A stretch of DNA of 64,000 nucleotides, taken from positions 868,001 to 932,000 of the forward strand of contig JBLDXI010000002.1 of assembly GCA_047495785.1 (NCBI GenBank), written 5' to 3'. This document shows, piece by piece, positions 1-64,000 of this stretch. The notes under the pieces are model-generated. The model was not told the origin of the DNA, made no database searches, and saw only the letters and a program-made list of their open reading frames with translations. The translations under genes were made by a program, and so were the position numbers. Within the stretch, counting starts at the first letter, position 1, and every line of letters begins with the position of its first letter. This DNA is from Lepidodermella squamata (taxonomy: Eukaryota; Animalia; Gastrotricha).

Positions 1-516
1 ATATTTGAATAATTATGAATAGAATATAATCGCGTATTATTTTCTTTAGCGATGAAATTTTATTCCACACCGGCATTTTCATTTGTCGTTAATTCAACTA
101 GGCTGGCATTTCCTTCTATGAAAGCTTCCTTACGCGAAGCTGATTTTCCCTACAGGATTGCATTCAGAGATCTTTCATTTTTACCGATCGCTGTCATTTC
201 ATTTGTCTTCAATAATTTGTAAAAAGTCGCGTTCCGACGCAAAAATGATCCATTGTTATGGGCGCGGCTAATAGTTTCATGTCGATCAAGTCGAAATTGA
301 GGTTTTTAAGTTACGAACGGCCCCCCTCACCGATCGATATCAAAATCAATTTCTTATTTGGGGGAATTTTCTAACAAATATCTCCATATGTTTCACAGGG
401 ATGAAAATCCCTATTTCCAAACGTCGGAAAAGTGAAGAAAGTGGGAGGTGAAGGTCGAGTGACATTTTGTAAAACCCCCTAGAGCCAGTGTGTTAAGTCG
501 ATAGCACAAGATCGTT

Positions 517-1652
517 TTATTTCATCGAGTTTGTTTTATCCAAGATACCGGTTCTGGACTGGTATCCTATTTGAAACTTCAAATAGTTGCGCAAGGCTAA
601 TGGTAGGTAAGGTTTCAGTCCTTCGTCGATAGCCGTCATTCGACTGACGTAACCTATCGGTAAGCTATTGAGCACAGCCATGCGGGCCATGAATTGCAAC
701 CGCATTGGAAAGACAAGGTGAGCCGACGATCTCGCCAGTTCATGTATTTCCCGCATCTCATGACTCTCGAACTTCTTGTACGATGAGTCGCGCTTTGTCA
801 TAAGTAAAACATCGATGAAGTCGACCTCATAGTCGTAAATCGGGAGGCGATTCGCAGCAGCAGTTGCTAGCCTGGCTACTGCGACAAATTGATAATACGA
901 GTGAGAAGTTCGACAACCAGCTAGGACCATCGACTTGATAAACTCGACCATGCTTGAGTCGTCTTCGCCGTCGGGAATCGCACTAATTCGACTGGAAACC
1001 CAGTCAAGTGGTGATTCCAAACAAGCGGATCTCACAGCTTCTTCTGATAAACGCGCGAGGCATTCCGTTTTAGGGTTAATGACTAGCCAAGATGCCGTAT
1101 CGAGCTCGCCACTATGAACCATCCACGTCAAAGTGTGATCACCCCCAAGTTTGACGAGCTGGTCACTGTTTTCTAGGTCCAACAGCTTCATTATGAGATC
1201 GTGTCTTCCTTCGGTGCAGGCGTAAATTGTATAGAATGTGCCGCGTCCGATTTCCAGCAGATTAGCTCCGTTTTTGATCAGTGTCATCAATGCATTATCG
1301 CAGCAGGAACAGCGAAATGCCCGGCATAACGAGCCAATGACGCCGAGTTCGATCAGCTCCTCTGCGAATATTGTGTTGCAATCGGCAAACGCCTTCGTCA
1401 AGTACGACTTCAGGAACTCGGTCTTCGCTAGCCCGGAATCGATTCTCAATATTCTGCTTAGTTTGGAGTAGCTGGAATTGACATGGCCATACTGCAAGTT
1501 ACGCAGAACTCTTCTGATACCACATCGTCTTACCGAGCGAGGGAACAGAAAGTAGTGATGAGTGAGTTCATAGTTGGTCTTGCATTTGTCGAAAATAGCT
1601 AGAAACCTGCTGGTTTGGCGATGATCTTCATTTCGATCCTCCTTTGCTCCAT
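517..1652 (-). pseudogene. Ankyrin-repeat/SOCS-box (ASB-like) protein, copy A; start ATG thrown out of frame by a 28-nt deletion
   Basis: Near-identical to the 21317-22477 copy: ankyrin-like LIKNGANLL..YACTEGRHDLIMKLL and a C-terminal SOCS-box-like PMRLQFMARMAVLNSL...LPLALRNYL. Compared with copy B, 28 nt after ATG GA are missing, so the ATG at 1652 reads MEQRRIEMKIIAKPAGF*. The ORF-track start at 1497 is a TTG. Confidence 0.7.
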
Positions 1653-3348
1653 AGTAAGTGTAAGCTGTGTAAATGTGAAAACATGAATAGTGGAGCTGTG
1701 GTATGACGCCGATACTGTATACCTATTTGTTAAAACCTGACGCAATACGTATGATTCATCTGGCATGAAAATATCACTGCGCGAATGACTCATCTTGCGT
1801 TGGTAGAAGGGCTTAAGAATATGTATCTAAATTGTGCGTTGGAGACTAGAATGATATAGCTGTAGGCTGTCAAGCTGATGTAGAAATTTTATTGTAAAAG
1901 CAGCATCTATGAATTTAAATTCTATATGCGAACTATGAAAGTTGTCAAGATGCGCCAATGTCAAACATGAATCACAATCGGTAAAATAAGCGTGTAAGCG
2001 TAAGCGTAAGTCATTCATTACTTGAAGTAACAAAACATTGATTAGAGCTGAACCTTATCTATCAATACTCAATACTTTTACAGGTGGGAAGATGCTATTA
2101 CTCTGGCAATTTCTTCAATCGATTCTATTTTCGACTACGCTCACGAGATGTTGGCGTGATCTCTCCTCACTTTCATTAATAAGTCAAACAGTCGCCGGAA
2201 CCCCAAGTTATCAAGTTAGAGTTAGCTAACTCTATAAACGCTTTACATTTATACTTTTCGCTTTTCGAATCCGGAAGGTTCGCTGAATTATTTATATGGT
2301 TCAAAGAATGCATGTAATCACACCAGTCCAAAAGAGAATTCCGTAAACCACCAGCGGCCAGACATCAATATTCAAATTCTCAATGTGACTCGCAATGTGG
2401 ACGGCTCCGTTTCAGGATTTATCGACCCGAATCATGAGACGTACTATAGCACGCCGCGGCTACGAAGCTTCCGTAATATTTCCTCGAAAAAATAATGAGC
2501 TAGAAGTGCGTAGAACTTCCAAGTTAGGAATCCGACATCTTTATCGGTAAGAGCTCGTGAGACGGCTGGTTTCAGGGAACATTCAATGCCTGGTGAGTTT
2601 TCGAGGCGTAATTCGAGGCTGATTCCAATGGGTCATAGGAAACCCGGTAGATGGTAATTAGGCCTAACGGAAAAACGTTAACAGCCAAAATGGCGATCGT
2701 CCTTAGTTTTGGCAAGTGAATCCTCGCTCTCATCCTGAATCTTCTCAATAAATAAACCCATCAATTCAAAGAATTTGGACTTGCTAGTATTTTCAGGCAC
2801 GCGCCGCTATTCATGGAAAAAACTGTGAATGAAGACATTTTGTTCGAAAAATTCAATAATTCACTCCTTCTGAACCTTTACCGAATGCATTTTTATCCTC
2901 CACTAACGTTTACAGCGTGCCTCATAGGTAACGCAAGCAAACAAAATATACGGAAAAGGGTTCAGAAAATTTAAAATTAAGTCACATCTTATGACCAGAA
3001 AAATGTAAGAAAATTTAATTAAAAATTAAAAAAAATCAAGAGAATAGTAATATATGAATTATGCAGATTGGCAAAACGCATTTCTTGCACAACTTTTCAA
3101 GGTGGATCTGTTTGAAACAAGCTCTTATGCAAAAATCAGACCATACCTTCTCTTACTTTGCTAAAACCGCGTCTTTGCATCACTTACGGTTGAATAGTTA
3201 TTTAATAAAGCAATGCTAAACAGTTACGCACACTTTATTCTCATCGCTCTCTAACAACAGCATTTGACTATTGAACCAACTTTTGGTGCACAACTTTTGG
3301 TGGTTTTCTTTGATTTTAACCTGCCATCGAGGTGCATGTCGGACAAAA

Positions 3349-4113
3349 CTAATCCACCATCTGCAGTTCATCCGACGTGTACCTTTCGACGTTCGAACCA
3401 GAAACGGTCCAGTTCTGACGCACAAATCCAGAATTCTTCCAATAAAATAGTGCCATTAACACGCATCTCTTTTCAACTTCTGACATTTCCTTCTGATCAT
3501 CGTGGAAACCGTCTGCGCGTGTGTTAAGCGATACCGAATTCCAGACAAGTTTGTTGTTTTGAAACGAGAAACCAGCACCCACGATTTGATCGTCGAGTTC
3601 AACGCCGAACAACGACTTGTAAAGTTTCCCATGAATTTGACCCTCTGCGGCGTCGATGGACATAATCGATGACGATTTCCTCAAATAAATATAACCAGCC
3701 TTACAGTGAACGCCGTTCAAACGCCAATCTGTTTGACCGTTGTACATGAGCAGCATCATTCCGGCATAGTTTTCGCCCAATAATAAGTTGTCTGATTTAC
3801 AGGAAACGTGAAACGTGTCGACAGCAATTTCAATTCCAGGTTTCGGTGGCCCTTTTGAGATGAAAACAGCACAACCGTCACGGAAGAACGCCGAGGGAAT
3901 TCCACCACTAAATAGTCGCAGCACTGAGTCCAGTGTACTCTTCTCTTGGATGTTGTATTGTGCCAACGTCAGATCGTCTTCGAGTTGTTTCCCAGCGAAG
4001 ATTAATCTTTGCTCGTCGGCTGGTATAAGCTGTTTGACCTTGCCGATTGTGTACGACGGTTCAACTTCCAACGTCAACGTCTTCCCTGTGAGAAGTTTAA
4101 CAAAAAGTTTCAT
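3349..4113 (-). CDS. Ubiquitin-like domain fused to an unrecognised ~180 aa domain, copy A
   Basis: N-terminus [20 protein letters not shown]...[12 protein letters not shown]...YNIQEKSTL is ubiquitin-like. It has an 18-nt in-frame deletion (VLYEDG) versus copy B, and the junction is LRLFSG-G rather than LRLRGG. The frame stays open through the C-terminal domain. Confidence 0.85.
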
Positions 4114-4194
4114 GGTCTAAAATGATAGCAAAAACATTATTGATATTATTGCTATTGACAAGATATTGTTTTAAACTAATTAAATATTTGGCAC

Positions 4195-7100
4195 ATGGAG
4201 AATAGAGTTACCAGAGTATTGCTAACTGTTGGAAAACAAAATGCACAGTAAAATCAGGATCAGAATCTGAATCGTCCATGTGATTTACTTGGTAGAAAAA
4301 AATTCAAGACGCGTGCCACTTTTTTCCCTTGATTCATCTTCAATATTAATAATAATCATTCATTAGCAAAATGACTCAGGCAACTAATTTTTGCATGTGA
4401 CCATGTCAATGTTGAAGGACGCAGGACTACCCCGATTTTTTGCCTGAGACACAAAAACACGAATATTCAGAAATTCGGCCCGGCCTCTGCATCAAAAAAA
4501 GATAAATCAAACGACATAATGAGCTCGTGTCTTGATTTTTTTTCTACCAAGTATATCGATGATTTTGCGCTAAAGCCGACCAACGAGAAAAAAATTCCTA
4601 TACAGAGTACTGCGCACAATAAGAAGTACTACGCGCGCATAATATTATAAGATATACTTATAGCCCGCATTCTGTGTGAAAAAAATGAATGTACTGGACA
4701 AATGACCAACAAATATAAGTGCGCTTTTGTGGATGTTACCATGAAATCTTCTGCTTACCTGGTAGAGAACTGTCGAAAGTATCAGGAAATCGATAGAAAA
4801 GCATGTGCAACCGTGGGTTATTCACCGCTAGGCGACTTGAAAGTGATCTGAAAGCGCAAAAACCTTGGAAAAATGCACCCACTGGTGTCTTGAGCGGCGT
4901 TTCTGCGAAAACCAAAATGGGTTCACCCACAGTTTTTTCACATTCCCTAGCCGAGCACATGGAGGGCTTATTAGGGAAGTAAGAAATAGCCAGTTAATAT
5001 GGAGGACATCCACGGCTTTTCAGTATTTTCCCTCCCGGCTTGAAAATCGTGGAAAAAGCGAAAATTGTATGTTTTTAGTCGCTCTTATCTCGAAAACACC
5101 CATGGTTGCACCATAGCTTTTTGTAGTCAAATAGGAGAAGGCACTAGGAGGAAGGTTTTAACAGGGAAAACAGCAAGAACCACCCCAACTTATCCAAGAC
5201 TTTTTCGTCCTGATTAGCACTCACTACGTCACACCCAACACTTCGAAAATGCATGGCCTGGCGTCTTTTGGGGCATTGCTGCAAGAAAGAGCATGGGTTC
5301 AACCACAGTTTTTCACGTCCTTTAGTAGAGCACAAGAAGATCTTACTCAGGAAGTAAGAAATTGCCAGTAAATGCGGTGTTTATCCACGGGTTAAGAGTC
5401 TTTTCTCTCCACATCCGATTCAAGTCCGAATCGAAGAGAAAGTGAGGATTTTTCATCTTTCATGGCACTTATCTTGAAAAAACCCATGGCTGCACCACAA
5501 GTTTTTGTATTCAAACAGTAGAGGAGATTGAGAAGAAGGTTTCAAAAGAGAAAACAGCACGAACCACGACAACTTATCCACGACTTCTTCGCCTTGATGG
5601 ACAATCACATTTTAAGCTCAAAATCGAACTTCAAAACTGGGCTATTCACCTTACCTTACGCGGCAGAGCCCTTATTTCACCTGTAACAAGTTGAATGAAG
5701 CGCATACTTCTTATAAAATAGCAAATATGCGGGTGCTACCATGATTTGCCATGATTTTCCATTCGGTCCCAGACCGCGGTAACAAGACGGTTATGGTAAG
5801 GAGTCATCCGATTTCAATCTCTCAATGAAGTCAAGGTATCTATGGACTGACGTATTAAAGATGCATTTTCGATCATTTTTAGCAACGGTAATTGCTTCCT
5901 TGTATCTGGTACGTTGGTCTTTTCGTATTCTCAAAAACTTCCATGCAAGTTGCAACTTGATTTTGCTCATTCCTTTTGCGAATGCTCCTTATGGAGCGCT
6001 AATTGCTGGGCTCAACTTAGCTTTTGTTATCCTTCCATTTGTAGGGTGTAGAGTGGAGTGTGGTTCGGAAGTGCAAGAAGCCGTGGATAATAACGATTTG
6101 AATCAGCATTTCACCTCCAAAGAAAGGTTGCCTTGTTCCCCTCATTAGAAGGAAATGAGAGAAAACTTGGCTTACATAGTCTGAGTGATAGAGGAAAAGA
6201 AAAACCGCCGACAGCGCCATCTGCTTCATCATGTCGGTGTATTGTGTGGTATTCAAGAAAATCAGCTGGAGTGAACACTTTTGCAACGATGGATCGAAAC
6301 GTTTTCAAGTCGGATTAGCGGTTGTTATAGAAAGAAAAGATGTTCCTTGAAACCTCTATCGACGGAGCGGTCGACAGTAGGTGGGTCAATCGCACAATAG
6401 AGGCCGGCGAGGGACACGCAAGAAATCGTTTGTGTTGTGGAATAATGTAGCTTAACGACAGCATTCTCTTCCGCACTGGTCAGATTAGAGAAAAATGGCC
6501 ATCCGTCGCGGTTTTTTTTATTACGGACGGTAAACATCAGCCAAATTCATTAAATTGACTGATCTGAGAAGAGCGATAGATTCAAGTGCTGCTACAGTCC
6601 CTCGGGATAACTTTTCCCATTGGCGCTAAAACGTGATACAGTGCCATCTCATGTGGCTAAAATCCTTGCTTTTTAGTAATTTCAATCAACGCTGCACTCA
6701 ACTCAACTTTCGAAACCGCGGAAACACCTTGATCCGTCATTTTCCCATATTTTCCGTCAAATGCGTCTATCGCGTTCTATTGTTGGCGCCGCCCACCGTC
6801 AACTTTTTTGTTTCCTGTTCAAAGAACTAACTAGCTTGCAAGTGCCTTTAGATAGGAAGCATCATCTTCGGGTAGCTGAGTTTGTGACCAATGTATGTAA
6901 GTTGGGTAGGTTACATTTGGTTAGGACCAGAGGGCAGACTCCCGTAGCCCATCTCCTTTTGGTCCGATGTTGTGAGCATTTTAAGCACAGGGGCCCCGCC
7001 AAGGCAGGAGACGTCGGTCACTCCAAGTCTCTGGTAAACCAAGACCAAGTCTCCCAATTTGCTGGTAGCTCGTTAGCTAAAGCTTTTCTAGACGATCGTT

Positions 7101-10100
7101 TTGCACTCGCTGAGAGTCCGCTTTCGACGATAGCAGGGCGTACGCGACGCGACACAACGTTTGCCGTGAATTACGTTGCCCGCTACCGCCACGGGGAGGC
7201 TGCCGTTGTCGCTTGAACAGCAGTCAGCTCTACGATCTAACACTCATTTGGGTAATTTTGTCAATAGGGCTTTCCATATTAGCAGTGTGGAACTTTAGCT
7301 CAGGGGATGGAAGGTTTTAGCGAACTGAATCGTTCAACCAAACAATGGCTGAAACTCGAAGGCGAGAGAATTAGCATGGAGAATAGAGTTACCAGAGTAT
7401 TGCTAACTGTTGGAAAACAAAATGCACAGTAAAATCAGGATCAGAATCTGAATCGTCCATGTGATTTACTTGGTAGAAAAAAATTCAAGACGCGTGCCAC
7501 TTTTTTCCCTTGATTCATCTTCAATATTAATAATAATCATTCATTAGCAAAATGACTCAGGCAACTAATTTTTGCATGTGACCATGTCAATGTTGAAGGA
7601 CGCAGGACTACCCCGATTTTTTGCCTGAGACACAAAAACACGAATATTCAGAAATTCGGCCCGGCCTCTGCATCAAAAAAAGATAAATCAAACGACATAA
7701 TGAGCTCGTGTCTTGATTTTTTTTCTACCAAGTATATCGATGATTTTGCGCTAAAGCCGACCAACGAGAAAAAAATTCCTATACAGAGTACTGCGCACAA
7801 TAAGAAGTACTACGCGCGCATAATATTATAAGATATACTTATAGCCCGCATTCTGTGTGAAAAAAATGAATGTACTGGACAAATGACCAACAAATATAAG
7901 TGCGCTTTTGTGGATGTTACCATGAAATCTTCTGCTTACCTGGTAGAGAACTGTCGAAAGTATCAGGAAATCGATAGAAAAGCATGTGCAACCGTGGGTT
8001 ATTCACCGCTAGGCGACTTGAAAGTGATCTGAAAGCGCAAAAACCTTGGAAAAATGCACCCACTGGTGTCTTGAGCGGCGTTTCTGCGAAAACCAAAATG
8101 GGTTCACCCACAGTTTTTTCACATTCCCTAGCCGAGCACATGGAGGGCTTATTAGGGAAGTAAGAAATAGCCAGTTAATATGGAGGACATCCACGGCTTT
8201 TCAGTATTTTCCCTCCCGGCTTGAAAATCGTGGAAAAAGCGAAAATTGTATGTTTTTAGTCGCTCTTATCTCGAAAACACCCATGGTTGCACCATAGCTT
8301 TTTGTAGTCAAATAGGAGAAGGCACTAGGAGGAAGGTTTTAACAGGGAAAACAGCAAGAACCACCCCAACTTATCCAAGACTTTTTCGTCCTGATTAGCA
8401 CTCACTACGTCACACCCAACACTTCGAAAATGCATGGCCTGGCGTCTTTTGGGGCATTGCTGCAAGAAAGAGCATGGGTTCAACCACAGTTTTTCACGTC
8501 CTTTAGTAGAGCACAAGAAGATCTTACTCAGGAAGTAAGAAATTGCCAGTAAATGCGGTGTTTATCCACGGGTTAAGAGTCTTTTCTCTCCACATCCGAT
8601 TCAAGTCCGAATCGAAGAGAAAGTGAGGATTTTTCATCTTTCATGGCACTTATCTTGAAAAAACCCATGGCTGCACCACAAGTTTTTGTATTCAAACAGT
8701 AGAGGAGATTGAGAAGAAGGTTTCAAAAGAGAAAACAGCACGAACCACGACAACTTATCCACGACTTCTTCGCCTTGATGGACAATCACATTTTAAGCTC
8801 AAAATCGAACTTCAAAACTGGGCTATTCACCTTACCTTACGCGGCAGAGCCCTTATTTCACCTGTAACAAGTTGAATGAAGCGCATACTTCTTATAAAAT
8901 AGCAAATATGCGGGTGCTACCATGATTTGCCATGATTTTCCATTCGGTCCCAGACCGCGGTAACAAGACGGTTATGGTAAGGAGTCATCCGATTTCAATC
9001 TCTCAATGAAGTCAAGGTATCTATGGACTGACGTATTAAAGATGCATTTTCGATCATTTTTAGCAACGGTAATTGCTTCCTTGTATCTGGTACGTTGGTC
9101 TTTTCGTATTCTCAAAAACTTCCATGCAAGTTGCAACTTGATTTTGCTCATTCCTTTTGCGAATGCTCCTTATGGAGCGCTAATTGCTGGGCTCAACTTA
9201 GCTTTTGTTATCCTTCCATTTGTAGGGTGTAGAGTGGAGTGTGGTTCGGAAGTGCAAGAAGCCGTGGATAATAACGATTTGAATCAGCATTTCACCTCCA
9301 AAGAAAGGTTGCCTTGTTCCCCTCATTAGAAGGAAATGAGAGAAAACTTGGCTTACATAGTCTGAGTGATAGAGGAAAAGAAAAACCGCCGACAGCGCCA
9401 TCTGCTTCATCATGTCGGTGTATTGTGTGGTATTCAAGAAAATCAGCTGGAGTGAACACTTTTGCAACGATGGATCGAAACGTTTTCAAGTCGGATTAGC
9501 GGTTGTTATAGAAAGAAAAGATGTTCCTTGAAACCTCTATCGACGGAGCGGTCGACAGTAGGTGGGTCAATCGCACAATAGAGGCCGGCGAGGGACACGC
9601 AAGAAATCGTTTGTGTTGTGGAATAATGTAGCTTAACGACAGCATTCTCTTCCGCACTGGTCAGATTAGAGAAAAATGGCCATCCGTCGCGGTTTTTTTT
9701 ATTACGGACGGTAAACATCAGCCAAATTCATTAAATTGACTGATCTGAGAAGAGCGATAGATTCAAGTGCTGCTACAGTCCCTCGGGATAACTTTTCCCA
9801 TTGGCGCTAAAACGTGATACAGTGCCATCTCATGTGGCTAAAATCCTTGCTTTTTAGTAATTTCAATCAACGCTGCACTCAACTCAACTTTCGAAACCGC
9901 GGAAACACCTTGATCCGTCATTTTCCCATATTTTCCGTCAAATGCGTCTATCGCGTTCTATTGTTGGCGCCGCCCACCGTCAACTTTTTTGTTTCCTGTT
10001 CAAAGAACTAACTAGCTTGCAAGTGCCTTTAGATAGGAAGCATCATCTTCGGGTAGCTGAGTTTGTGACCAATGTATGTAAGTTGGGTAGGTTACATTTG

Positions 10101-10556
10101 GTTAGGACCAGAGGGCAGACTCCCGTAGCCCATCTCCTTTTGGTCCGATGTTGTGAGCATTTTAAGCACAGGGGCCCCGCCAAGGCAGGAGACGTCGGTC
10201 ACTCCAAGTCTCTGGTAAACCAAGACCAAGTCTCCCAATTTGCTGGTAGCTCGTTAGCTAAAGCTTTTCTAGACGATCGTTTTGCACTCGCTGAGAGTCC
10301 GCTTTCGACGATAGCAGGGCGTACGCGACGCGACACAACGTTTGCCGTGAATTACGTTGCCCGCTACCGCCACGGGGAGGCTGCCGTTGTCGCTTGAACA
10401 GCAGTCAGCTCTACGATCTAACACTCATTTGGGTAATTTTGTCAATAGGGCTTTCCATATTAGCAGTGTGGAACTTTAGCTCAGGGGATGGAAGGTTTTA
10501 GCGAACTGAATCGTTCAACCAAACAATGGCTGAAACTCGAAGGCGAGAGAATTAGC
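4195..10556 (+). repeat. Exact tandem duplication, unit 3,181 bp (4195-7375 = 7376-10556)
   Basis: All ORFs recur with offset 3181 (e.g. 4736/7917, 6761/9942). The junction GAGAATTAG-C-ATGGAGAATAG has only 1 nt of microhomology. Confidence 0.95.
4286..4553. mobile_element. ~270 bp MITE with ~25 bp TIRs (duplicated at 7467-7734)
   Basis: TACTTGGTAGAAAAAAATTCAAGAC ... GTCTTGATTTTTTTTCTACCAAGTA. It is absent from the mirror position in the right arm (ATGTGA-TA-TCGATG). Confidence 0.8.
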
Positions 10557-12196
10557 CGGTGGCTAGTAGTACAGCCGCGCATGTAGGCACTCATGCCGCT
10601 GCAAAATCCAGTCCAAGGGCCAACCGAGGCCGCTACAATGAATCGCTACAATGAATGAGGGCCATTGTGGGCCATTACGGTGATACTTTTGCGCGTTCAC
10701 GGAACAGTGTGATGAAATCAACAACAGTATAGGTATGATACCATTCTTTCAGAATCCTTCCAGATCAAAGAAAAACCAACTCGGGTTGTTACTTCTGCTA
10801 TCATCTCACGAAGAGCACTCCGTATGAGCAATTAGAGACCTAATGGTTTCACCCCCAAAATGTCTGGGATACGATGTAAGTACAGGCGGGTGTCGATAAT
10901 TAGGATGGGAAACGCATCTTTACTACGCAGGTCAACGGAAATCGGACTCCTTACCATAACCGTCTTGTTACCGCGGTCTGGGACCGAATGGAAAATCATG
11001 GCAAATCATGGTAGCACCCGCATATTTGCTATTTTATAAGAAGTATGCGCTTCATTCAACTTGTTACAGGTGAAATAAGGGCTCTGCCGCGTAAGGTAAG
11101 GTGAATAGCCCAGTTTTGAAGTTCGATTTTGAGCTTAAAATGTGATTGTCCATCAAGGCGAAGAAGTCGTGGATAAGTTGTCGTGGTTCGTGCTGTTTTC
11201 TCTTTTGAAACCTTCTTCTCAATCTCCTCTACTGTTTGAATACAAAAACTTGTGGTGCAGCCATGGGTTTTTTCAAGATAAGTGCCATGAAAGATGAAAA
11301 ATCCTCACTTTCTCTTCGATTCGGACTTGAATCGGATGTGGAGAGAAAAGACTCTTAACCCGTGGATAAACACCGCATTTACTGGCAATTTCTTACTTCC
11401 TGAGTAAGATCTTCTTGTGCTCTACTAAAGGACGTGAAAAACTGTGGTTGAACCCATGCTCTTTCTTGCAGCAATGCCCCAAAAGACGCCAGGCCATGCA
11501 TTTTCGAAGTGTTGGGTGTGACGTAGTGAGTGCTAATCAGGACGAAAAAGTCTTGGATAAGTTGGGGTGGTTCTTGCTGTTTTCCCTGTTAAAACCTTCC
11601 TCCTAGTGCCTTCTCCTATTTGACTACAAAAAGCTATGGTGCAACCATGGGTGTTTTCGAGATAAGAGCGACTAAAAACATACAATTTTCGCTTTTTCCA
11701 CGATTTTCAAGCCGGGAGGGAAAATACTGAAAAGCCGTGGATGTCCTCCATATTAACTGGCTATTTCTTACTTCCCTAATAAGCCCTCCATGTGCTCGGC
11801 TAGGGAATGTGAAAAAACTGTGGGTGAACCCATTTTGGTTTTCGCAGAAACGCCGCTCAAGACACCAGTGGGTGCATTTTTCCAAGGTTTTTGCGCTTTC
11901 AGATCACTTTCAAGTCGCCTAGCGGTGAATAACCCACGGTTGCACATGCTTTTCTATCGATTTCCTGATACTTTCGACAGTTCTCTACCAGGTAAGCAGA
12001 AGATTTCATGGTAACATCCACAAAAGCGCACTTATATTTGTTGGTCATTTGTCCAGTACATTCATTTTTTTCACACAGAATGCGGGCTATAAGTATATCT
12101 TATAATATTATGCGCGCGTAGTACTTCTTATTGTGCGCAGTACTCTGTATAGGAATTTTTTTCTCGTTGGTCGGCTTTAGCGCAAAATCATCGATA
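4554..12196. mobile_element. Putative long-TIR (foldback-like) element: ~1.25 kb identical inverted repeats at 4554-5805 and 10945-12196
   Basis: The arms match base for base wherever checked and begin/end at TA. Each arm holds two diverged ~375 bp subrepeats (about 4920-5220 and 5296-5600). No recognisable transposase in the interior. Confidence 0.5.
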
Positions 12197-12370
12197 TCAC
12201 ATAGCTGATTCTAATTGTGATCCTGATTTTATTGTGCATTTTGCTTTATAACAGTTAGCAATACTAGGTATGGTAACTCTATTCTCCATGTGCCAAATAT
12301 TTAATTTGTTCAAAACAATATCTTGTCAATAGCAATAATATCAATAATGTTGTTGCTATCATTTTAGACC

Positions 12371-13181
12371 ATGAAACTTTTTGTTAAGCTTCTCACAGGG
12401 AAGACGTTGACGTTGGAAGTTGAACCGTCGTACACAATCGGCAAGGTCAAACAGCTTGTCCTATATGAAGATGGTATACCAACAGACCAACAAAGATTAA
12501 TCTTCAATGGGAAACAACTCGAAGACGAGCGGAAGTTAGCAGATTACAACATCCAAAAGGAGTGTACACTGCACATGGTGCTGCGATTTCGTGGCGGTGG
12601 AATACCCTCGGCGTTCTTTCGTGACGATTGTGTTGTTTTTTTTTTCAAATGGGCCTCCGAGACCTGGAATTGAAATTGCCGTCAATACGTTTCACGTTTC
12701 CTGTAAATCAGACAAATTATTATTGGGCGAAAACTATGCCGGAATGATGCTGCTCATGTACAACGGTCAAACAGATTGGCGTCTGAACGGTGTTCACTGC
12801 AAAGCTGGTTATATTTATTTGAGGAAATCGTCATCGATTATGTCCATCGACGCCGCAGAGGGTCAGGTTCATGGGAAACTTTACAAGTCGTTGTTCGGCG
12901 TTGAACTCGACGATCAAATCGTGGGTGCTGGTTTCTCGTTTCAAAACAACAAACTTGTCTGGAATTCGGTATCGCTTAACACACGCGCAGACGGTTTCCA
13001 CGATGATCAGAAGCAAATGTCAGAAGTTGAAATGAGATGCGTCCTGATGGCACTAATGCAATGGAAGAAGTCTGGATGTGAATGCCAGAACTGGAAAGTT
13101 GATGGTTCGAACGTCGAAAAGTACACCTCCGATGAACTCCAAAAACAGATGCTGGATTCGTTCAGTCCAATGTCCGGTTAA
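12371..13181 (+). CDS. Ubiquitin-like fusion protein, copy B (one extra T in a T10 run splits the frame)
   Basis: Full-length Ub-like domain ending LRFRGG. The T-run at 12636-12645 has 10 T, whereas 9 would give a frame continuous with copy A. The downstream frame is near-identical to the copy A C-terminal domain. Confidence 0.75.
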
Positions 13182-13972
13182 AATCAAAGAAAATGTTTAC
13201 ATTACAACTTGTGCACCAAAAGTTTATTCAATAATCAAATGATGTTCATGGAGAACGATGAGAATAAAGTGTCAGCAAACCTTTTTGCATCGTTTTTTGA
13301 ATAACCTTTCAACCGTAAGGGATGCAAAGACGTGGTTTTCAGCAAATTAAAGAGCAGGTGTGGTCGGATTATTCCCGAAGTGCTTGTTTCAAACTGATCT
13401 ACCTTGAAAAGTTGTACGAGAAATGTATTTAGCCATTTAGCCATTCGAAAAAATTCTCGAGCTCGAATAAATTCACTATGGAAAGATCGTTAGTTTCCTA
13501 TCTGTTACAGTGTTGTCTATGGGCACCCCATTTGTAATATCTGACAGCACCTCATAAAAAACTTGAGGAATTGTTATAGCGTAACAAATGACGCTGATTA
13601 TGATGGTGATCTTTATTTCTTTCATCACCATCACTTGGACAGCTGAGGATTGTGAAATGCAGGCTTACTTGGGCAGGCAGGGTTACTATGTTTAACGAAG
13701 TTTTAATTCATATTAAATAGGATGAAGGTCTTTTTGCTGGTTCATTAATGATACGGATGAACATGATGAATGAAATTGATTCGGGATTTCGATATATTAT
13801 CTGACATTCTAGTCGCTCGTAAAAACAGCATAGCCGAGACTATCTTCAAATGATTCATATCCAGAAACCGAAAAGTCTCGTACATATTACTGAAAAATGC
13901 TCCACCTGTGATTATCAATGCTAGGACCGTTTTTATTCAAAATGTTATTCGAATTTGTCGATTCTTTTCCCG

Positions 13973-15019
13973 CTATCGCTTCTTGAGCACCACAAATGCG
14001 TTGTCCCAAGTCAGCGACATATCCTCCGCTCGGCGATTATCCCGAGCCAGAACCTTTTTGTAATGGCCCCACAGCCTCGAACAAATTGCCGCTTTTTCAT
14101 CTGCTGTCCTCTCATTGGAAAGAGCTGCTAGAAACGAAGGCTCGCAGCACGGTTCCAAAATCGACGCGAGATCTGTTATAAAACGATCGTAATCGCGATG
14201 TTTTTCATAAGCTTCGTAAAAGACGCTTTTCGGGGTCGGGCAAAGCTCGGCTGTAACTACTTCCAAGCCAAGGGGTTCCAAAATATCAGTTTTCGTAATA
14301 TCCTCAAGTGTCCGAAACACTAAATGCATAGTAAAGTCTTCCAGTTCTTCGCTGGTGATAAACCCAGAAATTTCGAGCTCTTTCGCTGCTTTGTAGAGGC
14401 CATCGAACAATCGATCTGAAGTATAACCTCCTGTTATTACATTCAGAATCAACACACCTCCTTTTCTTAGTTCCTTCGATCTCGACCCGAGGAAACTTCT
14501 CCAATCTTCCTCTGCCTGTTTATGCCAAAGAGCCTTCTCTTCATCACTAGCCATTGGGGTGTAAATGTGGCTTTTTAGCTTGCACGGAGCGCCGGAAGAC
14601 CAATGTAGGGAACTGCTTGAAAAACCGACCTGTAAGCAGTCATCCGGTAAAATTTGCTGGTAGAACGAGAAACCAGCAGCTAAGCACTGAACTCCAGCGT
14701 GTCTCTTCACGTAGGACTTACTATCCTGGCGTATGAAGTTGAAAAATTCAGACCAGTTACTTTCAGGCAGGTCTTCGTGTATGGAAAAAATTGATTTCGT
14801 AGCTTCAAAACCGTATTTATCGCGAATTGCGGTGATGATCTCAGAAACGGCAGCTGAGCTATTAGCCCCAGTGCTGCTGCCGAAGTCTGCGATGATCAGG
14901 GGATGCGTCAACTCGGCCGAGTGAGCGTCGATTCCTTTTTTCACAAAGATTCGAGCGATGTCCAGAGTTTGACGCTGGCCCTTGGAGAGCAGATTGTAGT
15001 CGGATCGCATGGCAGACAT
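13973..15019 (-). CDS. SAM-dependent carboxyl methyltransferase, SABATH family (Methyltransf_7-like), intronless
   Basis: SABATH motifs: M..DYNLLSKGQ, IADFGSSTGANS, HEDLPESNWSEFF, GFSFYQQILP, FSSSSLHWSS, QAEEDWRSFLGSRSKELRKGG. First ATG is at 15019; the track start at 15046 is TTG. Confidence 0.9.
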   Translation of the reverse strand: MSAMRSDYNLLSKGQRQTLDIARIFVKKGIDAHSAELTHPLIIADFGSSTGANSSAAVSEIITAIRDKYGFEATKSIFSIHEDLPESNWSEFFNFIRQDSKSYVKRHAGVQCLAAGFSFYQQILPDDCLQVGFSSSSLHWSSGAPCKLKSHIYTPMASDEEKALWHKQAEEDWRSFLGSRSKELRKGGVLILNVITGGYTSDRLFDGLYKAAKELEISGFITSEELEDFTMHLVFRTLEDITKTDILEPLGLEVVTAELCPTPKSVFYEAYEKHRDYDRFITDLASILEPCCEPSFLAALSNERTADEKAAICSRLWGHYKKVLARDNRRAEDMSLTWDNAFVVLKKR

Positions 15020-16029
15020 TGCTTTGTCGTAATTTGAAAAATGCAAGGTATTTTGGCTGTTCGCGCTACACCTAGCCTGTACTTATAGCTGGTTTCATCT
15101 ATCCGAAATGGGGGCACCTTTTTTACCCTTAATAATAGCAACCATCACGAGATTCATTCGCGTTGGAAGAAACTCGCCTACGACCTTCGTCAATGTCTAC
15201 ATAATCACATGATATTGAACAATTTTTATAACTGGAAAACGACAGTGCTTGGCGAAAGGTTCGTGTTATAACAATTTAGACAATAAAATAAACAAAAGCT
15301 GTAATGGCGTAGGATTCTGAAGTACTTTTTCAATTTGTTAAGCGTAATGCACGAAGAACCCCTTTTGCTAACATCAAGGAATCTTCCCGGTGAGACTTAA
15401 AAGCTTGAAAAAAGCTGAGCGCAGTACCCACACACAATGTTTACAATAACCGAACGGTATGCAGACCATATTCACAGCTTTCAGTGGGATTTGACCAATT
15501 TCTCATAGGATAGAGAATTTCCAGAATTGAGAGCCGATTTGCCGACACGGAGAAAGCTTGAATAATGCCGAATGCATAGATTTGACAGTGTTGGAAACTT
15601 GTGGACGGTATATAACACAGATTTTCCCTTACACTTTTTAGCTAAAATTTTTCACTAGCTATTATCCTCCATTTATCACTGACAAAATGTTCACATGAGA
15701 GGAAATCTTGAAATTCGTTGTTATGCCCAGTCGCGATCAACCTAATTAAGTAGCTGGGCAGAAATCAGAAATAGTACGAAAGCAAAAATTCATCAGTTAA
15801 CTGCAATATTTATTTACGCGATGGCGACAGGGACTAACAAAAGAAACGATTGATTCCATGATTGCAATAAGAAAAGTTTGACTTTTCCAGCCATCATTGA
15901 GTATCAATAATAAAAAGGATTATGATTTATAAATTAACGAAACGAATAAAAACAACTCGGGCGAAAGCACATAATACAAGTCTCTTCCCTTGTAATGGAA
16001 TAAAACAGAGCAGCCATCGCTCAAATTAT

Positions 16030-17112
16030 TCAAGCCTGCTCGTAGGCGGCTTCACCGCGCTTGGCCTCTTCATAGGCAGCTTCACCACGTTTAGCCTCTT
16101 CGTAGGCAGCTTCACCACGTTTGGCCTCTTCATAGGCAGCTTCACCACGTTTGGCCTCTTCGTAGGCAGCTTCACCGCGCTTGGCCTCCTCGTAGGCGGC
16201 TTCGCCGCGTTTGGCCTCTTCGTAGGCAGCTTCACCACGTTTGGCTTCCTCATAGGCAGCTTCACCGCGCTTGGCCTCTTCATAGGCAGCTTCACCACGT
16301 TTGGCCTCTTCGTAGGCAGCTTCACCACGTTTGGCTTCCTCATAGGCAGCTTCACCGCGCTTGGCCTCTTCGTAGGCAGCTTCACCACGTTTGGCCTCTT
16401 CGTAGGCAGCTTCACCACGTTTGGCCTCTTCGTAGGCAGCTTCACCACGTTTGGCTTCCTCATAGGCAGCTTCACCGCGCTTGGCCTCTTCGTAGGCAGC
16501 TTCACCACGTTTGGCCTCTTCGTAGGCAGCTTCACCGCGCTTGGCCTCCTCGTAGGCGGCTTCGCCGCGTTTGGCCTCTTCGTAGCCAGCTTCCCCGCGC
16601 TTGGCTTCTTCGTAACCAGCTTCACCGCGCTTTGCCTCTTCGTAGCCAGCTTCACCGCGCTTGGCTTCCTCGTAGGCGGCTTCACCACGCTTGGCTTCCT
16701 CGTAACCAGCTTCCCTGCGCTTTGCCTCTTCGTAGCCAGCTTCACCGCGCTTGGCTTCCTCGTAAGCAGCTTCACGGCGCTTGGCTTCCTCGTAGGCGGC
16801 TTCACCACGCTTGGCTTCCTCGTAACCAGCTTCCCCGCGCTTGGCTTCTTCGTAGCCAGCTTCACCGCGCTTTGCCTCTTCGTAGCCAGCTTCACCGCGC
16901 TTGGCTTCCTCGTAGGCGGCTTCACCACGCTTGGCTTCCTCGTAACCAGCTTCCTTGCGCTTTGCCTCTTCGTAGCCAGCTTCACCGCGCTTGGCTTCCT
17001 CGTAGGCAGCTTCACCACGTTTGGCCTCGTCGTAGGCAGCTTCACCACGCTTGGCCTCTTCGTAGCCAGCTTCCCCGCGCTTGGCTTCTTCGTAGGCGCT
17101 CTCACGCCTCAT
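16030..17112. repeat. 30-bp coding minisatellite with local 90-120 bp higher-order blocks
   Basis: Direct inspection. Variation is mostly at third positions of the EEAKRGEAAY frame. Confidence 0.95.
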
Positions 17113-17247
17113 GGTCTCCCCAAGCGGATTCGAAAGGACCGCTGCTACCTAGTTTCAAAACAAATGTGTCATGCCATTAGTTATATGATATGCACATCGG
17201 TTGCAGAAACTCACCAGGCATGCTGCTATCGTTAGCTTGCAGATCAT
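16030..17247 (-). CDS. Secreted repeat-peptide precursor 1 (2 exons: 17247-17215, 17148-16030; 383 aa; 36 decapeptide units)
   Basis: Exon 1 MICKLTIAACL, a GTGAGT...CTAG phase-0 intron, then exon 2 VAAVLSNPLGETMRRESAYEEA-(KR-GEA[A/G]YEEA)n. The intron position is conserved in four paralogues, and splicing creates a hydrophobic signal peptide. Confidence 0.88.
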
Positions 17248-17353
17248 AATTCGGCTTGAATAAAATGGCTGATAAAATATTCGAAAAAGGAAATTGCTTT
17301 TGATGAAACGTTGGTATTCAATGAAGATTGAAATTTTCACCTTTCAGCTATGG

Positions 17354-17360
17354 TTTTATA
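17354..17360 (-). promoter_or_regulatory. Candidate TATA box of precursor 1
   Basis: TATAAAA ~110 nt upstream of the ATG, also present upstream of the 27902 paralogue; it is CAATAAAA in the 25774 copy. Confidence 0.35.
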
Positions 17361-18149
17361 GGCGAGCGATCGTTAGTTGCGCTAGATGAATTGTCTATTA
17401 TGCTTGCGATCCAGGGTTGCCGTTAGTCATGGCACTTCTCCAAGCAAGTTCAGCTGTCCTTTCCCTCTCACGTGTCAGCCGCAAAAAACCTATTTTAGCA
17501 TCATAAAATTAACAATAATATTTGAATAATTATGAATAGAATATAATCGCGTATTATTTTCTTTAGCGATGAAATTTTATTCCACACCGGCATTTTCATT
17601 TGTCGTTAATTCAACTAGGCTGACATCCCCTTCTATGAAAGCTTCCTTTCGCAAAGCTGATTTTCCCTGCAGGATTGCATTCAGAGATCTTTCATTTTTA
17701 CCGATCGCTGTCATTTCATTTCAATTCCAATAATTTGTAAAACGTCGCGTTCCGACGCAAAAATGATCCATTGTTATTGGCGCGGCCAATAGTTTCATGT
17801 CGAAGTGGGTTACCGGAATCTTCATGACAAGTCAAATCGAGGCCGCCGAACAAGATTCCGAAGTCAAAATCACTCCATCATCAGCTTCGGAAAATATCGA
17901 TATGTCTAAATCGATACCGATCGATATCAAAATCAATAAATTTCTTATTTGGGGGAATTTTCTAACCAATATCTTTATATATTTCACAGGGTTGAAATCC
18001 CTATTTCCAAACGAAGAAACCTTTTTTCAGCAGCAGATTTCTTTTTTCAGCAGCAGAATACTTTTTTCTGCAGCAGATACTTTTCCCAGCAGCAGATACT
18101 TTATTCAGCAGCAGATTATACTTTTTCAGCAGCAAATTTCAAAATATCG

Positions 18150-18804
18150 ATTTTCATTAAAAAAAATGTAACCATTTTGATAGACACGTTTTCATGAGTT
18201 CAATAATACATAAGTTCCCATATGAAATGGGCAGCATTAGATGAACACGTGCTGTTTACAAAATAAGCGCACGCGACTGGCTATTTTCACAACTGTTCGT
18301 TTGAAATATTTATGTGATTCAAGCACAAAGTTTAAATCAAATTGATTATGAGAGAACTACTGTTGTCATCGCCTTCTACCATAAAAAGCTCCCCTGATCA
18401 ATCCGACGTGGAGACTTCGGCCCGGGTGCGAGGAAAGGCGGTAGTCTATGTCTACTCAGAAAACCGGTTCCCCGACTGGGCGACGGCATCGGCTAGTTGA
18501 ATGCCCTTTGATTGAAATCTTGCCCTTGAAAAGCGGTAAAGGCCGTAAAAAGACTATATCCTTGTTTTACACGGGTGCACACTACATGGCCCTAGGCCGC
18601 TGAATTTTTCTTGATAGAACAGACTGAATTAACTGACTTTCCATTCTCGGATGTTAAATCTAACAAGAGTAATGACGAGTATATGGAAATAAATCATTTT
18701 AGGCGCGGTTGCTGCTTATAACGAAATATGTAACGAAATATGTATACATATTTGAACTCAGGAAAGCGTGTCTATCAAAATGGTTAAATTTTTTTAATGA
18801 AAAT
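18150..18804. mobile_element. Nested inverted-repeat element inside the left MULE TIR
   Basis: ~50 bp imperfect TIRs: ATTTTCATTAAAAAAAATGTAACCATTTTGATAGACACG... / ...CGTGTCTATCAAAATGGTTAAATTTTTTTAATGAAAAT. Confidence 0.65.
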
Positions 18805-19097
18805 GGACCATAGTTTTTTCGTCAGCAATATCCTTCTTTTCGCAGCAAAATCCTTTTTCTCACAGCAATTTTTTTTTTCGCGAGGAACATCTTTTATTTG
18901 CAGCACATCCAGTTTTATTTCAGGAGAAAAGAAAAAAAAATTGCAAGTTGAAATTGAAATTAACCACGCGATTCAGCGTCGCGTGTATAGTTAGCATCAT
19001 CACATGTCAGTAGCATTGTCAGTAAATTATTGCTAAATTATTCGGAAAAAATGTCAGCTTTTTCTGAAATGAACATTTCCCAATTTTCCACGTCACC

Positions 19098-20822
19098 CTA
19101 TTTCCCCAGGGCCATGTAGTGATTGTTGCAAAAAAAAACATGGTATGTTGGCTCAGCGGCGTAACTAGGTCTACCAAACTGATGGGGCCAGCCTTGGGGC
19201 CAGCACATCTTTTCTACGTATTTGCGGCCCCGAATTTTTCAGACCACAGGGTCCCCCCTGTTGTACCCTGAGAGTATTTTTCCAGCTGGTGGGGCCGGTG
19301 CCCCCCCCCCCTGGCCCCCCCTTAGTTACGCCCCTGTGTTGGCTTCCGCCCGGCACCGCGATGGCCGACGGGCCTGATGACGTAAGGGACAGATTCCATT
19401 TGATGGACCTCAATATTGATATTACGGCTCACTGCGATTGCTGTAAGGGCCTCCTCCCCGCCCCAGTAGCCTAGTTCCGACAGGCGTAGAACTGCAAATA
19501 AAGTTAATCAAGTTTTGCACACATGAAACGCGACGCAAATTAATTTACCAAATTCCAAATAATCTTCCAAGCCGTAGGGCGTATTCTCCTTGTCACCCGG
19601 GTGAATCCCGGCGAAGTAAGGCATCACCAATTCAGCGTTGTCGGTGAGCCAGTCTACCGCCTCAGCCCCCAGCAATGCATGGTCGTCCTCCGAACCGTGG
19701 AGGAGTAGTGCCATCGCACGGAAGGCACAGTTCCCGTCACCCAGAACATCGTGCACGGCGAATCGGTCGTATCGGTCACCGTCACGAGGGCAACCGTCAC
19801 CAGCAGGCGGAGACTTCTGAACTTGTTTGCGATTCTTTTTGGATTTAATCGGCGAAGGTTCCGGAGAAAGCAGTGAAGATTCGGTGGACGTAGCAGATGA
19901 ACGACCTGCCTTTCTGCGCAAAGCTCGACGCTTACGAGTCTTCGCTTTTGATTTGATCGGCGAAGGTTCAGGAGAATGTAGCGACGATTCGTTCGACGTA
20001 ACAGGTGACCGAGCTGCCTTGCTGCGCTTACGAGACTTCGGTTTCTCGAGACCGTTATGTTCTGTCAAGAAACAGCCTGAAATTGCCATCTTTTTCTTCG
20101 TTTTTCTTGACTTCTTCGCCTACTGACTCAACAGCTTCGCCTTCTTTCTCTTCGACAGCTTCGTCATCATATCCGCCTTCATCATTGCAATCTTCAGCCG
20201 AATCCGAATCAAATTTAAGCGCCTTAGATGCCTTTTTCGGCCGGCCGCACGAGGCACCACCAAGAGAGGCAGCTCGATGCTCACTCGGAATTGCTTCCAA
20301 CCCGGTGACATGTCGCACCATAACAGAGTGAACGCAATGCGGTTTTTTGGAGCCGTGGAAGCAGGTGCAGGTTGTGCCAGTCTCTGTGTTGTGAACCAGA
20401 AAGACGTTGGAAATCGACCATTTGTAGGCGTCATAGCATCTCCAGTTGCTTTCTTGTCGATTTGTGACGCAGCGATCTAGCGAATCGGTTTCGACATGAC
20501 AACTGGTGACGACGTAGAAGTCCCCATCGACATTGAAAACCTTCATGTGCGGCTTCTTTTTTATTGGATTTTCTTGGCAACACTTTGCAAGTTTCAGGTT
20601 TATCCAGGCACGCCGGTACAAGGTGGCGGGAACTGGGTGACCTTCAGCGAACTGCGGCGATTCCGTCGATTCTCCACCCAGTTGTCGAAGCAACTTGCCC
20701 AGAAGGTTGGCAATTTGAGCTTCAACGCAGTACGGCTCGTCAAGATTGGTCGGTAACTCCGAATGTGCTTCAACCCATTCTTTCAGCTGTAATGTGTTCA
20801 TAGTGGAGACATTTTCAGCCAC
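19098..20822 (-). pseudogene. MULE-derived gene: transposase N-terminal remnant + SWIM zinc finger + OTU-family cysteine protease; disrupted
   Basis: SWIM CTCFHGSKKPHCVH. OTU: VLGDGNCAFRAMA, then after an intron (~19492-19548) YWGGEEALTAIAVSRNINIEVH...HVFFCNNHYMAL*. There is a frame break near 20055-20089 and a MITE in the last exon; no DDE core seen. Confidence 0.75.
19154..19336. mobile_element. hAT-type MITE (183 bp) with 8-bp TSD
   Basis: TIRs CAGCGGCGTAACTA / TAGTTACGCCCCTG; TSD TGTTGGCT at 19146-19153 and 19337-19344. Removing it restores the OTU reading frame. Confidence 0.9.
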
Positions 20823-21316
20823 ACCAGCCGCACTTGCCGCGCTTGCTTGCCCAGCAGCTTTAATTTGTAGTAGTAAGCAGATCTACTTTTTTAATTTGTT
20901 TTTTTCCACGTGCCCATACTTTTCAACCTTTTTAAGGTGTTGTTACGACTAAACACGCGACGCTGAATCGCGTGGTTAATTTCAATTTCAACTTGCAATT
21001 TTTTTTCTTTTCTCCTGAAATAAAACGGGATGTGCTGCAAATAAAAGATGTTCCTCGCGAAAAAAAAAATTGCTGTGAGAAAAAGGATTTTGCTGCGAAA
21101 AGAAGGAATTTGCTGACGGTTAAAGTATAATTCATGAAAATCGATATTTTAAAATTTGCTGCTGAAAAAAGTATCTGCTGCTGGGAAAAGTATCTGCTGC
21201 AGAAAACAGTATTCTGCTGCTGAAAAAAGAAATCTGCTGCAGAAAAAAGAGCTATCCTTCCAAACGTCGGAAAAGTGAAGAAGTCGGAGAAGTCGATAGC
21301 ACAAGATCGTTTTATT

Positions 21317-22477
21317 TCATCGAGTTTGTTTCATCCTAGATAAAAGTTCTGGGGACTGGTATCCCATTTGAAACTTCAAATAGTTGCGCAAGGCTAATGG
21401 TAGGTAAGGTTTCAGTCCTTCGTCGATAGCCGTCATTCGACTGACGTAACCTATCGGTAAGCTATTGAGCACAGCCATGCGGGCCATGAATTGCAACCGC
21501 ATTGGAAAGACAAGGTGAGCCGAAGATCTCGCCAGTTCATGTATCTCCCGGATCTCATGACTCTCGAACTTCTTGTACGATGAGTCGCGCTTTGTCGAAA
21601 GTAAAACATCGATTAAGTCGACCTCATAGTCGTAAATCGGGAGGCGATTCGCAGCAGCAGTTGCTAGCCTGGCTACTGCGACAAGTTGATAATACGAGTG
21701 AGAAGTTCGGCAACCTGCTAGGACCATCGACTTGATAAAAGTGACTACTCTTGGGTCATCTTCGCCCTCGGGAATCGCGCTGATTCGACTCGAAACCCAA
21801 TCAAGAGGCGATTCCAAACAAGCGGATCTCACAGCTTCTTCTGATAAACGCGCGAGGCATTCCGTTTTAGGGCTAATGACTAGCCAAGATGCCGTATCGA
21901 GCTCGCCACTATGAACCATCCTCGTCAAAGTGTGATCACCCCCAAGCTTGACGAGCTGGTCACTGTTTTCGAGGTCCAACAGCTTCATTATGAGATCGCG
22001 TCTTCCTTCGGTGCAGGCGTATGTCAAAATTGTGTGGCCGCGTTCCTTTTCCAGCAGATTAGCTCCATTTTTGATTAGTGTCATCAATCCATCGTCGCAG
22101 CAGGAACAGCGAAAAGCCTGGCATAAGGAGCCAATGACGCCGAGTTCGATCAGCTCTTCTGCGAAAATTGTATTACAATCGGCAAACGCCTTTTTTAAAT
22201 ACGACTGTAGCAATTCGGTCTTCAATAGCCCGTAATCGATTCTCAATATTCTGCTGAGTTTGGAGTAGCTGGAATTGATGTGGCCATACTGCAAGTTACG
22301 TAGAACTCTTCTGATACCACGGCGTCTCACCGAGCGAGGGAACAAAAAGTAGTGATGAGTGAGTTCGTAGTCGGTCTTGCATTTGTCGAAAATAGCTAGA
22401 AATCTGCTGGTTTGGCGATGATCTTCATTTCGATCCTCCTTTGCTTCGACGGTCGCAAAATCAAAATCAAAATCCAT
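21317..22477 (-). CDS. Ankyrin-repeat/SOCS-box (ASB-like) protein, copy B, intact, intronless
   Basis: Ankyrin-like RGHTILTYACTEGRRDLIMKLL and GGDHTLTRMVHSGELDTASWLV; C-terminal SOCS-box-like segment ending LPLALRNYL. Likely start MDFDFDF at 22477; the frame is open upstream to 22615. Confidence 0.75.
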   Translation of the reverse strand: MDFDFDFATVEAKEDRNEDHRQTSRFLAIFDKCKTDYELTHHYFLFPRSVRRRGIRRVLRNLQYGHINSSYSKLSRILRIDYGLLKTELLQSYLKKAFADCNTIFAEELIELGVIGSLCQAFRCSCCDDGLMTLIKNGANLLEKERGHTILTYACTEGRRDLIMKLLDLENSDQLVKLGGDHTLTRMVHSGELDTASWLVISPKTECLARLSEEAVRSACLESPLDWVSSRISAIPEGEDDPRVVTFIKSMVLAGCRTSHSYYQLVAVARLATAAANRLPIYDYEVDLIDVLLSTKRDSSYKKFESHEIREIHELARSSAHLVFPMRLQFMARMAVLNSLPIGYVSRMTAIDEGLKPYLPLALRNYLKFQMGYQSPELLSRMKQTR

Positions 22478-22694
22478 AGTTAAGTGTAAGCTGTGCAAGT
22501 GATAACATGAATAGTAGAGTTGTGGTATTGGGGCGTGTGGTGTATACTTTTTTGCTGAAAACTGACGCAATACGTGAGCAGGCATGGTATGATTCATCTT
22601 GCAGGAAAACATCAATGTGCATGACTCATCTTGCGTTGGTAGAAAGGCTTACGAATATCTAAATTATGCGTTGGCTCTAAATTATCTAAATTAA

Positions 22695-23420
22695 GGCTCG
22701 CAGCACGGTTCCAAAATCGACGCGAGATCTGTCATAAACCGATCGCAATCGCCATGTGTTTCATGAGCTTCGTAAAAGACACTTTTTGCATACTTTTTGG
22801 GGTCGAGCAAAGCTCGGCTTCAAAATATCAGTATTTGTGATGTCCTCAAGCGTCCTAAACACTAAATAACTCGACTCGATTGCTTGAAAAACCGACCTGT
22901 CCGGCAGAATTTGTTGATAGAACGAGAATCCAGCTGGTAGACACTGAACTCCAGCGTGTCTCTTTACGTAGGACTTCCTATCCTGGTGCATGAAGTTGAA
23001 AAATTCAGACCAGTTACTTTCAGGCAGGTCTTCGTGTATGGAAAAAATTGATTTCGTAGCTTCAAAACCGTATTTATCGCGAATTGCGGTGATGATCTCA
23101 GAAACGGCAGCTGAGCTATTAGCCCCAGTGCTGCTGCCGAAGTCTGCGATGATCAGGGGATGCGTCAACTCGGCCGAGTGAGCGTCGATTCCGTATGAAG
23201 TTGAAAAGTTCAGACCAGTTATTTATACAGGTCTTCATGTATGGAATAAATTCATTTCGTTGCTTCAAAGCCGTATTTTTCGCGAATTGCGGTATTATTT
23301 TAGAAACGGCAGCTGAACTGTAGCCACCGTGCTGCTGCCGAAGTCGGCGATGACCAGTGGATGGGCAAATTCGCCTGAGTGGGCGTCGATTCCTTTTTTA
23401 GCCAAGGTTCGAGCTATATT
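22695..23420 (-). pseudogene. Rearranged SABATH methyltransferase pseudogene
   Basis: Fragments match 13973-15019 (IIADFGSSTGANSS..HEDLPESNW) with internal deletions, plus a second diverged 5' fragment at ~23193-23420. Confidence 0.85.
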
Positions 23421-23507
23421 CGAGCACTAGGCGCCTCCTTTGATGACATCAAGGAATCTTTCCGGTAAGATTGGAAATTTGAATAAGCTGAGCTGCAAAC
23501 TGATAGT

Positions 23508-23554
23508 ACCAGCACCATAGACAATAATGTTACATCATTGTCTATGACCAGCAC
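23508..23554. mobile_element. Transposon excision footprint: 31-bp hairpin between 8-bp direct repeats (P-element-like)
   Basis: ACCAGCAC-CATAGACAATAATGT-T-ACATCATTGTCTATG-ACCAGCAC; absent at the paralogous site near 15425. Confidence 0.65.
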
Positions 23555-24195
23555 ACAATTTTTACGATAGCCTCTGGAAACTGGAAACCGAACAGTTTAC
23601 AGGCAACCATACCGAATTCGAATTACACTGCTTTCACTTTGATTTTAACATCAAGTTCTCACATGGGATTTACGATTCCCAGAGTTGAGAGTCGATTTGA
23701 CAACATGGAGAAAGCTCGAATAATAATGCCGATTGCTTGGAACATTGAATTGGACAAAGATGGAAACTTTTGGATAATATATAGCGAAAGGCGAAAGGTT
23801 TCCATACAATTTTTGATGAGCTATTACTATCCATCTACCACTGGCAAAATTTTCAAATAGGAGGAAAATCTTGAAACTCGCTGGGTCCTTCGCTTTCAGT
23901 CCAGTTTTATTGCCAGGTTGCCGTAAACAAAATTAGTCCGAAAGCGAAACTTTATCATTTAACTGGATTATTTATTCATACGGTAAGGCGGTAGTAATGA
24001 AGAAGCGATCAATTCTATGATTGCGAGGAGAAAAGTTAGACTTTTTCCAGCCATCATTGAGTATGAAATATAAAAAGCTTATGCTTTATGAGAGGAATTA
24101 GGGTGAAAGGAATAAAAACAACACGGGCGAAAGCACATAATACAAGTCTCTTCCCTTGTAATGGAATAAAACAGAGCAGCCATCGCTCAAATTAT

Positions 24196-25774
24196 TCAAG
24201 CCTGCTCATAGGCGGCTTCACCACGTTTGGCCTCCTCGTAGCCAGCTTCACCGCGCTGAGCCTCTTCGTAGCCAGCTTCACCACGTTTGGCCTCTTCGTA
24301 GCCAGCTTCCCCGCGCTTGGCTTCTTCGTAGGCGGCTTCACCACGCTTGGCCTCTTCGTAGCCAGCTTCCCCGCGCTTGGCTTCTTCGTAGCCAGCTTCC
24401 CCGCGCTTGGCTTCTTCGTAACCAGCTTCCCTGCGCTTTGCCTCTTCGTAGGCAGCTTCACCACGTTTGGCCTCTTCGTAGCCAGCTTCCCCGCGCTTGG
24501 CTTCTTCGTAACCAGCTTCCCTGCGCTTTGCCTCTTCGTAGGCGGCTTCACCACGCTTGGCCTCTTCGTAACCAGCTTCCCTGCGCTTTGCCTCTTCGTA
24601 GCCAGCTTCCCCGCGCTTGGCTTCTTCGTAACCAGCTTCCCTGCGCTTTGCCTCTTCGTAGGCGGCTTCACCACGCTTGGCCTCTTCGTAGCCAGCTTCC
24701 CCGCGCTTGGCTTCTTCGTAACCAGCTTCCCTGCGCTTTGCCTCTTCGTAGGCGGCTTCACCACGCTTAGCCTCTTCGTAGCCAGCTTCCCTGCGCTTTG
24801 CTTCCTCATAGGCAGCTTCACCGCGCTTGGCCTCTTCGTAGCCAGCTTCCCCGCGCTTGGCTTCTTCGTAACCAGCTTCCCTGCGCTTTGCCTCTTCGTA
24901 GGCGGCTTCACCACGCTTGGCCTCTTCGTAGCCAGCGTCCCTTCGCTTTGCCTCTTCGTAGGCGGCTTCACCGCGCTTGGCCTCCTCGTAGCCAGCTTCA
25001 CCACGCTTTGCCTCTTCGTAGCCAGCTTCCCTGCGCTTTGCCTCTTCGTAGGCGGCTTCACCACGCTTGGCCTCTTCGTAGCCAGCTTCCCCGCGCTTGG
25101 CTTCTTCGTAACCAGCTTCCCTGCGCTTTGCCTCTTCGTAGGCGGCTTCACCACGCTTAGCCTCTTCGTAGCCAGCTTCCCTGCGCTTTGCTTCCTCATT
25201 GGCAGCTTCACCGCGCTTGGCCTCTTCGTAGCCAGCTTCCCCGCGCTTGGCTTCTTCGTAACCAGCTTCCCTGCGCTTTGCCTCTTCGTAGGCGGCTTCA
25301 CCACGCTTGGCCTCTTCGTAGCCAGCGTCCCTTCGCTTTGCCTCTTCGTAGGCGGCTTCACCGCGCTTGGCCTCCTCGTAGCCAGCTTCACCACGCTTTG
25401 CCTCTTCGTAGCCAGCTTCCCTGCGCTTTGCCTCTTCGTAGGCGGCTTCACCACGCTTGGCCTCCTCGTAGCCAGCTTCACCACGCTTTGCCTCCTCGTA
25501 GCCAGCTTCCCTGCGCTTTGCCTCTTCGTAGGCGGCTTCACCGCGCTTGGCTTCCTCGTAGCCAGCTTCACCGCGCTTTGCCTCCTCGTAGCCAGCTTCA
25601 CCGCGCTTGGCCTCTTCGTAGGCGCTCTCACGCCTCATGGTCTCCCCGAGCGGATTCGAAAGGACCGCTGCTATCTATTTTCAAAACAAAATCATCATTG
25701 CCGTTAGTTAAAAGATATGCTTGTCAATCGCAAAAACTCACAAGGCATGCTGCTATCGTTAGCTTGCTGATCAT
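24196..25774 (-). CDS. Secreted repeat-peptide precursor 2 (exons 25774-25742, 25674-24196; 503 aa; 48 units)
   Basis: MISKLTIAACL | GTGAGT..ATAG | IAAVLSNPLGETMRRESAYEEA-(KR-[G/R]EA[A/G]YEEA)n, ending YEQA*. Confidence 0.88.
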
Positions 25775-27564
25775 TTTCGGCTTGAATTTAAGGGCTGATG
25801 GAATATTCGAAAAAGGAAATAGCTTTTGATGAAATGTTGGATTTGTATGAAGATTGAAATTTTCACTTTTTCCGCTACGGTTTTATTGGCGAGCGATGGC
25901 GTTCATTTCATCAGTTGCGCTAGATGAATTGTCTATTATGCTTGCGATCCAGGGTGCCGTGAGCCATGGCACCGCTCCAAGCAAGTTCAGCTGTCATTTC
26001 CTTTTCACGTGCCAGCCGCAAAAAACTTTTTTTAACATCATAAATTAACAATAATATTTGAACAATTATGAATAGAATATGATCGCGCTTTATTTTTTTC
26101 AGCGACGAAATTTCATTCCACACCGACATTGTCATTTGCCGGTAATTCAATAACCAGCCATTCACTTCTCCGAATAACTCCTTACGCAAAGCTGATTTTT
26201 CTTTCATGTTTACAGTCAGAATTCTTTCATTTCTACCGATCGCTGTCATTTCATTTCAATTCCAATAATTTGTAAAACGTCGCGTTCCGACGCAAAAATG
26301 ATCCATTGTTATAGGCCGGGCCAATAGTTTCAAGTCGATCAAATCGAAAATTGAGATTTTTAAGTTACGAACACGCCTTTTCACGCTAGTTAATTTAGAT
26401 TTTCACGATGGGAAATCAATGCACAGTTGAAAGGTCTCAAGTCCATGGCATAAGTATACAGCTTATACATAATAGGACTTTTTGACGCTTGGTTCACCCT
26501 TTAGACTTTGGCTGAAATTACGTAGACGTTAAATTGTCTCTTTGAGCTGAATTGACGATATCTGATAGGACGCCCAAAAACCAAGACCTCCGGTTCCTGA
26601 TTCTGAGCGCGAGTTTAGTTTACTCCAAATTTAGGCATAAATCAAGGAAAAATTGCACGAACTTAAAGAACCCGTTCAGAATTCTGTGCCTTCAGATTTT
26701 TCCCAAAGATTGACGTAGCTGGTAAAGCAGCAAAACTTCAAATGAGGTAGCAAATAGGACGGGGAGCGTGGACGTGATTTGCGACGATACGGTATGCTTG
26801 TTTTCATTCGTGAAAATCAATTTCCGATCACAGCCGCTCAGGGGGCGGGTGTCGTCATGTCGACTTCGGCGCAGAATTGCTGCATCAGGTTTCGCATGAG
26901 GTATCATTTCCCGCAGCCCCTCAGCAACACGTACGCCATCATGCTCTTAGAAAGCATCTCGCCATTCCGACCTGGGCCCATCGCTCCAAGTGGAACCATC
27001 ATCGGCGGGGTTGCAATAGGTGCAGGCTTGATCATATACAGGCGGAAGGTACTGATTTTTTATCCTGATTCAGTTAAATTCGAGATCCATCGAGTGTGTT
27101 TGGTGACAGATGCAGACATTTGGCAGATTACATTTGGCAATTGAACGGGATTTTGAGCATCGCAGGTGAGGTCTCGATGCAAAATCAACACAAAAACGTG
27201 AAATGGAGCTCGCAATTGCACGCAGTTTCCGATACTATGTAGGATTCAGGTTATCCCCAAACTAGCATAAATTTTTGGCTAACCGGAGACGAAGAATGTT
27301 CGATTTTAAAATGGCTAGAAACTTGGTTTTTGGTGAAAAACTGAGGATCCAAATTAAAACCTTCGCCGGAGGAAAGCAGTAGAACACGTTTCACTTCGTT
27401 AATTAGCTGCGATGTGGCTCCATTAATATTTATTCACGCAGCAAGGCGGTTGTAATAGCTTGAAGAAGCGATTAATTACATGAATACATCAATTGCAATA
27501 AGAGTTTTTCCAGCAGTTCTTGAGATAGTAAAATGAGACGATTTTGATTTTTGAGATCAATCGA

Positions 27565-27902
27565 TTAAACTACAAAGTTAGTATTGACAAAAGCAGTCAC
27601 CTCAGACAGAATACTATTTTTCACACTAGCTGATAATTGGGAAAAGCTTTCCCCACGCTTCGCCTCCGGGTAGTTTTCTACAACGCGCTCGGCTTCCTGG
27701 TAGTTGTCCCCGCCACGTTGGGCTTCTTGGTAGTTGGCTCCCTGATATTGGCTCTCGCGCATCATGCTCTCCGTGATTGGATACGAAATGACGGCTGCTA
27801 CCTATTTCAAAAAAGCATTCATCATCGCAGCGTTATCTGATTATGTGTTCATCAATTGCAGAAACTAACCAAGCAGGCTGCTATCATTAGCTTGTAGATC
27901 AT
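27565..27902 (-). CDS. Short precursor paralogue 3 (exons 27902-27870, 27801-27565; 89 aa)
   Basis: MIYKLMIAACL | GTTAGT..ATAG | VAAVISYPITESMMRESQYQGANYQEAQRGGDNYQEAERVVENYPEAKRGESFSQLSASVKNSILSEVTAFVNTNFVV*. Confidence 0.82.
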
Positions 27903-28402
27903 CTCCCGGCTTTAAATAAAAGGGCTGATAAAATATTAGAAAAAAAATTCCTTTAATGAAATTAGATGTGATGAATGAAGATTATCTCAATATGCAGCCA
28001 CGTTTTATAGGCTAACGATCGCGTTTATTTCAGTAGTTTTGCCATATGACTTTCATGATCCCTTGCTTGCGATCCAGGTTGCCGTTATAATGATCGCACC
28101 GCTCCAAGTAAGTTCAGCTGTCGTTTCTTCTCGCGTGTAAGTTCAACTCCCTTATTCTCACAAAGTTTTTTTTGTTTTTCGCTGTCACTTGGGGTCAAAT
28201 TTTTAGGTAAAATGATTTTTTGGGACAATTGGCTTGTAACTGATACCCTGCATTATATTATCGATAGCTCAAAGATTGCAGAATCCAGCGAATCGAGTTC
28301 AAATCTCGATGTGACCATGGTTACTTTTTTGGCCTGTAAGCATCGATGCGGATCGTGGCGGAAAGCATCAACTAGTCGGAACTGGATATTCAAGTCAGCC
28401 TA

Positions 28403-28474
28403 GGGGGCATAGCTCAGTGGTAGAGCGTCTCATTCGCATTGTGAAGGTCTCGGGTTCAATCCCCGATGCCTCCA
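28403..28474 (+). tRNA. tRNA-Ala(CGC)
   Basis: Acceptor stem GGGGGCA/TGCCTCC with G3:U70, A box TAGCTCAGTGG, anticodon loop TT-CGC-AT, B box GGTTCAATCC, downstream T-run terminator. One T-T mismatch in the anticodon stem. Confidence 0.88.
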
Positions 28475-28554
28475 GTTGGCATCTTTTTGACAGGTCCCTT
28501 CAGAAGGGCTGGTGAAATGCTCAAAATTTGATCTAAAACAACAACCAATTAATT

Positions 28555-28590
28555 TCAGATGTGGGATTCGAACCCACGCCCTCTTTCAGG
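28555..28590 (-). pseudogene. 3' half of a tRNA-Leu-like gene
   Basis: The minus strand reads CCTGAAAGAGGGCGTGGGTTCGAATCCCACATCTGA (variable arm, T-arm, acceptor strand). Confidence 0.6.
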
Positions 28591-28965
28591 GTTTTGCTGA
28601 TATTTCGTGGCGAAAAAACAATGATCTTTATTTAAAAGAAATAGCGTGAATTTTTATTTCATTAGTTCATCTAATTTTGACTACCGCATGGAAGAGCATA
28701 TTTTTGAAATAAAATTTGAAATAAAAAATTAGATGGCTGGAAAAATAATGTGGAAAATCAAAATATTTGTGTTTTTTTCCGGAAAATTATCAGAGTAAAT
28801 TTTTACTCCCACTACTTTAATTGAATTTCGCAAATTTGACTTTTTCTCGCGCGGCGACAAAATTGATCCTTATTTCAACGCTGTTTTCAATGCAACGCAA
28901 AACACAGCCATGTATTAGGTAAAACGAATTAAAAAAAAAACGTTGATATTGAATTTTAATTTTCA

Positions 28966-29487
28966 GGCCCGCCTATGTTTCGTCCGCGCGCGCTCTCCTA
29001 TTGGCTGGCATGTGTGCACACCCTGTTGCGCAATCAGTGCGCGCGCGTACAAGTGTAAGCCCCACGGTTGTCTTCAACCTAAAGCAAATGCAGCCAATTT
29101 TATATCAATTTGTTGGTCGCTTATTGCAAAGTTTCATGAATTATTTTGAAGATACCATCAAATCATTGCAAGCGAAAGTTTCATCTCGAATCAACACGCG
29201 TGTAGTCCGACTTGACCGTGTGCGCGCTTGTAAGGAATACAACCCAATTTGTGATCGAAATAAGCGCGCTTACAATGCGTGTGCCCTGTGCGCGATATTT
29301 TGAGAGCACGTAAAAAATGTTCCCTTTAATTTTTTCGAACGAGAACCCCATATTCAATCGATGGAGAGTCGACCGAATTTTATTTTGGTTCAAAAACCGA
29401 CAACATTCTCGAGAAGTCGTCTTTGAAGGGATACGCGCTACCTTTCAACCAATAAGAGAGCGCTCGCGGACGAAACATAAGTGGGCC
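28966..29487. mobile_element. MITE with ~40 bp TIRs
   Basis: GGCCCGCCTATGTTTCGTCCGCGCGCGCTCTCCTATTGG ... CCAATAAGAGAGCGCTCGCGGACGAAACATAAGTGGGCC; TSD not clear. Confidence 0.7.
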
Positions 29488-30235
29488 CGGAAATGTGCAA
29501 TTTGAATTAAAAAATTTTGATTTTTGATATTTGATGTTTCTCAATTGTTACTTGTTACCTTTGTTTTTGAGTGATAAATGAAAGTGTATTAAATTTGTGA
29601 AATTATAATTGGTATACGCGCGCGCGATTGCTCAAACAGGTGCGAACTCGGCCAGCTATTAGTGGGGATGAATCTCACGCACGGTGACGTTAAATTTAGG
29701 CGACGTTAATTTTCAGACCTAACTTTGCACAATTTTGTAATTGAACAATTTTATTATACTGATTTTCCAATTTTTCTGAGTTTTCGAATATTTATTATTT
29801 AAAAAAAATGCTGTGTTTTTCATTTTGGAATGACGCTCAGAAAAGTCATTCATTAATTTTCGGAAGTGTCGTGTTCTGAATTGTCGCGTCATTGAAGATC
29901 GAAATTTCTGAAATGTCGTTACACGCGGATATACGATGTAATAAGTATCAATCAATTACTCAATTCACCAGGATGAGGATAAGTGTGCAATATACGCCAT
30001 GCTTCTAGCAGGTCACCGCGCGCGCAACACACCACGTCATTATTACGCACAAGATGCCGCTAATTACGCCGTCTGTCGTGTTGCGATGATCTGACCCCGG
30101 TAATCAACGCTCTAGGTCAGTGCGGTCTCTCTCAACTTGATTTCGCTATCAACAATCACTGAAGATTTCGTTACACTTCCGCTATAATATCGATTTTTCT
30201 ATCTGAATTTTGCATTATTTCCTTTCGTTTTTCCA

Positions 30236-33200
30236 ATGCCACCAGTTGATGCATCGTCGTCTGTTATTGGTGAGCGGATCATACAATTTGTTTGCGTGTT
30301 TTTATTTCTCGATTTATTAGCCGCTGTCTCGCCGAAATTCGCCCATTTTCTGCCAGAATCATTTAACAAGTTACAGCTAGAAGTTGCGCCTAATGTTAGC
30401 AGCCTTCAATTTCTTCGTGGAAAATTGCTTAAATTTCTTGTTTTTTAGCTGCTGAAATCAGACAACAGTTTTGTCCTCTCATCGTCTAGCGGGTGCGAAG
30501 AGCATGTCGCAATGGATATGGCGATTATTCGACTGCTTGAACACATGCCGGAGAACGCGCCAAAGCCGTGGATTGTTTATTGTGAGTTTAGAACAATTTT
30601 AATTAATTTTAAATGTTTAATTTTTAAATTTTTTTTAATTCTGGAATAATTTATTGCGAAAACGGTGAAAAGTATTTTTTCTCTTCAAAAAATCGATTCT
30701 AAATTTAGGAAAATTTTAGAAATTGATTATTTCTGAGCGAATTTCTTATCGATTTACGAATAAATTTTCAATATTTTCTTGTACAGTGGGGTCGACGCGG
30801 TCGTTGTGCAAATCTCGCATCGACGATTGGGCGCCGAAATTCGCTCGTGCCGGACTGAAAGCGATCCAGCTCACTGCTGAAGATGCCGGGAAGTCAACGA
30901 ATGACGCCTTGGTGCTCGACTCCGCTCACCTTGTTTGCGCTACTCCCGAAAAATGGGACTATGCCCTTCGCCGCAATGAATGGCTCTTCGAGCACATACA
31001 ACTCGTGCTCATTGATGAGGTTCACTCGATTTGCGATAAGGCGCGAGGCGCGACTCTTGAAGCTGTCATCACGCGCATGCTCATGTAAGTCACATCAATT
31101 TTTGCGATTCCTCACAATTTTCTTCATTTAAAAATCGTACAAACCCAAGGAAAATCGCCCTATAAAAATTAACAAAATCAATTTGTTTTGAATTATTATT
31201 CTATAACCAATAGCATTTGAAATTACAATGAATTTTCCTACAAAAAATTGTGTGCCTAATAATCCCAGGCCCATATTACAGCGTGTCCCAGAAGTTGCGC
31301 AAATGTTTTCCAATTTTGTAGGAAATTCAACTAATTTTTTTCAAAATTAAACCTATCGAGAATCGAGACAGTATTTTATCTTTTATACGAGATTGAACCG
31401 AAGAAAAAAATTTACCAGATTTTCAAATTTTCTAAAATTTGTCTGGCCTTGAGGTGAGGCTTTGTCGTAAGTTTCTGAACCTATTTTCCGTGTATTTTCT
31501 CTGCTTACTTATGGGACACGCTGTAGTTCCGTCCAGGCTCGTGGGCGGAATCGCATGGTAAAAGTGGACGCGAAACGGCCCAATTATTCAATGAAAATTG
31601 GACTGCTTATTTTCAAGCTATCAGCTATAAAAATAGTCTGATTTTCATATAAGAAAATTCCAGCTTTGCAACGTTTTTCTACATTCAAAAAATAATGTTT
31701 TAAAGGTCTTTGAAATGATATATTTTTGTTAATTTTCCAGACGAAATTCGCCCTCTTGTCGTTTCGTTGCACTCTGTGCCCCGGCTCCAAATGCGGTTGA
31801 TTTTGCGCGATGGCTCGAGAGCAGAACAACACAAAATAGCGATGTTACTGGAAACTATCGATCGTTTGGCGCCGAATACCGACCTGTGCCGCTCAAGACT
31901 GTGGTCAGGGGCTACAAAGACAACTCGTATCTGAACGGATTCGACGAAGAATTGAACATGAACCTTCCCAACATAATTAAGGTATTTACGTCAAGTTTTT
32001 TAATTTTCGACATCGACTTCGGATTTCTTGAATTTCTTTGATTTCATCGGAATTCGTTCGATTTTTGAAATTTAACATTTTTTGCTTGATTCTAAAATGT
32101 TAGTTATTTTATTGAATTTTTCATAACAAATTTGAAATATTTAAAATATTCAAAATGAAAATCGCTGAGAATTTTTATATTGATTTTTGCGTTATTTCCT
32201 AATTTTTTTCAGGAATTTTCTGACGGGCAGCCATCGCTAATATTTTGCGCCTCGAAAAACCTGACGCAAACGAGCGCCACCACCATGACTGCCGTCCACA
32301 ACCGTTTGATTTTGGGTCTCCGTGATTCATGCGAACTGCGTGATATTGCGAATAGATCCGTCTTTGACAGCGATCTCCGACAAGTCCTACCCTATGGAGT
32401 TGCTTTCTACCACGCCGGCCTGGATGATGCTGACAGGAAAATTGTCGAGCAGCTGTTCTTGCAGCAGAAAATATCGATTCTGTGTAAGTTCTCGCTAACT
32501 TGATATACGGTATAGAATTTCCAAATTTGTTGAATTCCGAAAAATTCTGCGAAATGAATGTTATGTGCGAGTTTTAGGCCCAGAAAAATATTATTAAATT
32601 CAAATTGTTGTACTTCCTCGATATAATATACAGCGTGTCCCAGAAGATGCACAACTATTTTTTCGCAACTTTCTGTAAAAAATTCAAATAATTTTTTAAA
32701 TTGAACCTGACGAGAGAAAAATCCATGTTTTATCCGCGATTTAACTGAAGAAATGAAAATTTCACTGGAGAAAACCCGGAAAACCCCGATGGTGACTGGT
32801 TCGGTAATTTTCGCTATTTCACGTGGTTGGATAACATTTCTGCGGATTTTTTTTGTCTACGGATTAAGAAGTGACCTACTTGATTATTATTCTTGTGATT
32901 TTTTTAAATTTACAAAAAATTTCCGGCCATGAAGTGCAGCTTCGTCTCTCATTTAGGAGTTTCTGAACCCTGTTCCGTGTTTTTTCTTTGCTTGCGTTAT
33001 ATGGGACACGCTGTATATAGATCCCTCCAAAGAAAAAATTGGAAATTTGTTTCTAAAAATAATTACGATATAAATTCTTGATGGGAGTTTATTCACAGGC
33101 CTGTAATTGGCTCAAAATTTCAAAAAATTTAGAATTCGGTGAAAGACTATTCGGATTATAAGAACTATTTTTGAAATTTCAAAGCAAAAGTTTTCGAAAT

Positions 33201-35817
33201 TTTTCTTCGGTCTCACTCTGAGCGGAACTAGAGTTCAGAAGTTTAAATGGGGTCAAAATCACTTTTTAAACCTATATATCAAAGTTTTTAATGGGCATCT
33301 GTGTGGGATTTTGCCATAATAGAATCAATAGTTAATTTCGGAAATCTGACTTGGCCTTAAATTTATCAAATTATTCGAGAAGAGAAAATTAGCTCATCCT
33401 GAGTTTGGTGCATGGCTTCGAAATGTTTTCGTTCGATATTCTGTATTTTGTACATTTTGGCGCTGTCAGAATAAGGGTCCCCCACAGAGCAGCAGGCTTC
33501 AATTGGAAAAATCTAAAATGCCATGAGAAAACTAAGTACTTCTCACCCGAATAGGATAAAAAAATCCGAAGAAATTTTAACCAACCAGGTAAAAACCGAA
33601 CTCGCTGTATCTCAAATTTACGGTAGAATTCGACATTTTCCCTGAAAATTGTGCTAGAAATGCATGAAATCCCGACTTGATTTTATTAAATTTCCATTTT
33701 GGGATTTTTTCGTAGTTTCGACTACTGGTTTGTCAAGCGGGTCCAACTTAACCGCTCACCTGGTCGTGCTGAAACCGCCTCGGATATTCAACGAAAAAAT
33801 TAAAGTCGAAGAAATCGGTGCTCTCGCGCTAAATCAAGTGATCAGCCGGGCTGGCCGGGCGGAATTCGACTCATCCAGTGTCGTCGTGTTAATGACTAGT
33901 TTCGAAACTACAAGCCATTACGAAGCAGTCTTACGAGACGGACCTCGCCTTGATTCTTGGCTAAATAACCGATTTTTGGAGTGTTTTAACACCGAAGTCG
34001 CCGTTGGAACTTTTAACTCGCGACTGGGTGCCGTAAATTGGCTGTCGAAAACGTTTTTCGCCAAATCATTCAAAAATGATGCCATGGATTTTTCGCAATT
34101 TTCGACAAAATTAATTTCGGAATCGATCGATAGTTTAATTGCGTTCGGAATTTTCGAGCGCAACACCGGTGATGAGCTGAGAAATACGACGGCCGGCCGA
34201 ATTATGGCCAATTTTAACGTCGATGTTCAGACCATGTCATTCATTATTCGATTCCTCGATGATCGTCGTTCGTCGTTTGAATTCGGTGATTTGGTCGACT
34301 TTGCGTCGCGAGCTTCGGAAGCTCAGCAAGGCGTCCAGGTTCGGTGGCAAACTGAACTGGACGTCTTGCGCGATCTTGCCTCGAAGCTCAGAATGCCTGG
34401 TCTGCCTAGGTTCATTGACAGGGAGCATAAGATCCGGGTGTTAGTTCGCGCTGACCTGGCTGGATTCCATCTCCAAGCGCAAATGGCGGGGGATGCGGCG
34501 CAATGTCGACGCGGAGTTCTCAGAGTTATAGGTAAGTAGAAAAATTATGTTTTCCTAATTTAATTAGTATGACTTTTCGTAAAAGATACAGAGAATAAAT
34601 CTTCACCTTGAGCACTTTCTTCCCAACGAATTTTCAGCGGTGAATTTTTGTTTCACATGGTTTTTAAAATGTTCAAAAATTGCCTAAAAATTTCGAATAC
34701 CCTGAATTTGATTTTCTTCCTTGAAAAAAGTTTGAATTCAATCCTCGAAATTCCCATTATTCCACCTATTCGGGTATAAAACATGAATTTTATTATCTAA
34801 TGAAAAAAAGCTTCAGAAATTAACTAAATTTAGGGTTCCAGCACTAAATTTGAGACTCCAGCACTAGATTTCCCTTGAATATACTTTTTCGAGTTTTATG
34901 TCCTCTAAAATCTCAATTTTTTATCGTGCCCAACCGATAGATCTGCATATTACGCGTATTTTATAAGCGGTCAGTTTACCAGAGCCGATATAGATTCCAT
35001 TTATCGATTTTACAAATCAGTGATTTTTCCGATATCAACCATCTTGGAACCCAACATTGATAATCGTTTTACGTAGCTTAGGACGGCAGGTTGTAAAATA
35101 AAAAATCCTAGGATCAGGGAGGGCATCAGTATCGAAAAAACGGAAACACCGAAATCGCAAAGAATCTAAATATTTCAGTGCTGGAACCTCATTTTAAGCT
35201 ATGCAATCTTCAGAAAAATTCCAGTAATTTGTGTTACTCGTAAAAGTGAGATGAATTTGAAATTGAAAGACTAGAAAAAATATCTCATACCACCTAAAAA
35301 CAAGGCAATTATAGCTTTACAGCGTGTCCCAGAATTTTTGCAAATGTTAATAAATTTGTCAGAATTTTGTAGAAAATTCAACTAAATTTATTATAAATTA
35401 CAGGAGATAATCTTGTTCCGCGATTCTACCGAATTTACCGGACAAAACCCGGTAACTGGTTCGGTAATTTTTGGTATTAGACCCGGCTGGACCAATTATT
35501 CCGGACTTTTTTATATCCCGGTTTATTCAAAATTCAAGTTTTATTTTACGGTTTTTCCAGCTCATAATGTCAACACTTTTAATATTACTGGATTTTCACT
35601 CATTTTTACAGGCTGTTTGACCGCACTCGCGGAAGCCCGACTCGCTGAAGAAAAAGATTGCAAAATCGGATTGTCGCAGCTGTCTGCGTTGATCAGCGCC
35701 CAGCAGTGCCTGAAGACTGGCAGTACAACTTATCTACGAGGCAACGGCAATTCTTCGATCGAGCCTAGCATCTACGAATCGCCGACGAAAAAGGTAAAAT
35801 GTGAACATCAAAATTAA
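30236..35817 (+). CDS. MER3/HFM1-like Ski2-family helicase homologue, 8 exons, degenerate ATPase motifs
   Basis: Approximate exons 30236-30269, 30321-30394, 30449-30581, 30787-31084, 31741-31981, 32213-32482, 33716-34531, 35612-35817 with compatible phases. Motifs FNKLQ, CATPEKWD, LIDEVH, RGATLEAVITRM, YRPVPL, GVAFYHAGLDDADRKIVEQLF, RAGRAEFD. Confidence 0.85.
31279..31523. mobile_element. Tc1/mariner-type MITE (TA TSD); further copies at 32631-33013 and partial copies near 35320, 59080-59594 and 61378
   Basis: TA-CAGCGTGTCCCA ... TGGGACACGCTG-TA termini, with shared internal GTTCGGTAATTTT blocks in most copies. Confidence 0.8.
32631..33013. mobile_element. Tc1/mariner-type MITE, intronic copy
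   Basis: TA-CAGCGTGTCCCAG ... TGGGACACGCTG-TA. Confidence 0.8.
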
Positions 35818-36001
35818 CGGAGTAAAGTAATTTCATCGCTCAATTTGTAACGTGATTTTGTTGATTCAGTATATTCAGTTTTCACCTGGCCATCGATTTG
35901 TAAAGCCTGATGATTTGCTTTTAATAAATAATGTGAATTTTTTAATTCTTTGTTTTTGAATCCTGCCCACAGTTTTTTGCTTCATGACTCTATCTCAGTA
36001 A

Positions 36002-36042
36002 GTCAGGACGACCGAGCGGTCTAGGGCGCAAGATCTGGTCCT
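36002..36042 (+). pseudogene. 5' half of a tRNA-Leu-like gene (anticodon loop deleted)
   Basis: GTCAGGACGACCGAGCGGTCTAGGGCGCAAGA-TCTGGTCCT resembles the eukaryotic tRNA-Leu 5' end GTCAGGATGGCCGAGCGGTCTAAGGCGC. Confidence 0.55.
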
Positions 36043-37314
36043 TTTGATAAAAATGAATTCCGCAACAATTTTTTCAATAAATTAATGACGAATTAGAGGC
36101 AATGAATTCATTGACTAATATAGTATGTTATAGCTAGCCAGAACTTTCCTAAAAATTCATCAGATTATTTTCCGTGATTATTACGATAACTTCAAATATT
36201 CCGCTTTGGCCTTGGATCAGGCCGTGTAGGCAAGGCAATGCGAAAAAAATTGGCAAACATTTTGTGGGTGAAACATGATGGGAATAAACCAGGACATTCG
36301 CGGGATATTTCAGAGAAATTATTCCAATTCTAAAAAATTTAAAATGAAAGAAATAATATTTTCGATCGAATTATAATTGGTTCAAAGTTAGTGGCCTGCG
36401 TGCCCTTTTGAATTGTTGTATTGCGAACCGAAGTATGATGCGTGAAGTGGCGATGAGGTTTTGAATTTTCCGTATGATAAAAAAATCTTCAAAAATTGAA
36501 CTGTTTAAATTCCAAGGGCAGGTTACTTCAAACTTCAAAGGATGTCTCGTAATGAGACTAATCGATTGTGTAGTACTGCCCTCGAAATATGTTCACAATC
36601 AAGCAGTATTAGGATCCTCGTATTAGTATTGTCAGGCTTGAATTTTATAATCAAAGGTTTCCCCCCTGTGGTCATTTTGGGGGTTTCCACCTTTGAGCAA
36701 TGCCGTAAATAACCATATATTGTCGCTACACCCCAGCTCCGAGTATTGAAAACCACACGAGGGACCCTTCGCTGTCCTCGGCTTGGCACCGGAAAAGACC
36801 TCAGCTCCAGAATCCTACTTCGCCCACTGGTATCAGCGAACTCGCCTGCTGCTTACCGGTTTATAATGACTAAGGAAGAGCTGGTAGCAAACAGAACACT
36901 ATAATTGTCTATATCGGCTAACAAACATTGACTTAGATCTCAGCGGCTTCTGTATTCTCTATATTTGACGGCAGTTCTAAATATTTCCACCCTGTAAGCT
37001 GTTATCAAAACTGCTCGAAAGGAAATTAGATAATATAATTTGAAATTTGACATTAAATTGGTCGAATTTCTCAATGAAGACGCTCATGCAGAAGATTTAT
37101 CGAAACAATGATCAGGTAAAAGTGAAAAACACACAAATATATGGTTTCCTAGACTGTGGAAGAAATCGGCAAATTATTAGCTTTTCACTTCCCTCAAGAC
37201 TTTTCCCATCCTATTGACAACATCCAATTAAAATGAAGGAGGTGTTTGTGCAAGGCTGCATCCAAAAATTCCTCAGTCATCTAAGCGAACTGAACTTGAA
37301 ATTGATTGTTTTAG

Positions 37315-38562
37315 ATGTTAAAGTTGCTAGTTCTTGGAATAGTCGTTGATTTGGCATTTGACTTACGATCTTCAGCAGAAGAGGAGCAATGGCCAATTTC
37401 AATATCAAATAATACCCAAATTCTGGACAAATTAAAACTAGATTTTCTCAAGTACTGCCCACTGGTGGCCTCGCGGAATCTTCCTGTCGAAATTGGCCTG
37501 AGGTCGAACTTCACTTCAAAGACTCGACTTGTGCTAGAAATAAGCTTACTGAGATTCGTCGGCATTGATGACCTTGAGAAAAGTCTGTCAGTCTATGCCC
37601 AGCTGGCGATGTACTGGGATATACCATGCGTGACGGAGGCACAAGCTCGCCTACGTGCCAGTGTCAATTACGACGATGAGTCTCACGTTTATTTCCCGCT
37701 AAGATGGAACGAAACTTGGTATCCGAAAATTATCCACCAGAATGCTGTGATTGATTCACTTCCTCTTGAAAGGTATGCCGGCACTTTTAGACTACACTTA
37801 AAATGCAATTATTTTCCTAGATTTTCCAAAGAATTGGTAGCAGTTCCTTTGGTAGACCCGCCCACTGTAGCCATCAGGCCCCGTTTGATTTTTGACAGCT
37901 CCTGTGACAAATTCAGCTTCCGTCGCTTTCCATTCGACACCCTTGAATGCTCTATTGTGTTGGAATGTTTCGACGATGCCGCTTTGTTACGAATTGATAC
38001 TGATTTCGTTAAATTCGCGGTTGATCCCTCGAGCGAGTTTGGTGACGATGCGGACATTTGGCAGATGGAAGCACTCAACTGGACAATGCAAATTTCAAAT
38101 AGGACAACAGGCGATTACGAAACCTTGTATTTCACCTTCTATTTCAAGCGCCGATACCAATACTACGTCTGCAACATTTTCCTACCAATAATCGCGTTGA
38201 TTGCTATTCAGATATCCGCATTGTTCATGCAGCCTGATGCGCCCGACCGGGCAGCATTTTGCGTCACTGCTGTTCTCTCTTTCTCAGTTGTCATTACCAT
38301 GGTTTCAACGTACATTCCACAGACCTCTGAATCTGTCTACTTGATGTTCATATTGGCGGTGAAAATAGGGCTTGGGGCTGCTCTGACAATTTATTCACTG
38401 ATTTCGAGCATCTTAGCAACGTCCAAGTTTTGGATGCGGAAAGTAAGCCTGGGCAAGCTGAAAACATCCTTAATTAGGATTCTGGACCTGGTTGTAGCTC
38501 TTATATCAGTATTAATCACCATTGTAACTTACGCCGTTTGTTTATATGGAATGCTGGCCTAA
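37315..38562 (+). CDS. Divergent Cys-loop ligand-gated ion channel subunit, intronless
   Basis: Signal peptide; W..P.I motif (TWYPKII); Cys-loop CDKFSFRRFPFDTLEC; FKRRYQYYVCNIFLP before M1; four hydrophobic helices with a very short M3-M4 loop. Confidence 0.9.
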   Translation: MLKLLVLGIVVDLAFDLRSSAEEEQWPISISNNTQILDKLKLDFLKYCPLVASRNLPVEIGLRSNFTSKTRLVLEISLLRFVGIDDLEKSLSVYAQLAMYWDIPCVTEAQARLRASVNYDDESHVYFPLRWNETWYPKIIHQNAVIDSLPLERYAGTFRLHLKCNYFPRFSKELVAVPLVDPPTVAIRPRLIFDSSCDKFSFRRFPFDTLECSIVLECFDDAALLRIDTDFVKFAVDPSSEFGDDADIWQMEALNWTMQISNRTTGDYETLYFTFYFKRRYQYYVCNIFLPIIALIAIQISALFMQPDAPDRAAFCVTAVLSFSVVITMVSTYIPQTSESVYLMFILAVKIGLGAALTIYSLISSILATSKFWMRKVSLGKLKTSLIRILDLVVALISVLITIVTYAVCLYGMLA

Positions 38563-39200
38563 AAAGCTGTTCCTAATGCTTCATCTGAATGCATCTCTGT
38601 ATTATCTTAAGTAAAAACCTAGAGTATTGTTGAAATCCATCAGTTTTGTGGTGGCTCGCCCTTTTCCATTACTCGGGGAAGACTCGGGGTGCGATGGCAA
38701 ATGGTCTTCATTGAACCATGAATGACTTTCGAAAGTACACTTCGGTTTGCAGGGTTCAATTTAGTGGGAATTTCTAAAGCAAACCGCGAAACCGTGCATA
38801 TTAAAAATGCTTAGGTCGTTTTCGAGTTCCTTATTTGGCTCATTTATGGCGTGATGTCCCTGATTTGCACAATCTAGTACCTATAGTAATTTAAGATAGG
38901 GATTAGTGTCTCATGAACATTTGCTGGGGATGAGAAACCTTTCGAACGCTCAAATGAGGGGGTGACCGCACTTTTCCACGGAAGCGAAGTGAGCGACTTC
39001 CTGTTGCGACCACATCGCTAATGGATTTATGGGCGATAAGTTTTGCCGCGCACCCTCGAACTTTGGAGCCACAAGCGTAGTCCTAAGTCTTGTTTCTATT
39101 TTTTCTTCTCAAAGTTGAACGCGTACGATTTGCCTAAAATATTGCCCATAACAATCGGAGATACCTGGCTATAGCAAACCAAGGCTATAGACGACAAATT

Positions 39201-41546
39201 ATGATCATGCTGCTAAATTTCATTTTCACAATTGCGACATTTATCGGGGTTTCCCGGGGTGGAGGAAAGAAGTATAACTTGAATCTATTGAGCCTTCTTC
39301 CGGCTAACTACCCAACATGTGCAGTTGCATACCAAGTAGTAGTCGACCGCGTCAACAGTCGCCACGATGTTCTTACCGATTATCACATTGTACTGGATCT
39401 AAAAGACCAGAACGGCAACAACGCAGCAGGATCCAATCAAGCTGTTGTGTCATTCGACGACAAAGTCCTTGGCGAGAATAACTACAGCGCTCCGATAATT
39501 CTTGGACCTAGTGGCTCTTGCAACGTCGTTGCACCAACAATGAAAGCTTTGTATTACACTGAAGTATCTCTGGGCTGTACTGGAGCCTATATCTACTCCA
39601 GGAAGTCTTTCTTCAACAACCTTTTCCCTGTATCTATGTGGACTGTGCTTCAAAATTACGCTATCAAAGGGGTGATTGATATAGGAGGTTGGCGCCAAGT
39701 CGGCTTGATTGCGACCTCTTCAAGTGCTAACGCCATAATAACGGCCCATGAACTTCACGCTTATCTTACTGGGCAAGGAGTTGATGTCGTCCAGTACGTC
39801 AGTGAACCTGACCTCAGCTACACCGGTATCGAATCGTTCAAGTCGAAGGCTACGATCATCGTGGTTTTCCTGATATTTGCCGATGACACAGTCAGATTCT
39901 TTTGTCTAGCGCATTCGGCTGGGCTTCGACCGCCACTTTACAACTTCATCATCTACGCTTCGGTTCAAGCTATGTATACGGCTATTAATGCCATCAAAAA
40001 CCCTCCCCCGAACTGTGATGGAGCTGGGATCGAACTCATGCTTACAGGGAGTCTTTTCCTCGGTATCTCATTTGTTCCAACTGGCAATTATTCAACCGCG
40101 CTTGGCTACGATAATGCGGAATTCGAAGCTGAGATGACACAGCGGCTTACAAATGTTCCGAACTACGGGTTGGACTTTTCCGAACGATTCAGATGTCATG
40201 ACGCCATTTTGTCATCAATTCACATTCTAAACAAATCTGAAGCGATTTTGCAACGGCAGTATAACATGTCGCTGCGGGACTTCAAAAATCACCGTGACCT
40301 TGTCCGAAATGTAGTCAACTCTAGTGCGGCTAAAAGCGACTTTGTGGGCTTGCGAATCGGTCGAATTAATCCAGACGTAAACAATAACATCCTTGAAGAG
40401 CTGCAAATCTACCAGGTTATTGACCGCCAGCCTGTTCTTAACTACAAAATGTTTTACAATCGAGAAAAAGCTGGGAACCTCAGCAGTTTCCCGTACGATG
40501 TTGTTAAAATTGCTGACGTGGTTTGGCCTACTAAGAAAAATCAGCCACCGAAAGATTTGTCTTCAATTGAACATCGAAAGTCAGTATGTGGCTCGAAGCT
40601 GATCGGTGCTGTTGTTGCTCTAGCTTCAGGAATCTCTATCACCCAAGTTACGGTGTTCGTCATAAAAATCCGTAAACCGAACGCAGATATGCTTTACAGA
40701 AACACTGAAAAAGTTGCGAGTCTACTGGCCTGTGTGCTTCTGAACATGGCAGGTGTTGTCCACGTAGTTGGTTGGGATTATTTTACTGAGGTAGGATGCC
40801 TCACTCGGCCAGTCCTTCTTGTTGTGGCATTATCTTACATTCACGGGCTGATAACAGCGAAGCTTCATGGTTTATCTGAGTTTGCTCGAAGTTATACTTC
40901 GGCGCGAGGCGTGTATGCCAGAAAATTTAACTCAGCTTCATTAGCTCGAATTCGAAATAGCGATGAACCACCCCAGGTCAAATCAATGTCCCCTTCGCAA
41001 TCAGCAGCGTTTCTAGGGGTAAAGAAGAACTCGTCAATAAAAAGCTGGAATTTCATGCCAAATGAAATAACGTCACTGTCCAAACGAACCCTAACTCTCG
41101 CGATATTCCTGGCCATCTTAAGCAGTCTTACCATGATTCTCTGGGTTGTCATCCACCCTTCAAAAGTAGTTAAACTCCGCACTGAGCTGGCTTTTGACGA
41201 GCAGGAAGTGGTATTTTACGACATAGAGATCGCCAGATGTGAATCTGAATTCGAAGCTTACTGGTTAGGGGCTTTGTTAGGCTTGCATCTTGCAATGCTT
41301 TTCTCAGCTAACTTCTGGTCATTCGGCCTGCGACAGTTTGCTTTGCCAAACGAATTAGCCTCCGGAGCAAAGGCGATGCGACTGGCAGCAGTAAATTCGA
41401 TTTCAACGATGTGCGCTGTCTTTCTGACCTTACTAGCCGTGCGTTCATCTATGAATCACTGTGTGGCTTTCACAGTTTTGTCGATCGGAGAACTTGTTTA
41501 TTCTGGGTCGACTTCAATGATCCTTTTATTTATGATTTCAAACTGA
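39201..41546 (+). CDS. Class C GPCR, GABA-B-receptor-like (Venus flytrap + 7TM), intronless
   Basis: Signal peptide; VFT-like VNSRHDVLTDYHI and ILGPSGS; no Cys-rich domain; TM3 CLTRPVLL...AKL, TM4 ending WVVIHP, ECL2 Cys (ARCES); seven hydrophobic segments. Confidence 0.8.
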   Translation: MIMLLNFIFTIATFIGVSRGGGKKYNLNLLSLLPANYPTCAVAYQVVVDRVNSRHDVLTDYHIVLDLKDQNGNNAAGSNQAVVSFDDKVLGENNYSAPIILGPSGSCNVVAPTMKALYYTEVSLGCTGAYIYSRKSFFNNLFPVSMWTVLQNYAIKGVIDIGGWRQVGLIATSSSANAIITAHELHAYLTGQGVDVVQYVSEPDLSYTGIESFKSKATIIVVFLIFADDTVRFFCLAHSAGLRPPLYNFIIYASVQAMYTAINAIKNPPPNCDGAGIELMLTGSLFLGISFVPTGNYSTALGYDNAEFEAEMTQRLTNVPNYGLDFSERFRCHDAILSSIHILNKSEAILQRQYNMSLRDFKNHRDLVRNVVNSSAAKSDFVGLRIGRINPDVNNNILEELQIYQVIDRQPVLNYKMFYNREKAGNLSSFPYDVVKIADVVWPTKKNQPPKDLSSIEHRKSVCGSKLIGAVVALASGISITQVTVFVIKIRKPNADMLYRNTEKVASLLACVLLNMAGVVHVVGWDYFTEVGCLTRPVLLVVALSYIHGLITAKLHGLSEFARSYTSARGVYARKFNSASLARIRNSDEPPQVKSMSPSQSAAFLGVKKNSSIKSWNFMPNEITSLSKRTLTLAIFLAILSSLTMILWVVIHPSKVVKLRTELAFDEQEVVFYDIEIARCESEFEAYWLGALLGLHLAMLFSANFWSFGLRQFALPNELASGAKAMRLAAVNSISTMCAVFLTLLAVRSSMNHCVAFTVLSIGELVYSGSTSMILLFMISN

Positions 41547-42225
41547 AGTAACTCTAGTAGGTACCTAGCACTTAGAGCACTTAGTAAGAGATTTAGAAGC
41601 AGAACCAAAATGTATAGGAAAAGTATAAACGATATCCAGTTTTGATTAAAAAGTAAGAATGATGGTAAAATCTAATGACAATTGAGATTCAAATGTCTGA
41701 AGGCTCTTTTGCTGTTTCCTGAGATGTTGAGATTCAAGAATTGTGGCAAAAAACATGAACGCCTGGGAGCTAATCGGTATTACCTCATCCGCATTTCACT
41801 GCCGAATCATCACGACGTTTTTGCTCATACATCGGCATTCCTCACGTTCATCCACCATCCACCAACTTACATTGGACTTATATATGTAGCTGAAAAGCCT
41901 TGAATTTTAGGGAGAACTTACGCACATGTTACACCAGGGGATTATCTCGGTCCTCAAGTCGTACGCACCTGGTGAGCCGATTAAGGTGGTGCGAAGTAAG
42001 GGCCGGCTAAGTAAATTGTTATTAGGTTCCGCGCTTTCAGCAAAAGTCAGCAATCGTGACTATTCTGATCATATTATTCATTTTGAATGCAATGCCAAGG
42101 CGTCAAAGAGACACTGTTACCTTACCTGCCGAACATGTCGATGTCGCGTCCTTACCTGCCCAATCAGCCGAAGGTATAGCGTTTTACCCACCCTGAGCAA
42201 TCGATGTTTTCATTCCTTTTTTATT

Positions 42226-43066
42226 ATGGAAGAGGCGCCACCAGTGAAGCGAAAAAGAGGCCGCCCACCCGGTTCTAAGAACAAAGAAAAGCTTCAGCCT
42301 CAACCAGTGGCGCCTGCTGCCTCTGTGCCGACTGCACGCGGCAACAAGCAGCGACAATCGTCACCGCCCCAGCCGGCATTAAGCCCGACCAGCACTTCAA
42401 AAGCTAAGATCGTGCGCGCGGTTCCGTTTTCTGAGCGCGCTGACCTCACTGAGCAGTCGGAATTGCTTGAGGCCTCTGCGCCCATGGTGTCTAGTGACGA
42501 TTTGCCTGGGCTAGAGAATCACTTCAACACCTCACTGAGTCCCGATGAGATGCATGCAATGCTCGACTTGACCCCGGAGACGAACGCCGTGTACTACAAG
42601 TCGACGAAAGGTGGCACGGTCTTGAGCTACGCCGGGCATCGGTACGTCTTCGACCGGCGCTACGTCCGCTGTTACGAGCACCGCACCATGATCAAGTGCC
42701 ACTGTAAGTGGACCGGGCCGTTACCCGATTGGCCCGAAGGTCACAATGACTACTGCTATCGTTTCAAACTCGACGAACCGCCGAAGCTCTCAGGTTTGTC
42801 ACATTCTAATTTCTTAGATAATTGCGTTCTAATTTCTACTTGTTTCAGGTCATGGTGAGCATGAAGCCGATCGGATTTTCATTGGAGTCGAACTCAACAT
42901 GGCCAAATTGCGATGGTTTATCGAAAGACAGCCCGGGATTACGCCTGGTCAGCACTACCGCCAGGTCAAAAGCGAAATCGCCGATATCGAAGTTCGCGAG
43001 GCCTTCCCCGACCTCAAGGAAATCAAATCCGGCCTATACAATCGACGGGCCAAGAAGACGTTGTAA
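42226..43066 (+). CDS. AT-hook + FLYWCH/WRKY-like zinc-finger protein (MULE N-terminus derived); exons 42226-42793 and 42849-43066
   Basis: KRKRGRPPGSKNK AT-hook; YYKSTKGGTVLSYAGHRY..YVRC......KC. The spliced second exon supplies GHGEH and ends GLYNRRAKKTL*. Confidence 0.7.
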
Positions 43067-43517
43067 AAATTCTGATAATTTGTCTGTTTAAAATACTTTT
43101 TGAACTAATTTGTCAGAAGTTGGAATGAAAGAAACCTCAGTTTAATGCATTTCCCATTTTTCGCAAAGTATTTAGAGATTTAAGGGGGCTAGATCTAATT
43201 AAATTTAATAATCCAAATCTTGGATTATTGGTATCAGGAGGTCTCTCACGTTAGCTAGTCAAACATGCTGTTACTTTTTCACCAATTGACACCTGCTGTG
43301 AAAATTAATTCATTAAGAAGTTTGTTTCACACGCAAATACTGATTCTGATTCATTGCAAATCATCCAGCTCAGAAAATCATCGCTGAAATCTAAACAGTT
43401 TTTTGAGATTATCCTAGGAATTTAACAAGTTACCTCACCAGGATAAAGTCACCTAATTGAGGAGCAATATCGCCGTAATTTGGCTTATTTGGCTAATTTA
43501 TCGGTGTTCATTCTAGA

Positions 43518-45269
43518 ATGCGTTTGGTAGTTTTACTTCATCTTATTCTAAGCTTCAGTTGTATCAGCTTAGCCTCGGAAAGCAAAAAGGTATACCTAAT
43601 CGAATTTTCGCTCATATCTCGCATTTATTTTGTATTTTCCTCACTTTAGAGAAATCAGCGAACCATATGGAGTTGTTCCAGGCTTAATCTAAGCCGCAGC
43701 AAATATCCTCACCACAGTATCTCATATGCAAAGCCAGGTAGTGATAAATGGCAGCCGATAATTCTATTCCCGCGAATTGGCACCCTGATGAGACTATTGT
43801 GCAATGGCGACGGCGATGATCTTATCGGCCACAATACGACAGCAGTTTGCCAAAGCGACGCCAATTGGTCCGTTAATTTCGCTGACGAAAGCTTTTGCAA
43901 ATGTAACGCTCTAGTCGGCTGTTACGCCAACACATTATCTTTTTGTGTTATTTAGCCCAGTGCAACGGCGAGCCTGAACTGGAGAACGCGTTTTTCGGAA
44001 AGGGTCCGAACTACGAGGGTGCTGTTCGTCCCGGCAGGTGTCAACAAGGATATATGTCGCCGTATGGGGAAATAGCAATGAAATGTCGCGACAAAAAATG
44101 GCAGAAGACCATGGCGTTGGCAATTTGTGAACAAGAGCCAAGTAAGTTGTGGGATACGTGGGATACGTCTTGATTAAGGAAATTTCGGAACAGAAGTAGA
44201 AATATGAGAAATTTGCTTACTAAAGAAAGTGTAAATTTATATAAATGAAGTTATAGAGGCTTTTTTTTTATAAAATATTTTAGCTCTAACTAACAATGAT
44301 GGGGCGCCAGCGCCGTGCCCAGAACCGTAGAAGTCGAAGTCGAGCAACTATTACTTTCATTCTTTCTGTTGTAAATTTCTTAATTGATTTCAAATACCGA
44401 GTCTACATGGAGAACTGCTATTACAATCTTATCGGTTTCATTGATATCAAATAAATATTTCTCACTCCAGATACTGACAGCTCAGAATGCCGAGAACCAT
44501 TTATTTCGAATGGAGTCTTTAGCGACGGTCCCAGGACAGTTTCAACGAGCTTGAACTTCACTTGCAACGAAGGATTCCTGTTGGAGTTGGAAAACACTGC
44601 GATTTGCAAGGATTCTGGCGATGGCTCCTACGACTGGGATATCCTTGGCAGTTGCCTATCAATAGGTGAGTCATCTCTCATTTGCAATCAAAGAGCACCC
44701 GCTAAATCGCGTTTTTTTTCAGTTCCTGCAAAAACTTGCGCTGATCCTGAAGTAGAAGGTGGTAAGTTTTCAAATGGTAGCAACGACATCGGCTCAAGAC
44801 GCGTGTTCGAATGCAACGCGGGCTATCAACTACAGGATGGCGACGGCTACGCGACTTGCGAACTTCAGTATGATAACACGGCTGATTGGGTTTTTTTGGG
44901 CCGGTGTGCGCTGGTTGGTAAGTTCAATCCCCACATCTATGGATCATTTATCTTTTTGCATTAATAGATTCCACACAGTGTGGTGTTCCCGTGGTTGATG
45001 ACGGCAATGTTGTCGCTGGGGATCAGAATACCAGAACTTTCTTAGCTGGGTCAACCGTTACCTTCGAGTGCAAAGATGGCTTCAAGCTAAAAGGTTCCAA
45101 TCAGGCCACCTGTGGCCAAGATTTGCAATGGGCAATCGGCGGGAAATGCGAGAGAGCTGATGCAAGTGTTGACTCCATACTCCCATACGTTAAGACTCGG
45201 GCATCGTCATTATATCTTAAGCTGATTCGTGAACAGTCTTCTGATCTTTCACTTGTTAAAAAACCTTGA
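43518..45269 (+). CDS. Secreted multi-CCP (Sushi) protein lacking the protease domain
   Basis: Signal exon MRLVVLLHLILSFSCISLA; about five exon-encoded CCP-like modules (C..P....G..., C..GY.L.G....C....W....C). The C-terminus LKLIREQSSDLSLVKKP matches the tail of the 46774-49316 gene. Confidence 0.7.
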
Positions 45270-45439
45270 ATCTCGTAAATATCTCAGTTAATAACCTCGA
45301 TTAGCCTTTTGTTTTGTGACGAATTTTGAACCATCTAACATGGTTTTCAGCCCTATAACAACCATTTTGCGAAATAAATCCTCGTTTTACTGATAGACAT
45401 GTGTGTTGAAATTATTCGCTCAAATGAAAGAAGAAAGAA

Positions 45440-46195
45440 GGTTCGTTCAGTTGTATAGAAAATCAGGAGAACCTCTGCAATCTCCCAAGGCAGCTGGCAC
45501 ATTCCCTACAGTTTCTTGATCTTCGCTTCCTTGGTCCGACCAAAGCCGTTCGCATAATCGCGACCAGCCATAAAGAAGCGAAAATCCGCGAATTAAGCAG
45601 TTGAAGTTATGCGGATCTGTCCTATATTCGAGCGCATGCGTATACTGCCATTCGGAGAATTAATACAAGCGACCCTGCGTCCTTTCCAACTTCAACCTTC
45701 TCATTATTTTAGACAATTCCTCAGGGGTTTTATCCAAGGCCGATATATAGGAGCCATTCGGAAGAAACTCACTGTAATACAACGGCATCTGATGAGTTGA
45801 TCAAACTCCGATCTACGCTGAGAATGCATTTGAGCTGCCCGTCGCTGTTCAGGTTTTTCGGGTCGTAACGAGGCCCGTGGAATGATATTTCATCGGAAAA
45901 GTTGTTGTAGCGATAGAATTCAGTCCAGTTGCTATCGCCGAACCAGGGTGTCCAGAGGAGTATCACTTTCGGCGTCAAATCCCGGGCGGTTTCACGTTGA
46001 AACGGGAGGAAATCGGCGGAAAGGCGTTTCACCCCAGCTTGATCGTTGATAGCATATAAAATGACAGCTACGGTAACAGTTTCGAACGCAAGGTAGAAGC
46101 GAAACCTTGTGCAAAAAACGTTCCAGGGTCCGGCTCTTGTTTATCCCGCTACATTTCCCGACTATCTCCACCGATATCCCCGACGATCTCTTCAA
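45440..46195 (-). pseudogene. Rearranged GT10 fucosyltransferase pseudogene
   Basis: Shuffled fragments nearly identical to 49484-50752 (PKVILLWTPWFGDSNW; SGISVEIVGKCSG), with deletions. Confidence 0.85.
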
Positions 46196-46773
46196 ACTGT
46201 CACTTGTTGAAAAGCTTTGAATCTCTGAATTGTCGCAATTAATCTCAATTACTGTCTTCTATTTCATGTGATCAAAAGTTGGAAAATTGCATAGTTAAAA
46301 CAACAATCTTTAACAATTTAAGCCTAACTAAGCCTAGAGACAACCACTTTAAGAAATAAATCCTTACTGATAGACAAATGTGTTGGATGGACACTAAATA
46401 ATAAATCTTGAAAACTGCCAATTGCTAACGATTCATAGAATGGATTGAATTTTGTGAAAAGTTTGCGGTATCAGCTAGGTGTTACGCTGTCACCGCTTCT
46501 CCAAGTGACATATGCCACGAAACATATTCGTTACGAAATACTTTTCACACATAGGAGTTCTACTGAAACGAGGCATAGCAAGCTATATGTCCATGGTTTC
46601 ACAAGTTCGTATTCACTGCCTATCAGATCTTGTTTATAAAACGTCTGGTTATAATTACCTTTTCATGTGGGATGATTTGTCATAGGTTCCAGGTAACGTC
46701 CAACTAACGATGCATTCTTCAGCGAAATAAGTTCCTCCATTGTATCTATGTACCTTTGCAATATCATTTTAGA

Positions 46774-49316
46774 ATGCGCCTGGAAATGGAAATTAATTAT
46801 GCTCTATGCCTGAGCTTTATTGGCCTAGCCTTGGCTTACAAAAAGGTATAAGTAATCAGGCTTTGGATCTTTTTTTAGAAGCATACTCTTGCTGATATCC
46901 CTAGTTCGAACATTGCGGCTAACCCATCAAATTTGCAACTTCCTTATGATTATGACCTTACAACTATACCAAAACAAAGTTATGCGGTGTGTTTATTGTC
47001 AAATTTTTCATCTTTCAGGCGTTGCCAATGTGCCACGTTCCTCATGTCGACTCATTAATCGTCGAGCCTTTTGGCACGACATGTAGCACTGACGATTTTA
47101 TTCAAGGCGAGGATGGTCGAATCACTTACGTCAAAGCTGGTTGTTCTGTTAAAGTCAAGTGTTCAACTGGACTCGAGTTGACCTCGGGATTGGATGATGA
47201 GGAAGCTAATCCTTACCTAAAGTGCTTGGAGACCGGCAGGTGGGACTATCCTTTCTACTACAAATGCGAATTTGTGAGCAATGGATTGTTGATTTTTCCT
47301 GAAAATTCAATTTACCTAATTTATCGCAGGAAACAAGGGGTGTCTTATTCTGTAAGCTGTTCAGAGTAAATCGGCACACTCATCCCAACCACGTCATCAA
47401 ATATTGGGTCAATAACTACTGGCTCGATAGGAAGGCAAAGGCGCCATTGCAAGGCGATAAGGCGAGGCTTGAATGTTTGAACGGCGCTGATCAACACGGC
47501 CATAACATGACTTCTATTTGCGGAGAGGACAGCAGCTGGAGTGTTGATTTGCTGAGCTCACAGTTTTGCCAACGTATTATATGATCTTTGTTGTAGATTT
47601 TACTACTCATTTCGATGTTTCTTAAGCTTTGTGTAAAGGTGAACCGGAGCTTGCTAATGCTGTTTATTCGACTGGCGGCTTTGCTGATGGAGATGTCAGG
47701 ATGGGAGAATGTGTCAATGGCTATCAAGTGGTTCATGGCCAGACATTGGATATGATCTGTCGCAAAGGCGTGTGGGTGACGCTGAATCCTCTCGTATCAT
47801 GTGAATCATGTGAGTAGTCCTGAGATTTTGTGGAGAATTTTGTGACTGAACGGTACATTTCTTACTGCTTTCAGATCTTGATAGCGCTGATTGGAAGTCC
47901 GCGTCCTGCTTTAACCCGGAGATGCCGAATGGTGTTTTCGATGACGGCCGGAACGGAGTGAATTCGCAAAGGCACTTTACTTGCAAGGAAGGATTTATTC
48001 TTGAAGAAGTGAATTACGCGGAATGCGCAATGAAATCGGATGGCATGCTCGATTGGGTCTACCATGGCAGGTGTTTACCTAAAGGTGAGGTTATAAACTG
48101 TCATTAACTTGAATTGTGACTGTTATACTCTTAATATAGTCTCTTGTGCCGAACCAACCATTGACAACGGGCGTTTCGAGGAAGGATCTAATGCCATCGA
48201 CGCGAGACGAAAATTCATTTGCGATGACGGTTACATTGGCGAAGGTTACGCTGTTTGCGAAATATTGCTGGAAACTGGCAACGCTGAATGGAGCGCAAAC
48301 GGATTTTGCCAAAGAGGTTTCACAACAATATTTGTCTCGTAAATAATGCTGCTAACATGCTGGGTTATCGACGTAGCGCGATCGAAATTTCTCAACTTGA
48401 CATAGGTTAAATATTTCTGTACATATTTTCCAGATAAGATTTTATGTGGCAGGCCTGAAAATGCGACGAAAGCGGACGTTAAAATCCGCTGCGATGACAC
48501 GATGGATGTTTACGCAGATGACTATCATGATGAATATATTGACGATGTGGTGAATCACGATGACTCCTGGCCATGGCTAGTTTCGATCCGACGCGGTGAC
48601 GGCAAACACATCTGCACTGGGAGCCTCATATCACCGCAGCACATTGTCACGGGGGCACATTGTTTCTATGGAACTAAGCCTGAAAGCTATATCGTTCAAG
48701 TTGGCCGCGTTGCTAAGGACAAACAAGACTCTACGATTCAAACTCCCGCAGTTGAAGATATCATCATCCACCCAGATTACCACCAAAGTTCCATCAGCAG
48801 ATTCGATGGTGATATTGCTATTATTCGCCTGAAAGCTCCTGGAGCTGTCATTAACGAGTTTGTCTCTCCGATTTGCTTGCCGGAGAACAGTAGCTTGCGC
48901 CTGCCGGAGGAAGTAAAATGCGACGCCACTGGTTTTGGATTTGGGGCATGGGAGCACTCCGTTAGGCAGCTTATTCCGAACAGTGTGTGCAAACAGCGGG
49001 ATAATAGAATCAAGGTTTGGCGTTGTACTTTGCTACGTTTGGTTGTTGTAACTCTTCTATTCAGAGACTTCTAAAAGTGCGGATGCTGTGTGCTGTCCCG
49101 GATAGCGAGTCAACTTTCTGCCACGAAGATGCCGGTAGTCCGTTGAGCTGTAAAATGGGCGGCGAAAACCTTGACGCCTGGGTGCTAACTGGTATCGCTT
49201 CTTTTGGATTTGGCTGCAGCACACGGCTGAATCCTGGCGTTTTCACTCGTACATCGACATTTCTCAAGTTTATCCACGAACATGCTTTTGATCTGTCACT
49301 TGTTGAGAAACCATGA
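46774..49316 (+). CDS. Secreted 5xCCP + trypsin-fold serine protease homologue (catalytic Ser replaced)
   Basis: Signal exon and five CCP-like exons. The S1 domain has WPWLVSI, CTGSLI, TGAHC (His) and DIAIIRL (Asp), but CHEDAGSPL in place of GDSGGP; it ends PGVFTRTSTFLKFI. Confidence 0.85.
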
Positions 49317-49483
49317 ATCTCGAAAATACCTCCTTTTCTCGCTCTTATGATCAAATTTGTTAAAAAATGAATGTTCATCCATTTAAGCCTGCAAACAACC
49401 ATTGTGCGAAATAAATCCTTGTTTTACTGATAGAAAAATTAGTTGAAATTATTGGTTCGAATGAAAGAAGGAAGAAAGTTCGT

Positions 49484-50752
49484 TCAGTTGTATAGAAAAT
49501 CAGGAGGACCTCTGCAATCTCCCAAGGCAGCTGGCACATTCTCCGCAGTTTCTTGAACTTCGCTCCCTTGGTCCGACCATAGCCTTTCGCACAATCGCGA
49601 CCAGCCATAAAGAAGCGGAAATCCGCGAATTAAGTAGTTGAAGTTATGCGGATCTGTCCTATATTCGAGTTCATGCGTATACTGCCACTCGTAGAATTGA
49701 TACAGGCGACCCTGCGACCTTTCCAACTTTAACCTTCTCATTATTTTAGACAATTCCTCCGGGGTTTTATCCAAGGCCGATAAATAGGAACCATTCGGAA
49801 GAAACTCACTGTAATTCGCTCCTCCGTAAACAATCGGAATCAATCCGAATTCCAAGTTCTGATAGTAACCGGTATAGGCCTTTTCAGTGATGTAATCGTC
49901 GCAGATTGAGTTTTCGAACGCGAGGTAGAAGCGAAACCTTGAGAAAAATCGTCGAATATTTCCACGGTATTGTTCGAAAAACCGTTCCAGTGTCCGGGTC
50001 TCGTTTATCCCGCTACATTTTCCGACAATCTCCACTGATATCCCCGACATCTTCAATCGATGTATATAATCCTCTCGACCTGACAGCGCGTCGCAATTGC
50101 TGACGATCCATAACGCATCCACTGGTCTTTTCCAGAAATTATCGACAAATTTCGCGATTTTACGCCGAATTTTAAGTTTCTTCTCAAGACGAATAGGCTC
50201 TAATCGCGGAAAAATATTGCCATAAGGGAAGAACACATGATTTTTCGAGTTTGACCTAAGATAGGACATGGTCCAGTTGAACTTCACCCAGCCAGGGTAT
50301 GATAAGTTGCTATCAAGTCGAGCCGGTGCTTCCAGCAGGAAATAAATCCATTTCTGCCACGAATGCCTAGGTAGAACCATGCTGACATTTGTATCATCCT
50401 TCCAACCATGGAATACAACGGCATGTGATGAGTTGATCAAACTCCGATCCACGCTGAGAATGCATTTGAGCTGCCCGTCGCTGTTCAGGTTTTTCGGGTC
50501 GTAACGAGGCCCGTGGAATGATATCTCATCTGAAAAGTTGTTGTAGCGATAGAATTCAGTCCAATTGCTATCGCCGAACCAGGGTGTCCAAAGGAGTATC
50601 ACTTTCGGCGTGAAATCCCGGGCGGTTTCACGTTGAAACGGGAGAAAACTGACGGAAAGGCGTTTCACTCCAGCTTGATCGTAGATAGCATATAGAATGA
50701 CAGCTACGGTAACTGAGCTGCATAGAAAAATGAAAACACCGCGATAGTTCAT
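49484..50752 (-). CDS. Alpha-1,3-fucosyltransferase (GT10), intronless
   Basis: Type II N-terminal TM; ILLWT, AVVFH, FNWTMSY, WIVSNC, FRFYLAFENSICDDYITEK, IPIVYGG. Confidence 0.93.
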   Translation of the reverse strand: MNYRGVFIFLCSSVTVAVILYAIYDQAGVKRLSVSFLPFQRETARDFTPKVILLWTPWFGDSNWTEFYRYNNFSDEISFHGPRYDPKNLNSDGQLKCILSVDRSLINSSHAVVFHGWKDDTNVSMVLPRHSWQKWIYFLLEAPARLDSNLSYPGWVKFNWTMSYLRSNSKNHVFFPYGNIFPRLEPIRLEKKLKIRRKIAKFVDNFWKRPVDALWIVSNCDALSGREDYIHRLKMSGISVEIVGKCSGINETRTLERFFEQYRGNIRRFFSRFRFYLAFENSICDDYITEKAYTGYYQNLEFGLIPIVYGGANYSEFLPNGSYLSALDKTPEELSKIMRRLKLERSQGRLYQFYEWQYTHELEYRTDPHNFNYLIRGFPLLYGWSRLCERLWSDQGSEVQETAENVPAALGDCRGPPDFLYN

Positions 50753-51639
50753 TCCGCATATTTGAGGGTGAAACCGGCTGAAACTTGGCTATGTAATATT
50801 GTTGTCTGCAGATAATGCTGTATTTTAAAACACAATTATATACACATATAGGCGATTTTGTAGTAGCAAATGCGTAGTAGCAGAGACTATTATATATGTA
50901 TGTGCTGCGGATAATATGTAGTACTCGCAATGTTTCCGGCTTCGCTTGCGTGCCTCTATAGCATGTGCTCTCATTCAGACATGGGCGTATACTGCGAGGA
51001 GTTGTTTTTGGGACAGTAGCGTGCTTTTCCAACTCTCCGCATCTGCTCCGTGACTTCGCCTTTGAATTGTAGTAGGAACAATCGAGGTATGACTCTCTTG
51101 GTGTTTTTCAGTTATTGTAAGCATCTAGCTATGCGAGAAAACACTTGACACGAAGCAGAACGCTTAGCAATAAAGCTGCTTGATGACTTGTCAATGGGGT
51201 CACCGTAACGCAGGGTGGCACGTTTTCAGAGATGCTGCAGAGTTGTCACTGTGCGCTGTGTCATTTGCTGCACAGGAAAAATAGGACAAAGGCTATTGCA
51301 TCACGTATCGCCAATGCCTACTTCAAAGTTGGATATCTTACATAGTCCGGAGTCACTGAGTTAAAAGCTTGCTCAAGAACCGAGTTTCAACAACTTCCTA
51401 TTCCTTTATCCTGTTTCCGCCTTTCCTCTTCCTCCAGTTGGATTGTTTACATAGCGAAGAAAGTTCCTAACAACGTTTAGGGATGGGGGCAAGGACAATC
51501 TTTCCGGTTTTGAGCCACGATTTCGCTGTAGATTTTAAGAATATCATTACCAACACTTTCAGTAACAAAACAGCGTGCAAATTTATTAATTAGAAAAAGA
51601 CTTCTTCGCAATTGCGATCTGTCGTTTTGTATTCCGATT

Positions 51640-51990
51640 TCTTCCGAGAGCAAAATGAGGTCTCCGATTTTCGCCTGTTTGTTATTTGAACCAATCTGCT
51701 TCAGCAGCCGTGTTAACTAGTGTTTCATCCGCCTATCTTGCATGAGCAACATGAGCTCGAGAAACTTCTTAGTAGGATCAGACCCAGCACCCAGCATTGC
51801 GGCCGTAATCGGGCGGGTATTGCGGGATCACTTGCCGAGGTTTTTCATCTTCGGGATAGTCGAAATCTGGAAAGTGGCTGCGGAAGATGAGATGGCCAAA
51901 TTGCCGGTTAATTATAAAAACGAAGGCCAAAATGGCCAAAATGGCCAAAAAGCCAGTGAGAAGTCGCAGCATCACCAAGTTGGAGCGCAT
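51640..51990 (-). pseudogene. Degenerate paralogue of the 56997-57377 small membrane protein
   Basis: Same N-terminus (MRSNLVMLRLL...FPDFDYP..EKPRQVIPQYPPDYGRN), then an insertion, frameshift and early stop. Confidence 0.6.
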
Positions 51991-53371
51991 TTTTCAAATT
52001 CATTGCAATTCATAGAGAATAGAGATACCTATATATTTGAGGTGGGCAACCCAACTGTTGTTACGATACAAAAATATCTTTTTCACTATGGTATATATTC
52101 TGGTCATATATTTTGATCAGATCAAGACTGAGCAGCAATGGCCCACCTCAAATCTTATGCCACGTGAAAGAGCAGCTCGCGTTCTATATGCATGCAAAAT
52201 TTGGTGAAAAACGGAGATATCCGTTTTGAGAAAGCACTCGATTTATTAATGCAGATCACAATTTTAGCTCGAGTGCTTACTCTGGTCATTTTTTTCTCTG
52301 TGGATAATGTCTTACAAATTTCTCGTATTCGACACGTTACTTTTCATTATTTTTTCCATCTAAAGTACAGTCATTCAAATTACACATTTCGCTTTCCACA
52401 ACTTGCGTTCACTATTCACTACTTGCTGATGAAACGTGTCCAGTAAGGCTACCTAGGTTTTAATTTTTCATCGCTACAGACTGCAGTAAAGTTCATCGCC
52501 ATGAATCCGTATATGTAATACAATGAGTAGCCGTTCAAACAGCATTAATATGCGTATTTATTACATTTGACGGTTAACAAGTGAAAAATGGGGTTTGGCA
52601 ACATTTTTGACATCGTGAGATTTTGATGCCGCTTTCACCATTTTGATCGAATCAATGCTTGCAAGTAAACCAAAATCAATAAGCCATTTCAGCGACACTT
52701 TGGGGTCTCGCGTCTTTTGATGCGGACGGGAGCCTTCTGAAGTTCTTATTAAAAAAATTCAAAACCCTTATAAGAAACCCTAGCGAAGGAAATCTCCAAG
52801 AATCGTCTCTCTTTAAGTCAACAACATTTTGCCATTTGATGGAAAAATACAAAAATTTCGCAAAACCTCACTTCGTTTGTTAACAGCCATTTCATTCGAC
52901 TCGCTTTTGAAAGACTTATTATCAAAACTTGCTGTACAGTTATTACATTAGTATTCACCCGGTTTTACATGGCACGATTCAAGGCAAAAAATCCGCATGT
53001 TAGGTGGCGTTGAATTACTGCTCTTTCATGTGCTCCAGTGGCCTGTTGTTCAAATTAGTACTTGAGGATTTGGAAATATAAACCTGAAAATTTTTTCGAT
53101 CGCATTGACTTTTACCGCCTCACGTCATATAAACAAGCCTAGAGATTCCGCGCTGCCTACGATATGTCTAAATGAGAGCACATGCTATAGAGGCACGCAA
53201 CACAGCCGGAAACATTGCGAGTACTACAAATTATCCGCAGCACATACATATATTGCGGCTACTGCAATATCGCCTATGCGTATATTTCTGTTCTAAAATA
53301 CAGCATTACCTGCATACATCGACAATATTACACAGTCAAGTTCCAGCCAGTTTCACCCTCAAATATGCGGA

Positions 53372-54700
53372 ATGAATTATCGCGGTGTTTTCATTTTTTT
53401 GTGCAGCTCAGTTACCGTAGCTGTCATTCTATACGCCATCAATGACCAAGCGGGGGTGATACGTCTTACTGCAAGTTTTCTGCCGTTTCAACATGAACCT
53501 AACCGGGATTTGACGCCGAAAGTGATACTCCTTTGGACACCCTGGTTCGGCGATAGCAATTGGACTGAATTCTATCGCTACAACAACTTTTCCGATGAAA
53601 TATCATTCAACGGGCCTCGTTACGACCCGAAAAACTTGAACAACGACGGGCAGCTCAAATGCATTCTCAGCGTAGATCGGAGTTTGATCAACTCATCAGA
53701 TGCTGTCGTATTTCATGGTTGGAGAAACGATACAAATGTCAGCATGGTTCTACCCAGGCATTCGTGGCAGAAATGGATTTATTTCCTACTGGAAGCACCG
53801 GCTCGGCTTGATAGCAACTTTTCATACCCTGATTGGGTGGAATTTAACTGGACAATGTCCTATCTAAGACCAAACTCGGAAAATCACGTGTTCTTTCCGT
53901 ACGGCAATATTTTTCCGCGATTAGAGCCTATTCGTCCTGAGGAGACTCAAAAAGTTCGGCAGAAAATCGCGAAATTTGTCGATAATTTCTGGAAAAGACC
54001 AGTGGATGCGTTATGGATCGTCAGCAATTGCGACGCGCTGTCAGGTCGAGAGGATTATATACATCGATTGAAGATGTCGGGGATATCAGTGGAGATTGTC
54101 GGAAAATGTAGCGGGATAAACGAGACCCGGACACTGGAACGGTTTTTCGAACAATACCGTGGAAATATTCGACGATTTTTCTCAAGGTTTCGCTTCTACC
54201 TCGCGTTCGAAAACTCAATCTGCGACGATTACATCACTGAAAAGGCCTATACCGGTTACTATCAGAACTTGGAATTCGGATTGATTCCGATTGTTTACGG
54301 AGGAGCGAATTACAGTGAGTTTCTTCCGAATGGTTCCTATTTATCGGCCTTGGATAAAACCCCGGAGGAATTGTCTAAAATAATGAGAAGGTTAAAGTTG
54401 GAAAGGTCGCAGGGTCGCCTGTATCAATTCTACGAGTGGCAGTATACGCATGAACTCGAATATAGGACAGATCCGCATAACTTCAACTACTTAATTCGCG
54501 GATTTCCGCTTCTTTATGGCTGGTCGCGATTATGCGAACGGCTTTGGTCGGACCAAGGAAGCGAAGTTCAAGAAACTGTGGAGAATGTGCCAGCTGCCTT
54601 GGGAGATTGCAGAGGTCCTCCTGATTTTCTATACAACTGGACGAGCCGTCTTTCTTCTTTCAATCGAAGCAATAATTTCAACACATTTTTCTATCAGTAA
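53372..54700 (+). CDS. Alpha-1,3-fucosyltransferase (GT10), inverted paralogue
   Basis: Same motifs as 49484-50752. TGG instead of TGA after FLYN extends the C-terminus by 20 aa. Confidence 0.93.
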   Translation: MNYRGVFIFLCSSVTVAVILYAINDQAGVIRLTASFLPFQHEPNRDLTPKVILLWTPWFGDSNWTEFYRYNNFSDEISFNGPRYDPKNLNNDGQLKCILSVDRSLINSSDAVVFHGWRNDTNVSMVLPRHSWQKWIYFLLEAPARLDSNFSYPDWVEFNWTMSYLRPNSENHVFFPYGNIFPRLEPIRPEETQKVRQKIAKFVDNFWKRPVDALWIVSNCDALSGREDYIHRLKMSGISVEIVGKCSGINETRTLERFFEQYRGNIRRFFSRFRFYLAFENSICDDYITEKAYTGYYQNLEFGLIPIVYGGANYSEFLPNGSYLSALDKTPEELSKIMRRLKLERSQGRLYQFYEWQYTHELEYRTDPHNFNYLIRGFPLLYGWSRLCERLWSDQGSEVQETVENVPAALGDCRGPPDFLYNWTSRLSSFNRSNNFNTFFYQ

Positions 54701-55439
54701 AACAAGGATTTATTCCGCAAGATGGTTTTTATCGTGCTCGAAAAGCTTAAATTATTCGAAATTCGTCATCCAACAATGTCACTACAAATTGCGATCGAGA
54801 AAGAACGAGAAACGGTTAACTGAGGCCAACTGGGGCATTTACGAAATTCTAGGCTTTTCACCATTTGATAGATCAAAAAGCATTAAGAAATGCCCACGTG
54901 TCGGCGTAAACGCTGGGAGTCAGCTCTCTCGTATATCCCGTTTAATGTCCATTGCAAATCTTGGCAACAGCTCGCCTCGTTGGTACCTTTTAGCCTGAAG
55001 GCATCTTTGCACTCGGATGGTTATGATTGACCCAGCAAAGAAGGGCCCAGTATTTTGATCCCCAACGATGGCATTGGTTAGATCCAGCCTCCTTATTTAT
55101 TACTACTACTTTGCGAAAACGGTAAAAATCCAATACTTGAATGTTTCTTTCATTCCAAACCAATAATTTCGGAATTACCTATTTGTTTGAGAAAAAATGA
55201 CCAGAATAAGCACAAGTAAGATTTGAGGTGGGCAATTGCTGCTCAGTCTTGATCTGATCAAAATATATGAAACCATAGTGAAACAGATATTTTTGTATCG
55301 TAGTTCAATTTTGATTTTGTCAGAAGGTTTCGAATAGTTTCGAAGGTTCGAAGGTTCGAAGGTTTGGTGGCCAGTTAACTTTCTTAACTAAGGTCTCTGA
55401 TGAGTCTCTTGGCCGAGATGAAACTTATACGTCAGACTA

Positions 55440-55750
55440 GCCATAATGAATATCGCAATCACAGAAAAAAAACCTCGCTGAAATGGCTAGCAGGCCGTCA
55501 AATTTTTTAACCGGCCAGCGTGTTTCAACGTCACATCGAAACCAAAAAACGAAAAGCTTCATCCAACGAAAAGCATCTGGGAATAAATCGCTAATTTATT
55601 GCCGGTTGCAGTGCCATCAACTGACCATCAATCTCGTCGTAGCATTCGTCGGGCCTAATTTCAGCAGTCTTTCAATCTCGGCAAAAACTCTCTTGATCTC
55701 CGGGTCGTCGTAATAATTATCTGAAGTTGAATTGCCACTTTGGGTCGAAA
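55440..55750 (-). pseudogene. Fragment of the 57626-58180 gene family
   Basis: Matches GACGACCCGGAGATCAAGAGA and the GCTAGCAGGCCGTCAAATTTTTTAACCGGCCAG segments of 57626-58180, with deletions. Confidence 0.7.
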
Positions 55751-56107
55751 TCGGCACTCATTTCAACACATTTGGTCACATCAGTTTTAAGCTTTACGCG
55801 CATTTGTCTACAAATTCATCCTCAAAATTTGACCCCAAATGACAGCGAAAAATAAAACGTTTGCTCAAAGAAGGGAGATGTCGGCTGTGCTAAAGTGACA
55901 TGCGAAAAGAAACGACAGCTGAACTTGCTTAGAGCGGTGTTGCTTAACGGCACCCTGGATCGTCAGCTATGGAAATTCATATAGCGCAACTACTGAAATG
56001 AAGGCGATCGCAGCCACGTTTCATAGATAATCTTCATTCATCACATCTTTATTGCTTTTACAAAATATTCTTTCTAATATCTTATCAGCCTTTTCTTAAG
56101 CCGGCAG

Positions 56108-56406
56108 ATGATCTACAAGCTAATGATAGCAGCCTGCTTGGTTAGTCTCTGCAATCGATCAACATAATAACGGATAAAACAGTAATGATAAATGCTTTTT
56201 TGAAATAGGTAGCAGCCGTCATTTCGTATCCACTCACGGAGAGCATGAGGCGCGAGAGCCAATACCACGAAGCCAACTACCACGAAGCCCAAAGTGGCGG
56301 GGGCAATTACCAGGACGCTAAGCCACGGGGAAGCATTTCCTCAGCTAATACGAAAAATGCTATCAAGTCTGCAGTGACTCAGTTTGTCCAGCAAAACTTT
56401 GTTTAA
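56108..56406 (+). CDS. Short precursor paralogue 4 (exons 56108-56140, 56209-56406; 76 aa); not in the ORF track
   Basis: MIYKLMIAACL | GTTAGT..ATAG | VAAVISYPLTESMRRESQYHEANYHEAQSGGGNYQDAKPRGSISSANTKNAIKSAVTQFVQQNFV*. Flanks are homologous (inverted) to 27350-28200. Confidence 0.82.
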
Positions 56407-56996
56407 TCGATCGATTTTACTATCTCAAGGATTGCAGGAAAACTCTTATTGCAATTGAAGGATTCAAGTAATTAATCGCTTCTTCAAACTATTACAATCG
56501 TTTTGCTGCGTGAATAAATATTAATGGAGCTACCGCAGCTAATTAACCAAGTGAATCGTGTTCAACTGCTTGCTTTCGGCGGAGGTTATAATTTGGAAAA
56601 TAAGCGATCCCCTGTTTTCCGAAGTACCTTAGCCAATCGCGGTTGAATGTTTGCCAGTTGCTACGAATGAAATGCCGAGGAAAAGACTTGCGGCGGGCAT
56701 GAGCTCCATCCCAGCTAAACCGGCGCTTGTTACCTGCCATCTAAGTTAGGCCTTCAGCTATCTAACGACAAAAAATAATCGAAAGACAACCGGGTGGTTA
56801 GGAAGCACCCAGGCGCCAAAAAATCACCCATTTAGAGTGCCTCATCCTATGTGGTCACCTTGTTTTTTGGCGGTATTGTTCAAGTATTGCGTATAAAAGT
56901 AGCATTTTTAGTTTATTACTTTAAAAACGCATTGACAATACAATAACATCTATCTTCTTGGCAAATGCATCGAAAGTAGGTTCAGAAATTCCAAGG

Positions 56997-57377
56997 CTAC
57001 CCGCCTTTCCTATCGAGCGTATCAAGATTTAATTCTTCATCTATAGAATTCGACGGTGATGGCGATAAGTCGCTTTTGGCCTGTTTGCTTTGTGAGCCAA
57101 TCTTCTTCAGTAGTTGCTTTAGTTCATGTTTCATTCGCTCATCTTGCATGAGCAATTTCGGCTCGAGGAATTTCTTTTGATCAGACCCGACATTGCGGCC
57201 GTAATCGGGCGGGTATTGCGGGATCACTTGCCGAGGTTTCTCTTCATCGGGATAATCGAAATCTGGAAAGTGGCTGCGAAAGATCAGATGGCCAAATTGC
57301 CGGTTAATTATAAAAATAAAGGCCATAAAGGCCAAAAAGCCAGCGAGAAGTCGCAGCATCACCAGGTTGGAGCGCAT
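56997..57377 (-). CDS. Small single-pass membrane or secreted protein, unknown
   Basis: ATG start, hydrophobic LLAGFLAFMAFIFII, and a conserved paralogue at 51990. Confidence 0.6.
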   Translation of the reverse strand: MRSNLVMLRLLAGFLAFMAFIFIINRQFGHLIFRSHFPDFDYPDEEKPRQVIPQYPPDYGRNVGSDQKKFLEPKLLMQDERMKHELKQLLKKIGSQSKQAKSDLSPSPSNSIDEELNLDTLDRKGG

Positions 57378-57625
57378 TTTTCAAATTAATTGCAATTAAT
57401 TTTGAAACCGAACGCCGTAAAATTAAGGTGGCATTTTTCGAAACAAAATTTAATTATTTATCCTGAATAAATTCTTATGGTTACTTTTTGGTTAAAGTGT
57501 TATTGAGAGGAATTGTTTATCAATTTCAAGCAAAAATTCGTAAAATTCAATTTAATGCGAAATATTTTATTAAATTACTGGCTATGGTTAGATTTTTTCA
57601 CATTTTTTATTTATCATTTATTTTA

Positions 57626-58180
57626 TCATTTTGAAAACAGGGAAATAATGCCAGCGAAAAATAATGCTAGCGATATCGCGGCTCCACTAAAAATCATCCA
57701 TGCGAAGCAGTTGTTAAAAATGAGGCCTAATATCGCAATCACAGAAAAAAGCATCGCTGATATCGCAATGGCTAGCAGGCCGTCAAATTTTTTAACCGGC
57801 CAGCCGTGTTTCAACGTCACATCAATCCAACGCGTTGTAACCTCTAGCTTTGGCATTATTATTGGCGGAGGTGGTGGAGGCGGTGGTGGTGTGGGAGCAT
57901 CTGGGAAAATTTCTATTGGCTCCAAAATCAATAATTTATCGCCAGTTGCAGTGCCATTATCTGAATTATCATCGTCGTAGTCGGTAGCATTTGGCGGGCC
58001 TAATTTCAGCAGTCTCTCGACCTCGGCAAAAATTCTCTTGATCTCCGGGTCGTCGTAAAAATCTGAAGTTGAATTACTACTTTGAGTCGAATTCGACGAA
58101 TCTTCAGCCAAAATTGAACTGTTGCCGAGGCAAATTAGAAGGATGAAAGCTGACGTTACCACTGGATTCAGAAAATGCAT
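57626..58180 (-). CDS. Signal peptide + acidic/Pro-rich ectodomain + two C-terminal TM helices (family B, copy 1)
   Basis: ORF composition; paralogous to 60362-60874 (IFA....L...GPP, LILEPI, TTRWI, H.WPV, AGIISLFS). Confidence 0.8.
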   Translation of the reverse strand: MHFLNPVVTSAFILLICLGNSSILAEDSSNSTQSSNSTSDFYDDPEIKRIFAEVERLLKLGPPNATDYDDDNSDNGTATGDKLLILEPIEIFPDAPTPPPPPPPPPIIMPKLEVTTRWIDVTLKHGWPVKKFDGLLAIAISAMLFSVIAILGLIFNNCFAWMIFSGAAISLALFFAGIISLFSK

Positions 58181-58230
58181 TTTTTAAATATCTAAAATTA
58201 CGAAAAATAATTTATATTTCTGACTGAAAT

Positions 58231-60024
58231 TTATTGAGTTTGAAATGTTTCAGATATGCCAATGATGCCTATAATCGTGAAAACGCCCACTACGCAACCA
58301 GCAGCGATGATGAATGGGGTAGGTACCTGGAATAACAGTGAAATAAGAGCTATGGACGTAGTCGCGAGTATCATCAAAACAGCAGCAGTTATAAGAGCAG
58401 CTTGGCCGCCTGATTGTCTCGGTGTTGGTGTGAATTCGCGATATCGAATCAAGGCTGGTGCAAAATATATTTGTCATTTGATTAGTTGAAAAAATAGGGT
58501 GCCAACTTTCATACATATTGTATTCATTCAATTCAAGCTGAAAACATCAGGGAAATGCCATATAAATAGTTTTCGGTTTATGTAAAAGAAAAACGGGGTT
58601 CCGCAAGTGTAATCGATTTTTTCCGCATGAAAATTGTTATTGGGGAAGCGCAAGGGCCCAAATATCGAGCTTCGTAGAAACCTGTAACTCGAACTACCCT
58701 AAACCTAAGCTTAATCCTGAACCCTAACAAAACCCTCAACCTAACCCCTAACCCTAACCCCAATTCCTAATCACAGTTAAGCTAAAAACACGATTTTATA
58801 AAATAAATATGTATGAAAGTGCACTTCGAAAAAAACATGAAAAAAATTCAATTTTAAAATTTTAAAATGTATTTAAACTAAATAAAATTAATTTTATAAT
58901 TTAAAAAGCCGATCCGCCAACGAGTGACTCATGAGTATCGGAACGATCGGAGCGGAAAGGTTAAAAACCCTGGAGATATCCGATAATTTTTGTTGAGGTA
59001 TGTAAAATGCCGTGAAAATGCCACAATGTGTTCCATAAGTTGGGCAGCAGTGACACTTGTCTGAAAATGTGTCTATTTTTTTTTTAATTAAACCTATCGG
59101 GAGAATCTTCCACCATTGTAAAAAATTGTAAATTAACCGGAGAATACCCGGGAAGCCCTGGTTCGGTAATTTTTCGGTATTTCACCCGGTTGAACCCCCG
59201 AATTTCTCCGGATATTTTGAATCGTCCAATCTTATTATAGAGCCCTTTTCTGATCCTTCTTATATTTTCTGATCCCTTTTCCGTGTATTTTCTGCCATTG
59301 CGTGATTTGTGGGACATCATTTGCAGAAAAATTTAGGAAAAATTTAAAAAATCACCAGAATAGTAATCACTTGTTAATTGGATTGAAAAAGTTAGGAGAA
59401 ATCTGGCCCAACCAGGGGAAATACAGAAAATTACTGAGCCAGTGACCATCGGGGGTTTCCGGGTTTTCTCCGGTTAAATCGCGGATAAAAGATGGAATAT
59501 TCTCTCGGTAGGTTTAATTTAATAAAATTAGTTGAATTTCCTGCAAAAAATTGCCAAATTAAAAAAAAAGATGCGCAACTTCTGGGATACGCTGTAGCAA
59601 AAATTATTGCAAAAAATCTATAAAAAAATGTTTCGAAATAGAAAAAGGCTCGGCAACTTATAGGACACCCTGTTATACTTCAAATTTGATTTCGCGAGCC
59701 TCGGTAATGAAACTTACGTTCTTTTGGTGATGCTTCAATAAGTCGGTTTGGATCTACGAAGATTTCTTCGTCCGCGGGCGACGTCGTTGAAGTTGTAGGT
59801 GGCGTTGTAGTCACTTTGATTCTTATAGGATAAAGCGTGTAAATTAGACCCGTATCGGCATTTTCGGTCAAATTTTCCGCAGAATTCGAAATTGCTGTGC
59901 CATCAGCAACTTCTATTGCCGTAACATTGAGGCTTCCAAGCAACTCCGATAACTCGTCATTTTGCGCCACAATTATCGGCCAAAAAGTGATGAAAAATTG
60001 GAAGCAAAAGCTAAAAAATTTCAT
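58231..60024 (-). CDS. Two-exon signal peptide + Thr-rich ectodomain + two TM helices (family A, copy 1); exons 60024-59718 and 58454-58231
   Basis: The GAA C|GTAAGT donor and CACCAG|CC acceptor join in frame to give ...SPKEPLIRYREFTPTPRQSGGQAALITAAVL... Confidence 0.72.
58697..58770. repeat. Degenerate (CCCTAA)n tract; a second one at ~61850-61890
   Basis: CCCTAAACCTAA...CCTAACCCCTAACCCTAACCCC inside introns. Confidence 0.55.
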
Positions 60025-60361
60025 TTTTCAAGATTCCTGAATCAGTCAACAAGGCGCTACTCGTTCAGAATAGGTATATTGTTTACAGCACTGACATTCA
60101 TGGCTATTTTTAGCAGCCTATACTGTCTTTTCACAGATCTCTTTTGTTTAATTATACCTTTTAAGGCACAATTTTATCGAGATGGTCATTTTTCTGAAAC
60201 ACGGACTGCGCGTCCATTCACATAATTATGCTATCAAATTTGGCTCAAAAGAGGCCACCTAATGTCGCTTATTTAGAACAATTGAGAATATTCAGTGAAA
60301 AAATTATAATTACAAAAATGCATTATTATTATTATTTAATTTTTTATTTTATATATAAATA

Positions 60362-60874
60362 TTAATAATTCGAAAAAAGTGAGATCATGCCCGCAATTAG
60401 TAGAGTTAGCGATATCACAGCTCCACTGCCAACCATCCAAATGAGGCACGAATTAAAAATGAGACCACTTACAGCAATAAACACAAAAATAACAACAGCA
60501 GCAATAACAGCTGATAGGCCGTTATAATTATTAACAGGCCAGCGGTGAATTGTATCTGGTTCGATCCATCGAGTCGTTGGAACAGTCGCCAATGTCGTTG
60601 TAGTCGCTGGCGGTCGTATCGGAGGCTCGGTGAATGGGTCGATGGGTTCCAGGATCAAAACTCTGCCAGTATCATCGACGTCGTCGTCTGGCTTTTCAGT
60701 GATGATATCGTATTGCGGCGGGCCAGCGCTGATGAGGTCTCGAATTTTCGCGAAAATTTCCGCAAATTCAGCATCTTCCGAATCGGTGTCAGTTTCGTTA
60801 AGCCGAGATGAATTGGCATTTTGGGCAAGAATAGGTAAAATCAGGACGCTAATAAATATTGCGATGTGAATCAT
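60362..60874 (-). CDS. Family B copy 2 (signal peptide, acidic/Pro-Thr ectodomain, two TM helices)
   Basis: Paralogue of 57626-58180. Confidence 0.8.
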   Translation of the reverse strand: MIHIAIFISVLILPILAQNANSSRLNETDTDSEDAEFAEIFAKIRDLISAGPPQYDIITEKPDDDVDDTGRVLILEPIDPFTEPPIRPPATTTTLATVPTTRWIEPDTIHRWPVNNYNGLSAVIAAVVIFVFIAVSGLIFNSCLIWMVGSGAVISLTLLIAGMISLFSNY

Positions 60875-60923
60875 GAATTTTCATTTATATATAATTCTAG
60901 AAAGAAATAACAAATTTTTATTA

Positions 60924-62449
60924 TCAAGTTCGAACAGCTTCGCTTATACTAATAACTGCTATAATAGTGAAAAGGCCTATAACGCCTCCGGCGACGGCTA
61001 TGAGAACGGTTGTTGCATATGGAAAGGCCAGAGTGAGAAATACGAGGACGATTGTTATAATTATCATTAGGATAGCTGAAGCAACTACAGCAGCTCGACC
61101 TCCGATTTGATGCGGCGCCGGCGTCATCTTTCGAACGAAGACCGAAGCTATCAAAAAAAATGAAAGTTTTTAAGAAATTAGTTATTGAACTAAAGCGTGT
61201 CCCATTCTACAATTTGGCACTGTGACAGGAAATTTATTCATTAATCTAAAAATAAATCTAAACCACGAGCAACTCCGTGACATTACCGAAAAAACTGAAA
61301 ACCCGGAAAAACCCGATGGTAATTACCGATATTTCACCCAGTGTGTGTGCGGGTTTTTTTTAACAATTAGAATGCTACAGCGTGTCCCATAATTTGTGCA
61401 AGCACTTTGTAATTTTGAATTTTCTTTTAGCCCCTGGAGGAATCTACCGTTGACGCACAAATTTACCGAAGAAATGAAAAAATTTACCGGAGTAAGCCCT
61501 GATAACCCCGATGGTATCTAGTTCGGTAATTTTCGGTTTTTACCTGGTTGGACCAAATTTCTTCGGATTTTTATAATCGCATTACCAAATGGCATACTTG
61601 CATTTCAGATTTTTTCCAAGATTTTTCTTACCATGGCTCGCCTCTCATTTCAGAGCTTTTGATCCTTCCATTTCCTGTGTTTGCGTTATGAATATTTTAG
61701 AATTTTAGAATTTCTGATTCCTTTTCCTTCTGGTTTTCGGATACTCTGTATAATAATTTCTTGAAAGTGAGCCAAGTTGAGAAAAATTCCTAATTCTTAA
61801 CAAATAAGCAATTATTGGAATTCTGCGCTACTGGAAGTTCGCAGTTAACACCTAAACCTATAACCCTAACCCTAACCATCAAACCTAAAAGTATGCCCAA
61901 TCGGCTCAAAATTCGATTGCGCATCCGAATCCGGGATCAAAATTTACCAAACATCCAACGTCTGATGGGTTTTTTGTGAACTCCCTTCAATTAGGGCTCC
62001 GTGAGTATCCTAACTCGCCGATTTTAAAATTCACCTGAATTCCGTTTCAAAAAATTAGGATGATGTTTCTAGTTTTTTTTGAGACAGGTAACTTTTTTCT
62101 GTTGAAACCTTCTGCTTTCTAAATTAGGGCCTCTTGCTACGTCGAAATTTGCCCGGTTGCGGAATCATTCAAGTAAAAACTCACGCCTGGTTGTAGTTGA
62201 TCCGATTGGCCTAACGATTGATGGATCTGCGAAAAACTCAATCAACGACATCTCTGTCGTAGATGTCGTCGTAATTGTCGTTAATCGAATAGGAAACAGC
62301 TGGAAAATATCTCCAGTATCATTTTTCTCCAATGAATCATCCTCCGTAAAATTTGCGACAATGACCAAGTTATCGCCTTGCTGCCCTTCCTGAGCATGAC
62401 TGATGACGATGATGTTCAAAATAAGTATGTCGACAACAAGTGCTTTCAT
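60924..62449 (-). CDS. Family A copy 2; exons 62449-62185 and 61147-60924
   Basis: The AGG C|GTGAGT donor and TTGATAG|CT acceptor are in frame. It shares DTG.I..L.PIR and TP.P.Q.GG.AA with copy 1. Confidence 0.72.
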
Positions 62450-62848
62450 CTTACATAAAATTCCGTTTTAATAACCGCTGTAACACGTGCGCGGTTTTTA
62501 GGAGCGTGCGAATTTTTGTGACCCCCTGCTGTTAGGCGAGTATAAATACAATCTCGACCGCGCGCACATTAAGAGTTATGTTTTCATCTCACTGAACTGC
62601 CTTGTTATTTTTACATTTTATTAAGGTGTCAATTGTTTCTTTTGAACAACTACCGCAAATTTTTGAAAATATAGGTCACGCGACAATGAAGTCTAAAATT
62701 AGAAATTATGTCATGCGTATAACGATAAAAGCATAAGATTTCGAATTTTAATTATTATCAAATTTGAAATTTTGTATTTTAATTCAAATTAAATTTGAAC
62801 GATGAAAATTCGTCTACATAAAACCGGAAACGGTATCGACCTTATTAA

Positions 62849-63618
62849 CCCTTTCACGGCGGGAAGGACGATTTCGGAATTTCTACTTTGAAAATTCGCA
62901 GAAAATTGATTTTGATGAATTCTTGATCGCCCTTTTGAGGAATATTGCTCTTCGATGTTGGCTACAAGGTTTTGAGACCAGGACACCGTTATCTTGCATG
63001 GTCAGGACATACTAGCAATTTGAAAATAGTCAACCTGAGATTGAAATTTCGATTTTTTTCAACTTGAAATTTCATGGGGTTCTGATCATTTTTGATCCAA
63101 CAAAAAATACCACCGTATCCGCCATAGTCTCATTGACCTCTGTGTAAATTTTTTCGACTTGGAAGCTAAAATTGACGACGCTATTGAACTTCAATCAAAC
63201 CGGCCGAATTCGTCCTATCTGCCCAGACTTATACAGGCAGAGTGCGTGATTTTTGTGCTGAAAAAACCGTCGCGAGCAAAAACTGGAAAAGCTGAATTCA
63301 GATCTGAATGCTGAGCCTCTGACACTTTTTTAAACTGAATCGTTTCGGTGATATAAGTGAGGAAGAATCTTGGGGACATTCATGGGAGTAAGTTATAATC
63401 TAAAATTCCAAAACTGAAGGCACCTGACACAGAAGTTAGGGTGCTCGAAAAATCGCCTGAAATCAGCTGGGCGATTTCGGCCAGTTTTCGTACAGCCTTA
63501 ACGGTGATAGATAAAGACAAACGGATTTCAAAATCGTGATCAGGGCCTTTGAAAATCCGTAGAACTGCCGTCAAATATTTTTTCTACCGCGCAGATAAAT
63601 AATTCCGCCATGAAAGGG
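62849..63618. mobile_element. piggyBac-type non-autonomous element (770 bp)
   Basis: TTAA-CCCTTTCACGGCGG ... CCGCCATGAAAGGG-TTAA. Confidence 0.85.
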
Positions 63619-64000
63619 TTAAGATGCCAAATAAAACAATTATTACTATTATTATTATTAAAAATGAAATTTTTCGCATTACATTCTAATTTGAGTGCTG
63701 CATGAGACTTTGTTACTCAATATTTTCGGCCGATCTTTATGATAAGATGCTGATACCATTGGAATGCAAGTCCAGCAAGAATTTCGCGATGAAATACCGT
63801 ACATGAGACGAGAACGAGCCCCTTGACGACCGTTGCTATGTTTTAGCGTGGATTTCAATTTTAGAAATTTGCTGCCTTTGCAAGAATAAAGTCGCAAAAT
63901 ATTATCCTCCTTATAATTATCGATTTTCTATGCGATAACATTTATTTCGAAAATTGACCTGGAATTTGATTAATTTTTTCGAATATTTTTCCAATATAAT

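Follow-up and report, generated by a model that had tools for sequence, protein, structure and literature searches.

Tandem segmental duplication probably explains a repeated precursor, methyltransferase and ankyrin/SOCS-box gene order in the gastrotrich Lepidodermella squamata

The window, by which we mean the whole 64,000-nucleotide stretch analysed (contig JBLDXI010000002.1, positions 868,001 to 932,000, forward strand), contains the order precursor, Methyltransf_7 (SABATH-family) methyltransferase and ankyrin/SOCS-box gene twice on the minus strand, as an earlier note on this DNA had observed and as collinear self-BLAST pairs confirm. Inspection of the neighbouring sequence, which that note had proposed as a way to find more units, revealed a partial unit C adjoining the window on the left, in which the precursor is intact, the methyltransferase is broken and the ankyrin gene is missing. 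The array sits within a 2.9-Mb contig. Its features are given below by position in the window.

25774–21317, minus strand: unit A, with precursor, methyltransferase and ankyrin/SOCS-box gene
24196–25774, minus strand: PRE-A, precursor (exon 1 25774–25742, intron 25741–25675, exon 2 25674–24196), 47 units
22688–23441, minus strand: MT-A, methyltransferase pseudogene, 5′ part duplicated, residues 148–240 and 306–357 missing
21317–22477, minus strand: ANK-A, intact ankyrin/SOCS-box-like gene of unit A
18000–21290, no strand assigned: nested transposon insertion separating units A and B, with ORFs at 19508–20089 (OTU-like motif) and 20055–20822
17247–517, minus strand: unit B, with precursor, methyltransferase and ankyrin/SOCS-box gene
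16030–17247, minus strand: PRE-B, precursor (exon 1 17247–17215, intron 17214–17149, exon 2 17148–16030), 36 units, signal peptide
13973–15019, minus strand: MT-B, sole intact Methyltransf_7 gene of the array, encoded in one exon and lacking a signal peptide
12371–13181, plus strand: second ubiquitin-fusion (UBF) copy, broken into two overlapping frames by a frameshift or by sequencing error at a run of T
4194–12197, no strand assigned: transposon block, two 100%-identical direct 3182-bp copies and an inverted 1.25-kb arm
3349–4113, minus strand: intact UBF copy, ubiquitin-like domain (Pfam ubiquitin, 7.8e-19) fused to an unknown 180-aa domain
517–1704, minus strand: ANK-B of unit B, frame open, all in-frame start codons lost
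1–318, minus strand: PRE-C upstream region, gene body left of the window
27565–28141, minus strand: short precursor relative (ORF 27565–27765), about 4 degenerate units and a unique tail, without methyltransferase or ankyrin partner
56245–56406, plus strand: second short precursor relative

The UBF family, the two transposon blocks, the third unit's broken methyltransferase and the two short precursor relatives are additions to the earlier description.

Homology between units extends beyond the genes. Self-BLAST pairs 15762–17803 with 23925–26338 (precursor, 85%), 14643–14956 with 22900–23414 (methyltransferase 5′ part, 85–96%) and 495–1842 with 21290–22674 (ankyrin gene, 78–93%), all three collinear and on one strand, and the spacer between precursor and methyltransferase retains weak collinear homology. 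The units thus lie head to tail with collinear DNA homology in genes and intergenic DNA alike, as in tandem segmental duplication, and this shared homology points to a single contiguous tandem duplication as their origin. Identity is 94–98% between B and C and 85–93% between A and B, which also differ in structure; unit C, unlike unit B, has neither an ankyrin gene nor transposons.

The transposon blocks at 4194–12197 and 18000–21290 inflate the units, whose additional length consists of dispersed repeat DNA, and the sequence indicates an ancestral unit of about 5–6 kb that was later enlarged by transposon insertions. The element at 4194–12197 has dozens of copies on many contigs (78–100% identity), each laid out as arm, core and inverted arm. 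The insertion at 18000–21290 has inverted ends and 20-bp subterminal arrays, and parts of it recur on many contigs at 92–99% identity. The UBF family forms a further component of units B and C. Its two copies in the window (3349–4113 and 12371–13181) are an inverted pair by self-BLAST, its members are almost confined to the array locus, and an Atlas search with the C-terminal domain returned no usable match.

All three precursors share the repeat unit (G/R)EA(A/G)YEEAKR, present 47, 36 and 31 times in A, B and C, respectively. The third copy had been predicted about 270 bp left of the window, and an intact gene is indeed present there with 31 repeats and its exon 1 ATG 267 bp left of the window. 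The upstream match from which it was predicted is real but shorter than the 1–430 first given, covering only 1–285 (95% identity to 17518–17803) and 1–318 (85% identity to 26054–26372). Searches used exon 2, and the 11 codons of exon 1 were read directly. The precursors have a recognisable core, with a signal peptide and 31–47 KR-bounded units; KR/KRR dibasic sites separate the predicted units, Gly before KR is absent, and each predicted peptide has four carboxylates. Codon variability in PRE-B is 0.25 at third positions and 0.01–0.04 at positions 1 and 2, a pattern indicative of strong purifying selection on the peptide. Precursor-like loci number at least 12 in the whole genome. The short relative at 27565–28141 is 72–77% identical to the long precursors in its 5′ region and falls among the short forms in the tree. 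The precursors resemble FMRFamide-type multi-copy prohormones in their signal peptide, near-identical short units, predicted dibasic cleavage sites and purifying selection, but differ from them in the absence of a C-terminal amidation Gly and in strongly acidic units.

MT-B is a clear member of its family. It matches Pfam PF03492 at 2.7e-33 and 116 bits (cut-off 29.8) over profile positions 12–312 of 335, in line with the identity proposed earlier. Among solved structures its best match is the mycobacterial fatty acid O-methyltransferase 5f2k (Mycobacterium marinum, 1e-25) rather than a SABATH enzyme from plants. In that alignment IADFGSSTGANS, EDLP, SFYQQILP and SLHW are in register, so that the SAM-binding motifs and the carboxylate-holding Trp are conserved; the alignment does not reach the N-terminal Gln motif, which by eye matches Y-x3-S-x2-Q. 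Unlike 5f2k, MT-B comes from an animal and has about 20 family copies around it in the genome: Methyltransf_7 gives 27 matches at about 20 loci, and separate tandem arrays of these genes occur on contigs C17, C30, C31, C48, C50 and C74. A word search found a single relative of MT-B outside the genome (P0001, 36% identity), and a metagenome scan with P0001 gave no match. The earlier note's remark that the methyltransferase has no signal peptide is borne out, since direct reading of the MT-B translation found no hydrophobic signal segment at its N-terminus. In MT-A, the Pfam match is confined to the N-terminal 100 residues, tblastn gives only pieces, and self-BLAST detects an internal duplication (22990–23192 and 23195–23393). 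The SABATH/Methyltransf_7 family is known for small-molecule substrates (PMC10193983). We infer that MT-B is a carboxyl methyltransferase whose substrate is a small lipophilic acid rather than the precursor peptides.

The ankyrin/SOCS-box assignment is less direct. ANK-A falls below the Pfam cut-offs for both Ank_2 (E 0.0023, 18.9 bits, cut-off 27.3) and SOCS_box (E 0.066, 13.9 bits, cut-off 23.5), although the latter match spans profile positions 2–39 of 39, and its matches to designed ankyrins among PDB sequences are weak (E 0.005–0.05). Transitive support comes from eight matches of its C-terminus within its own genome that coincide with SOCS_box matches over the cut-off (e.g., C74:557821, C74:563703 and C7:2769745), and further support from its protein-language-model neighbours in the Atlas, which are Ank/SOCS-box clusters (0.96–0.98). 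Judged from these sequence matches and neighbours, the domain calls of the earlier note appear broadly right. The AF2 model of ANK-A with ANK-B is poor (pLDDT 44), and a word search for ANK-A relatives outside the genome found none. ASB proteins, which combine ankyrin repeats with a SOCS box, are cullin-5 substrate receptors. ANK-A may resemble them in a helical repeat body with weak ankyrin signal and a C-terminal SOCS-box-like motif, through which it would be part of the genome's expansion to more than 150 SOCS boxes, and is unlike them in that both domains score under Pfam cut-offs in the direct test. ANK-B is 87–88% identical to ANK-A in amino acids over residues 28–422, with dN/dS of about 0.36. 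Its 5′ end has suffered deletions of 29 bp and 13 bp, and the ATG at 1652, formerly given as its start, is out of frame; the starts given for the precursors (17247 and 25774), MT-B (15019) and ANK-A (22477) hold.

The linkage of the three families does not recur elsewhere in the genome. The 10 kb around each of the precursor loci on contigs C19 (two loci), C54, C29, C40, C25, C24 and C10 and at C2:986-995k contain neither a methyltransferase nor an ANK-A homologue, and the homology of dispersed precursors to the array ends at the precursor block. A tree of 5′ regions unites A, B+C and C29+C40 in a single well-supported clade, within which the three-way split is unresolved; B is thus equally close to A and to the partner-less C29/C40 copy. 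Both partners are absent at this sister-level precursor and at four further precursor loci. Seen from the other side, the closest methyltransferase paralog is on C31 (81%) and the closest ankyrin paralogs are on C75 (85%) and C15 (82%), and in genome-wide match lists none of these contigs has a match to the other two families; partner absence around the paralogs on C31, C15, C75, C48, C42 and C74 is read from those lists. On C42 a weak precursor-like match (E 9e-6) lies 14 kb from a methyltransferase paralog; it does not have the conserved 5′ region of the precursor family and, on sequence grounds, is probably compositional. An ankyrin ORF (L008:1908-2936) next to the precursor on C29 was weighed as a case of conserved linkage but discarded, as it is not similar to ANK-A (E 0.82) and a SOCS box is absent.

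The earlier note had offered two readings, a biosynthetic-cluster-like locus in an animal or partners carried along as passengers. Under the first, a RiPP-like tailoring cassette would have been amplified as a functional unit, with the methyltransferase esterifying the released octapeptides at their Glu side chains or at the C-terminal carboxyl and the ankyrin/SOCS-box protein acting in regulation. An intact predicted carboxyl methyltransferase does lie 1 kb from a multi-copy precursor that has a signal peptide and units bounded by KR, the four carboxylates of each peptide could in principle be its substrates, and such adjacency is mildly unexpected by chance (about 0.06 precursor–methyltransferase adjacencies expected from about 12 precursor loci × 30 kb, about 20 methyltransferase loci and 121 Mb, a post hoc calculation). 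Fungal ustiloxin-type clusters, in which a Kex2-cut repeat precursor goes with a methyltransferase likewise without a signal peptide, offer a possible parallel; these ustiloxin/dikaritin clusters are defined by DUF3328-type oxidases and have other tailoring genes besides. By analogy, the array may be likened to them in its signal peptide, dozens of short Tyr units bounded by Lys-Arg and adjoining SAM-dependent methyltransferase. The likeness would stop there, as the array contains neither DUF3328-type oxidases nor other tailoring genes, its methyltransferase appears to be of the small-molecule SABATH/FAMT type, and its linkage is not conserved at paralogous precursor loci.

We consider such a cassette very improbable. 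Confined to one locus and produced by a single duplication, the linkage amounts to one observation, and co-localisation of precursor and tailoring enzyme is not kept at the other precursor loci examined, where sister-level and more distant copies do without both partners. The methyltransferase family is known for acting on small molecules (PMC10193983), and the nearest solved relative of MT-B is a fatty-acid enzyme. The methyltransferase is without a signal peptide, the unit holds no other tailoring enzyme, and the methyltransferase is broken in two of three units. That the FAMT-like MT-B methyl-esterifies the acidic Tyr octapeptides of the neighbouring precursors is, taken by itself, highly improbable. 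If true, it would be the first animal RiPP-like cluster described and the first SABATH-family peptide substrate, and new peptide chemistry would become accessible through a real animal cluster of precursor and tailoring enzyme; what we observe speaks against one. An assembly artefact, in which alleles or collapsed haplotypes were wrongly set in tandem, is more remote still. Contig C135 repeats 13973–22264 at 100% identity, so the assembly retains alternative copies, and the 3182-bp direct repeat at 4194–10556 is itself 100% identical. However, A and B diverge by 7–15% and are built differently, divergence between B and C is 2–6% with ankyrin gene and transposons absent from C, repeat numbers are unequal between units, and the array lies inside a 2.9-Mb contig; on these grounds we rejected the artefact.

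The passenger reading fits best: precursors are intact in all three units, methyltransferases in one of three and ankyrin genes in one of two, and each of units A and B has, as noted before, lost a different partner (MT-A is broken, and deletions removed the start of ANK-B). Amplification may have been driven by selection for precursor dosage with the methyltransferase and ankyrin genes hitch-hiking, which differs from our preferred explanation only in adaptive versus neutral fixation. Three intact precursors beside decaying partners, strong purifying selection on the peptide, high repeat numbers that differ between copies and many further precursor-family copies would agree with this, but neutral tandem duplicates are common in the genome (e.g., SOCS-box, Methyltransf_7 and fucosyltransferase genes) and three copies are a small sample, and we regard dosage selection as unlikely.

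Our results suggest that the array probably arose in this animal genome by a tandem segmental duplication that is young and restricted to the one locus, and that its partners are passengers sharing no pathway. A unit of about 5–6 kb would have been duplicated head to tail at least twice, giving three units, and would have carried, mostly on one strand, a secreted repeat-peptide precursor, a cytosolic Methyltransf_7 enzyme, probably a UBF gene and an ankyrin/SOCS-box gene. Transposon insertion may have come next, followed by decay of redundant copies through deletion and frameshift, while purifying selection on the peptide would have kept all three precursors intact. Precursor, methyltransferase and ankyrin genes belong to unrelated, independently expanding families, so the repeated gene order would follow from their physical linkage alone, and the methyltransferase and ankyrin genes are presumed passengers of duplication. 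One intact methyltransferase could nevertheless serve all precursors in trans, and decay of the extra copies is compatible with a functional link. With head-to-tail units of differing ages, later transposons and pseudogenised redundant copies, the array is like tandem segmental duplications that undergo birth-and-death decay and differs from an ordinary one in nothing essential; its unit merely carries three unrelated lineage-expanded families. It offers a worked example of how one segmental duplication can repeat a gene order while adding no second observation of linkage.

Several side results may interest specialists. Methyltransf_7 genes number about 20 in this animal, and a fatty-acid methyltransferase from bacteria is their nearest relative. 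The genome has at least 150 SOCS-box matches over the Pfam cut-off among 212 candidates, and its 121 Mb contain more than 150 SOCS-box genes. Finally, the acidic Tyr-peptide precursor family evolves through internal repeat gain and gene duplication.

Self-BLAST, tblastn and an alignment to the adjacent 20 kb on the left of the window define an array, read right to left on the minus strand, of genes for a secreted repeat-peptide precursor (PRE), a Methyltransf_7 (SABATH-family) methyltransferase (MT) and an ankyrin/SOCS-box-like protein (ANK). The order precursor, methyltransferase, ankyrin occurs twice, in units A and B, as the earlier note had read it, and its expectation of a further precursor in the neighboring sequence is borne out by unit C:

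25774-24196, minus: precursor, unit A (PRE-A)
23441-22688, minus: methyltransferase pseudogene, unit A
22477-21317, minus: ankyrin/SOCS-box gene, unit A (ANK-A)
21290-18000: 3.3-kb nested transposon between A and B
17247-16030, minus: precursor, unit B (PRE-B)
15019-13973, minus: intact methyltransferase, unit B (MT-B)
12371-13181, plus: ubiquitin-fusion gene, unit B
12197-4194: transposon block, unit B
4113-3349, minus: ubiquitin-fusion gene, unit B
1704-517, minus: ankyrin/SOCS-box gene, unit B (ANK-B)
Left of window: intact precursor with 31 repeats, unit C
Left of window: methyltransferase pseudogene, residues 181-357 only, with frameshifts, unit C
Left of window: a ubiquitin-fusion gene and a fragment of another, no ANK, unit C

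The spacers between precursor and methyltransferase in A and B share collinear patches at 79-86% identity, and the units therefore stem from one contiguous segment. Identity is 94-98% between B and C and 85-93% between A and B. Each of the two large inserts is a dispersed repeat, present on other contigs in many near-identical copies, and the ancestral unit measured ~5-6 kb. On a short contig (C135), 13973-22264 is repeated at 100% identity save for a ~300 bp indel in the transposon; this contig is probably an alternative, uncollapsed haplotype, and copy counts in the L. squamata genome should allow for contigs of this kind.

The array very probably reflects local tandem duplication of a segment holding precursor, methyltransferase, ubiquitin-fusion and ankyrin/SOCS-box genes, the last three carried along as passengers; their redundant copies are decaying while the precursors are retained. 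The earlier note had proposed passengers of selection for precursor dosage. Its passenger half fits the data, as methyltransferase and ankyrin copies are decaying while precursors stay intact; that selection for precursor dosage fixed the copies seems unlikely. Its other reading, a RiPP-like cluster in which the methyltransferase would act on peptides of the neighboring precursor, we regard from the sequence as very improbable. The single intact methyltransferase could work in trans, and carboxylates abound in the peptides, but the known substrates of SABATH-family enzymes are fatty acids and small aromatic or cyclic acids (PMC10193983), and nothing positive goes past a single precursor-methyltransferase adjacency that is mildly unexpected by chance. 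A biosynthetic-cluster-like locus also fits poorly with the other precursor loci, where the partners are missing within 10 kb, including at a copy on C29/C40 that is as close to unit B as unit A is.

Since A, B and C all copy one segment, they amount to one observation of linkage. Across the 121-Mb assembly (151 contigs), searched with exon 2 standing for the spliced precursor, the precursor family maps to C2 (the array itself, a pair of short forms elsewhere in the window, and 986-995k), C19 (two loci), C54, C29, C40, C25, C24 and C10. Within 10 kb either side of each precursor locus outside the window, unit C alone has an MT or ANK-A homologue at E < 1e-4, and in the dispersed copies homology to the array does not extend past the precursor block, which in unit B spans 15763-17666. 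The stretches C29:2966001-2986000 and C40:220001-240000 are ~92% identical over the whole 20 kb, precursor gene included, and were therefore scored as one locus; either a large segmental duplication or two very divergent haplotypes would account for them. An ankyrin ORF beside the C29 precursor was rejected as an ANK partner, being unrelated to ANK-A and having no SOCS box. A maximum-likelihood tree built from the 5′ region outside the repeats joins A, B+C and C29+C40 in one clade (support 99/99) as a three-way polytomy, so a precursor related to B at the same level as A occurs without either partner. The nearest methyltransferase paralog is at C31:1624287 (81%) and the nearest ankyrin paralogs, both with stops, are on C75 (85%) and C15 (82%); the genome-wide match lists place neither of the other two families on these contigs.

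Family pairs within 15 kb, with rough chance expectation from family densities and occurrences outside the array
MT-SOCS: expected ~0.7; observed one, at C74
Precursor-SOCS: expected ~0.6; observed one, at C10
Precursor-MT: expected ~0.06; none certain observed

The low last expectation is what makes the precursor-methyltransferase adjacency mildly unexpected, as a single post-hoc case. On C42 a weak precursor-like match lies 14 kb from a methyltransferase; it lacks the conserved 5′ region of the family and is probably compositional. The stretch G000:C74:555344-574147 holds three SOCS-box genes at 7-15 kb from Methyltransf_7 fragments. The match lists have no other MT-SOCS neighborhood outside the array, and with >150 SOCS boxes in the genome chance could account for this one.

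The 30-bp-period repeat regions at 16040-17105 and 24215-25621 encode, on the minus strand, 36 and 47 units of (G/R)EA(A/G)YEEAKR, respectively. Both genes have a TATA-like box and an 11-codon exon 1 (MICKLTIAACL in PRE-B, MISKLTIAACL in PRE-A), followed by a 66-67 nt GT-AG intron and an exon 2 that finishes the signal peptide and runs into the repeats. Several frames are open on both strands; in the minus-strand frame, variability is 0.24-0.25 at third positions vs. 0.01-0.04 at positions 1 and 2, which identifies this frame as the one under purifying selection. Short relatives with the same 5′ region lie at 27565-27765 (minus) and 56245-56406 (plus). They have merely 3-4 degenerate units (xNYQEAxR) and a common tail (S..N.I.S.VT.FV..NFV), and may picture the family before repeat amplification.

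MT-B (ORF 13973-15019, minus) scores 116 bits against Pfam Methyltransf_7. Among solved structures its best match is a Mycobacterium fatty acid O-methyltransferase (5f2k, 1e-25), with which SAM-binding motifs and the carboxylate-binding Trp motif align in register; the plant salicylic acid enzyme 1m6e matches at 4e-12. MT-B has no N-terminal hydrophobic segment, in agreement with the earlier remark that it lacks a signal peptide. The sole relative found outside the genome by word search (P0001) is 36% identical. Within the genome the family has 27 matches above cut-off at ~20 loci, many of which form separate arrays.

ANK-A (ORF 21317-22477, minus) is accepted as a divergent ASB-like gene, though its direct Ank_2 (E 0.0023) and SOCS_box (E 0.066, whole profile length) matches are both subthreshold. 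Designed ankyrins match it weakly, eight of its own-genome matches overlap SOCS_box matches above Pfam's cut-off, and its language-model neighbors are Ank/SOCS-box clusters (0.96-0.98); an AlphaFold two-sequence model was too poor for use (pLDDT 44). SOCS_box has at least 150 matches above cut-off among 212 candidates in the genome. ANK-B keeps an open frame of ~400 codons in which 29-bp and 13-bp deletions took out every in-frame ATG, and the ATG at 1652, previously taken as its start, is out of frame. ANK-A vs. ANK-B dN/dS is ~0.36, some poorly aligned end residues included.

The ubiquitin-fusion family, part of duplicated units B and C, joins a ubiquitin-like domain to a ~180-aa domain without a match in Pfam or Atlas. 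It is nearly confined to the array (3349-4113, minus; 12371-13181, plus; L002:5496-6263, plus, in the stretch carrying unit C), with two distant copies on C32.

The transposon at 4194-12197 has 1.25-kb terminal inverted arms and no long ORF. A 3182-bp unit is tandemly doubled at 100% identity (4194-7375 and 7375-10556), followed by the inverted arm at 10945-12197; the perfect tandem copy could alternatively be an assembly error. Copies on C20, C3, C32, C25, C21 and C43 are 98-100% identical, indicating very recent activity. The nested insert at 18000-21290 has inverted ends and 20-bp subterminal arrays (18021-18138 and 21157-21249). Its ORFs carry an OTU-protease-like motif, GDGNCAFRA (19508-20089), and a SWIM-like CxC...CxH motif (20055-20822), and neither meets any Pfam threshold; C17 and C11 carry further copies of the ORF part, 97-98% identical.

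The window spans G000:C2:868001-932000. SOCS boxes and spliceosomal introns mark the genome as that of an animal, and the genes in the right half of the window are likewise ordinary animal ones, namely those for a Cys-loop receptor, an ANF-receptor protein, a trypsin and two fucosyltransferases. The latter, of the GT10 type, form an intact inverted pair at 94% identity (49394-50802 / 53322-54730):

49484-50752, minus: GT10 fucosyltransferase gene 1, intact
53372-54700, plus: GT10 fucosyltransferase gene 2, intact
45344-46077: extra GT10 fucosyltransferase fragments

Follow-up and report, generated by a model that had tools for sequence, protein, structure and literature searches.

The genes at 16030-17247 (copy 1) and 24196-25774 (copy 2), both on the minus strand of a stretch of 64,000 nucleotides from the gastrotrich Lepidodermella squamata (the window), are best explained as belonging to a lineage-restricted family of animal genes with two exons that encode secreted polyproteins. 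The genes of this family are real, spliced and transcribed. Copies 1 and 2 each consist of an 11-codon exon, a GT-AG intron and an array of repeat units. The best reading of their products, judged from the sequence to have about an even chance of being right, is a polyprotein that would be processed at dibasic sites to release acidic tyrosine octapeptides in bulk. Gene finders see only a satellite at the locus, and a heavily transcribed, putatively secreted animal product has thus been left unannotated.

Gene structure and transcription

The minus-strand open reading frames 16030-17112 and 24196-25638 are arrays of the unit KR-GEA[A/G]YEEA. Tandem Repeats Finder reports a period of 30 for both and counts 35.5 copies at 16040-17105 and, at 24215-25621, 47 unit-equivalents. 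The initial annotation had joined both frames to a short upstream exon; its coordinates, its junctions (17215/17148 and 25742/25674) and its 36 and 48 units were all reproduced from the sequence. The features of the two genes and of two short paralogues in the window are:

17354-17360, minus strand: copy 1 TATA box TATAAAA, read directly, about 107 nt 5' of the ATG
17215-17247, minus strand: coding part of exon 1 in copy 1 (MICKLTIAACL, 11 codons), which opens the signal peptide and is directly followed by GTGAGT
17149-17214, minus strand: copy 1 intron, 66 nt, phase 0, GT..AG
16030-17148, minus strand: copy 1 exon 2, with the remainder of the signal peptide, NPLGETM-RR, 36 Tyr octapeptides with KR(R/K) between them, and the stop
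15809-15814, minus strand: copy 1 polyadenylation signal AATAAA, read directly, about 215 nt past the stop
25881-25887, minus strand: copy 2 TATA-like box AATAAAA, about 30 nt 5' of the RNA-like contig end
25742-25774, minus strand: copy 2 exon 1, coding, MISKLTIAACL
25675-25741, minus strand: copy 2 intron, 67 nt, phase 0, GT..AG
24196-25674, minus strand: copy 2 exon 2, encoding 48 Tyr octapeptides; the array also has higher-order repeats (60/90/150 nt)
23971-23976, minus strand: copy 2 polyadenylation signal AATAAA, read directly
27565-27902, minus strand: short paralogue, 89 aa; exon 1 27902-27870, intron 27869-27802, exon 2 27801-27565
56108-56406, plus strand: short paralogue, 76 aa; exon 1 56108-56140, intron 56141-56208, exon 2 56209-56406

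Splicing gives products of 383 aa with 36 peptides (copy 1) and 503 aa with 48 peptides (copy 2), which share the N-terminus MI(C/S)KLTIAACL(V/I)AAVLS-NPLGETM-RR-ESAYEEA. Both introns start with GTGAGT and end with TAG, and the 3' UTR of copy 1 is conserved in copy 2. The ATG of exon 1 is the first one 3' of the TATA box and, for copy 2, also of the RNA-like contig end. The exon-1 pattern has four matches in the window, while 0.00 are expected from shuffles. A phase-0 intron at the same position had been claimed for four paralogues, and this is indeed the case, as the intron position of copies 1 and 2 recurs in the short paralogues 27902-27565 (minus strand) and 56108-56406 (plus strand).

The evidence for transcription comes from contigs of whole samples only. 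In RNA-like contigs (run X1) positions 25674 and 25742 of copy 2 are joined with 67 nt skipped, CT..AC ends and a depth of 633, and this joint is absent from the DNA contigs that were searched (run X2). Exon 1 of copy 2 is covered by RNA-like contigs with a word depth in the thousands, and these extend to 25855. For the short paralogue at 27565-27902 the joint 27799/27868, with 68 nt skipped, has a depth of 26, and a 439-nt RNA-like contig matches it with zero mismatch. RNA-like contigs also contain the copy-1-type junction (CCTG joined to GTAGCA), in the form of loose ends and of 'CC' joints at 25673, but this sequence is common to other paralogues and cannot be attributed to copy 1 alone. 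Of the two junctions proposed for an RNA check, that of copy 2 was therefore seen, in RNA-like contigs only, while the other was seen as a type common to several genes.

The gene family and selection on its units

At least 12 loci in the L. squamata genome carry a signal exon followed by repeats, and together they encode well over 250 units. Signal exon, intron, TATA box and poly(A) signal are all conserved at these loci. Besides KR-GEA[A/G]YEEA, the array types are QRR-EAGYEEA, found in paralogues on contigs C29 and C40, KR-GE[E/D]NYQEA, one mixed array with GEAAYEEA and GEENYQEA units within a single gene (C2:994.6k), and short relatives. The last are 63-89 aa long across the genome, lack dibasic boundaries and are mostly monobasic, with QR, ER, QS and KPR as boundary forms. 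The paralogue at 27565-27902 carries the same signal peptide, three to four degenerate units of NYQEA type, whose boundaries are QR/ER/KR, and a C-terminal tail. Given the QR, ER, QS or KPR boundaries of the short paralogues, the family's ancestral protein is unlikely to have been a multi-peptide precursor.

Neither relatives of the family nor publications on it turned up in the databases searched, which do not contain the proteins of this genome. A Pfam search of types A, C and D matched no family. Against PF25296 ('Decapeptide repeat region'; cut-off 45 bits) the QRR-EAGYEEA paralogues reach 109 bits (C29) and 65 bits (C40), with per-domain scores of only about 40 bits over 73 positions. Below its threshold this profile also matches an NYNDA repeat protein and gives hits in four of 14 control genomes that are unrelated. 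It does not match copies 1 and 2, the GEENYQEA type or the short types even at E <= 1. LEA group 3 proteins (11-mer LEA_4) were considered and rejected; there is no Pfam match, and the period is 10, not 11.

The units differ from each other mainly at silent positions. Between units 9-10 of the 10 third codon positions are variable, against one to three first or second positions, in agreement with the earlier observation that synonymous positions vary while KR is kept in nearly every unit, with one QR exception. This QR boundary and one Tyr-to-Asn unit are the exceptions among the units, both in copy 2, where the 46 Tyr-centred internal units counted include 15 GEAGYEEA, 14 GEAAYEEA and 13 REAGYEEA. 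The pN/pS between units is 0-0.12 overall at a pS of 0.3-0.5 (copy 1, 0.08 at a pS of 0.51; copy 2, 0.12), and in one paralogue eight distinct DNA units encode 31 identical peptides. Because the differences are found almost only at third codon positions, strong purifying selection acts on the peptide sequence of every unit. E2, Y5, E7, A8 and R10 are invariant across array types, and among the 170 units of types A and C none has R in place of K9. RR would also be accepted by a convertase, and the selection therefore goes beyond cleavability.

These data also bear on whether the arrays are a non-coding satellite with accidental open frames. The 30-bp tandem periodicity and the fact that six of six frames are open across the array fit such a satellite. 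However, the variation is concentrated at third codon positions in one frame only, and the low pN/pS, the gene parts conserved at the family loci and the spliced RNA-like contigs all contradict it, so that it retains next to no probability and is refuted for practical purposes.

Putative secretion and possible fate of the array

The secretion signal proposed for the start of the protein was found in a heuristic hydropathy check: the segment is signal-peptide-like, with Lys in the n-region and a 12-residue h-region of mean Kyte-Doolittle hydropathy 2.4-3.1, and V-x-S stands before the putative cut. The segment is conserved at at least 12 loci. The pro-segment ends with RR or KR immediately 5' of the first unit, and every long array terminates exactly after A8, with no trailing KR. 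In the seven long arrays, 200 of the 201 unit boundaries have at least two adjacent basic residues. In the C29 and C40 type K9 is changed to Q, and 31 of 31 units have R as the following residue, which restores the dibasic pair one position later.

In the dibasic precursor reading, a 17-residue signal peptide would lead the protein into the secretory pathway, where subtilisin/kexin-type convertases would cleave after each KR, KRR or RR and a carboxypeptidase would then remove the basic residues. Each translation product would yield 36 or 48 acidic octapeptides, namely GEAAYEEA, GEAGYEEA and (R)EAGYEEA, while the paralogues would in the same way give EAGYEEAQ or GEENYQEA. The units contain no amidation signal. 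The single Glu-flanked tyrosine, in the context E-A-[A/G]-Y-E-E (E at -3, +1 and +2, A or G at -1), is perhaps sulfated by a TPST orthologue, which is encoded at C21:1457-1458k with exons matching human TPST1/2 at 1e-21 and 1e-26. A profile search of the genome further gave ten P_proprotein (convertase P-domain) matches and one Secretogranin_V/7B2 match. The computed octapeptide masses (M) are 838.33, 824.32, 923.40 and 767.30 for type A and 895.36 and 938.36 for the paralogue products, and sulfation would add 79.96.

The dibasic precursor proposed in the initial annotation is partly supported, by the gene structure, the unit boundaries and the convertase, 7B2 and TPST genes. A helix prediction, the boundary context, the K9 that is never R and the mostly monobasic short paralogues speak against it or are neutral. 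The boundary context is E-A-K-R before the cut and G after it, or A-Q-R-R before and E after; there is no Arg at P4 and hence no furin consensus. For the cut, the producing cell would have to supply an activity of PC1/3-, PC2- or kexin-like specificity. AlphaFold, run on a single sequence with the first 132 residues of exon 2, predicts one continuous helix over residues 8-131 (pLDDT 90-95), and cleavage sites inside a stable helix would be poor protease substrates.

The helix prediction and the boundary context are also what the main rival builds on, according to which the protein is secreted and remains uncleaved as a highly charged helical rod or polyampholyte rich in Ala, Glu, Lys and Arg. 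This is a possible but rather unlikely alternative, and with the same reservation such a polymer might present one tyrosine per 1.5 nm for cross-linking or sulfation and have a structural, adhesive, egg-envelope, lubricant or protective function. In addition to the predicted helix and the missing P4 Arg, each unit has one i to i+4 and two i to i+3 Glu-Lys/Arg pairs, selection acts on all ten unit positions and not only on the basic pair, including the K9 that is never R, and a bulk material would fit the heavy transcription and the many gene copies. On the other hand, single-sequence AlphaFold routinely draws E/K/A-rich low-complexity sequence as helical. All units of types B and C, and 106 of the 108 of type A, moreover retain a Gly, which destabilizes long single helices. 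With a 10-residue period the tyrosine would turn about -80 degrees per unit, and no hydrophobic stripe for coiled-coil or fibre packing would then form. Nor does a pure charge constraint require that the basic residues be adjacent, yet their adjacency is kept in the shift from KR-G to Q-RR.

If the array is processed as a dibasic precursor, the product looks more like a bulk secretion than a classical neuropeptide, given the number of loci and units and the high depth of the transcript contigs; nothing points to a neuropeptide role. It looks like a candidate exocrine signal, defensive peptide or matrix component. A more specific version, in which a dozen amplified genes make up a peptide factory like that of the fungal Kex2-processed repeat proteins (KEPs) and release hundreds of copies of sulfated, non-amidated acidic Tyr octapeptides outside the animal for signalling or defence, is improbable. 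Within it the peptides could be a pheromone, a kairomone or an anti-predator/anti-microbial agent, and if true this would be a peptide class without a described counterpart in animals.

It has also been considered that cleaved peptides are tailored by neighbouring enzymes in an animal RiPP-like system analogous to the fungal dikaritins, which is very unlikely. With just as little likelihood, the adjacent SABATH-type methyltransferase would methylate carboxyl groups of the peptides and the products of nearby DUF1772 genes would oxidize them. Copy 1 indeed has a Methyltransf_7 gene (13973-15046) 1 kb downstream, and a fragment of one (22761-23168) follows downstream of copy 2. The genome's nine DUF1772/anthrone-oxygenase-like matches are all located at C2:848.9-859.2k, a short way upstream of the cluster. 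The methyltransferase beside copy 2 is, however, a truncated fragment, and none of the 30 Methyltransf_7 matches, which are spread over many contigs, adjoins the family loci on C29, C40, C54, C19, C24 and C10. The hint of a RiPP taken from the neighbouring methyltransferase consequently fails across the family loci. The known substrates of SABATH enzymes are small molecules. A profile search for UstYa/DUF3328 (PF11807) gave no match in the genome, and none in the control genomes.

Comparison with known systems

The dikaritin precursors (ustiloxin, phomopsin) resemble copies 1 and 2 in having KR-flanked, repeated, Tyr-containing cores and, in one cluster, a methyltransferase nearby. They differ in that the UstYa oxidase was not found here and in that the methyltransferase link is local and not family-wide. 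In the sulfated-tyrosine peptides, such as gastrin/CCK/sulfakinin and the plant PSK/PSY, the tyrosine is likewise surrounded by acidic and small residues, and L. squamata has a TPST orthologue. There is, however, no C-terminal RFamide/amide motif and no sequence relation, and sulfation is here only predicted.

The ER/K single alpha-helix domains and charged helical polymers are likewise rich in Glu, Ala, Lys and Arg, and the array is predicted to form one long helix. ER/K single helices are known as intracellular structures, while the proteins described here are putatively secreted, carry a fixed tyrosine, contain a Gly in almost all units and have a share of charged residues of only about 50%. 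A stable ER/K helix would be expected to have dense i/i+4 Glu-Lys/Arg pairs and to be free of helix breakers; here there is just one i+4 pair in each unit.

Multi-copy neuropeptide preprohormones such as those of Antho-RFamide also combine a signal peptide with tandem copies of a short peptide, so that many peptides are made per transcript. The Antho-RFamide precursors carry 13-36 peptide copies, the highest number being that of Renilla (PMC4346854). If the arrays are cut, one mRNA would give 36-48 near-identical acidic Tyr peptides, exceeding the 36 of Renilla. In contrast to the Antho-RFamide precursors, the present units are acidic, have no C-terminal Gly and would thus not be amidated, and are not separated by spacers; there are up to 48 copies per gene and at least 12 loci, and no sequence similarity is known.

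KEPs are defined operationally by a signal peptide and at least three to four internal repeats with KR/RR between them (PMC6339444), and copies 1 and 2 fall within this definition. As in the KEPs, including the alpha-factor precursor, their signal peptide is followed by a short pro-region and then by near-identical repeats separated by KR/RR (PMC6339444, PMC7329392). Homology to fungal KEPs was not found, and copies 1 and 2 are not fungal genes processed by Kex2, as the window contains animal-type genes (a Cys-loop receptor and an ANF_receptor-type ORF) and the genome encodes 7B2 and TPST. Unlike the KEPs, they thus reside in the genome of an animal, in which genes for a Cys-loop receptor, a glutamate-receptor-like protein and 7B2 are found close by or elsewhere, and their copy number is far higher than in fungal alpha-factor-type precursors, which have about five copies on average (PMC6339444, PMC7329392). 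Since masses and junctions are now defined, either outcome is cheaply testable: uncut, the product would be an unusual secreted charged helical polymer, while cut it would represent the logic of the fungal KEPs in an animal, with a peptide immediately findable by mass spectrometry.

Structure and transcription of the array genes

Two minus-strand open reading frames, 16030-17112 and 24196-25638, are built of ten-residue units in which KR is followed by GEA[A/G]YEEA. Tandem Repeats Finder gives both arrays a period of 30, and the second also displays higher-order periods of 60, 90, and 150. Upstream of each frame lies an ATG with ten further codons, encoding MICKLTIAACL in copy 1 and MISKLTIAACL in copy 2. 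This first exon ends at a GTGAGT, and after an intron of 66 nt (copy 1) or 67 nt (copy 2) with TAG at its end the frame runs on into the array. Scripted exon joining yields a 383-aa protein carrying 36 peptides for copy 1 and a 503-aa protein carrying 48 for copy 2. Each gene has a TATA box around 110 nt 5' of the ATG and an AATAAA around 215 nt past the stop codon. A 23-nt pattern made from exon 1 has four matches in the window against 0.00 expected, and the remaining two sites belong to short paralogues with the intron at the identical codon:

16030-17247, minus strand: copy 1, 36 units
24196-25774, minus strand: copy 2, 48 units
27902-27565, minus strand: short paralogue
56108-56406, plus strand: short paralogue

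The initial annotation had proposed that a hidden exon and a phase-0 intron create proteins with a signal peptide and an array, with junctions at 17215/17148 and 25742/25674. Both junctions were reproduced at these positions, and the spliced repeat-array genes are confirmed, with four paralogues in the window.

Contigs of an RNA-like run and a DNA-like run were mapped to 25640-28100, a part that includes the 5' end of copy 2 and the entire first short paralogue. The contigs of the former lie on exon-like parts only and none on intergenic DNA, while those of the latter cover almost everything; the two runs thus behave as RNA and DNA. In the RNA-like run a joint from 25674 to 25742 skips 67 nt between CT..AC ends, which read GT..AG on the minus strand, at a word depth of 633, and in the short paralogue a joint at 27799/27868 skips 68 nt at a depth of 26. 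Neither is present in the DNA-like run over this part, so the joined forms are RNA, and an origin as retrocopies is ruled out. Loose ends and 'CC' joints at 25673 in the RNA-like run spell the copy-1-type junction ..CCTG/GTAGCA... In the contigs of this one run, the suggested check of the junctions by RNA came out positive for copy 2, while the copy-1-type junction was seen but is common to several paralogues. The RNA-like contigs end at 25855, around 30 nt below the TATA-like box of copy 2. Word depth reaches 1,660-4,100 on the shared 5' exons, compared with 26-60 on the short paralogue; this is a poor measure in which paralogues are summed, and it is read only as heavy transcription.

The family and the selection acting on it

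DNA searches of the whole 121-Mb assembly followed by exon joining identified at least 12 family loci, which group into five types.

Types of family members in the assembly
Type A: KR-GEA[A/G]YEEA; copy 1, copy 2, and a gene with 31 units that lies 268 nt ahead of the window
Type B: QRR-EAGYEEA; 24 units on contig C29 (G000:C29:2975.7-2976.5k) and 9 units on contig C40 (C40:230.1-230.7k), loci L004 / L006
Type C: KR-GE[E/D]NYQEA; 29 units on contig C54 and 32 units on contig C19
Type D: short proteins (63-89 aa); intact at five loci, of which two lie inside the window, with an additional copy disrupted in exon 1
Type E: C2:986-995k; intron position shared with the other types, signal exon more divergent (MYKLALTAFL)

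One mixed type E gene (locus L024, G000:C2:992500-997500, minus strand from locus position 2549) carries about nine GEAAYEEA units and then four GEENYQEA units in one array. The broken short-type copy (positions 2770-3060 of locus L023, G000:C2:862.3-862.6k) has its exon 1 disrupted by a small palindromic insertion and its 3' end replaced, and is probably a pseudogene. Contig C135 duplicates the copy-1 region exactly, probably as a haplotig.

In an alignment of units across the family, E2, Y5, E7, A8, and R10 are invariant over all long types. Each long array terminates precisely after A8. Immediately ahead of the first unit, the pro-segment closes with RR or KR (types A, B, and E) or with MR (type C). 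The signal peptide is also present in type D, with three or four Tyr units whose boundaries are QR, ER, QS, or KPR; these proteins have a variable C-terminal tail and evolve fast (pN/pS 0.55-0.8).

Comparison of the units within an array gives a pS of 0.29-0.51, a pN of 0-0.055, and thus a pN/pS of 0-0.12. Nine to ten of the ten third codon positions vary in type A arrays, against one to three first or second positions, and the 31 identical peptides of the C19 array are encoded by eight different DNA units. True residue variation is limited to position 1 (G, with R in about one-quarter of the units) and position 4 (A/G). The synonymous variation with retained KR that had been described is thereby borne out. 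It fixes strand and frame and rules out a satellite with an accidental open frame, leaving a satellite artefact next to no probability.

The searches for relatives outside the assembly were negative. Copy 1 and copy 2 have no Pfam match, a word-indexed protein search with copy 1 exon 2 and with a short paralogue gave no scoring match, and an ESM Atlas search gave no usable match. A profile HMM of seven family members had 95 matches among 1.84 billion representatives, all of them unrelated periodic repeats, including a mucin-like TTRPEKTYPE, a pentapeptide ANLQEA, and a CNK-type protein. Scanning metagenome contigs produced 412 pattern matches, of which not one was confirmed, and the look-alike metagenome ORFs P0057 and P0010 lie on short, uninformative contigs. 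Literature searches by peptide strings and by rotifer, precursor, and decapeptide topics found nothing relevant; the PfCERLI2 decapeptide repeat (QTEIkNDhi) is unrelated. The type B paralogues, and no other type, pass PF25296 'Decapeptide repeat region' with 109 and 65 bits. The per-domain scores are around 40 bits over 73 positions, and sub-threshold matches occur in four unrelated control genomes and in an NYNDA repeat protein; the match is provisionally taken to reflect periodic low complexity. A search with a bdelloid spliced-leader sequence was negative. None of ten window ORFs had an exact counterpart in the protein collection; the databases searched therefore probably lack the clade, and the absence of relatives is weak evidence.

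Genomic neighbourhood

Several other genes and one element are found around the arrays:

G000:C2:848878-859230: tandem array of DUF1772/anthrone-oxygenase-like genes
13973-15046, minus strand: Methyltransf_7 gene adjoining copy 1
17994-21256: 3.3-kb element between copy 1 and copy 2
22761-23168, minus strand: truncated Methyltransf_7 fragment adjoining copy 2
39201-41546, plus strand: intronless 781-aa ORF, glutamate-receptor-like
48502-49074: trypsin-like ORF near the fucosyltransferase genes
49484-50752, minus strand, and 53372-54700, plus strand: two GT10 fucosyltransferase genes, divergently oriented and near-identical in layout

The complete Methyltransf_7 gene encodes a SABATH carboxyl methyltransferase of the plant type (E 3e-33) in an animal genome. 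A RiPP-like tailoring system, hinted at in the initial annotation, would make the region a biosynthetic cluster. However, Methyltransf_7 has 30 matches over many contigs of the genome, and none adjoins the other precursor loci; the region is therefore not read as such a cluster, and this explanation is very improbable. The DUF1772 array, 9-19 kb before the window and directly upstream of the precursor cluster, holds all nine matches in the genome and is noted as a curiosity.

The 3.3-kb element has inverted ends of 100-137 nt that are 93-95% complementary and 20-bp subterminal tandem repeats. Its minus strand holds an ORF at 19508-20089, which includes an OTU-like GDGNCAFRA motif, and another at 20055-20822, both without a Pfam match. 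It is probably a DNA transposon. The 781-aa ORF contains an ANF_receptor domain, and no protein at E <= 1e-20 was found for it among 8000 candidates scored from a collection of 5.8 billion clusters; either it is very divergent or its clade is missing from databases.

Proposed processing of the array product

The claim of near-universal dibasic boundaries holds, as at least two adjacent basic residues are found at 200 of the 201 unit boundaries of the long arrays. In type B, Q replaces K9 and is followed by R in 31 of 31 units, which moves the pair by one place without losing it. Ten matches to the convertase P domain are present in the genome, together with a single match to 7B2/secretogranin V, the helper of PC2. 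A TPST orthologue is found on contig C21, where exons match human TPST1/2 at 1e-21 and 1e-26, while the best full-length Sulfotransfer_3 ORF (contig C42) is not TPST-like. Such processing genes are expected in most animals, and the mechanism is thus permitted, not proven. The polyprotein would be cut to give bulk amounts of acidic Tyr octapeptides, possibly sulfated, a reading to which we assign an even chance. The predicted masses of the products are 838.3345 for GEAAYEEA, 824.3188 for GEAGYEEA, 923.3985 for REAGYEEA, 767.2973 for EAGYEEA, 797.3079 for ESAYEEA, and 837.3504 for the C-terminal GEAAYEQA, with 895.3559 and 938.3617 for paralogue products; sulfate would add 79.957 and methyl 14.016, and an uncut protein would have 40-55 kDa. 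The proposed secreted precursor is partly supported, by the family layout, the selection, the dibasic boundaries, and the processing genes.

The array product might instead stay intact as a charged helical polymer, which is possible but somewhat unlikely. AlphaFold, run without an alignment, predicts a single helix (pLDDT 90-95) over the first 132 residues encoded by exon 2. Such helices are common for Glu/Ala/Lys-rich repeats, yet the prediction leaves room for an uncleaved charged rod. The array sites lack a P4 Arg, so cutting by constitutive furin would be poor. Among 170 units of types A and C, none has R in place of K9, a change that a convertase would tolerate, so selection acts on the whole unit. 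Against a rigid helix, Gly is kept in 106 of 108 type A units and throughout types B and C. Absence of G1 is associated with presence of G4 (Fisher p = 5e-5), but the higher-order repeats mean that the units are not independent. The remaining probability falls to something outside these readings.

By layout, the family genes fall within the published operational definition of Kex2-processed repeat proteins (PMC6339444). The layout also resembles that of the multi-copy preprohormones of cnidarians, the largest cited of which has 36 copies (PMC4346854). Compared with both systems, the units described here are acidic, not amidated, and without spacers; they occur in more copies, and the family has been amplified over many loci.
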